A stretch of DNA of 63,482 nucleotides, the filler included, from Stramenopiles sp. TOSAG23-6 (taxonomy: Eukaryota), in assembly GCA_900128565.1 (NCBI GenBank). It is 7 parts of 7 records of this genome, joined end to end, with 100 filler letters (N's around TTAATTAATTAA, not from the genome) between each part and the next. Parts side by side here need not be neighbours in the genome. Positions count along the whole stretch, not along the records: positions 1 to 10,283 come from LT636323.1; 6 more parts are not named here. One strand, written 5' to 3'. Under the pieces are notes generated by a model, which saw only the letters and a program-made list of their open reading frames with translations, made no database searches and had not been told where the DNA came from. Below, one piece after another: positions 1-63,482 of this stretch. The translations under genes and the position numbers were made by a program. How positions within the stretch are numbered: position 1 is the first letter of the stretch; every line of letters starts with the position of its first letter.

Positions 1-291
1 AGAAATCGGAAAGGGTTCGGAAAGGGTTTTTTTTTTTTTTTTTTTTTTTTTGGAAAAAATTTTTAACGAAAAAATTTTTTTTTTTTAAAAAAAAAAAATT
101 TTTTTAAAAATCAGTCAGTACGAAATTTTCATTCATAAAAAAAAAAAAAAAAAACGGAAAGGGTTCGGAAAGGGTTTTTTTTTTTTTTTTTTTTTTTGGT
201 ACAAAATTTCATACGTAACAATTTTTTTTGACTAAAAAAAAAAAATTTTGATTTTTTTTCATAGAGGGTTAGGAGAATTAGGGTTACGTAC

Positions 292-963
292 AAATATTGT
301 GGAAGCCCATTGGCACCATTCCCGTGTTGTCCACGAAAGATTTCGCCCTTTTGCTAAAATGGATGCAGAATCATTCCGAGTTTTAATTTGTTTATAATCA
401 AATCCAAACGTCTTCCACCCCTGTCCTAAATCATTCTTGTGCTTTTTTTCCCATTCAAAAGGCTTCTCAGATGATTTTATGTTTCTATCCAATTCGGCTT
501 TTACATTTTCTTCTTTTACAATATCAACAGATTTTTCGTGTGGTACACAGTTGTATCCATTTTTTTCATAATACACAAACATTGATCCATCAAGTTCCGT
601 ACAAAATCCAACATTACTCTTCATGCACCACATACAGGCCGTTTTCCCAGGAGTATGTAGTCCTGAAACTCCCATCATTGCACATGCACCAGAGCTATAC
701 TGTGCCTTACAGATGTTACCATTGATCTCATGTTCAATATTTCCAGAGCGATACAAAGCAGAAGTTAGACGTGGTGGTGGTGGTTTGTTTATCGCAGTCT
801 GAAGCTCTATAAAAGTTGAGCCTGTAAACATGAGGTTATTTTCCAGAAGTTGTTGGCGAATGGGGTTGTCTGCGTAACACGTAACTGTTGTTGGAACTGC
901 AACAAGTGGGTATACTATGGATAATATTAGAAGAATAATGCCTTCTAGGCCTTCAAATCGCAT
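292..963 (-). CDS. Secreted/membrane protein of unknown function, first exon (3' part lost at contig edge)
   Basis: 234-aa ORF with N-terminal signal peptide and several Cys. The ORF tail runs into a family intron (TTT|GTACGT at 291; internal motif at ~198-216). Confidence 0.55.
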
Positions 964-1267
964 TCAATTCACTTTTGTATTAGATAGATTATACCAGATA
1001 TGCACGAAGTAGTAAGTTATAGTAATATTTTTTGAAAAAGTCTTTTTTCTTTTTTCTTTCTAATATCCGAAAAAATGGAACAAACATGTCTCAAAATTGG
1101 ATCGAAAAAAAAAAAAAAATCATTCGGCCGAATTCTGTCTCGTCGGTTACTTTGATATCCCTAATACAAAGATACGCATTATATTCTATACGTGAAAGAA
1201 TTCTTAAAGAAGCAATCGCTGGGTCTTCTAGATATAGATCAAAGATACATTATATTTTTATAAAGAA

Positions 1268-1852
1268 ATGGGCCTTTTAGATCTTTTGAGAAAATTAAAA
1301 AGTTCTGATAACGAAGCTCGTATACTTGTTCTTGGACTAGATAATGCCGGCAAAACGACGATCTTAAAGAAGTTATCCAAGGAAGAGATTTCTCATATTA
1401 TGCCGACGCAAGGATTCAATATCAAAAAATTAAAGCTTGGAGAATTTAGCCTTAATGTGTGGGATATAGGTGGTCAAAAAACTATTCGTCCATATTGGAG
1501 GAATTATTATGAAAACACAGACTGTCTGATTTATGTTGTCGATAGTGCGGATGAACCTAGACTTGAAGAAGCCTCGCTCGAATTGGCAGAGCTTCTCAAT
1601 GAAGAGAAGCTTTCAAATGCAAATGTACTTGTGTTTGCAAATAAGTCAGACTTATTGAGTGCTGCTCCTGCTGATTCAATATCAAAACTGTTGAGGTTGC
1701 ATAATATTACTGATCGGGAATGGGCAATACAGTCATGTAGCGCTAAAGAAGGCGAAGGTTTGGAGGATGGGCTCGCAACAGTAGTTTCGTGGATGAAAGC
1801 TAAGCGCAGCGGAGGGCGTACATCCGTAGAGGGGAAGAAAAGCTCCAAGTAA
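1268..1852 (+). CDS. ARL3: ADP-ribosylation factor-like GTPase 3
   Basis: [12 protein letters not shown]-terminus, [43 protein letters not shown]; intronless. Confidence 0.93.
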
Positions 1853-2214
1853 AGTCTTTTATCTCGAAATCATTTGTTTTTGCCTCTATAATTTAATGTC
1901 TTTTTGTAGAGAAATTTGAAAAAAATGTTTCGTTTAGAATAAACTTACGTATATATGTATCTATGACGTCATTGTAATGAGACATATACAATTAAATATT
2001 CCTCGGAAAATAGTTTTCGCTTTTTAGATATGTAAAATGTATTGGACAAAAATAATAATAAAAATGATTTTTTCATTCAACTTTTTTCTATCGAGCTTTT
2101 CATCAGATTATTTAAATTTAAATTTAAATTTAAGTTGAGTTTGTTGAATATATAGATTCAACGTAAGTGTGAGACATCAAAATTTGTTTTACATTTTTTA
2201 TTTTTATAGAAAAT

Positions 2215-5200
2215 CTATCTTCTGAAATATCTACGTATGCATATTAAAAGAGATATAGCAAAAAGACATTGGACAAGCATCATCAAAAATAAACTTTCGT
2301 CAACCTTAAGTTTTACTCCGTTGTTTCCACTACTACTACCTAATGGAATGGTATGTATTTTGGAAAAATATTTCAAAAAAAAAACTAAAATTTGTTAGGT
2401 ACAAATTTTCGTACGAAAAAGAATCGAATTTGAAAAAAAATAAAACATACATCATACTGTTTCTCTTTTACATTACTTTGATGATTGAAGGATGAGATCA
2501 ATTCATCATTACTATTCGAATTATACTGAGAATTACTCCACCAAACTGACCTTTCTTGTGAACTGTACTGATCAATAATTGATTGGTCGTTTTGAACATT
2601 TTTCAAAACATGAGAAGGATTTTCCACCAAATTTACCAAAATGTTTGCTAAATTTGTCATATATATACTTAGATGTATTCTCAATATAGTTAGATATATT
2701 GGAATCTTTTGTAAGAAATCACTTGTCATTTTCGCAGAATGCTCATTTTGTTTCTCTGTTTGTTCAAGGGAACGATACAATAATACAAGCGCATTTTCTG
2801 GAGATTCCGCTAATCCCCCTTGACCATTTTCATGCATTAATGCTAAATTGAATGTGCCTTGGGGGTCGCCTAAAGAGCTTGCTGTATTATAGAATTTGGC
2901 TGCGAGATTATGATTGATTTTACCATCACTTGGGCCTTGTTGCCAACTATGTCCCATCATATGTTTACGACCATAAAATGCCGCATTTCCTAACCAGAGA
3001 GCAGCCTCTGGACTGCCACCAAGATGTACTGTGAAGAAATATGTTTAGAAAAAAAATGTTAGGTACGGAATTTGGTATGAAATATGAACCAAATTGATTG
3101 TAAAAGCGTACATTAGATTGTTCATAATGATGTTCCGCTATAGCAGGTGCATTAAGCTTCTCATCGAATATATATGCAGCATTGTTCAAACCTGTTTCGT
3201 ATCCCATTTCTCCGCCTTCTACAAATCGTATCACTGCACCTGTGTAGTCTTTTGCAAGAAAACGATTAAATCCTCTTCGGATAACGCCTCCCCATTCTCC
3301 ACCTTCTGCCGCTGCACGAAGATACGCAACAGCTAAATGGCAGTTTCTATCGGCTCCTTTACCTCGTAGATGAACGTCCTTGCCTAATGTATATATACTA
3401 TTGAAATGGCCAAACCGAGAAGCAGCCTGTTCAAAAAAGTAACGCGCTCGGGTATAATTTCGAGGAGTTCCATTGCCTTCAAAATGCATTGTACCTGCAT
3501 TGAAAAATGAATCAGCATTTCCTCCAGCCTTGGCTGCACGCTCAAAATATTCCAGGGCAAGGGTCTTATTTTCTGGTACACCTTGTCCATTGAAATGACA
3601 GTAGCCTAATCCATTCATCGCACCCCAATCATTTTGCTTCGCTGCTTTCTTATAGAGTTCGACAGCTTTCGTCGCATTGTGAGCGACTCCTTCTCCTCTA
3701 ATTAAACAATTTGCAGCATTCATTTGTCCTTCGGCATCGCCAAGCTCAGCAGCGCGATTGAAATATTCATAAGCTCTGCGCTGATCTCTTGGCATTCCAC
3801 GTGCCCCAAAATAATATAACGCACCAGTTGCAATCATCGACGGTATGTGCCCTTGTTCTGCCCGAATCTGTTGGTATTGAATCATTGCGTCACTTTCACC
3901 TCGTTGACCTATCGCCACAAAGTTTTCTGATATCTTTGATAAACGAGGCATCTCATTCAATGGTTGGCGCCCTGTTGAATGGAATCTGTTGTATGATTCA
4001 GAAGCTACATGGGAATAATACATCAGTGCTGCTTCACATGCTCTATCTAAAGATGGTGAAAGACCATTAATCACAGATCCAGGAGGATGTATAGGTTTAC
4101 CATGATGACCATTTATATGTCGATAGGCCAATGATAACTTTGCTTCAAACGATCCCAGGACAGTTGCTACCATGAACATCCCAGTAACTTTTGCTTTCGA
4201 CAAAGCTAGATCTTTTGCATTTCGAATATCTCTTGTTGATGGAGCAATACGTGCAGATTGCCATACTGCTAACGAATATACTGCATCTGCATTACCACAG
4301 AGAGAAGCATCGCGCATTAAATTTTCCCCACGTATCATGTCCCTCGGAAAGTACAATACCTTAGATAATGAAGTTTCTTCGTCGCAAAAATATGTACCTG
4401 TGAAGAGTATACGACTATAAATAATCATTCCTTCCACTTCATGATAAGCAACACTTTCTTCTAATAAGTTCATTATTTCATGCATGTCAGCATTCTTACA
4501 TTTATTTAAAAGTTTTTTTGCATTCATTGCCCGAGAGGTAGAACCTTTTAAAGCTTCTTTCTTTGTTGTAATACTAGTATCTGTATCATTTTCTATAGTT
4601 AGCGCATTTATTTCATTATTATTTTCATGGGATTCATTATCATTTTCGAAACTCAAATCTTTCGTAAAATCTTCGAAAGTCTTACATTGATCACTTTCTT
4701 GAGTATTAAGAATAGTCTTCAACATTTTAGTTGCATAACCTTCTGCTGTATTATTATCCGATAAACTATACCTCCAATGAATACTATCACTTTTTGTGTT
4801 TTCATTTTCCTTTTCTTTATTCTCTCTACTTACAGTCTTAGCACTCATTCTAGAGACTGTTTCTATTTTAACCGCGGCTTCTTCTTCAATTTGCCAAATG
4901 TCTAATACCCCAGGAAATATTTTNAATCGTGAGATCAAACCTCGAAATCCAGGAAACCACGGATCACCACCAATGTACAGATTACCGTCATTAAAAAGGA
5001 CTTCATCATTAAGACTCATCGACACATCAAGAACACCATTTATATATAATGATACTGTAAAATTGTTTTCTGAAATAGTTGATGTATTGTGAAATTTGAA
5101 GGCTAAATGTGTCCATTTCTTCAAAGGAATAAAACTCTGACTCTCACCACCCACATCTTGATGTTGTACAGTGCTTACTTTCATTGTGATGCGCGAAGAG

Positions 5201-5758
5201 CCTGGCAATAACCATGCTGATGGTGTCCTTTGGCCATTAGAGAGACCTTTATAAAATATTCCTCTAAAATGTTCAGCAGGATTGTTCTCGGCAATAAAGA
5301 CCCACATACTTATCGTCCAATTTCCACTGGTGACTTTCGCATTATTTGTGCCAATTTTCTCGGATTTCCCGGAAGTAAAAGAATTATCATTCAATCTATT
5401 ATGTGATACTTCTATGCCATTACTTCCATCAAGTGCTAAAGTCCCTGTGCTATAAATGTATTGTGAAAAGTAAATGTTTTAATTATAAAATTTGTCAGGT
5501 ACAAATTATTTGAAATTGTAGGGTCAAAACCACAAAAAAATGATAACTTTGAAAGTCAAATGAAAACGCGTATAATCGTACACTTCAAAAAAAATGTTAG
5601 GTACAGAATTTTCTATCATAACACGATGAATTTGAAATTCAAATGAACACGTACATTTCTGCAAAACGAGACAACTTTGACTTTTTTGAAAGGAGGATGT
5701 TTTTATCAATAACTAAGGAAGAAGATCGGCCTTTACATTTTTTAACCGTAAACAGCCC
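2215..5758 (-). CDS. SEL1-repeat protein with LamG/concanavalin-like domain and C-terminal TM (SEL1L/Hrd3-like), 5' incomplete
   Basis: LamG-like WTHLAF..LYING and multiple SEL1 repeats. Removing introns 5456-5654, 3024-3111 and 2353-2450 gives one frame ending ...LFLMMLVQCLFAISLLICIRRYFRR* (stop 2215-2217). Confidence 0.8.
2353..2450 (-). other. Family intron GT-AT
   Basis: GAT|GTATGTTTT...GTACCTAAC...AAAATACAT|ACC; restores the C-terminal TM exon. Confidence 0.8.
3024..3111 (-). other. Family intron GT-AT
   Basis: AAT|GTACGC...CAGTACAT|CTT; gives EQSN|LGGSPEAALWLG, in frame with the next ORF. Confidence 0.8.
5456..5654 (-). other. Composite family intron GT-AT (two internal motifs)
   Basis: GAA AT|GTACGT...CAATACAT|T TAT; in frame with the 809-aa ORF. 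Confidence 0.7.
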
Positions 5759-5857
5759 ATGTATTACGAAAAAATATTTCAAAAAAAAAAAAAAATTGTT
5801 AGGTACAAAATTTCGTATGAAAAAATATTCATCCCGAAAATCATGATGAAAACGTAC
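5759..5857 (-). other. Family intron GT-AT at the Sec24/SEL1 junction
   Basis: CAT|GTACGTTTT...GTAATACAT|GGG. Confidence 0.65.
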
Positions 5858-7276
5858 ATGGAACAGTATTTGAGAAACCGCAAATGTTACATTTCCAACG
5901 TCGTCCATTTATTGTAGGAAAATATTCGATATAGTACAAATCTGTTAGGTATGAAAAAAAAAATGAATTAAAAAAAAAAAAAAAAAAAATTCAATTTTGT
6001 TTTGTTAGGTACAAAATTTACTATGAAAAAAAAATAGTACGTACATGGTCTTGAAAGGTTACAAATGGATTTATATAAGCCCTACAACGTTCACATCGCA
6101 CAACTCCACAAGCACCAAAATTGACTACAGGTATTTTTTCATTTTCTTTAGCGGGTGCAAGTGGTCGTATGATACATCCTAATGGCATTTGTGATGCTTT
6201 TGCCATTTGAGCTGATTTTGGGAAAACTTTTGTTGAAAGTCTCCTATAATTTTTAAAAATATTTCAAAATTTTTGATTTTTTATTAGGTACANTNAGTAT
6301 GAAGCAAAATAACATTGAAGTGATCTATGTCATAGAAATCATAGAAATAGACACGAGANACAATTGAAGGATATACTCAACACCCAATAAGTAATACTCA
6401 AAGTCTTTAAAAAAAAATAAATACATTATTATTGACAACTTACATGTACCTCTCATCACATTGAAATTCTTCTTCAATTTGTACCGCATGTTGCTGAACA
6501 GCTGCTTGACCAGGAGCACGACCATGTGTGTTAGGGTACCTACCTGGTTGACCTGGTCTCATGTGTTGCATATGATTCGGTGGTGGTCTGCCATGCATNG
6601 NACCACCNGGTGGAGGATGGGAACCAGGTGGAGGTTGGGAACCAACAGAGTTCATAGGAGGAGCCGGTCTTCCTCCACCCATCATATTATTCATCATAGC
6701 ACTTGGGGGACCACGCCCTCCCATTGGAGAAGGCATAGTATGACTCATTGATGGTGGCGGTGGAGCCATTTGTCCCGACGTTGTTGGTGGAGCTCCGTTC
6801 ATTGAACGAGGAGGTGGTCCTCTTGGAGGGCCAGACATCATTGTTCCAGTCGGTGGTCCTCCCATCATTGATCCAGTTGGTGGTGCACCTACACTCGATG
6901 TTGGTNGTGGTGCTCCTCCCCCCATTGAGTACTGATTATTTGGTGGAACAACTGCAGTATTTGAAAAAGCATGATTAAACGGGTTCGCCTGAGCAGGTGG
7001 TACCTGGGGCTGAGAAACATTTGGCACTCCATATTGTCCNGGAGCAGGTGGTCTACCCATTTGACTGGGGGGAGCATTAAAAGCAGGTGGTGCACCAAAA
7101 GACGTTCGAGGGACAGTTCCCATTGGTGGAGGCATATGCGACATACCAGGAGGACCTGGAGGAATTCCTCGTGGGACCCCCCCCATCATTGGCATTGCTG
7201 GTTTGTTAGCTCCAGGAGCTGATGGTGCACTCCGTGCACTATAGGAAGGAATATTTGGAGGAGGAGCCCCGTACAT
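5858..7276 (-). CDS. SEC24: COPII coat protein Sec24, 5' part only (Pro-rich N-terminus + zinc finger)
   Basis: Spliced: CDERYM|RLSTKVFP...PLGCIIRPLA...VVRCERCRAYINPFVTFQDH|GRRWKCNICGFSNTVP. Introns 6244-6443 and 5907-6044. The rest of the gene is absent. Confidence 0.88.
5907..6044 (-). other. Family intron GT-AT
   Basis: Restores the Sec24 zinc finger QDH|GRRWKCNIC. Confidence 0.85.
6244..6443 (-). other. GT-AG intron carrying the family 3' motif
   Basis: AT|GTAAGT...GTACCTAAT...TATAG|G; RYM|RLST. Confidence 0.85.
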
Positions 7277-7868
7277 TCTGAACACACACAACGACTATTC
7301 ACTACACGATAAGAAACTCACAACAAGCTCAATTTATTCTTCCGATGGCTCTAATATACGTAATAATATTCTGAGCGTGTGGATGTCGTTTGTTGAAGAA
7401 GAAGAAGAGGAGAAGACTTCAAAACGAGTTGAGAGACTGAGTTCGAGTTGAGATTAAATTTTCGAAACAAAATTGTTCTAGATTTCGTGTTTCGTAAAAG
7501 ATCCCAAGTCCTATAATGTAAACTGTAAACTCTTTGGAATAAACACAATTTACCATATTAATTGTAGAATATATATATAATTGCTTTACTGTGTTATTGT
7601 TTTATTGTGTTCGTCTGTTAGTNTGTGCGTGTAAAGTGAGTACGTCTATATATTTTTTAGACTTTTTTAAAGATTTTTAGAAAAAAAAAAATTGAAAAAA
7701 AATTGAAAAATAAAAATGAAATTTCTTTTAACTTTTTTTTTTTATTTTCTATATTATAATAATATCACACCCCATGCATATGACGGTGTTTGAATTATTT
7801 TTATTTTGTAAAGAAAGAACACAGTAGAGTTTGATGTCTTATTTCAATTTCTTTTCCTATACTAATTT

Positions 7869-9902
7869 TTAGACTAATAAATTGAACATTAAAGTTCCAT
7901 CCTTTTTTGCTTGGACTGAATTTTTTTCATCTTTGATTCTGTTATTATTAAATGACATAAAAAACGGATTATTTTGTGAACCAAATGAAAATGATCTCAT
8001 TTTCCGCTTTACATTGGAAATATCTTCTTCAATTACATCAATAACATCAATTTCGTTGTCATTCTGGTCAACTTCAACAATATTTTGACTTTGATGCTTT
8101 GAGTTAGGGTTATATATCCCATGTCGTAATGTTGTTGTAATTGTTTCAGCTATTTCAGCCCATGTCGTCTTTTTATTCGTATCAATGGGAGAGTACCCTG
8201 AACATGAGTGTTTTGAGTTTATTTTTGAATGTTTTGTGTATATTTTGGCTTTTGTAGGCTTCTTTTTGTTTTGTGTTACATAATTTGTCTTTTGTGTTTT
8301 TAGTGTTTTTAGTGGTTGTTGTGTTTTTGTTGTATTTTTGTGTTTTGTATTATTTTTATCGTTTCTATTATTTAGTAAATTATTTTCTATTTGTATGGAA
8401 TTGTGTAAAGCATCTGATGGATGACATATTATTTCATCAGTCATAATATCTTGGAAGTTTTCTCTGAGATGCCTCACATCTTTTTTCTCACCATACCTAC
8501 ACCAAAAAAAAAGGAGTTGATCGACAGCACAACTAAATCTATACGAAAATTCTTTACCTAAACTATTATTTACTGTCATTCCTGTCATTGAAGCAATTGA
8601 TAGTATTTTCTGTTGTGTTTTTTCTTTTTCTATATTCTGATGTGTTTGGTTCATGTTGATCATGCTATGATGAATTAAACGTTCAAAAATAGATGACTCA
8701 TTCAATTGACAAGCAGCTCTATTCCATAGACTACCTAGTTGAAATAAATTTAACCCTGCACTCACACACTTTTGTAATAAAACTGTNGTNCATCGTAATG
8801 TTAAACAAGATTTCTCTTCTAGACCTAAACGTAGTAACTTTTGTTCAAGTGTGTCATAGGCGACGTCTAAAGATCTAATCCATTTTCGAACATCTGTAGA
8901 AAATGCTTCTTTGGATTGTCTCCAGTGTAACCAACAAAATTCAGCTTCAGATAATTCCGTCACAGGNGGCAAAATTAAGCCATGATCGATAGGTACAAGT
9001 TTTTGTTTTGATTGTTGTGAAGCACGGCGTTGTATAATTGGTTTTTGTGTTGTTTGATGNTCACNAAGAGGAGTAGAGTTGAANTGGAGAGGTTCATCAC
9101 TNGAACCTTCCGACACTAATAAATTCCCACAATGTCGGTCTGTATTGAATAGCCATAAATCTAACAGTCCAATACGATGAACACAATCTTTATCAAATAG
9201 ACTTGGTCCTATATCCTCTGATGTACAAGCATGAGGTACGTATTCTTGGAGAGATCCAATCCCAGTTCCTCGNAACTCGTTTTTTTTCATTTTTAATGTT
9301 TTGAGTGTTGTTTCTTCAAAATTGTCACTAAGAATAGAGGAGGAACCTTGATGATGATGTGAAATTATCTCATTCATAAGCTTCATATGAGTACTGCTCC
9401 TTATATCTTTCTCCATGACTGGATTTTCTGGACTTGTTGCTTGAACCAATGCCGTTTTTGGAACTACAGGTGAAAGTTTGGACAACTCAGACACAGTTTT
9501 ATCAAGCATATACGCTGCAACTTCTCTCATGGCTCCCTGACCAACAACAAAACCTCTTCTATGTGGATGTATCGAACCTTGGGTTAGTGCTTCAGCATTG
9601 CCTTCATTCTTGACGAGGACGACTTCCTCCCTGCATGGTTTAAATATTGCTACAGGGTCAGAATATTTTGAATCGTTTTCGTCAAATACTGCATATACAC
9701 CACCAACATTTCCGGCTGATATTGGCTCTAATCGAGTAACAGCTGATGTACGGCATTCGTCATCTACTGGGATGCGTTCGCCTGACCAAATCGGAGCTTC
9801 GCTATTCTGAACTGCAGAAATAAACGCTCTGCTTCCTGCATCTTGGTTACTACTACTCAACAAGGTAATGCGTCTCGATAAAGCAGCTCCACGAGATATC
9901 AT
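7869..9902 (-). CDS. Type II phosphatidylinositol 4-kinase gamma-like kinase
   Basis: AIFKP, REVAAYMLD, GSLQEYVPH, DLWLFNTDRHCGNLL, LVPIDHGL motifs; intronless. Confidence 0.88.
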   Translation of the reverse strand: MISRGAALSRRITLLSSSNQDAGSRAFISAVQNSEAPIWSGERIPVDDECRTSAVTRLEPISAGNVGGVYAVFDENDSKYSDPVAIFKPCREEVVLVKNEGNAEALTQGSIHPHRRGFVVGQGAMREVAAYMLDKTVSELSKLSPVVPKTALVQATSPENPVMEKDIRSSTHMKLMNEIISHHHQGSSSILSDNFEETTLKTLKMKKNEXRGTGIGSLQEYVPHACTSEDIGPSLFDKDCVHRIGLLDLWLFNTDRHCGNLLVSEGXSDEPLXFNSTPLXXHQTTQKPIIQRRASQQSKQKLVPIDHGLILXPVTELSEAEFCWLHWRQSKEAFSTDVRKWIRSLDVAYDTLEQKLLRLGLEEKSCLTLRXXTVLLQKCVSAGLNLFQLGSLWNRAACQLNESSIFERLIHHSMINMNQTHQNIEKEKTQQKILSIASMTGMTVNNSLGKEFSYRFSCAVDQLLFFWCRYGEKKDVRHLRENFQDIMTDEIICHPSDALHNSIQIENNLLNNRNDKNNTKHKNTTKTQQPLKTLKTQKTNYVTQNKKKPTKAKIYTKHSKINSKHSCSGYSPIDTNKKTTWAEIAETITTTLRHGIYNPNSKHQSQNIVEVDQNDNEIDVIDVIEEDISNVKRKMRSFSFGSQNNPFFMSFNNNRIKDEKNSVQAKKDGTLMFNLLV

Positions 9903-10283
9903 ACTTTAGATGTAGTAGAAATATACAAATTCTGTCTACCAACACTAATGTTACTAATAACTATATATAATATCGCTCTACCTACAACGCAATACTAATG
10001 CGAATTCACACACCAACCAATTTGTGTTGAATCTAAAAAAAGAACACAAAAGAACAAAATCTTTTTCTTTGTCGTTTCTGGAAGAATTCTGTAAGCGAGC
10101 GAGTTCCTTTGTCAGCAGGCAGCAGCTGTTCAAAAAAAAAAACTGTAGCAAAATGGTACAAAAATAAAAAATTTGAAAATGCCACGTCGCAATGAAAAGA
10201 TATAGTACCGGGTATCAGTCAGTTCTGATCCACACACGAAAAACCAAAACCAAAATAAATGTAAAAAGTATACAGTGTTCAGC

Positions 10284-10383
10284 NNNNNNNNNNNNNNNNN
10301 NNNNNNNNNNNNNNNNNNNNNNNNNNNTTAATTAATTAANNNNNNNNNNNNNNNNNNNNNNNNNNNNNNNNNNNNNNNNNNNN
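10284..10383. other. Artificial contig linker (N-TTAATTAATTAA-N); identical linkers at 20645-20744, 31004-31103, 41351-41450, 51693-51792, 62012-62111
   Basis: 100-nt N blocks with a six-frame stop cassette. Contig lengths decrease monotonically (10261, 10259, 10247, 10242, 10219). Confidence 0.97.
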
Positions 10384-10500
10384 TTTCNTCNTGATTTTNA
10401 GATTTTTTTTTTATAGAAAATTTTGTACCTAAACAAAAAAGTTTTTTTTTTACGATGAAAATTTTGTACCTGACAATTTTTTTTGAAATATTTTTCACAG

Positions 10501-31523: not shown

Positions 31524-34500
31524 ATCTAAGCAAACCTGCAGAAGGTTATCGTGATCTCATTAATAAAGTTGACCCATCAAAATGTAGCGTTGATAAATGT
31601 AAATCAGATTTATGTTGCGACGCACATAAAGCGTTGAAGGAATTACAGACTAATAAAAGTGCATACATTGCATTTGTGGCAAAGGCGAAAGCAAAAGAAA
31701 ACGATAAAATGAAGTTTTGTCTAGATATACTCAATATTAAGGGAGATCCAGATCATTTTTTTAAGTGTCTTTCAAATATTTGTATGTCCTGTTATGAAAC
31801 TGAAACTTCAAGTGGTAAAGACGAGGAAGAGAAAGTTATTGTGCCTGAAAGTGAGTCAGACAAACGTAATGCGTGTGCAAAGCACATAGTATCGTATTGT
31901 AAATCCCAAAATGGAAGCGACGATGCATGCAAAACTAGTTCTTGTGATTTCAAGAAACAAGATGGCGTGGATTCACCCTGTGATAGCGGTGTTTGTGGTG
32001 GATTGTATGAAAATGCATATCTTGGTTCTAGTGGAAGTGGAGCTTGCACTAAACTCCGTGCAGATATTGTAAAAGAATACGCTAAAAACAACATGATTCT
32101 ACCAAAAAAGGGATCTTCTATATATGAAACTATGCTCGGACGAAATCAAATTACTGGCAAAGAAGTTGTAGGATTACCAAACATTTCAGCAGATTTGCTT
32201 GCAACTTGTAAAAGCGCTACTCATTCTGAAAGCATACAGTGCTTCGACAAAGTTGTAGCATATTGTAACACGGAAAAAGGATGGCATTCACCAGAGTGTG
32301 CAGCTGAGAGTGTATGCGGTGATGGATTTATTACTTGGGGTGAAGTCTGTGATGATGGCGATAATCCCGTTGGAAGTGAGTTCGATGGATGTGGTTCTAC
32401 ATGCGACANGATCGATGAGAACTTTGTGTGTCCATATCCGGGCAAGCCATGCGAAGTCTGTACACGAGAAAAGGCATCTTCAAAGAGTGTTCCATGTCCA
32501 TTTTGTCTAAATGAAAAACTATCATCGAAGGCAAGTCCTTGTACTTTCGAACAATGCCAAAAAGCAGCATGTGAAACTGCCGCTTGCAAGTTTAAAGCTG
32601 CCACTGAATGTGACAATTACGTTAAAAATTATTGTAAAGAATTAAAGGACTTAGGTAAATATGACCCAGGTTGTTCTTCATGGGAGCCAACCGCTCCAAA
32701 GCATCAGAAACCAGTAATTCCAAACGGCAAACCATTTACTAAATATCAGGGACCTGATAAAAGTATACCAGCTTGTGTTTACGAAATTGCATCAATCACT
32801 TTGCCTCATGGGCACTACCGTGGATTTGAGTTTGCACTTATTGAATGTAACTTCGAAGACATGAGTAAAGGTCCATCAAAACCTGGTGATACTACACCAA
32901 AAGTTGAATATTTCAGTCCTGTAGATTATCTATCAACAGATCAAAAATCCGCTTTATCCGCCAATGCTTTGAAAAAGTTAGAAGAACAAGCAGCACACAA
33001 AAAAAAGACCCTTGTTCCACTGACTGAACTCACAGAAACTGAACTATTTGCGTATTCCGATCCGTCACTTACTGGTGATGGAGACTCCAACTCTGTCGGT
33101 GACGAGTCTGCGTTCTACACTGAAATTGCTGCTTTATATCATGGAAAACCTGATAGAAATTGGGGTGATGAAAATCGCGAGGATGATAAATGTTCACGCA
33201 TGCCTGGGTTTAGATCGAGATCTCATCATGGAGGAGCTCTTATTGCTGTTCCTCCATCAGATGATATTTTACAATATGCATTGCGGTCTGAGTTATACAG
33301 AGCAAAATGGAATCTAAAGAATGGACATGGTGATCATCTCAAAGAATTTTCTGGTTTGAATGTCAAATCCTCAACAGAAACTCCAAATAAAAAGGATGGT
33401 GTGTACCAAGCATATATCAAACTCAGTGAAACTGAACTTCAATGGCGTGGAGGAAAGATGGTTGAAGTAAAACGCGAAGAAAGGTATCACGATGATGCAT
33501 GTAACGATGATGAATGTATGTCTTTAAGAAAACATCTTGACTCAGGAAATGCCGTACTTAATACTGGTAGTGCTTTATATCGATCGACTTGTGAAGACAG
33601 CGACTGTGAAGATAAATTAGCACCTTGCAAAACACTTGCATTGAATAAAATGGAGCCAAATAGGTTTGAACGATGTCAAGAGGGTAAACCGTGTCCTCTT
33701 GATGCGGCGAATGTAGTCAGAACAAATGCAATTAAGAATCTCGTTAATGCTGACATTTCTTCATGGGGCTCNTTANTACAACATTTGTTTCGTGCTGCCG
33801 CAGCTTCAAATGCATCGATATTCCGTGAATTGAATGCAATGTCGACTTCAGTATTGGGCAAGAATGTAGGCACTGAGAAGCTTACACGCGAACGTCGAGA
33901 TTATTGCGAACACGAAGAATATTCTTTTAACGTAGAAAAAAAGAGTTATGAGCAAAATACTACTTGGTTTGAAGATCCTTGCTGTAATCGAGAACTACAA
34001 GACACTCAATGCTGTGCACCAAAAACTGTAACTGAATCCTTTGTAGTTCCAAAGTGTGCTGACAATGACAAATCTTTAAAATGTGTTGATGAAAAGATCA
34101 AGCGTTATTGTCCCGGTGATTTGTCAATTGCTAAGGGTGCTTTGGTAAGTAAATTTGCAAGTGACCAGGAAACCGCACGAAAAATAAAATCTGGCCAAGT
34201 ACTGAAATTGGATAGTAAACAGTTTGAAGAAACTTGGATGTTTGAGCACAAGTGCAGAAGTAAAATGGATGCAGAAGACGTGACGTGCAAAAAAGATTCG
34301 GATTGTTATTGTTCTAAAAGTACATGCGACACAAGAGAAAAACGATGCACCACAGATCCTTCTGATGAAATAGCTTGTTATGCGGAATGTTTCTTGAACG
34401 AGTATGGATCTAAAAATGTGTTTTTGGTAGAACATCTTCTACAGCAGTGGCAAAGTAAAGTGGAGTCGGATACTCGCATTGGTGTAGTGGATTTATTTGA

Positions 34501-37500
34501 AACAGATGATTCTGGCGTGAAAGATGATAGTTTGGAAAAATTTGTCGGATTATGGAATGAAAAAATGACGGCTGATGGTTGTGTAGGTCATGATGACTGG
34601 AGCCCAGAAATTGGACAGTCGGGAGTTCGTGAAGTTTGTAATGATTCGTGCCTTAATGAGAATGTTTGCTACAACCACCACGTAAGAGAACAGTGGAATC
34701 GTAATAAAGCAAAGGAAAATAATGGTCATCATCATTGGGTAAATATGGATACCAAAACTCATTGCATGGAAAACGCTCCTGAAGGCTCTAAATGGGTTTC
34801 ATATTCTGATGGTCACGGAGAGTGTGTTCTTCCGTATACTGGCGTTGTTGCATGTTCTGACAGTCATAAATGTCGGGAAGATTGTTGGAATATATGCAAA
34901 GATGAAACGGCATGCAAAGAAGCAAATGGAACTTGGTTCCTTGAAGAAGGTAGAGGTCAATGTTGTCCTAATGGAAAATACGTACGAGAACCCGAAAATG
35001 AGCATTTTGGTCGAGGAAAGTATTGTTCGCATTTAGCTCCAGATCAAGAGGTTGGCTGGCATATCAGAGATGAGACCTGTTGTGAAGCAGCAGGTGGAAC
35101 TTGGCACTACAATCCTAGAGGGGATTATTATGAATGTTGTACAGGTGTGTGGAAAGAGGAATCAAAGGGACACAGTGCACATTGTTCTTACCACGCCGAT
35201 ACATGGGAACAATGCCATACATGTGTAGACAAATGCAAGTCTAGTTTTGAAAAATGTAGAGAATGTGAAACTAAACGAGATACATGTTGCAAAGACGAAG
35301 TTATAAGCCAAAATAAAGATGCATGTCTTTCCNAGAAGCGTTGTAATAATGAAGAAATCCATTATCACGTCGGTGAATGTTTTGATGGCAATGATCAGAA
35401 AATTGCAAGTATAAAATATCCTTGGGAATGTCGTACGCGTCGTTATGAAGAAAGTAACTTGATTCGAGAAGGTATGGATCACGGATCCCCTGCAAAGGTA
35501 AAATCAAACATTCGTTGGGTTGTACCCTCAGAAGCTTGTACGAGTGAAAAACCATTTTGTTCAAATCTTTGGGGCTGGCCCGAAAGTCGACCATCTAGGT
35601 GTACCCTTCATGGACACCCATTCAGTTCAGAAAGTTCATGCAAATTATTAACCGGTACAGAATTCAAGCATGGTCAATGTTATTTTATTGGTGGCGTCTC
35701 GGATAAAGCTGACTGTGTTGCCAAAGTAGCAAATTCTGTCAACGAGTATTTAAAAACTCAAAATGGTAAACGNCGATTGGAGGCAACCGGGGATGTACAA
35801 ACTGGAGATGGTGATCCGTCTATGACTAANGAGAAGGAAAAACAATCTGATGATAACGGACCCCCAGAATGTATCAAGTCATGCTTCGATGGCCTTCAAN
35901 AGGAACCCGACTGCGAGTNTATTGGCAAATGTGACAGNACAAANTGTGATGATGCCACCAAAACGTATCTTGAAGCTTANGTCAAGGGTGGTTGTAAAGA
36001 TGACAAAGAAAAGCAGATGGATGTACAAACTGGAGATGGTGACGACCCTAGCAAGGAAGGTGGAAAATCTGAAGATGGAAATGAAAAACCTCAAGATGGA
36101 AATGGTGAAAAACCTCAAGATGGAAATGGTGAAAAACCTCAAGATGGAAATGAAAAACCTCAAGATGGAAATGGTGAAAAATCTCAAGATGGAAATGAAA
36201 AACCTCAAGATGGAAATGGTGAAAAACCTCAAGATGAAAATGAAAAACTAACGGGTGGTGAAATTTCAGCTGATCAAATTGCTAATTGTGTCGCTGATAT
36301 GAAAGAGGAGAACGCCCCACAAACGAGTACTGGGGAAAAAGCACTTCACTCATGGTCAGCTACATCATGTGACATCAAAGTAGATCGTGAAATTGACAAC
36401 TTGTATTTACATGTAAGATTCGAGCCTTCTTCTTTTAACAACAAAGAACAATGTGAACAAGGGATGTGTGAATACTTAAATAACAAGTATGGATGGGCTG
36501 GTTGGTCATCGGATCAGTGTGAAAAGTTTTCCGAAGGTGGGTGCTCCAGGCATTGTTTTCAAGGATGTAAGTCTCATAAGAATGGAGCATGTTTCAAAAA
36601 AAATCCCGAATCACAAAAATATGACTTTGTTGGCCTTCAAAGTGAAAATACATATGATTCGGACCAAAAAAAATGTACGAATAAACAAGGGGGTGAAAAG
36701 ACCGACGTTTTGTCTGAAGATGAATGTAAAAAAACGTGTGTAAGTTCTGAATTATTTACTTGTCCTACAGTTACATCTGATACTGATGAAAATCGTGAGA
36801 AATGTGAATCAAATCCTTGGAATCATGAGGAGCACAAGCATGGTGTGTCTAAAAATGGTTTACCTGAATCAGTAAATGAAGAGCTTCACTGCCATATGTC
36901 TCACGAACCTTGTGCAACAAAGGAACTTTGNGAGGCTGAAGGTCATTGTAACGACGAATGGCAGATGACTACAGAAATTTGTGATGATGCTGGGTGGACT
37001 CTTGGTGATAAGATGCACGGCACTGTTTGTGAAGGATCAGGTAAAACTGAGACTTGTAAAGAAGTGGAATGTAAGAAGAGGACAAAGATCCGTGGTGTTT
37101 GTGTCGACGTAAATACCCACCACTGTAAAGAAGGACGGTTACATCATATGTTTGGATGTCGTGTTGTCGGCAAAGTATCCCAGACCAAATGCGAAAGTGA
37201 AGGGTATAAATGGTATGAGCCATCTAAAACCAAGACAGAATGCTTGTCGCGGATGGGTTGTGTTGATGATACCGAAGGTTGGCAGCGTAAACGTTTAATA
37301 ACCAAAGCTGAATGTGATAAATGCGCAGGAGGAGTAGGNGTGATGGCGCCATTTTTCCGTTGGCATGGCGGAGTTTGGGGTATTGCTAAACCGAGACCAT
37401 TAAAGTGGCATGATTCCTTGGGCATCAAATCTACTAATACTTGGGGCAAGACTCAGGCTTCATATAAGCTGGAATCTGAGCTCGCAAAACCAGTATTGAA

Positions 37501-40162
37501 GACTTTCGCTGGAGAAGTAACACAGTGGTTGCTAAANCAAAGCACGGCCTGGGGGGATATTATTTANAATTGTGGTACGGATCCAGTGGGTGTTAGCCCT
37601 CCAGATCGACGTAGGCTCTCACATGCTCAAAGTGACGGTGTCGTAATTGCAACTGTCCCAATTGTTTGTGGAAAGACTACACCAAAATTTTTGGATACAA
37701 AAATAAGCATCGAAGCTCCTTCCGATTGCAAAACTGGTGAATTAAAAGTATCCAAAGTAAAACAAAAAGGTACAATGAAACATGAAGGATCTAGTGTCGT
37801 TGATCCAATATTACTCAGCGGNCTAAAACATGATACAAATTATTGGGGTATTGCTGCTGGTGATGCAATGCAGTTTGAAGTTCCTAATGGTGTCACTATT
37901 GGTAAGGTTTGTTTACCGATTAATATTCAAGAGTATAAAACAAATTTGGGTTTTAATGATAAAGGCCCCTTCAAGGTATGGGATGTTGCAGAACGAACAA
38001 AACGACCNAATGGTTTATATTATTACACGCCTATGTTTACTACTCCTTCCTCAAAAGATATTGAAGCAGATAAAGTGTGCTTTGATGGTTTCACGTCTGA
38101 TAATTCCCCACACTCTTCAAGGACATTCGTTGCTGCTTTGAGAGCACCAGGAAACAAAGAAGAATATGTCGCTTTTCAAGATACGAAACAGTTGAGTAAT
38201 TTCTGTCACAAGATTAGTGATAGTGTTCTAACTGGAGATAGTATTGTGTCAAGCTTTGTTACGACATCAGAAGGTTCATGTGTGTGTTTCTCTGGCTTCG
38301 TTGCAGACACGAAATCAGGTCCTTCTGCAACCCAGACATGTAGTGCCGGTTGCTTCAACAATTGCCACGCTGGTAAATGTACAAACTTTAACACTTGTGA
38401 CTGTGATACTGCCAATACATGTGAGGTATTGAATACTGAAAGTCCTTTTTCTGACTGTGCTATGCCACGTGTATGTTCTTCCAACGGGGTACAAAAATGT
38501 GTATCAGGGAAAATTGTTTGTGAATGTACAGCTGGCTTCGAGGGATCGACTTGTGATACACCAACTGTAACAAACACAGACGACAAAACATTCTTTAATG
38601 ATGGATTGAAAAATGTTGATAAAACGACTGATGATACTACCGTGAAATCATTAGAGGACGTTATGAAGTCGCCTAGTGGTGGACAACCCCCCCAATCAAA
38701 TGACCAGTCTAATCCAACTGATGGAAAGGTGTGTGAAAAGGGATTTGAGGGAGACGATTGTTCCACTGAAACTAAAGATTGCATAGGCGCTTACAGTACT
38801 TGCGATTCTAGCTGTTTCAAATATTATAAATGGTCACAATACGCAACTTCTAAAGGTCAGGACTGCCCACATCGATTGAACGAGATTAAGGCGTGTACAT
38901 ACGATGAATCTGCAACAGATGAATGTAAAGAACCAGTGATTGATTGCGTTGCCTCTGTTGAATTTGCAGTTAATAATGATTGTAACTGTAGTGGTGGCGA
39001 CTTTTGTAAAGCAGGTACATTTTGTTACGATAAGAAGTGTCACGATAAAATGAAAGAAGGTGCATTAAAGTGTCCACAAAGCGATACTCATGCACTCCAA
39101 GGAGATTGTATGTGTAAGGATAACAAATGTTCAAAAGGTCATTTCTGTCTTTCTACAGGCNAGTGTAGTCCGAAAGCAAAGGAGTCCGAGAAAACCGACC
39201 AACAAGATGGACCACAACATATTAATGTTGATGAAACTGCTACTAGTGAAGGTACTGGAGCTTGGAAACTGGGTCATACATATAAAACAATTAATATGAA
39301 TGTTGGTGATAGTGTTGANTTCGTATTTAACGAAGGCGCCCACGATGTAATACAAATGAAATCAAGTAAAGCTTACGATGCATGTGATTTTAAAGATTCG
39401 ACATTGTTGGCTGCAATTGGCAATCCATTTTCTTTTACACCAAAAAGTGACGGAACGTATTATATTGCCTGTGGCATTGTTGGTCACTGTAATGCCGGGC
39501 AAAAGGTGAAAATTGTTGTTTTTCCTGCAAACGAGAAAATACCAGACATTGACAAGGAGGATCCGAATACGAATTTTGGCCCAAAATATTCAGACTGTCC
39601 ACAAAGTGATACTGACGCACTCAAAGAGGTGTGTATGTGTAAAGATAACAAATGTGAAGTAGGTCAATTCTGCAGAAAGACCGGNAGTGTTTGTTCACCT
39701 GAAGCCCTTCCTGGATCGAAAGAGTCCGACAAGCAACATGTCAAGGTGCAAGCTACGGTTAGCATGGTGTTTAAAAATCGAGTATATGATCCTACTAATG
39801 AAGATTACAAGTTGGAGAAAGAGTTGGTCGTTGAGACTCTTGCACTGTTCGACCGAACAATTCCTGGTGGAGCTGATTCGATTGTNATGTCTGAAGGTTC
39901 ACTTCGAGTGACATTTCCTGTTGAGTTTGTTGCTAACAAGGATGATGACAATACAAGCACATCACTTACTAACGTAATCGCCAAAGAGTTACACTCGACA
40001 ACCTTTTTTGAGCGTGTTTCTGTTGATGTNAAGGTTAAAGATGTGAGCAATATTACCGGCAATCCTGGTAATGTTGTGATGATTGAGGGTGCTGGTATTC
40101 TTGTTGCACCTGAGATTTCGTTAACATTCATGGGAGCGCTAGTTTCAATATTGGCTCTGTAA
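31104..40162 (+). CDS. Giant (>3000 aa) cysteine-rich cell-surface protein with CGDG..E.CDDG repeat, EGF-like and phytocyanin-like domains and GPI-like C-terminus; 5' incomplete
   Basis: 2994-aa intronless ORF; CGDGFITWGEVCDDGD, CECTAGFEGSTCD, HDV...YYIACGIVGHCNAGQK; terminal hydrophobic tail. Confidence 0.85.
36072..36248 (+). repeat. Coding minisatellite (QDGN(G)EKP)n, 21/24-bp units
   Basis: caagatggaaat(ggt)gaaaaacct repeated about 8 times. Confidence 0.9.
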
Positions 40163-40393
40163 GAAGTATTATAAATGATTTGATAATACTCTAGATATCC
40201 GATGTGTACATATTTTTATCGGATATTTTCTTCCAATGTGGTATTGGGTAGATTGCTTACATTTTGAACATAAAAAAATCATAACTATGTACCGTTGAAT
40301 CATCAAATATATATCTTTTTATAAAATATTCTTCTCCCCTTTCCGTGAATTAGTTCAAAGTGAAAATAAGTTACAGAAAGATTTTCTTACTCA

Positions 40394-40888
40394 CTATAAT
40401 ATAAAGTCAACCATCCACTTTATTCTCTTGGAATAATCCCCCGTATGATATTTTGTTTCCTTAAAGTGCGCGGGCGAAGGTGAGTTTTGTGAGGCTGCAT
40501 GACCTCCCCTTTGCTCTTTTTTGCGCGTCTTCACTGAATCGTATCTCATTTGAAATGTTGACCGATTATCACTGTGAGGTGCACGTGACTGATTGTTTCC
40601 ATGCCCAGCACTATAACGACGGTTACTTGCATTCAAACCGGGGTGAAATACACTACCCCAAACTTCTTTACTCCGTGAATTGTGTCGATTTAGAGTATTG
40701 TTTGAATGGTTTCCAAGTAAAGCTTTGCAATCACTTGGAAGTTTTAAGAAAGGTAACTTCTTACTTAGATCCCTGCAATATGACTCTTTATCCTTCTTTG
40801 ATTTTGAATTTGTATTGTCACTCGGTGTTTTTTTATTGGAATTCTCCTCAACGCGGTTGAATTCTCTTTGCATTGTTCCCCTCCACAT
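40394..40888 (-). CDS. Hypothetical protein
   Basis: Hydrophilic ORF, probable start at MWRGTMQREF; no family recognised. Confidence 0.45.
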   Translation of the reverse strand: MWRGTMQREFNRVEENSNKKTPSDNTNSKSKKDKESYCRDLSKKLPFLKLPSDCKALLGNHSNNTLNRHNSRSKEVWGSVFHPGLNASNRRYSAGHGNNQSRAPHSDNRSTFQMRYDSVKTRKKEQRGGHAASQNSPSPAHFKETKYHTGDYSKRIKWMVDFIL

Positions 40889-41450
40889 TGAAGTATGTGT
40901 TTCTTGTATAATGAACCAGTAAAGATAGAAGATATTGTAAGAGTGGTTAGTCGGCCATTCATGTAAATTCATGTTGGAATTTACTTTTTGACCACTTCGA
41001 TTTTCAGGCGTATATTTCGTGTTGTGTTCGCGTGTCAGTCAACTCAACGGCAGTTACAAAGACATTACACAGTAATAGTATCACCGTTCGTCTGTATTTT
41101 AACAAAAACCACCGGTGATCATTTCACTGCCACAAAACATGTGGTTATTATTCATAAGTATTATAGTTTTAGTATATACCACTGATTCAGCAATGACAAA
41201 TTCGCCTCCAGATAAATATAAATCCTGGACAGATATTCTCGAGCTATCAGATCGAAAAATGAATTGTACAAGCTTGGCAGATTTAGTGTCCAAGTCAGGT
41301 GACTGGTTAAATTTCCCTCTATTTCAAACAGAATATGATGCACTAACAAANNNNNNNNNNNNNNNNNNNNNNNNNNNNNNNNNNNNNNNNNNNNTTAATT
41401 AATTAANNNNNNNNNNNNNNNNNNNNNNNNNNNNNNNNNNNNNNNNNNNN

Positions 41451-43895
41451 TGTGCCGCAAATGATCTTCAAGTTAGTGACTTCCCTTCTAGTACATATAT
41501 AGCAAAGGTTGATGGAACTGCTGTAGCATTAGTGTCTTCAACAACGTGTGATACTCTTAAAACAAATGCGACTTGTAGTGTTACTTGTTTTGATGGATAT
41601 ACTGGTGGTGGTGTAGTTTGTCAACCGAATCAAAATTATTCGGTTTCAGCTTGTTCTGGACCTGTTAGTACTGGATGTACTGGTACGGGCTTTTTATTTG
41701 CATCTCCAAGCAATGCTAACGCTACTTGTACTTGTAAAGATGGTTATAGTGGGAGCCCTACTTGGAATGGAAGCTCCTGGACAGGTACATGTGAAGATAA
41801 GCAATCAACATGTGATGGAAATAGAACTGCAGGTGCTGGTACATGTGTCTGTAATACCGGGTATAGTGGAACACCTAGTTTCAATGGGTCATCGTGGGGG
41901 GCTGATACGTGTACTGCTGAAGATAGTCATTGTGCTGCTGATGATCTTCAATCAAGTGATTTTTTGAATAAACGGATTACCTCAGTGGATGGAAAACTTG
42001 TTGCATCTGTAGATAGCTCTACATGTGCTACTACTGCGGCTAATGCTTCTTGTTCAAATCTAGTGTGTAATACTGGTTATGTAAATGGACTGGTAAAATG
42101 TAAACTCAGTGGTACTTTCGAAATCACTCCTTGTGTTGCTAGCACTACCACGTGTAATGCGGTAGAACCAAATCTTTCGGGTGCCTTTATGAAGCCTCTC
42201 AGTCTAAATGGTTGCGATGGAACTGCGACTGATGCATTTTGCGGAGCAGCCTCTTGCTTAGATGGGTATAATGGGGGGTTCTGTAAAATGTCAATCTAAT
42301 GGTTCTTATGCTGTAGTTGGGTGTTCCGCAATAGTAGGTCATTGTAATACTGCGGATGAGAGTTTATTGGGCAGTCATCATTCTTCATCTTCAAGTTCGT
42401 GCGATGGTAAAAAAACAAATGAAACTTGTGACTTGCTCTGTCAAGATGGTTACAGTCAAGGTAGCGTTAAATGCTTAGGAACTGGACAGTGGTCGCTCGT
42501 TTCGGACTGTATAGCTACAGACGATGGTTGTAAATCGGCTACTGGAAAGAATTTTTCTACTCCTGCTATAGGTGCTGCAACTTGCACATGCTTAGATGGA
42601 TTTAAAGAGACGGTTTCAATCTCATGGAATAGTGGGTCCTCTTCGTGGGGTGGGACATGTTCTGATGTAAGTACTGGCTGCACAGGTGTTGGGCAGAATA
42701 GTGATGGGCATGGCACATGCGTGTGCAATCCCGGATATAGCGATCATATACAGACGATTGAGTGGGATGATGGCGGGGATTCATGGAAAGGTGCTTGTCA
42801 CGTTGTCCCTAGTTATTGTAACACAGACGTGTTAAGTTCATCTGATTTCCCAGTTGCAACACACATATATAGTGTGAAGAGCGACCAAATTGCTGCAATT
42901 GATTCAGATACATGTGGCGCAACAGATGCGTTTGCTTCTTGTGGAGTTGTAGTTTGTGCTGCGGGGTGGACGAATGGAAGCGGTGGCACTGTTAAATGCA
43001 GTACGGTGGGAGAACCATCTGTCAAAGAATTCGACATCATTGCTTGCAACCAAACTGTAAGCACTGGTTGTACCACTACTGGTATGGAATATTCATCATC
43101 TGCTTCATCGCGTGCTGCTACGTGCAGCTGTAAAACTGGATATAAAATCAGTAGTGCTATATCTTGGAATACCGGTAGTAACACATGGAGTGGTGCTTGT
43201 GATGAGGAAGAAGCTTCGTGTAATTCTACAGGTATGGACAACAGTGGTGCAGGTACGTGTGTATGTCGTCCCGGATATAGTGGCACGCCAACATGGAATC
43301 CATTTACTTCACAGTGGATGGGTACATGCGTGGATAAATCGAGTACATGTTCAGGAACAGGTACAATATATAAGAGTGGTACGATTACATGTGAATGTAA
43401 GGATGGATATGCTGGTGCGTCCAATTGGGACTCTGGCAGTGATTCATGGGTAACTACTTGTGCTAGTCGGGAAAATACGTGTACAATTGATTCTACAAGT
43501 GAACGTGGTCCGGGCTATTGCCGATGTAAAGATGGCTATAAGGGTATAGCATTTACAGATACTGATTTAGGATATACTACATATGGGCCTTATTGGAAGC
43601 CTACAGCTGGTAATGATCTATTAGGCGAATGGGTTATGAAAGATTGTGTAGATCAACAATCCACGTGTACTGGAGTTGGTAAAAGTGCTGGTGCGGGTAC
43701 GTGTGTCTGTGGGAATGGATATTCTGGTTCGCCTACATTTGACAGAAGTGTTGGTAAATGGGCATGGGAAGGTACATGTACTCCTATTGTTGACCACTGT
43801 AAATCTGATGACGAAAGTGCGACATCACCAAACAGCAGTAACAAGACTACGTCAAATCATTGTGATGGAAAGGCAACATTTGAAACGTGTAGTCT
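41451..43895 (+). CDS. Fragment of giant Cys-rich EGF-like repeat protein (one probable homopolymer frameshift at ~42273)
   Basis: Repeats C.C..GY.G...W....W.G.C and C..GY.GG.V.C...G.Y....C in ORFs 41532-42299 and 42262-43971. Confidence 0.75.
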
Positions 43896-46800
43896 TCCCT
43901 TACATGGAGTAACTTCTAGTTTTCCACCTGTTTCTTCAGTGCCTGGCAAACATTTTATAGATCCACCTTGATAACCTCCACTGGCACAAAGAACAGGACA
44001 AAATCCATTGGTAGGCACACCTTCACATACAGATTGAAATGGAATCGCTGAAACAGAAACTCCATCTACCTTAGATATTGTATTAATTCCGTTAAAAGGT
44101 CCCACGCGACCTTCCAATGAATCGTTCTTACAGTGACCATTTATAGGCGTACAACGTGTAACTTTAAATTGACCATTTGATTGGCACTGTATAGATCCCT
44201 TTTCATAACCATAATCACATTTTATTGAACAAACGTTATTCGTAGCAGTAACTCGGCATGGCATTGTGTTTTGCTCCGTGCTATATTTATTACGGTCGCG
44301 ACCATCTACTGATAGAATATGCAAATCACTCCAATATGCGGATGAGAATTGGCTAACAGTAGTATCCCAATGTGTAGAACAAAATCCACTAATTGGTGAA
44401 CATGGCTTCAGTACGAATAATTTACTCGTGCTATCACATGTTATAGATCCATTCTCGTAACCCTCCAAACATATTGTGTCGCATTTTTCATTCGCTTTGG
44501 TGCTTTTACAAGGTTCGAAGTTTTCGATATTATTTTCATATCCGTCAATTAGTTTCATATTAAGATTATTTTTTGTACTTTGGTTCAAACCACCAATATC
44601 ATCTTGACAGTATGACGACTGTGCTGTACACGCAGTTGCAGTAAATAAACCAGTAGTTTCACAAAATACTTTCCCTCCTAAGTATCCATCAATGCAAGTA
44701 ATAGGTATAGATTGATTTGTGCTCAAATTAGTAAATTCGCCCAAGTCCTTGATTTGGTACTTTTTGACATTATTTGAAATATATTTTTCAAAAGTTGAAG
44801 CGTTCTGTGAACAAAAGTTAGATATTGGCTTCGCACTAACAATGGCAAATTTTGGGCCATTCTCAGTTCCAGTACACGTAACACTACCCCCTGTATATCC
44901 TGGTCGTGTGACTACTGTACAAGATGTATCTGTTTTGAGACCTTGAAGAGTAGTACATGTTATGGTTTTCAAATGATGCGATGCAAAGTTTGACAATTCT
45001 ACTTGAGCTGTACCATCACTACCGTCTGTACCATACAAAGTATTGCAGTAGTCTGTTACAGGCACAGCAGTTGCCACGGAAAAGTCGCCATCACCCTGAA
45101 GCCTTCTACCTAAACCTTGTGTGCGTCGTCGAGAAGACTGAGCCAAACAAACTACATTGCCATTTTCGTAACCTGGACGCATTACAGTATGGCAATGCGT
45201 ACCTGTTGCAAGTCCATTGTTTGTTGAACAAGCGACACTCTTGAAGTATCCTGCATCTAACTCTGAAGATGTGAAGAAGTTATCAGATGGTTTTGTATGT
45301 CGTGAAAATCCAGGAGGTGATGTGTTGCTAATCCATGTGTTATATGATGACACCTTCTCGTTAAATTTTTCTAAGCAATAATTTGAGACACCGCTGCACG
45401 ACTTTACCTGAAATTTACCATTTGATTTACACGTTACATTTCCTCCTTCATATCCTTTTCGGCATAAAAAATGGGGACACACTTGGTCGGTTCCAGTAAG
45501 ATCGCATGCATCACCAGTCAGATAATAATTATCACTTTTCGTATATTTCAGCTGTGATTTAGTGTACCCTAAATTACTGCTGAATGGTATGCTATCATCG
45601 CAATGCGAACCAATTGGCACAGACGATATGATTTTATACTTCTGATCATTACTACATTCAACGCTACCATTTTGATAACCTGCAACTGATTTCGTTTGAC
45701 ACAGCGTACCAATTTGCTTGGCACTGCTACAGTTTTTAGAATCATACTCAAGATGATGAGTGTCTTCATCTAGAAGAGGTCCGATGCCACTACAATAATC
45801 CAAAATTTTAGTGCATGGGCTAGAACTGAACGTACGATTTGATTGACATTGAATTTCGCCTCCAGAATAACCATCATTACATGTGTGTGAACACGTTTTT
45901 CCTGTTTGGGTATTTCCACAGTATTTTGCATCTGAGGGATTCATACTCAGGGGATTCATATTCAGGGCCTTCAGTTGATCTTCAGTCAAAGCATTTACGG
46001 CACAGTGACCTGCTATTCCCACAGGTTTTTGTTCTAATTGTAAACGAGGACCTGCAGCAGTTCCCACGCACTTCACTTTACCCCCCGAAAAGCCCATGGA
46101 TTCCTGAACAGTACAATATGTATCAGTCGTAGACCCTCCACCGACACCACATGATATATTGCTTATATGATTAGTTGGATCATTTATTATTGAAGGAATA
46201 TTCGTTGCATGAATAGACGAACAGTGATCAGGAATTGCATTGCATTTACGGAACCCGAATTTGTTATCCAGCACTTTACCACCACATGTAGAGTCTCCAG
46301 TAGGGCAACTGCATGTAATACTACCACCTACATAGCCGTATTCGCATGCAACAGGACAGTCACTTAAAGCAGCAGTTGTACTACATGTGTTACCATCAAA
46401 AGTGACAAGAGTATCGCCACCAATCGTTCTCCATTTCATTGAGGATGCACCGGTAGCTCTAAAAGCTGTTTCTAGGGCATTAGAATCGCCAGCACAGTAG
46501 CTTGATCGGGGCGTACATGGTGTCACTTCATAAAAACCATCCTCCTTACACTGAATGCTACCGTTTTCATGTGAGTCCTTACATAATACTGGACAAGGTT
46601 GATCAACTCCATAACCATTACATGCAGTTGGATCCTCTAAAATCACAGACACCTTTTTTAAATCAATAGTTTCCATAGCTGATAAAGCATTTAGCTTGTT
46701 TGAATTGGATGATGTATTCCATGAATTGTCATTATTGCAATGATTATCATCTGGAATACATGCTTTCATTGTGTAATATCCATTTCCCTTGCATTGCACC

Positions 46801-49800
46801 GAACCTCCAATAAATCCATCCATACATGTCAAGGCACAGTAACCATCAGTACTTGTTGTTTTGCATGTGTTTTTTGAAAATGACGATATTTCTTCGCCAT
46901 CTAACAATTTATATTTGTTGGTCTCCGCATTAGCTTTGTGTGTGTTTGTCATATTTGAAAACCCAGCTTGACAATGACTTTTTATTGGTGTACATGGTAC
47001 CAAAGAGAACTCTTTGTTTACATTACACGTAATACTACCATTTTCATAGCCATCTACACATCTAGTATCACACGTTGCAAATGCACTCACTGTCTTGCAG
47101 GTATTAAGTACATACCCATTACTGACATCATTACCATTAACCAGCTTCATATTATGTGCCTGTTTGTCAAAATATGTCTTAAAATTTTGGTCGTGGAAGG
47201 CACAGTAACTCGATATTGGTGTACATGATCCTATCCATCTGCCTTCAGTGCTATCACTCTTTCTCTGCCAAACCGGCGAACCTTGGTAACCCTCACTACA
47301 TGAACACACAGCTCCAACCAAGTTATACCCCTTGCCAGTGCAACCAACTGTAACTACTACGTCAGTGCAATCTGCATTTTGCCATGATTTAGAAAAACTA
47401 TTCCATGATATGATTTTATTGTTTTTGGGAATGTAACCTGTTTTGCAATAACAATATCCACTGCCTTTATCAACATTATTGCCATTACAAGAAGACTCCC
47501 TACTTCCACATTTTACCAACGCGAATCGTTCGTTGGCTTCACATGTTGCACTTCCATCACTAAAACCATCTTTGCAGATAACTGCGCAATTTCCATCAGT
47601 CGAAGTATTTGCGCAGGTATCTACTGTAATTTCAGAGTCTCCACCAAGAGTCTTGAAATTAGCTTCACCGAAATCACTTTTAAAAACATTAAACACAGAT
47701 GAACCTAATTTCTTCAAATTACAATGTCCTGGAACAGCAACACATGTACCAGTCCATGTAGCAGACTCAAAATTCCATTGTTTAGTACCAGTATATCCCG
47801 TGTCGCAGGTACAAGAGCCAGGGGAATATTTGTGACCTTTTGCAGTACACCCAGAATTCTCAGCAGTACAAGAACCTGTCCAGGACCAAACATTGTCAAC
47901 TTCTTTCCATAATATATTCACAGCTTTATAACCTGTATCACATGTACAAGTACTTTTGTTGTTTGCCGAAGAATAAACCATTTTTGGCATATCACAACCT
48001 TTATTAGAAGATGTACAAGGGGTAACCTCATAGGTACCGGATGACTCACATTCAATGCGACCACCATCAAAACCAATCTCACATTCTAAGTTGCAAATGC
48101 CAAATGCGTTGAGCATTTCACATGCACGGTGATCAACATTTTCTACGAGTGCACCATCTACTTTGTGAAAGTGATAGACAGATGTATTTTTAGCTTGTGT
48201 TTCAACGCTGTCACTAGCACAGTGTAGGGTAGATACTGTGCAACTTCCAGTCCATGTTTTACTATCAGCATTCCACGCAATATTACCAGAGTAACCTGCA
48301 TTGCAAGTACATGTGCTAGTACCAGCATTTGTATCATATACATGTTTTTTGCCAGTACCAGCGCACGACACTGGTTCACAGCTACCTGTCCACTGTGGTG
48401 GTGATGAAGACCAGCTGATAACGTCCACTTCCTTTTCCTTGAACCCAGTTTTGCAAAGGCATCCCTTCACACCCTCGCCTGAAGAATCCATACCAACACC
48501 AGAACAACCTGTGTTAATATCCTGACAAGCATTTACAGTGAACTTACCATTTGATCCACACAGTAATGAACCATTTCCATAACCAAGTTCACAGGTAGTG
48601 TCTCTACAGTTTGAAAATGCGTCTGTGTCATTACACCAACCACTTCGTGGCATCATGTGCAAAGTATAGAGAAGAGAAGTAATCACTGATGCTGTTGATG
48701 GGCATCTATAGCAATCATCCTCAATTGTAACAAAACCGATAGATACACCAAGCTCCTTGGCCTTACTTGCACATTCATCATTCGAATATTTTACTCCGGG
48801 AGGGTTTAATTGTTGAGTAACATCATCACACGATGTATCAGGAAGAATCATTTCCTTGTTAAATATTTTAGCGAAATGACCAGCTGAAATATCTGCATAT
48901 GTAAATTGATGTAACTTACAGTGTTGGGGGGTGGGTACACACAAACCTGTCAGACACATAATTCCAATTTATTGTCTGCCCACCAGCACCTGCATCTGTA
49001 GTATAACCAGTCGAACATTTACATTGATCGGCCTCGATCGTAAAACTTGGACCAGTACATCCATCTGAAGTTTGGCTGCAAGTCCCAACAAACTTTTCCA
49101 ATGAATTATTCCAAGATATACCAGCACTGCCTTTATACCCAACGTTGCATCCACACGTATGAGAATCTACTTTATATTTATGATCAATAGCAGAACAACC
49201 CTGGCTAGTCGCGGAACAAGTGCCTTTCCACTTACTATTACTTACATCCCAAGAAATGGTGTTGTCACCAGTGTACCCCGCAGCACACTCGCAGTGAGTT
49301 GTCGAGGAACTATCATACTTAAACTCGGGCGTTGTTGTACAACCATTATCACTTGGAGTACATGGGTTCACTGTAAATGAACCAGATGCACTACAGGACA
49401 CAGCGCCATTAATATATCCTGGTTTACAAGTTATTGAACAGAGCGACAATGCATCTACACCATTACATGAATCATTATCCAACCCATCAGAAACATCTAC
49501 ACCGACCGTTTTGCCTGCAATAGAGCTGAAACTTCCAGTTCTAACGGCAGATATGTTTAATGTACCATCACAATAGTTTTCAACTATAGTACATTTATCA
49601 ACTTTAAATTCCCCATTTGCTTGGCATGTTATACCCCCAGCTTTATAACCATCCAAACACGTGTGTGTGCATGAACTAAAAGCAAATGTATTATCACATG
49701 TGGTGCTTGAAAATGATTCCACAGTTTTGTCATCGATAGTCTTCATGTTGAACCCAGCAACACTAAAATTATCATTCATACAATGTTTCGCTGTTGGGGT

Positions 49801-51692
49801 ACAATTTACAACTGAAAATTTACTAGTATTTAAACATGTAATGCTACCTCCAGAGTAGCCTGCCTTACACGTTACTGGACACGTATTATCGGTGGCGGTG
49901 TCATTACAAGTATTAATATTCCAAGCGTCAGTTCCACCAACGTCTTTTGTATGCTGTACACTCAGATTCGAATTAAGCCAAACATTATCGTCTTTACAAA
50001 ATTTTTGTATCGCCGTGCACTTAACAATTTGAAAAGTACCTGTTGAAGCCAGACACTTCACTGTACCGCCAATATACCCAGATTGACACTCCACAGCACA
50101 CTGAGCGTCTGCAGCTGTGTTTCCACATGTACTTGCAAGAGTATCCGTAACATTCACACCATCTACTTTACTTATATAAGTTTCATTGAAAGAACTTGGT
50201 GATAAATCTCCGCTACAATAAGATGCTTTTGGTGTTGCCGGTACCACTGAGAGAGTACCGTTGATAACATCACCAGTACATTTCACAGATCCGTTCTCAT
50301 AACCGTCCAGTGGCACGACGTTGCAAAAAGTATCTGTAGCATAGCCTCCAGTGAGTGAACAGTCAACACTTTTGAATTTTTGCAAAGTCCAATAAGCTCC
50401 ATTTTTACTAGAATAATCAACTTCACAGTGTCGCACTTTTGGTGTAGATTTGATAACAGTATATGTTCCACCAACTGGATTTATATTAGCCGTGCATTTT
50501 GCACTGCCGCCTTCGTAACCTAAACGAGGGACAACTGCACAATATGTATTCGTACGCAAACCTGTTTCGGTCAGACACGTCACTGAAGTAAAGAAATTGT
50601 TATTCTTGACTAATTCCGTAAAATGTGTAGAAAATGCAGATGTACAATGATTTGCGTAACCAGTACATGCAGTTACCTTGTATGATCCATCAGATGAACA
50701 TTCTACATTACCTGATTCGTATCCATCAGAACATGTAATTGTCTTAACACAAGATGGTTCACTTTCTCCTGGTGCGCATCCGCATTTCGCATCAGTAGCG
50801 GTACCATCACAGATATTTCCTGTTCCAGTATATGTCTCGCCACCTAGCTTTTTTATGTAATTATTATCCATGTCATTACTTGAAGAAAACGGCGCAGATG
50901 CATCACAATGTGTACCCTTTGGAGTTGCTGCTACAATAATGTAGGTACCACCAGCAGAACATGTTATAGACCCTCCAGAGTATCCTTCTGCGGGAACTAC
51001 GGTGCACTTCTCGCCAATTGTCTTTTTACCGGTACAATCTGCAGAAATAAAATGGTGCTGGGCTCCAAAAGCCGGTGCAGAACCACTACAGTAATTTTGA
51101 ATTAACCCACAAGGTTGTATGGAATATAAACCAGTCTCCGCTGTACATGTTACCGAACCACCTTCATAGCCATCAATACATATATGTGAACATGCTTCTG
51201 TTGCTTTTGTACCATTGCATGTAGTTGCATTTACGGAGGTACTTTCTATACCACCCACTGTCTTAATAAACACATTATCTCGAGTTACACCACCGAAATT
51301 TGAAACTGATGACATGACATGACTATTACAGTGACCAGCAATAGTAGAACACGAAGATACGTCCCACACAGACCCGTTCCACGTAGGGGTGCCAGTGTAT
51401 CCATTTGAACACTCACATGACCCATCCCCGCCCGTGCCTTTCGGACTCGTGCAAGTAGCTTTCTGGTTGTTACACAAACCTTCTAAGTTTTTTGGTGACC
51501 ATGCACCGTTCTTACATTCTGGGATGTTAGAAGAGTCCTTTGAATAACCTTTGGTACAAACAAATGAAGCAAAGGAACCTTGCTGACGTTGAGAAAAATT
51601 AGAGGCAGCGGGATTGGTGTAGCTCACGATACCATTAAGGATACTCTGATTGGGACATGTTTGCACCAAACATGTTCCACTCCAACTACCAG
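43896..51692 (-). CDS. Fragment of giant Cys-rich repeat protein (sushi/EGF-like; frameshift near 48950)
   Basis: ORFs 48916-51669 and 43857-48959 carry the same two repeat types; N-terminal sushi-like C..GY...C.NG.W. Confidence 0.78.
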
Positions 51693-51796
51693 NNNNNNNN
51701 NNNNNNNNNNNNNNNNNNNNNNNNNNNNNNNNNNNNTTAATTAATTAANNNNNNNNNNNNNNNNNNNNNNNNNNNNNNNNNNNNNNNNNNNNAAAA

Positions 51797-51845
<49 letters not shown>

Positions 51846-51855
51846 GGTAAAAATT

Positions 51856-51900
<45 letters not shown>

Positions 51901-51925
51901 TAAATTTAAAATATAAAAAACCTAC

Positions 51926-53521
51926 ACATTCTAGGAAATGATTACAACGCGTAAACACACCTTGCCACGTGTCATCTTCCCAAAAGAAATCTGGAATGTC
52001 TAATAACATGCTGTGTAAATTCACAGCAGATTGAAGAACGAATAATCTGCCAATTTCTTTGCAAATTGTCTCTTCTTCTACCTTTACTTTTAGGAAAATA
52101 TTAAAATATTTTTTCTTAGGTACAAATTTTTTTTACGAAAAAAAAAAATTTTTACGAAAAAAAAATGATAAAATGAAAAATGGTTAGGGTTAGGGTTGAA
52201 AACGTACATGTAAACTTCCATCATCAGCCATTAATCGAGGAAAATGTTTGGAATGTTCGATGGCCTCATCAGCACGAAATTCAAATGTTGATAACAACAC
52301 GGATTGTGAAAAAGTATTTCAAAAACAAAATCGTTAGGTACAAAATTTCGTATAAAAAAAATAAATTCGAAATTGAAATGAAAACGTACACGGATTGTGC
52401 AAATGCAAATGAAACTGCCAATTTTTCCTCAGGGCTGGTTGTTGANAAAACAACTTCGTCTCTTTTGATNCCGGATTTAATACCAAATTTGAAAATCATG
52501 TATAGTAAAAAATAAATCTTCAATTTGAAATTGGTCAGAAAAAAATCGTTATGTACAAAATTTTCATAGTAAAAAATAAATCATTATGAAAAACANACAT
52601 GTCATCAGACTCAATTTCTTTGAGGGATTCCGTTTCAAGTCCATTTTTCCGNATAGATTTCAACAAAGATGTATTGGAAAAAAATATTTTTGTATTTTGT
52701 TAGGTATGAAATTTCGTACCAAAAAAAAATTGATAAAAAATTGAAAAAAAATTAGACATTAGGGTTAGGGTATTCTATTTAGAAAACCTACAGAGTTCAG
52801 CTTCCTTTGTTAATCCCCAAAATACAACACAACCAAAGGAAAATATAAAAATATTCGCTGATTTGATAAGCTTTTCTTCTATATAATGACTACTGGGAAA
52901 GCGAATATACGTGAATAAATATTTCAAAAATTTATTTTCGTTAGGTACGAAATTTCATGGTAAAAAAATAAATTGAAAATTCATGATGAAAAAAAAAACA
53001 TACATGTTTTNTGTTGACGAAGTTTCTTTTTTGGTTGCTTCATCCAATGTATCTACACCCGAATCAGATGCACTGGCATCAGATCGTTGATTTACCAAAG
53101 TACTGTGAAGCTTTTGTGCTTCCAAAATATCAGCTTTGTATGTTTTGGGGAATACGTGTAACTCCTCCATATACATAAAAGAACCCCATTGAGGACCTAA
53201 ACCGTCTATTCTATTAATTANACTTTTCATTTTCTCAGTATCTATTGTTTTACATGTACAATATGCAGAAATTACACCTTTTGGAGCTTGGCCATGACGT
53301 GGATGGTACTTACGGATACGTCGCTTGGATTTTCGGAAACTATATTTAGGGTCTAGTTCCCGTGGAAATCCAATTGGGTTAATTGAGCTATAGCTAGGAT
53401 TGGATTGACGATACGTTTTTAACTCTGCGCCTTTGTTCCTTGTTAAGCCCATTAACTCCGAGTTAGTTGCAGTCACTTTCTTAGCAAACCATCCGGGTTT
53501 ATTCGATGATTTAGGTAACAT
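51926..53521 (-). CDS. DUF155/RMD1-family protein, 3' incomplete
   Basis: ISAYCTC, IFIFSFGCVVFWGLT, DDM, EEKLAVSFAFAQSV|LLSTFE, IGRLF...VNLHS.LLDIPDFFWE after removing five introns. Confidence 0.87.
52082..53003 (-). other. Five family introns: 52905-53003 (AT), 52669-52791 (AT), 52498-52598 (AT), 52299-52389 (GT), 52082-52207 (AG); a sixth starts at 51925
   Basis: Excision restores the DUF155 motifs in one frame. Confidence 0.82.
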
Positions 53522-53681
53522 TTTTNGAATCGTTGACCAGTTTTTACTGTAGTGTTCTACCTTCAAATAAAAGAAGATTTTGATAGCCAATGCCAATAGT
53601 ATAAACCCTAACCCTAATCGTAATGTAACTTTTTGTATTGATTTTTATGTTGTTCTGTATTAGTTTACCAGTTCGAGTTAA

Positions 53682-54662
53682 TTACAGTTTATGATATATT
53701 TTATCTTTGTGATGTCCTCTCTTGCTTACATGTTTTGAAAGTATTTCTGTCTGTTCTGGTGCATGTTTTGAGAAAAATCCGAAAAGTATAAGGAGAACTA
53801 TCATACCACAGTACTGAAGATATTCTCTTCGATTGCCTCGTTCAATACTATGTCTTTTAAATATAGTATATTTCTCTGTAGACACGTAAACATCCCAATG
53901 ATCTTCTATTTCGGATTTATTGGGAACATAATCCCAAATCAAAACTGCTGCAGCTCTTGTTGTAACAATTGCACCCACTAAAACTGTTGCAACAGTCTGT
54001 CTATGATAAAACGCGTCACGATGTCTTATCAGACTATAACGGTAAGATGCTATGAACCCAATAAATGCTGAAAATATATATTGCATCATCCATGGTGCGC
54101 TTGATATCAGATCTGCGTTTAAAATTTGATAAATAAATTCACCAAAGAGAAAACCAGCCGCAAACATATATATAATTAATGCTTTCCTTGGTGACTTTAT
54201 AAAAAAGATGAGGCATAATAAAGCTGCAGTTGAAGCAGCGGCTATTGATATATAGAATTTATGTTTAAGTGGGTCTGATGACCACCGTGCCCAATCGATG
54301 TGTACTCCAAAGAGGAACCAGAACAAACAGTGACCCATCAAGCACGCAGCTCCCATTATAATTTTTACTTTATCATATTTAGAGTACAAAAAAATGGAAA
54401 AAAGTCCAAGAACGATTAAAAAACCTTCATAGACTTTCACAATCNTATTACTGTGAGGTAAAGGCTTGGTTGTGGTGTTTGTGATGGAAGAGTCTGTTAT
54501 TTTATATGTTTGATCCTTTCTGAAGACACTTTGCCTTTTAGCTGTATTTTGCCTTTTAGCTGTATTTCCTTTGGGTACTACTTCCGTTATTTGTAAAGCT
54601 TCTTGCGCAGCGACTGTTTGAAGAAGGATGATAAATACTAGGGAAAGATCCCGTAATGACAT
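53682..54662 (-). CDS. Signal peptide + multi-pass membrane protein (TMEM198/DUF4203-like topology)
   Basis: 326-aa ORF with about 7 hydrophobic segments. Confidence 0.6.
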   Translation of the reverse strand: MSLRDLSLVFIILLQTVAAQEALQITEVVPKGNTAKRQNTAKRQSVFRKDQTYKITDSSITNTTTKPLPHSNXIVKVYEGFLIVLGLFSIFLYSKYDKVKIIMGAACLMGHCLFWFLFGVHIDWARWSSDPLKHKFYISIAAASTAALLCLIFFIKSPRKALIIYMFAAGFLFGEFIYQILNADLISSAPWMMQYIFSAFIGFIASYRYSLIRHRDAFYHRQTVATVLVGAIVTTRAAAVLIWDYVPNKSEIEDHWDVYVSTEKYTIFKRHSIERGNRREYLQYCGMIVLLILFGFFSKHAPEQTEILSKHVSKRGHHKDKIYHKL

Positions 54663-54947
54663 AGTTTCAGCAATTTCAAGTTAATCTGTTTCTTTAGACC
54701 AAACACTGCTTTTGATGAGACATTTTGTCTTTGTGAATTGAAATGATACCGTATCTTGTTTCGGCTGAGAGAGATTTAAAAAAATTTGAAATTTAATTTG
54801 GAAACCCTAACCCTAGCTAGATGGTCGACGACATCGATCATCAGCACAGGCACACAAGTGCCACAAGCACAAAAAATATAAGAAAAAGATATGTTTTTTC
54901 CTACGTACAAGTTTTCAACGAAGAGAGATCATACTACTAAAGTGCAA

Positions 54948-56238
54948 ATGTCAAAGTCATTCGCAGAATGCATTCTTAATGGTGAAGCTGAAGCCGTATC
55001 TGAAATCCTCAAGAAANCTGANTCGCCAGCGCAGTTTTCTGCCAAAAAAATTAATAATNGTTTAACACACTTTCATCTGGCGTGTATGTCAGGACATAAA
55101 AATATTGTTGACATCATATTAAAAGCTGCAGGTTCGGGTATTCTTATGGAACAAGATGCACTGCAACGTTTCCCAGTATTTTGTGCGATTGAAAAGGGAC
55201 AAATAGAAGTATCGAAATTACTCATTGAAAAACTTGATGAAAAGAATTGGACTTCAAAAATGCTCATGAGACTTGATAGCCGTGGGTTTAACTGCATTCA
55301 TCTCGCAGCAAGATGTGGCGACTCAAAAACATCGGAATCACTTCTCAGAATTGTTCTCCCATATGCAACTACTGCACAAGATATATATACTCGTAGCTCA
55401 AGTGGACTTTCCTCATTAGACTTTGCTGCAGCGACTGGTGCAGCGGTTTCAGTGAAACTACTGCTAGATAGACTTTTCAAAATATTAACTACAAATAGTG
55501 AGAACTCTTCAAAAAATATAGTTATTGATGAAACGTTTTTGGAATTTACAAATACTGCTCTATTGTTAGCTTGCAAAGAAGGTCATAAAGATGCAGCTAT
55601 TAATCTTGTTGCTGGTGGTGCTAATGTAGATATTATTGGTCCGGATGGCATGTATGTTTTAATTTTTTTTCAACTTCGTTTTTTTTTTCGTACGAAATTT
55701 TGTACCTAACGATTTTTTTTTGAAATATTTGAGTGTCGCGCATTGGGCCTTTTCGCTAGGACACGAGAGCTTAGGCATTTGGTTACTCAAAAAGAGTTCT
55801 AATCCAAGTATTCTCAATAAAGATGGTAAAACAGCAAATGAGTGTTTACCACCACCAATTCCATTAGTAAATGATTCTAGTTTGATTAAACAGAAAGTGA
55901 AAATGTCAATTGCTCCGCCAAGTTTAACAGCTACACAAAAAGATAAAATTTTCAAAGAAATTCAAATTGTACAAGAAAATGACAAATCATGGTTAGAGAG
56001 TGCTTCAGGTAAAAAGTTGAGACAGTTAATTAGTTCCTTTGTTGGCTTAGTTTTAGAAAAGCAGCCAAACAACGTACATTTTCATTATGAATTTTTTACC
56101 GAATGTTTTTTTTCATGCGAAATTTTATACCTAACAATTTATTTTTGAGTGTTTTTGTTTTTCACAATATAGGATAATGAAATAGAAAAAATTGCGATTG
56201 ATTTTTTTGTGAAAAATCGGGGGAAATCGACAACTTGA
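54948..56238 (+). CDS. Ankyrin-repeat protein with C-terminal RIIa/Dpy-30-like segment
   Basis: THFHLACMSGH, NCIHLAAR, TALLLACKEGH; VLEKQPNN|DNEIEKIAIDFF. Introns 55652-55730 and 56074-56172. Confidence 0.8.
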
Positions 56239-56899
56239 ATTTGAAATGCACATTGAAATGCACATTGAAATGCACATTGAAATGCACATTGAAATGAACA
56301 TTGAATTGAAGATAAATCAAAATATATTTTTTATTGTATTTTTACAACGTTTCCTTTTGTTTTTTTAGATATTGCTGAGTGTATCGATGAAATTATTGTT
56401 TCTTTTTGAGATGGGCTGCATAACTTGTCAAGTTTTCCCTGTAATAGTGTACTAATTTCTTTGGTAACTACACTCTCTATTTCTTTCTCAGATAATGTTG
56501 AACAATTATTTTGTTCGTTTATAGAATTGATTATAGTATCATTACTTTCAGTAGAACTTTTAGAAGTTGTAAAATGCCGAGGAGAAAAAATTGGAGAAAT
56601 TTCCTTATTATCATTGTCAAATTCAAGAGCTAGAATGAATTCTAAATAATCAAAGTCAAATGTATTATCATTATAACCTCCATACTTTTCATGATTAATA
56701 AAATACGCGAATAATTCTGCATACTCTTCAAACGTTCCCCGAATTTGGAGCGCTCTCATTCCCATTTCAAATGTCGGAGGATTAATTTCCCCTCCACGAT
56801 GAATGTATTTAGAAAAAATATTTTATATTCAATTTGTTTGTTAGGTACAAAATTCCGTACGAAAAAAAAATAAATTTGAAATTAATTTTGAAAACGTAC
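55652..56899. other. Family introns 55652-55730 (+, ends TT, 3' block missing), 56074-56172 (+, AG), 56803-56899 (-, AT)
   Basis: In-frame joins PDGM|SVAHW, QPNN|DNEI, PLGI|HRGG. Confidence 0.72.
56241..56306. repeat. 12-bp tandem repeat TTGAAATGCACA x~5
   Basis: Directly visible, immediately after the ankyrin gene stop codon. Confidence 0.85.
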
Positions 56900-59289
56900 A
56901 TTCCTAAAGGTTCATGAAAATCGCTAATGTCACCATTATAAGCACTAAATTTCCCAGATTCTTGAATCGCTTTAAAAATGAATTTTGCTCTTTGTTTCTT
57001 TCTAAATAATTGATGTCGTAATGTTCGTTGTCTTGCAATTCGCTTTTCATGGTGAAGCGAAATTTCATTAGTCATATTATTCATATTTCTGGGAGATTTC
57101 GGACTTGAGACGATATCATTGCGTTTGTTTTGGGTTTCCGTTCCATTTAGATACTTACAAATTTTTTGTAATACATCAAATACAATATAACGTTGTTTCT
57201 TTGAATCAACAGCTCTGAATAGGTTTTTAATATCACAATCTAAAACTATAGACCTCAAACCTGCTGCATAAACTGCCTCACATAATCTTGGATACGTTAT
57301 GTTATTCCCAGTTCTATCACAGCTTAAATTTGATAAAATTTGTGCACCAATTCCGTGTTCAATGCTAATTTTTCGTAGGCGTTGTATTGTACGTGGTTTC
57401 AGTGTTGACATGTAAGAGTGAAATGCTTGAATATTATTCTTTTCAATTTTCTCTGTCTCTGAAATCGGTCTAAATACTACAGCAAGTAATTTTTCTGAAT
57501 CTTTTTTAGTAATGAAGCCATCACCGTCTATATCTAACAACGAAAACATTCGAAGCTCATTGGAAACTCCATGTATCAACTTTATCCGACAACTGAGAAG
57601 ACCTCGTTGAAACTCATCGAAACGTAGTTTGTGTAGATATTTCTTGTTATTAATATTTGTTGTACAATTATATGCTTTGAATATATCTCTCACTTGATAC
57701 CTCGTTGCCTCTAACGCATTCCGAAGAGGTTCAAGCAATCGCCACCTACGTTTTTTTTCATTAACACTATAATTTGACTTTAATAAATCAGAACTTAATA
57801 ATGGAGTTTGTGGAGTTTTCTGATTTTGTTGAATATTACTAGATGATATTGTATCATCCAGTAGATTTGTTGAATGTGTCGAAAAATCTTTTGTTTTTAT
57901 CTTAAGTGACGTTTTTGTTTCTCCAAGAATTTTAGTAGTATTATTAATATTATTTTTTGTGTTTGAATGAGTAACATTGTTAGTAACATGGTAATTTTTA
58001 TCTGAATCGTTTTTTTCTCCCAAAAAAACTTGAAATTTATGTTTTCGCGATAAATTTCCAAACACGTCAATCATTTTCGGTATAACCTCCACTATTCTTT
58101 GAATCACTTTAAAGGAGACACACCTCCGTTTTTCAACATCAAGATGATCAAATACACACATTATCGTATCTAAAGCTAAATCACGAGCCCCAGCAGCATA
58201 CACAGCCCTACGGAACCTTTTTGCGGTTATTGTCTCTCCTTGACGGTCACTACTTAGGTTTGATAATACTTGTGCACCAATTCCAATTCCTTGCCCCGCA
58301 TTAAGTTTTCGTATATACAGACGATTCGAAGGTTCTAAAGTAGAAATATACGTGTAAAGCGCATATAACTCGTCCATTCCATATGTAGTTGATGTTTTTG
58401 ATGTTTTTGAGTTTTTTGATGTTTTTGAGTGTTTAGTCTTTTCCGTGACAAATTTTGTGAGCATTTGATTTACATCCAGCCAGGTAAAAGTACATGCTAA
58501 CATAGACGGATTAGCGACTGATATTTCAAGGTTGTCAAAGAATAAAAATTTTAGCATTTGGAATAAAAATGAAACATCTCTCATCGGTGCCAAAACACCC
58601 AATGCTGTCAAGCCATGTTCAAAATGTTCTAATGACATTGTGTCGCAGTTTTCTATTATATTGATTTCCCCTGGGCTTTTCTGAAATATTTTTTGACGTT
58701 TTTTCTCAAGCGATTTTATAATATGTGTAAAAGTATTTCGAGTACACTTGCGTGATGCAATGTGTTGTAATCGCCGAAGTAAACGCAACGCCTTAGACTT
58801 TTGGATATCGCTTAAAATATTATTTGGATTTTCAATTGATTCTTCGTTTAAAAGTTGTCTTGAGATTAATCGATCATCATTAAGGACGTCAAATTCCTTC
58901 TTCAACTCACTAAATAATAATATACCACTTCCATTCAAATTAAATGCTTCAAATATATCTTCAATTAGTGTGTCAGGAAGATCTAAGCTTGCAGCTATAC
59001 ACCCAGATGTAAACTGCGCCAATGTGATTTTGTTAGACTTTAAAGGGTCCATATGAGACCATATGCCTCCAAGGCTCTGACCCTTTTTATGCACTGCTTC
59101 ACGAAATACATCTATCAGAATTAATCTCATCTCTTCATATTCACGACCTTGTTTCACAGCATCACTTACTTCATATTCAAGTTCTAGATGATTCTTATAT
59201 ACAAAATGTCCTAAACGATGACGTTGTAAAAGATTAGCACTGATTAAATTTCCAGGATTTTCAGCGCGTCGCTTTCTACTAAATGGCAT
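56331..59289 (-). CDS. Multi-EF-hand-like protein with internal duplicated domain
   Basis: DIDGDGFITKKD, NLNGSGIL; duplicated GIGAQ(V/I)LSNLS.DR.G..IT..R...AVYAAG. Intron 56803-56899. Confidence 0.75.
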
Positions 59290-59640
59290 TGTATCACGTG
59301 TTTGTATTATATATGATACATGCCGGAATGTTATGGAAGAGTAGCAAGAGCGAAATCTCTACAGTTGAAAAATGTACGGAGGAAAGCACTGCTATAGTTG
59401 GGGATATACTTTTATCAATATTAGTAATATAGGCTAGTTACTATAGCTAAGGCTAAAAGTACAAACGTTTCATCGTCTGACAAATATAACGGACGTTGTC
59501 GCTGTCATGACATTTAGTAGGAACTAGGGCTACTCGTTCACTCTTTTGTTTGTTTCTTTTCAATACATTTTAAACGTATTTGTGTAGTAGTACTGCTCAA
59601 GACGTAGTAGTATTTGTGCATAAAGGAAGGCAGGAAGGAA

Positions 59641-60699
59641 ATGAATCTGAAAATTAAAAATAACAGAAAGAGAGCGGCATTTGATGCTATTCTTGTGTCG
59701 GAGGGAGGAGTAATTACAGTAGATCCCAAATACAGAGAACAGTTAGTAACGGTGAGAACCACTGAAGCTGCTATACAAGAAATGCGTGCTTTACTACTCT
59801 GTTGTCACCACCAAAATGCATCAAGTAGTTTGCGGCGTCTTTATCAATTTGGAGGTGCACTTACTATTGGTCCTTGGGGAATTATTCAAGACTTCATATC
59901 GACTTTTGAAATGCCGAATAATGCAACTAGTATTGGTGATAATGCATTTTATAGTTGTACATCATTAACAAAAATTACAATACCAAATAGTATAACTAGT
60001 ATTAGTTCTTGTGCCTTCCGAAATTGTAAATCATTAAAAACAATAGCAATACCAAATAGTGTAACTAGTATTGATAGTGAAGCATTTGAATTGTGTACAT
60101 CTCTACAGTCAATTACACTATCAAATAAGGTTACTAGTATAAGTGATTATGCCTTTGCTGAGTGTACATCTCTCAAAACACTTACGATTCCCGATACAGT
60201 TACCAGCATCGGCCATAGTGCCTTTCGTAAATGCAAATCCCTTCAGTCTATAATGATACCTATTAGCGTTACTAGAATTGGTAATCGAGCGTTTCGAGAC
60301 TGTCAATCTCTACAATCTATTCAAATACCGAATAATTGTACTAGTATTGGTTCTCATGGTGCATTCTATAAATGCGCATCATTACAAGAAATTACATTAC
60401 CGAGTAGTTTAACTAGTATTAGTGATTATCAGTTCTATAGCTGTACATCACTTGAAAAAATTACTATACCGAATGGCGTGACTAGTATTGGTGAATGTGC
60501 TTTCTTTTATTGTAAATCCCTGAAAACAATTACACTCCCAAACAGTCTGACTAGTATTGGTAATTTCGCTTTTGAAGGTTGCGAGTCACTGCATCGTGTG
60601 GAAATACCAGAAAGTGTTACTCATTGGGGATCGAAAGTCTTTGATAAGCACACAGTAGAACACCCTATGTCTTTTTTAAATTCAAAACAAAATAAATAG
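59641..60699 (+). CDS. BspA-like (TpLRR/LRR_5) leucine-rich repeat protein
   Basis: About 10 repeats of IPNSVTSIG..AF..C.SL..I. Confidence 0.9.
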   Translation: MNLKIKNNRKRAAFDAILVSEGGVITVDPKYREQLVTVRTTEAAIQEMRALLLCCHHQNASSSLRRLYQFGGALTIGPWGIIQDFISTFEMPNNATSIGDNAFYSCTSLTKITIPNSITSISSCAFRNCKSLKTIAIPNSVTSIDSEAFELCTSLQSITLSNKVTSISDYAFAECTSLKTLTIPDTVTSIGHSAFRKCKSLQSIMIPISVTRIGNRAFRDCQSLQSIQIPNNCTSIGSHGAFYKCASLQEITLPSSLTSISDYQFYSCTSLEKITIPNGVTSIGECAFFYCKSLKTITLPNSLTSIGNFAFEGCESLHRVEIPESVTHWGSKVFDKHTVEHPMSFLNSKQNK

Positions 60700-60805
60700 A
60701 ATGATGATAATATGACAACTTAAGAGTTTCTATCTACAACTAAAATAAAAATATAATATTTACTACATAACTTGAGATCTTGTTTTACAATTTGAGCACT
60801 AATTT

Positions 60806-61168
60806 TTACCTCTTCGACAGGTCTGTATTTGGAAAAAGAAAATCAAAATCCTTTCGAAGGTCGGCGCCAAAGTGAGAGGCTAATTTTGTATAAATAATAA
60901 TGAGCTGAGTCCACTTTATACCTTTTCTAGGATCAAACGACAACACTTTACTAAGAACTTCCCATTCCTGATCTGAAACACCATTTTGATCACCGTCAGG
61001 GGTAGTTGCATCAGTGAGTTTTCCCATCTCTAATTGGTTCAAATAGCTATCCTTGTCCAAGTCAAACTTTTCAAATATGAGGGCAACTTTTGCTGCAATC
61101 TCTTTTGGTACCTCCTCTTTTTTTTCAAGAATGTGCGTATCCTCTAAGTTAACTTGTTCACCACCCAT
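60806..61168 (-). CDS. Small EF-hand protein
   Basis: IFEKFDLDKDSYLNQLE. Confidence 0.75.
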   Translation of the reverse strand: MGGEQVNLEDTHILEKKEEVPKEIAAKVALIFEKFDLDKDSYLNQLEMGKLTDATTPDGDQNGVSDQEWEVLSKVLSFDPRKGIKWTQLIIIYTKLASHFGADLRKDFDFLFPNTDLSKR

Positions 61169-61499
61169 TCTTAGACCAAGAAGAATAACAATATATAACT
61201 TTTAAAGAGTAATACTAATAAAGTATTAGCTACTAATAGCTAGTGTAGCCAGTAGGCGTATCGTAGGTAGTACTAAAAAAAAACTGAATGTTTTTCAAAC
61301 ACGAAAAATCAAATCTAAATCAAATCATGTCAATAATTCGAATTTATTGAGAGTTGGTCAATCTAATCTAATCATAGGAATGTCATATTCCTTGGAAGCA
61401 TATTGAATATTCCAATTTATTGAATTATTATTGAACAACATTATTATAATCAATAGCCAAACACAAAACACAAGTCTGTAATCTCCGAGAACTAAAAAT

Positions 61500-61958
61500 A
61501 TGGAAACAAGATGTGCTGGTTCTTCTGATCTTGAATTATCTGTCCTTGGGTTTGGCTGTTGGCAGCTTGGTAACAAGGGAAAGGATGACTATTGGGAGAT
61601 TGAGTATACCCAGAAGATGGCAAACCAAATGGTTAGTCTTGCTGCAAAGGCTGGTGTGACTTATTTTGATACAGCCGAGGATTACGGAAATGGTGACAGT
61701 GAGCGTGCTCTTGGTGTTGCGTTACGTGAAGGTGGTCTTTTTGGCAGTACTGTTATTGGAAGTAAAATTCTTCCAAATCACTGTGCACCACACGACGTAT
61801 CAAAAGCGTTAGAAGGAACCTTACAAAGACTTGGCGTAGATACCATTGACTTGTATATGGTTCATTGGCCAATTGATAAAAATAGTATGGCTCATTTTGC
61901 ATCTCACGTTAATGGAGGTAATAGAGATTATGCCAAAACTGAAGCTGTCTCCGAGGAT
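61500..61958 (+). CDS. Aldo/keto reductase, first exon
   Basis: LGFGCWQLG, FDTAEDYGNGDSE, LQRLGVDTIDLYMVHWP; a family intron starts at 61959. Confidence 0.92.
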
Positions 61959-62111
61959 GTACGTTTTATTTTTTTTCAAATTCGATTTTTTTTTCGTACG
62001 AAATTTTGTACNNNNNNNNNNNNNNNNNNNNNNNNNNNNNNNNNNNNNNNNNNNNTTAATTAATTAANNNNNNNNNNNNNNNNNNNNNNNNNNNNNNNNN
62101 NNNNNNNNNNN

Positions 62112-62397
62112 ATATACTAACTCATTTGATACTCTTCGAAGCATCATTCGGAAAGAAGGTTTCTTGTCACTTTGGAAAGGTGTTGAATTCGATATTGCCA
62201 GAGGTTTACTTGCAGATCTCACTTTAATGAGATATAGAATAGGTGGCGGGGATCTTAATGACCGAAATATTGAGCGAAGTAACGCTGATGGAAATTTGAA
62301 TGTTGATAAAGCAAATAGACCGAATTTGATTCATAGAGTGTCTACAACGTACACCATTCGAAAGCACAAGTCCGAAAAGTTGAAAAATGATTTGTAG
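62112..62397 (+). CDS. C-terminal fragment of a mitochondrial carrier-like protein
   Basis: YTNSFDTLRSIIRKEGFLSLWKG. Confidence 0.6.
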
Positions 62398-63164
62398 TAT
62401 CAATAAATAGTGGTTACTTACGGCTCGATCAATCTCACACGTGAACGATTACAAAAATGTTTATTATACAAATTCAAAAGATTTTAACGCGATTTTATTC
62501 TTCATGTAAGTTGAACAGTCTGTGAAGGAGATTCTTGCCTCAGAAAACCAAAAGCAACTAACCAAAAACCACGTTCTTGTTTCCGACGGTTTTTTTTTTA
62601 AAGAACCAACCGCCTTTTTCGCTGACTCTATACGTATGGCAAGGTAGTAACTACGTGGACGTAGTCATATCGCATATCATTGTGTTAAACGCTACATATA
62701 AATAATATTTGGGGCAAAATTGTACTGTAGAGCAAGCTCATAATGAAGAAAATGAAATCAGTTATAATACACTTTTTTGTGGCCACGAATATCCTACTAC
62801 TTCCTCAAGTTTCTATAACAGGAAAACAATTCGTACCACTCTCGATTGAAAGAGAACTATTAACAGAAAAAAGTACAGTTTCAAGTTCAGCCGGAACTAA
62901 AGTAGTACCACAACCAGAAATTGAAGATTGTTTGTTACATAAATCAAAGAATCAACCNNNNNNNNNNNNNNNNNNNNNNNNNNNNNNNNNNNNNNNNNNN
63001 NNNNNNNNNNNNNNNNNNNNNNNNNNNNNNNNNNNNNNNNNNNNNNNNNNNNNNNNNNNNNNNNNNNNNNNNNNNNNNNNNNNNNNNNNNNNNNNNNNNN
63101 NNNNNNNNNNNNNNNNNNNNNNNNNNNNNNNNNNNNNNNNNNNNNNNNNNNNNNNNNNNNNNNN

Positions 63165-63482
63165 GCAATGTGTACATATGGAGGGAGACTTCACCTCATG
63201 TATTTTGTCCACGTACTATTCAAATACCAAGTGTGGTAGACGATTTCAAAGATATTACTGTGGAAAAAATAGCATGTAATTCTCACTGTATTTTTGCGCT
63301 AACAAAAGATGGCAATATCTATAAATGGGATATAATGAGACACTTCCATCTTCCTATCGATCTTGATCGGGCTATGCCACAGATGTTTGACCCATTTAAA
63401 GATATTCACGTAAAGCAAGTTTCAATTCAGGAAACTTTCTATGTTGCTTTAACCCAAGATGGAAAGGTATACACGTGGGGAG
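63165..63482 (+). CDS. RCC1-repeat protein fragment (probably continuing ORF from 62743)
   Basis: Frame not in the ORF list: ...VEKIACNSHCIFALTKDGNIYKW...VKQVSIQETFYVALTQDGKVYTWG. Confidence 0.75.

What the first reader, a model, noticed from the sequence alone, without database searches (positions are those of the whole stretch)
2353..56899. A dominant class of non-canonical GT-AT introns with a fixed internal architecture (candidate new splicing system / introner family)
Seen in sequence: about 33 complete interruptions of conserved genes on four separate contigs share Y|GTAYGTTTT, the block TTTCGTACGAAATTTTGTACCTAAC, then TTTGAAATATTTTT and a 3' end typically AAAATACAT|. Keeping GT as the 5' end, frame and protein motifs (Sec24 Zn finger, NhaB, hydrolase, DUF155) are restored with 3' ends of AT x25, AG x4, GT x2, AC x1 and TT x1. 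Several have no usable AG near the junction (e.g. 21366-21495). Elements are co-oriented with their host gene, which points to RNA-level function. Established: major-spliceosome introns almost invariably end in AG; U12-type introns tolerate odd termini and have a strong TTCCTTAAC branch site; introners create many similar introns. Inference: a spliceosome that has largely dropped the AG requirement and positions the 3' site from an extended branch motif about 30-45 nt upstream. I cannot tell whether this is already published for this lineage.
Basis: partly seen in the sequence, partly recalled or inferred. Interest (0 to 1): 0.95.

Follow-up and report, generated by a model that had tools for sequence, protein, structure and literature searches.

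The report
Repeated gene introns ending in AT
In an uncultured marine protist, nearly every gene interruption in this window is a copy of one short repeated intron that starts with the usual GT but mostly ends in AT instead of the near-universal AG, which matters because it suggests a splicing machinery with a changed rule for where an intron ends.

Summary
The core motif TTGTACCTAAC occurs 32 times against 1.08 expected. I delimited 31 complete interruptions on four contigs, all co-oriented with their host gene. They share 5' GTAYGTTTT, an internal block ending in TACCTAAC, a GAAATATTTTT box and a 3' end of mostly AATACAT.

With GT as the start and the family-aligned 3' end, 30 of 31 keep one reading frame open on both sides. 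The 3' ends are AT 23, AG 4, GT 2, AC 1, and TT-or-AG 1.

Ten junctions are confirmed to the residue by homologues or Pfam profile continuity:
- alpha/beta hydrolase, 4 junctions
- NhaB, 3 junctions
- Sec24 zinc finger, 1 junction
- DUF155, 2 junctions

Seven of these ten end in AT. Nearby AGs are bypassed. An AT-AC register fits only 11 of 31.

The host looks like a MAST-3-type stramenopile, inferred from one protein hit. My best reading is an introner-type family removed by a major-type spliceosome that tolerates U, C or G as the last intron base.

No snRNA could be examined because no genome is held. I found no publication describing this class.

The parts
2353..2450 (-). intron, 98 nt, GT..AT, in LamG/Sel1-repeat gene
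   Evidence: frame open 198/45 codons across junction; family alignment
3024..3111 (-). intron, 88 nt, GT..AT; an AG 5 nt upstream of the end is out of frame
   Evidence: frame open 789/212 codons; AG at +30 from branch bypassed
5456..5654 (-). composite intron, 199 nt, two elements in one, GT..AT
   Evidence: two branch boxes; frame open 84/830 codons
5759..5857 (-). family copy, 99 nt, GT..AT, frame not restored; follows the Sec24 zinc-finger exon but leads into unrelated sequence
   Evidence: fails in the Sec24 frame; possible chimeric join of two copies
5907..6044 (-). intron, 138 nt, GT..AT (AAAT), splits the Sec24 zinc finger
   Evidence: Pfam zf-Sec23_Sec24 profile 2-19(20) on the upstream exon and 21-36 on the next exon
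6244..6443 (-). intron, 200 nt, GTAAGT..AG, 3' half of family type
   Evidence: frame open 283/74 codons; sequence
10384..10505 (+). 3' part of an intron cut by the contig end, ends ACAT
   Evidence: sequence read
10905..11001 (+). intron, 97 nt, GT..AT with no possible slide, in NhaB variable loop
   Evidence: frame open 143/182 codons; slide 0; the loop is not alignable
11374..11556 (+). tandem double element, 183 nt, GT..AT; an AG 9 nt downstream lies in the exon
   Evidence: gap-free alignment to 10 NhaB homologues; use of the AG would delete three conserved residues
11897..11992 (+). intron, 96 nt, GT..AT, in NhaB
   Evidence: Pfam NhaB profile ends at 319 on the last exon residue and resumes at 320 on the first residue of the next exon
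12149..12244 (+). intron, 96 nt, GT..AC, in NhaB
   Evidence: gap-free alignment to 10 homologues; sequence
13568..13667 (+). intron, 100 nt, GT..AG, in universal-stress-protein gene
   Evidence: frame open 279/85 codons
18528..18624 (+). intron, 97 nt, GT..AT; an AG 5 nt upstream leads to a stop
   Evidence: first of six introns whose phases chain consistently
18711..18821 (+). intron, 111 nt, GT..AT
   Evidence: phase chain
18898..18994 (+). intron, 97 nt, GT..AT with no possible slide
19147..19245 (+). intron, 99 nt, GT..AT (AAAT); a TTCTTAG 7 nt upstream is out of frame
   Evidence: frame open 101/248 codons
19975..20075 (+). intron, 101 nt, GTTTGT..AT
   Evidence: frame open 257/190 codons
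20259..20360 (+). intron, 102 nt, GT..GT (ACGT)
   Evidence: end set by family alignment
20587..20644 (+). 5' part of an intron cut by the contig end
   Evidence: sequence
21115..21272 (+). intron, 158 nt, GT..AT, in alpha/beta hydrolase
   Evidence: gap-free alignment to P0121-P0123; AT-AC register impossible
21366..21495 (+). intron, 130 nt, GT..AT, no AG nearby
21600..21754 (+). intron, 155 nt, GTGCGT..AT (GTAT), carries TTAGGG repeats
22048..22151 (+). intron, 104 nt, GT..AT
25798..25887 (-). intron, 90 nt, GT..AT
   Evidence: frame open 95/188 codons
26154..26260 (-). intron, 107 nt, GT..AT (ATAT), diverged copy
   Evidence: frame open 266/107 codons
52082..52207 (-). intron, 126 nt, GT..AG, in DUF155 gene, carries CCCTAA repeats
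   Evidence: DUF155 profile spacing 83 to 117 kept across this and the next intron
52299..52389 (-). intron, 91 nt, GT..GT (CCGT); its last 10 nt repeat the last 10 nt of the upstream exon
52498..52598 (-). intron, 101 nt, GT..AT
   Evidence: continuous DUF155 reading frame
52669..52791 (-). intron, 123 nt, GTAGGT..AT
52905..53003 (-). intron, 99 nt, GT..AT (ATAT)
55652..55730 (+). 3'-truncated copy, 79 nt ending TT, or 82 nt ending AG, in ankyrin gene
   Evidence: both are in frame; unresolved
56074..56172 (+). intron, 99 nt, GT..AG
56803..56899 (-). intron, 97 nt, GT..AT, in EF-hand gene
   Evidence: frame open 819/157 codons

Best explanation
These are copies of one family of short (about 80-200 nt) introner-type spliceosomal introns in an AT-rich, MAST-3-like marine stramenopile.

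Each copy carries its own splicing signals:
- a strong 5' site, GTAYGTTTT, usually after exon ...CAT
- a 20-nt block ending in the branch box TACCTAAC
- a U-rich tract with a GAAATATTTTT box
- a 3' end, mostly AATACAT, about 31-51 nt after the branch A

Shown: the piece that must be removed to restore the protein runs exactly from GT to that 3' end, which is AT in 23 of 31 copies, and nearby AGs are not used.

Inferred:
- Removal is by RNA splicing with a major (U2-type) spliceosome. Its second step needs an A at the second-last position (28 of 31) and the right position after the branch and U-tract, but accepts U, and sometimes C or G, as the last base.
- The family spread by copying, mechanism unknown. 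The frequent exon-end AT fits a 2-bp target duplication or a target preference.
For: Motif excess: 32 matches against 1.08 expected.

Family structure: one alignable family with two linked 5' subfamilies and diverged spacers. Pairwise identity is 53-85%, nearest neighbour 67-85%. The signal blocks stay conserved, which points to common descent plus selection on the signals.

Frame: 30 of 31 restore the reading frame with GT..family end. Six consecutive introns of one gene chain in phase.

Exact boundaries, checked against independent proteins or profiles:
- hydrolase, 4 of 4 junctions gap-free against 3 homologues
- NhaB, 3 of 3 testable junctions
- Sec24 zinc finger, profile 20|21
- DUF155, 2 junctions

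Register: GT-AT is the only register common to the AT class. It is the only one possible at 10905 and 18898, and the only alternative at five others is TG-CA or TG-TA.

AG bypass: an AG lies 26-35 nt after the branch in 5 AT introns and is not used. An AG 9 nt past 11556 would delete three conserved residues.

Orientation: all 31 are in sense orientation.

5' site: +1 G 28/28, +2 T 28/28, +5 G 25/28. This is major-type, not [G/A]TATCCTT.
Against: No RNA evidence:
- Three protein searches found no near-identical transcript-derived protein.

No snRNA or splicing protein of this organism could be examined.

One copy (5857-5759) does not restore the frame.

Splice register cannot be fixed from protein colinearity wherever exon and intron ends share bases: 11 of 31 could equally be AT-AC.

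The sample is one 63-kb window of a fragmentary low-coverage assembly with many Ns.

The organism assignment rests on one 78% protein hit, and I read its name tag from recall.
Confidence: 0.72

Rival explanations
1. The same elements are removed by a minor (U12-type) or U12-like spliceosome. That machinery is known to tolerate odd 3' ends, including GT-AT.
For: In Physarum, GT-AT makes up 17% of 1,014 non-canonical U12-type introns (preprint 10.1101/2020.10.12.336362, passages read). The branch box TACCTAAC shares CCT-AAC with the U12 branch motif TTCCTT[G/A]AC quoted there. Both signals are extended and rigid, as in U12-type introns.
Against: The defining 5' motif [G/A]TATCCTT is absent. Position +5 is G in 25 of 28 and +4 to +6 read YGT. 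The branch-to-3' distance is 31-51 nt, whereas Physarum U12 introns have it at 9-12 nt. No U11/U12 gene could be sought.
Confidence: 0.1
2. The true register for new copies is AT..AC: the exon-end AT belongs to the intron and the final AT belongs to the exon. Many copies would then have classical AT-AC termini, and only decayed copies would use other ends.
For: 20 of 31 upstream exons end in AT. 11 of 31 can be slid by two bases to AT-AC without changing the mRNA. ATGTAT/ATACAT form a 6-nt inverted repeat.
Against: 20 of 31 cannot be AT-AC. These include homologue-verified 21115, 21600, 11374-11556 and 6044. GT at +1 and +2 is invariant, while the exon -2 base varies.
Confidence: 0.1
3. The elements are cut out of the DNA, like ciliate internal eliminated sequences or an excising transposon, rather than out of the RNA.
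For: Short direct repeats at the ends (AT; 10 nt at 52389-52299) and a short inverted repeat. No RNA data are available.
Against: All 31 are in sense orientation to the host gene, which DNA excision does not require. Conserved 5' splice-site and branch-type signals are present. The assembly carries the elements in every gene copy seen.
Confidence: 0.03
4. Artefact: repeat-induced misassembly, amplification chimeras or pseudogenes give a false impression of precise non-AG introns.
For: The assembly is fragmentary with many Ns. One copy (5857-5759) joins a Sec24 fragment to unrelated sequence out of frame.
Against: 30 of 31 restore the frame. Ten junctions are exact against independent proteins or profiles. 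The terminal T recurs in 23 independent copies. An independent seawater metagenome run holds 54% of the sampled words of one contig.
Confidence: 0.03

Closest known systems
Introner elements: intron-generating repeated elements of Micromonas, Aureococcus, fungi, dinoflagellates and many others (PMC12130899 passages; PMC7789003 passages)
   Same: Many similar short copies inside unrelated genes, co-oriented with transcription. Each brings its own splice signals. Short direct and inverted repeats at the ends. No coding capacity.
   Different: Described introners use canonical ends. The 2025 survey lists 3' sites as AG and AC, and discarded families with unfamiliar ends unless RNA supported them. 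Here 27 of 31 copies end in something other than AG, and 23 end in AT.
Non-canonical introns and introners of Amoebophrya (PMC7789003, passages read)
   Same: Most introns are non-canonical. Repeated families carry 3-5 nt direct repeats over the boundaries and inverted repeats at the ends.
   Different: Amoebophrya shows no preferred end dinucleotides, has 8-20 nt hairpin-forming inverted repeats, and no U1 was found. Here the 5' GT and branch box are strict and one 3' end (AT) dominates. Folding shows no significant structure: z -0.04 to -1.41 in 8 of 8 copies.
U12-type (minor) introns, including Physarum's expanded set (10.1101/2020.10.12.336362, passages)
   Same: Extended rigid signals. 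Tolerance of non-AG 3' ends; GT-AT is a known rare subtype there.
   Different: The 5' motif [G/A]TATCCTT is absent. The branch lies 31-51 nt from the 3' end, not 9-12 nt. Here the class is dominant rather than rare.
Tunicate genomes with mostly non-GT/AG introns (PMC13326754, only the start of the abstract seen)
   Same: A lineage in which most introns escape the usual end rule while the spliceosome is kept.
   Different: In the tunicates both ends vary, and changes in U1 and U2AF are reported. Here only the last base departs and the machinery is unseen.
Intron-poor lineages with rigid yeast-type signals (recalled, not tested)
   Same: GTAYGT-type 5' site and a long fixed branch box.
   Different: Those introns end in AG.

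Membership tests
Major (U2-type) GT-AG spliceosomal introns | intron starts with GT (GY) in a 5' consensus of the GTRNGT kind | tested here: met
   +1 G 28/28, +2 T 28/28, +3 A 25/28, +5 G 25/28, +6 T 26/28
Major (U2-type) GT-AG spliceosomal introns | branch box with bulged A followed by a pyrimidine-rich tract | tested here: met
   ACC-AA core invariant in 21 of 21 aligned copies, followed by T runs. That it is the branch point is inferred.
Major (U2-type) GT-AG spliceosomal introns | intron ends in AG | tested here: not met
   AG in 4 of 31 (5 if 55652 uses AG); AT 23, GT 2, AC 1; verified at 10 junctions
Major (U2-type) GT-AG spliceosomal introns | removed from RNA by U1/U2/U4/U5/U6 snRNPs | not testable with these tools
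U12-type (minor) introns | 5' motif [G/A]TATCCTT | tested here: not met
   0 of 28 copies; +4 to +6 read YGT. Motif as quoted.
U12-type (minor) introns | branch motif TTCCTT[G/A]AC close to the 3' end | tested here: not met
   the box is TACCTAAC, 31-51 nt from the end
U12-type (minor) introns | dependence on U11/U12/U4atac/U6atac | not testable with these tools
   no genome held
Introner elements | many similar copies forming introns in unrelated genes | tested here: met
   31 complete copies in at least 10 genes on four contigs; one alignable family
Introner elements | evidence of mobility: empty sites, target-site duplications, or an autonomous partner | tested here: inconclusive
   Exon-end AT in 20 of 31 matches the intron-end AT. 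A shuffle test found pair-specific repeats only weakly above the family-wide level (202 of 10,000). No empty site or transposase seen. No copies in other collections.
Introner elements | spliced from RNA | not testable with these tools
Structure-defined nonconventional introns (euglenid type) | stable pairing of the two intron ends, and no GT | tested here: not met
   8 of 8 folds are not better than shuffles (z -0.04 to -1.41); GT is invariant

The most novel reading that the evidence does not exclude
In this stramenopile lineage the major spliceosome itself may have shifted its end rule. The base next to both cut sites would have changed from G to U: exon ...CAU|GUAYGU at the 5' side and ...ACAU| at the 3' side, in place of the usual CAG|GU ... 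CAG|. Under this reading GU-AU is the standard intron form genome-wide. There would be matching changes in the U1 5' end, in the U2 branch-binding box (one extra base to pair with TACCTAAC), and in the 3'-site readers (U2AF small subunit, Prp8 or second-step factors). A mobile element with a 2-bp AT target duplication would have exploited the new rule to spread as perfect introns.
Probability: 0.4. Interest if true: 0.9.

Novelty: new variant of a known kind. Interest (0 to 1): 0.8.

Why it matters
The AG at the end of introns is one of the most constant signals in eukaryotic genes. It is read twice by the spliceosome. A free-living lineage in which about three quarters of sampled introns end in AT, while keeping textbook 5' and branch signals, would be a natural experiment on how the second splicing step picks its site. 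It would also show how snRNAs and 3'-site proteins co-evolve with introns.

The finding has practical weight too. Gene finders that assume GT-AG will break most intron-bearing genes of such organisms. Introner surveys that filter on familiar ends would miss the family.

It also offers a case for testing how a mobile element can create exact introns.

Tried and rejected
RNA evidence:
No reads were laid.
- Protein searches for transcript-derived near-identical proteins found none. Hydrolase exon, longer proteins only: 3 hits at 46-53%. The 243-aa exon of the 17852-20644 gene: 0 hits. NhaB last exon against representatives: 319 hits, best 60-62%.

More copies elsewhere: the pattern TAYGRAATTTTGTACCTAAC gave 3 matches in metagenome contigs and 3 in genome contigs. 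These are in sludge metagenome contigs and bacterial MAGs. The one I read (L002) is not the family, so I treat them as chance.

Whole genome and snRNAs: no genome is held. Rfam on the window gave 0 matches.

End-pairing structure: 8 of 8 folds were not significant. Rejected.

Target-site duplication: the intron-end AT stays when the exon-end AT is absent (11 of 31), so I could not show a duplication. Later mutation of the exon copy would give the same picture, so this is left open.

Last hydrolase intron (from about 22208): scanning donor/acceptor pairs against homologue C-termini did not discriminate. Left unresolved.

ORF-pair scan for introns outside the family: too noisy. The one long pair I read, 27237/27060, is an intergenic gap. 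I found no intron lacking family features, but I did not build full gene models.

Supplementary files of PMC5778133 were not seen. They may say something about MAST-3 gene structures.

Full report
WHAT THE WINDOW IS

The 63,482 bases are a chain of short contigs joined by N44-TTAATTAATTAA-N44 spacers. Many single Ns are scattered through it, as in a low-coverage assembly. GC is 28-38% on the intron-bearing contigs and about 40% on the two middle contigs. No whole genome is held for it.

The genes are eukaryotic: PIG-M, a PI 3/4-kinase, Sec24, Arf, ankyrin and EF-hand proteins. The intron-less PIG-M reading frame has its best match, at 78% identity, in a EukProt entry tagged GSMAST32. The next matches are oomycetes at about 40%. 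I read that tag, from recall, as a Genoscope MAST-3 single-cell assembly. The paper on those assemblies reports N50 values of 6-7 kb (PMC5778133, passages read). So the host is probably an uncultured MAST-3-type stramenopile. This assignment is an inference from one hit.

THE OBSERVATION

TTGTACCTAAC with up to one mismatch occurs 32 times, against 1.08 expected and a maximum of 4 in 100 shuffles.

Reading the flanks shows a repeated unit. An alignment of 21 simple copies gives this consensus: exon-AT, then GTAYGTTTT, a variable spacer, TACGAAATTTTGTACCTAAC, a T-rich stretch, GAAATATTTTT, and AATACAT. Two 5' subfamilies are visible, one beginning GTATGTTTTATTTTTTTT and the other GTACGTTTTCATCATGAATTTC. 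Pairwise identity is 53-85% and nearest neighbours are 67-85% identical. The copies are therefore related by descent but not very young, and the signal blocks are better kept than the spacers.

I delimited 31 complete interruptions, plus three pieces cut by contig ends: 10384-10505, 20587-20644, and a 3' piece ending about 20792. A further 5' piece on the minus strand starts near 289.

All 31 are in sense orientation to the reading frame they interrupt.

I found no interruption that lacks family features. However, my scan for such cases was noisy and I did not build full gene models. Several genes (PIG-M, Arf, the PI 3/4-kinase reading frame) have no intron.

ARE THE BOUNDARIES RIGHT?

I put the start at the invariant GT and the end at the family-aligned 3' end. 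With these boundaries, 30 of 31 keep a single reading frame open on both sides; one in three would do so by chance. Three ends (11556, 12244, 55730) were picked with frame or homologues in view. The rest were set from the alignment alone.

In the gene at 17852-20644, six consecutive introns chain with consistent phases.

The single failure is 5857-5759. It follows the Sec24 zinc-finger exon but leads into unrelated sequence, out of frame. A join of two different copies during assembly or amplification is a plausible cause. This is not shown.

Independent proteins then fix ten junctions to the residue:

- Hydrolase. The exons joined by script at 21115-21272, 21366-21495, 21600-21754 and 22048-22151 align without any gap across all four junctions to three homologues of 46-53% identity.
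- NhaB, Pfam. The profile ends at position 319 on the last residue before 11897 and resumes at 320 on the first residue after 11992.
- NhaB, homologues. Alignment to ten full-length homologues is gap-free at 11374-11556, 11897-11992 and 12149-12244. The fourth NhaB junction, at 10905, lies in a variable loop and cannot be judged.
- Sec24. The zinc-finger profile reads 2-19 up to the second-last residue before 6044 and 21-36 from the first residue after 5907.
- DUF155. The profile spacing 83 to 117 is kept exactly across 52389-52299 and 52207-52082. A third DUF155 stretch differs by four positions in a loop and is uninformative.

The ends of these ten junctions are AT in seven, and AC, GT and AG in one each.

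WHICH END BASES?

Over all 31 copies the 3' ends are:

| 3' end | count | which |
|---|---|---|
| AT | 23 | |
| AG | 4 | 13568, 52207, 56074, 6443-6244 |
| GT | 2 | 20259, 52389 |
| AC | 1 | 12149 |
| TT or AG | 1 | 55652, both in frame |

Protein colinearity cannot separate registers where exon and intron ends share bases, so I listed every register that gives the same mRNA.

- GT-AT is the only register possible at 10905 and 18898.
- At 18528, 18711, 21115, 21600 and 26260 the only alternative is TG-CA or TG-TA.
- An AT-AC register is possible in only 11 of 31.

GT-AT is the one register shared by the whole AT class, and G1 and T2 are invariant. I take it as the real one, with the reservation given under the rival explanations.

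AG IS PRESENT AND NOT USED

- In five AT introns (11897, 18528, 19147, 52598, 3111) an AG lies 26-35 nt after the branch A and 5-20 nt before the end used. In the cases I checked (3111, 18528, 19147) it is out of frame, and at 18528 it runs into a stop.
- Nine bases past 11556 there is an AG whose use would delete three residues conserved in all ten homologues.
- 21366-21495 has no AG from the branch box to 25 nt into the exon.
- AT alone is not the signal: 3-10 AT dinucleotides lie between branch and end.

What the ends have in common is an A at the second-last position (26 of the 28 introns tallied; 28 of the 31) and a distance of 31-51 nt from the branch A. One copy has a distance of 95 nt, but it carries a second branch-like box nearer the end.

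THE EXON SIDE

The upstream exon ends in T in 28 of 31, in AT in 20 of 31, and in CAT in 13 of 31. Both cut sites therefore tend to follow CAT.

Shuffling intron ends among exons shows that this is mostly a family-wide likeness rather than a pair-specific one. The observed mean shared length is 2.07 against 1.70 in shuffles, and 202 of 10,000 shuffles reached the observed value. The striking exception is 52389-52299, where ten bases are repeated.

The picture fits three readings: a 2-bp AT target duplication whose exon copy later drifted, an insertion preference, or a splicing preference for U at exon -1. I cannot tell these apart.

HOW IT MOST LIKELY WORKS

- Shown: exact removal of GT..(mostly)AT units is required to make the proteins.
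- Inferred, with confidence: removal is from RNA. The copies are strictly sense-oriented and carry splice-type signals.
- Inferred: the machine is the major spliceosome. The 5' site is of the GTAYGT kind and the U12 5' motif [G/A]TATCCTT is absent.
- Inferred: the second step accepts U, C or G at the last base, provided an A precedes it and the site lies at the right place after the branch and U-tract.
- Not supported: a fold that brings the ends together. Eight of eight copies fold no better than shuffles (z -0.04 to -1.41).
- Unknown: how the copies spread.

KNOWN RELATIVES AND NOVELTY

- Introners are well known, but they are described with canonical ends. The 2025 survey lists 3' sites as AG and AC and dropped families with unfamiliar ends that lacked RNA support (PMC12130899, passages).
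- Amoebophrya has mostly non-canonical introns with hairpin-forming repeats and no preferred end pair (PMC7789003, passages).
- GT-AT is known as a rare subtype of U12-type introns in Physarum: 17% of 1,014 non-canonical ones (preprint 10.1101/2020.10.12.336362, passages).
- Tunicates with mostly non-GT/AG introns are reported with changed U1 and U2AF (PMC13326754, start of abstract only).

I found no paper describing a lineage or family dominated by GT-AT. The three MAST papers I searched for 'intron' and 'splice' say nothing on the matter (PMC5778133, PMC12614181, PMC8163842). Their supplements were not seen.

I rate this a new variant of a known kind.

LIMITS

There are no RNA reads, no snRNAs and no whole genome. 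The evidence is one window of a fragmentary assembly. Three acceptors were chosen with the frame in view. The organism name is inferred.

Noticed in passing
window 21611-21622, 52184-52195, 52759-52770, 20193-20210, 27296-27307, 53606-53617 and others: Two to three units of the telomere-type repeat TTAGGG occur 10 times against 0.16 expected. Several sit inside introns just after the 5' motif, in either orientation, and one lies in a coding exon.
   Followed up: partly
window 11374-11556, 5456-5654, 5907-6044, 21366-21495: Composite introns: two elements in tandem or nested, or two branch boxes in one intron. In 11374-11556 the first element ends exactly where a second GTACG begins, so stepwise removal would be possible.
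   Followed up: partly
window 5655-5906 (- strand): The Sec24 gene stops after its zinc-finger exon. The next family copy leads, out of frame, into an unrelated LamG/Sel1-repeat gene. This is possibly a chimeric join through the repeated intron.
   Followed up: partly
window 52299-52399 (- strand): The last 10 nt of the exon before intron 52389-52299 are identical to the last 10 nt of the intron. This is far beyond the usual 2-3 nt repeat.
   Followed up: no
intron cores, e.g. window 18752-18776: The block before the branch box contains a perfect 12-nt palindrome, TTTCGTACGAAA. GTAC recurs at the 5' end, in the core and near the 3' end. Its function is unknown.
   Followed up: no
window 31106-51690: Two contigs of higher GC (about 40%) carry giant uninterrupted reading frames of 3018, 1703 and 924 codons. 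None has a Pfam match or a family intron. They may have a different origin or may be an unusual gene class.
   Followed up: partly
window 10507-12634 (+ strand): A bacterial-type NhaB Na+/H+ antiporter in a eukaryote, with a long inserted loop. Several long-loop homologues of 56-62% identity exist in public data.
   Followed up: partly
window 14040-14130 (+ strand): A degenerate family copy with a weak 5' end and a truncated 3' end lies outside any long reading frame, downstream of the universal-stress-protein gene. It may be a UTR intron or a dead copy.
   Followed up: no

Follow-up and report, generated by a model that had tools for sequence, protein, structure and literature searches.

A candidate introner-like family of spliceosomal-type introns with apparent GT...AT borders in a marine stramenopile

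From the DNA sequence, and with roughly even confidence, we read the 98-nt segment at positions 2353-2450 (minus strand) as a copy of a spliceosomal-type intron whose family, present in a marine stramenopile, resembles introners. The segment lies in the window, the 63,482-nt stretch of joined contig parts that was analysed, and is one member of a repeated intron family. It runs from GTATGT to AAAATACAT, and its borders join open reading frames (ORFs) of 198 and 45 codons in a gene with Pfam Sel1 matches. The initial annotation had described a repeated intron with inverted-repeat ends at 2353-2451; the repeat and its ends were confirmed and the location stands, but the end base does not, as position 2451 is the exonic T that precedes the GT. 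Within the focal copy, the 5' splice-site-like GTATGT occupies 2445-2450 (-), where the G at +1 is invariant across 24 aligned copies, and a branch-site-like TACCTAAC at 2394-2401 (-) falls inside TACGAAATTTTGTACCTAAC, the best-conserved block in the alignment of copies. The 3' terminus AAAATACAT at 2353-2361 (-) is complementary to the exonic AT plus the GTAT at the 5' end, and the terminal arms (2351-2361 and 2442-2452) form a 9-nt match with 89% complementarity. The copy also contains a second inverted pair, TTTCAAA/TTTGAAA, at 2371-2377 and 2429-2435, as well as a perfect 14-nt palindrome, TTTTCGTACGAAAA, at 2406-2419 that includes TTTCGTACGAAA.

The family comprises 37 matches (E<0.001) to a profile built from 15 copies, corresponding to about 34 distinct introns of 88-260 nt in the window. 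They are located in unrelated genes (NhaB, Sec24-like, Sel1, LRR, EF-hand, ankyrin, Usp and hydrolase-like), a distribution that they share with introners. The copies share a 5' block (GTAYGTTTT), the core TACGAAATTTTGTACCTAAC and a 3' block (...GAAATATTTTTYCAMAATACAT). The core 16-mer AAATTTTGTACCTAAC occurs 26 times with at most one mismatch as compared to 0.01 expected occurrences, a count that was equalled in 0 of 100 shuffles. Most copies begin with GTAYGT; GT is present in 23 of the 24 curated copies, and GC once (19963-20075, +). The branch-site block ..TTTTGTACCTAAC is strongly conserved and followed by T-runs, and the CTAAC that it includes is the candidate branch point; the branch-like motif is positioned 31-61 nt from the 3' end, and the U-run is followed by a fixed tail of ~10 nt, CAMAATACAT. 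Conserved blocks extend along the whole length of the intron, spanning ~29 nt in the branch-site region and the 3'-terminal ~30 nt; intron length is also retained. The copies are nonetheless diverged, as had been noted initially, with a median pairwise identity of 0.70 and a maximum of 0.91.

Descent of these introns from master copies is supported by variation within the family and by a contrast with other introns in the window. A subfamily, termed A, carries linked 5' and 3' variants (5/5 versus 0/19, Fisher p = 2.4e-5), and its members include the introns at 18711-18821 (+), 20259-20360 (+, ending ACGT), 22048-22151 (+) and 25798-25887 (-, joining 95 and 187 codons); the frame test is ambiguous for the first two. 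Two conventional GT-AG introns, located at 14375-14486 (-, in the exon context GG|GTACGT) and 28630-28736 (-, joining 78 and 464 codons), lack any of the family blocks, and the blocks are therefore not general requirements for splicing. In the NhaB-type gene, two copies are arranged in tandem (11374-11461 and 11462-11556, both +), and the second, degenerate copy lies precisely on a CAT|G junction. Internal duplication has doubled the branch module in some copies, for example in the 3' part of an intron that is cut by a contig start (10384-10505, +, ending CACAGTACAT), and two branch-like motifs are present in the intron at 21366-21495 (+). Furthermore, 4 of the 12 main contig ends lie within the family core; the 5' parts at 20587-20644 (+) and 61959-62011 (+) are cut there by contig ends, and a 3' part ending ACAG (20745-20792, +) is found at a contig start. 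Subfamilies, the tandem copy, internal duplications and contig breaks in the core together argue that the family has propagated in an introner-like manner.

The borders of the family introns were evaluated using 24 curated copies, which underlie the border, frame and flank statistics. Nineteen copies fit GT...(C)AT borders (referred to as register 0) by reading frame, whereas three are ambiguous, one is non-coding and one is a misfit; the intron at 5759-5857 (-) does not fit, as its frame requires 97 or 100 nt and its actual length is 99. The last intron base is T in 21 copies, G in two and C in one, which bears out the initial statement that the intron usually ends in T. In total, 22 of 24 copies have non-AG 3' ends (AT, GT or AC) and in this respect depart from canonical U2-type introns, while sharing with them a GT/GC donor with an extended consensus and a branch-site-like motif upstream of a pyrimidine tract. 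The pyrimidine reported before the GT (30 T and 3 C in 33 cases) recurs in our recount, which was extended to 34 copies and gives 31 T and 3 C (T 21 and C 3 in the curated set, and T in all ten others). Overall, exon position -2 is A in 17/24 and -1 is T in 21/24, and the corresponding intron positions are A in 22/24 and T in 21/24.

Four of the non-AG junctions are fixed exactly by homology, three in the NhaB-type gene and one in a Sec23/24 zinc finger. The NhaB-type gene contains at least five family copies, and its nearest full-length relatives (~500 residues) resemble bacterial NhaB. Its three junctions can be aligned without gaps to 14 homologs only when the family borders are used, whereas the public NhaB model P0121, in which GT-AG borders were forced, has deletions of 3, 2 and 1 residues at the same positions; the GT-AG borders of the public model are thus ruled out by homology. 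At the second tandem copy (11462-11556), the homologs read LRSLLMH.AVGT, and the alignment is gapless only if the intron ends in TTTCAT, which excludes the AGs located 9 and 13 nt beyond. The junction of the GT...AACAT intron at 11897-11992 (+) is likewise gapless against the 14 homologs, and P0121 is short by 2 residues there. In the Sec23/24 gene, a 138-nt intron (5907-6044, -, GT...AATAAAT) interrupts the zinc finger, such that PF04810 is covered at positions 2-19 by the exon before the intron and at 21-36 by the exon after it, the profile continuing from 19 to 21 across the intron. Among the proteins matched by the NhaB exons, only P0121 and relatives at ≤61% identity, as scored by the search tool, were found and no product of a spliced transcript; the NhaB exon had no relative among PDB sequences, and Pfam matches of four exons of the hydrolase gene were too weak to fix junctions. 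An Rfam search of the window returned no family, and hence no snRNA gene there.

Reading frames and termini of the remaining copies are generally similar. The intron at 3024-3111 (-) ends in CACAGTACAT, where the AT end is in frame (789 and 212 codons) and an AG at -7/-6 is out of frame (789 and 10 codons); an AG at the same position, 5 nt upstream of the used end, is also bypassed at 18528-18624 (+, ending ACAGCACAT, 225 and 110 codons). Other copies end in AATAAAT (19147-19245, +), ATATAT (a diverged copy at 26154-26260, -, 266 and 106 codons) or GTATAT (52905-53003, -), and an intron in the EF-hand gene (56803-56899, -) joins 819 and 156 codons. Longer members include a 158-nt intron ending CATTACAT in an alpha/beta-hydrolase-like gene (21115-21272, +), a degenerate GTTGTG...AATGTAT intron that harbors a telomere-like repeat and was placed by reading frame alone (21597-21754, +), and a 260-nt variant with family ends (22212-22471, +). 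An AG terminus is found at 13568-13667 (+, ..TACAG, Usp-domain gene) and 56074-56172 (+, ATATAG), and a 3'-truncated copy of 82 nt (55652-55733, +) ends at an in-frame AG. The intron at 12149-12244 (+, GTCCGT...CTATAC), which contains several N, is read as GT...AC and ends two bases early, at TAC, a reading in which the joined exons encode IIHDQELF and match MIHDQELF in P0122. A copy located just after a CCCTAACCCTA motif (52669-52757, -) has no flanking ORFs and is possibly a 5' UTR intron.

Taken together, the piece excised from the transcript appears to extend from the G of GTAYG through the T of ..(C)AT, a choice that restores both frame and protein, and the 3' end would therefore be mostly YAU, with YAG, CGU or UAC in a few copies. 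The acceptor may be viewed as a YAG in which the last base is relaxed. The initial annotation had also offered a reading shifted by one base (register -1), with TG...CA ends. This is an equivalent description where the T is shared, but the introns at 10905-11001 (+, NhaB-type gene) and 18898-18994 (+) accept only register 0: the former has no base in common with its flanking exons, and the latter follows an exon ending in ..CGC and has CTCTCG on both flanks. An AT-AC reading (register -2) is ruled out, as copies 10905, 18898 and 12149 are incompatible with it and the conserved GTAYGT would fall out of register.

To account for these features, we propose that copies inserted into coding sequence at (C)AT sites and that the family spread in this way. 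The AT that ends the upstream exon and the AT that ends the intron would then be two copies of a fixed 2-bp target, and the duplicated target would supply the 3' splice site, as has been proposed for the introns of Fritillaria (exonic TAC, 3' AC) and the introners of Micromonas. The short terminal complementarity (AT-GTA../..TAC-AT) would be a relic of inverted ends and splice signals that splicing does not need, and the introns would be removed by a U2-type spliceosome that accepts U, and occasionally C, as the final intron base. An origin from a MITE with a fixed AT target is plausible, although in the 24 curated copies such a target is indistinguishable from a splice-signal preference. The initial proposal of a transposon-derived introner fares well with respect to a repeated, propagated family, but features typical of transposons are weakly developed. 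Among the 24 curated copies, a copy-specific target-site duplication turned up only as one 10-nt case: at 52299-52389 (-, ending CCGT), the 10 nt CACAATCCGT also stand before the intron in the exon. The summed match between exon and intron flanks is 47 as compared to 38 in permutations, with the entire excess due to one copy, and the match between exon -3 and intron -3 is about that expected from composition. An autonomous partner with the same ends was not seen within the 63 kb window. A metagenome scan with the 16-mer core returned at least 118 loci, where the family profile matched weakly around the seed word; the six inspected were unrelated sequence. The copies are old (median identity 0.70), and traces of insertion could have been lost with time or could have been absent from the start.

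An alternative that we consider rather unlikely assigns a function to the termini: the last UACAU of the intron would pair with the last two exon bases and the GUA, thereby holding the 5' exon beside the 3' junction and making an AG unnecessary. The complementarity itself (exonic AT plus GTA with TACAT) amounts to 5+4 bp, is a property of the consensus alone and overlaps the splice signals. Across copies, 82.1% of the cells of the proposed 9-bp end helix are paired, as compared to 26-64% in slid registers, and the ends are closed by this helix in 9 of 16 minimum-free-energy folds. Moreover, the altered tail of copy 52905-53003 gives 8 consecutive pairs, the non-identical exon and intron dinucleotides of copies 20259 and 18528 still permit G-U pairs, and paired-end non-canonical introns have been described in euglenids, diplonemids and Amoebophrya (PMC4770533, PMC12621601, PMC7789003). 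However, shuffled alignments pair 81.7% of the cells and values at least as high as the observed one are obtained in 225 of 500 shuffles, only 2 pairs are altered on both sides, and covariation is thus absent. RNAalifold yields no consensus structure for the family, and single copies fold weakly (z-scores of -2.4 to +0.9, energies of -6.6 to -15.1 kcal/mol). The exonic AT is absent in 7 of 24 copies, copies 10905 and 18898 are unable to form both exon pairs fully, and the second helix (TTTCAAA/TTTGAAA) is broken by an uncompensated G-to-C change in copies 18711 and 20259. The pyrimidine at -3 and the A at -2 are explained equally well by an ordinary YAG-like acceptor. The suggestion in the initial annotation that end pairing replaces AG recognition gains nothing from covariation, and its TG..CA terminal inverted repeat holds for the arms of the focal copy but lacks compensatory change across copies. 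A similar outcome was obtained for the internal palindrome, which is perfect in the focal copy but not retained in the others: among 23 copies, the C-G pair persists in 10, is represented by U-G in 4 and is disrupted in 9, with no compensatory change. Internal hairpins show no covariation and were rejected.

We also regard it as fairly doubtful that the family spread through RNA, by reverse splicing into transcripts at ..AT|N followed by reverse transcription and recombination, in which case there would be no DNA transposon and the complementary ends would be a by-product of splice signals. The repeating unit is exactly the unit that needs to be excised, copy-specific target-site duplications are absent, the tandem copy lies at an existing exon-intron junction, and the exonic (C)AT mirrors the (C)AT of the intron end in the manner of CAG|GT...CAG in ordinary introns. 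Every curated copy flanked by ORFs is in the sense orientation, which agrees with such a route, but selection inside coding sequence would likewise leave sense-only copies, and reviews of introners mostly favour DNA transposons (PMC11282704, PMC9860276). A further reading, which we judge quite unlikely, is that the second splicing step no longer reads AG here and the intron itself sets the acceptor, either because its last five bases pair with the 5' junction or because a dedicated factor reads the ~10-nt tail. Were this the case, any insertion with these ends would be spliced precisely, and the element would be a self-contained, portable intron that has colonised most genes.

It is very unlikely that these are simply old introns governed by strict genome-wide splice signals and T-rich filler, as occurs in some streamlined genomes, with no propagation at all. 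The best-kept blocks are indeed the 5' site, branch site and 3' region, and the median identity is just 0.70 in AT-rich sequence, but this explanation is at odds with the two block-free GT-AG introns, the linked subfamily variants, the extent of conservation at the branch site and 3' end together with the retained length, the tandem and internally duplicated copies, the contigs broken by the assembler within the core, and the accumulation of copies in a gene whose relatives resemble bacterial NhaB. Extremely improbable is the notion that the segments are not spliced in this way, but are assembly or amplification artefacts, pseudogene insertions, DNA removed at the genome level or U12-type introns: the assembly is fragmentary with many N, and U12-type introns tolerate varied 3' dinucleotides, but about 34 copies lie in frame between intact ORFs, conserved protein sequence is restored exactly at four junctions, and, whereas U12-type introns start with RTATCCTT and place the branch motif 10-15 nt before the 3' end, the family begins with GTAYGTTTT and has its branch-like motif at 31-61 nt. 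The preferred reading thus remains a propagated, introner-like element, and the initial picture of repeated, diverged introns whose 3' ends are not AG and whose termini are complementary is supported in this form.

If the GT...AT borders are correct, the family would represent a large-scale gain, in a stramenopile, of introns that use a non-AG acceptor; for MAST-3-type assemblies, the full-text literature search turned up no description of such a case. With a canonical donor and branch site retained, the question of how a 3' site is chosen in the absence of AG would stand out more clearly here than in the introns of Fritillaria and Amoebophrya, which are odd at both ends. In addition, if other genes of the assembly were modelled with GT-AG borders in the manner of NhaB, proteome comparisons that use these models would be affected.

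The closest parallels to the family are found in several lineages with non-canonical or mobile introns. In the tunicate Fritillaria borealis, MITE-derived U2-type introns, many of them lineage-specific, are reported to escape the GT-AG rule (Henriet et al. 2019 via PMC11282704; PMC13326754). As in the stramenopile family, the 3' end of the intron recurs as a motif in the exon just ahead of it (TAC/..AC there and (C)AT/..(C)AT here), a repetition that has been read as a duplicated target supplying the acceptor (PMC11282704); the Fritillaria introns have inverted ends where those of the stramenopile are weakly complementary, and for both, excision by a U2-type spliceosome that is less strict about the acceptor is proposed. 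However, the Fritillaria introns are described as mostly starting with AG, as belonging to many families and as accompanied by divergent U2AF paralogs, whereas the stramenopile family has a canonical GTAYGT start, keeps a strong branch-site block and U-run, and is the single dominant family in the window. The introners of Micromonas pusilla, Aureococcus anophagefferens and the families of Gozashti et al. 2022 (as presented in PMC11282704 and PMC9860276) offer a second comparison. They are likewise short, similar introns in many unrelated genes of an aquatic protist, where the element carries one splice site and target duplication can supply the other. The introners of all three sources are described with canonical GY-AG borders, and in many families with clear terminal inverted repeats and 3-9 bp target-site duplications, whereas the stramenopile family has a non-AG acceptor, 5+4 bp of complementarity and no copy-specific duplication. 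The repeated introns of Amoebophrya A25 and A120 carry inverted repeats at both ends, where the stramenopile family has weakly complementary ends, and resemble it in having no transposase inside and short direct repeats that span the exon-intron borders and make the register ambiguous (PMC7789003). According to the same source, their inverted repeats are 8-20 nt long, preferred terminal dinucleotides are absent and Amoebophrya is reported to lack U1, in contrast to the GT in 23/24 copies, the conserved branch motif and the clear 3' consensus observed here. Finally, the 'intermediate' introns of euglenids combine one canonical with one non-canonical border (PMC4770533, PMC11282704), and in euglenids and hemistasiid diplonemids the intron ends can pair and direct repeats occur at the junctions (PMC4770533, PMC12621601, PMC11282704). 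In the nonconventional introns of euglenids, pairing is described between +4..+6 and -8..-6, together with the lack of a polypyrimidine tract and circular excision products (PMC4770533, PMC11282704), whereas in the stramenopile family the complementarity joins exon -2..-1 and +1..+3 with -5..-1, no stable structure is predicted, and the branch and U-run signals are present.

The intron at 2353-2450 (-), which reads GTATGT...AAAATACAT, carries terminal inverted-repeat arms (9 nt, 89%), a second inverted repeat (TTTCAAA/TTTGAAA) and a perfect 14-nt palindrome around CGTACG, which bears out the inverted repeats described in the initial annotation; its observation as a whole is confirmed. A family profile built on 15 copies detects 37 matches at E<0.001 in the window, equivalent to ~34 distinct introns, and a search for the core 16-mer at ≤1 mismatch gives 26 occurrences as compared to 0.01 expected. 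Three conserved blocks emerge from an alignment of 24 curated copies (88-130 nt in length): (CAT)GTAYGTTTT; a T-run followed by C.TACGAAATTTTGTACCTAAC; and a T-run followed by.AAATATTTTTTCA.AATACAT. The same family ends occur on three extra copies of 138-260 nt. The copies are diverged, as had been noted, with a median pairwise identity of 0.70 (maximum 0.91). In the 24 curated copies, GT is preceded by T 21 times and by C three times; when ten extra copies are added, the counts are 31 T and 3 C in 34, so the pyrimidine previously seen at this position (30 T and 3 C in 33 cases) is always present.

The family and its predicted non-AG borders are well supported by reading frames and homology. 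With the intron taken to start at the G of GTAYG and to end with the T of ..ACAT (register 0; in negative registers both borders slide left), the two long flanking ORFs are joined by register 0 alone in 15 of the 24 curated copies, and four further copies fit this register after border correction or when the tandem pair is taken as one unit. Two frames are open in three copies, which are thus ambiguous, and one copy has no flanking ORFs. In copy 5857 (5759-5857, -; copies are named by the window position of their 5' end), the frame requires 97 or 100 nt, at odds with the common borders; this misfit could stem from misassembly of a short exon or from genuine use of a ..TAC end, as in copy 12149, which is GT...AC or, when slid one base, TC...CG. 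Copy 3111 ends in CACAGTACAT and its AG is passed over, as cutting after AG leaves 10 downstream codons versus 212 after AT. Registers 0 to -3 yield identical mRNA wherever the exon ends in (C)AT; in copies 10905 and 18898 the intron end and exon share no base, so these can only be GT...AT.

For the homology comparison, 150 NhaB relatives were fetched and 14 were aligned with both the family-border model and the public model P0121 (NhaB-type gene, 10504-12634, +). P0121 forces GT-AG borders, placing the donor 4 nt inside GTAYGT and the AG in the following exon, which costs it conserved residues at three junctions (3, 2 and 1, respectively). At junction 11896/11993 the family-border model reads LVLH-I-AEVGF and the homolog P0122 reads LVLHMAEVGF, with P0121 short of two residues, including the conserved AE; at 12148/12245 the corresponding sequences are IIHDQELF and MIHDQELF, with P0121 short of one residue. 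The tandem intron from 11374 (LRSL-I-MHSAVGT versus LRSLLMH.AVGT in P0122) matches homologs only when its 3' end lies at TTTCAT (11556); use of the AGs 9 and 13 nt past this point, one of which is used by P0121, deletes three conserved residues. In the Sec24-like gene, the exons upstream and downstream of intron 5907-6044 match positions 2-19 and 21-36 of the Sec23/24 zinc-finger profile, respectively, and no AG is present within 40 nt of the intron's 3' end. These alignments pin four predicted non-AG junctions to the exact codon.

Of the 24 curated copies, 21 have T as their last intron base, two have G and one has C, so the usual terminal T reported initially holds. Two further family-type copies end in AG, one interrupted by a contig start (20745-20792) and one 3'-truncated (55652-55733), and a putative longer intron read from the sequence (~13942 to ~14126) contains a family fragment and a CAG end. 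YAG and YAU both seem to be tolerated by the splicing machinery. From the branch-like motif to the intron end, AG shows a mild depletion (9 observed versus 16.7 in mononucleotide shuffles, P = 0.006) and is still present there in 8 non-AG copies. A family fragment (branch block and T-run) also lies where two convergent genes meet (14063-14160), the final codons of the minus-strand PAP2-like gene being its reverse complement.

The family likely arose by propagation. All of its blocks are missing from two conventional GT-AG introns of the window (14375-14486 and 28630-28736), both preceded by exonic GG. A subfamily has linked end variants, 5' GTATGTTTTATT with 3' TTTCCAAAA (5/5 versus 0/19), two copies stand in tandem at 11374/11462, and the branch module is doubled in copies 10384, 21366 and 6044. 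Moreover, 4 of 12 main contig ends break inside the core, which indicates that the repeat was too numerous for the assembler. Together, these features argue for descent from master copies, as in an introner-like family.

For the proposed transposon-derived introner with TG..CA ends, the MITE reading is unproven. No copy-specific target-site duplication was found among the 24 curated copies, bar copy 52389 (52299-52399, -, with the flanking repeat), in which the 10 exonic nt before the intron, CACAATCCGT, equal the intron's own last 10 nt; no other long direct repeat occurs in the set, and this one accounts for the whole excess in summed exon-end/intron-end identity (47 versus 38 in permutations). 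Position -3 is C in 11/24 exons versus 19/24 introns. The data would be compatible with a fixed 2-bp AT target, which is indistinguishable from a signal preference. Every family copy is sense to its gene. CTCTCG flanks intron 18898-18994 on both sides (18891-19000, +; exon end CTCTCGC, next exon start CTCTCGA), which may reflect coincidence or a duplication that has been retained.

The other proposal, that end pairing in the RNA replaces AG recognition, is likewise unproven: the ends are complementary, but covariation is flat. Exonic AT plus GTA..TTTT is complementary to AAAA..TAC plus AT in 82.1% of cells (26-64% in slid registers). No compensatory change was detected, as shuffling partners among copies gives 81.7%, making the complementarity a property of the consensus; it overlaps sequence expected anyway from a GTA donor and a YAG-like acceptor. 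RNAalifold predicts no structure for the family. Sixteen single folds range from -6.6 to -15.1 kcal/mol (z-scores -2.4 to +0.9), with the ends closed in 9 of them. Among family copies, no covariation occurs in the internal palindrome, whose left half varies freely, or in the neighboring hairpin.

The window pieces are separate contigs ordered by falling size (10283, 10261, 10259 ... bases) and joined by N44-TTAATTAATTAA-N44 linkers (10284-10383, 20645-20744, 31004-31103, 41351-41450, 51693-51792 and 62012-62111); adjoining pieces are not genomic neighbors. Two window ORFs are identical to the public EukProt models GSMAST32.ASY1.ANO1.429.1 (P0121, NhaB-type) and.430.1 (P0001, PIG-M). Oomycetes are among the next PIG-M relatives (38-40% identity), and the host is therefore a stramenopile; the model label suggests a MAST-3 type. 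Four contigs have a GC content of ~0.33-0.35 and two of 0.40-0.41. The latter two (31104-51692) lack the family intron and contain very long ORFs rich in cysteine (3036, 1703 and 942 codons); these could represent single-exon genes or sequence with a different origin. A telomere-like 11-mer, CCCTAACCCTA, occurs seven times in the window (20204, 21622, 27307, 52195 and 52770, -; 53606 and 54805, +), at several sites directly upstream of gene starts and at some within family introns, and could be a telo-box-like promoter motif.

Full-text searches yielded no description of introns of this kind in these marine stramenopiles, and for GT-AT introns in protists they listed general papers on non-canonical introns; in a marine stramenopile single-cell genome paper, introns are mentioned only in the methods (PMC5778133). 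In Fritillaria, introns follow an exonic TAC and have AC at their 3' end, a pattern interpreted as duplication of the target, which thereby creates the acceptor (PMC11282704), and their odd 3' ends are recognized by U2AF paralogs (PMC13326754). Amoebophrya introners have inverted repeats of 8-20 nt and direct repeats of 3-5 nt across their borders (PMC7789003), and non-canonical introns of euglenids and diplonemids are described as pairing their ends. Unlike the introns of Fritillaria, Amoebophrya, euglenids and diplonemids, the present family keeps a canonical donor, branch block and U-run, and changes only the last acceptor base.
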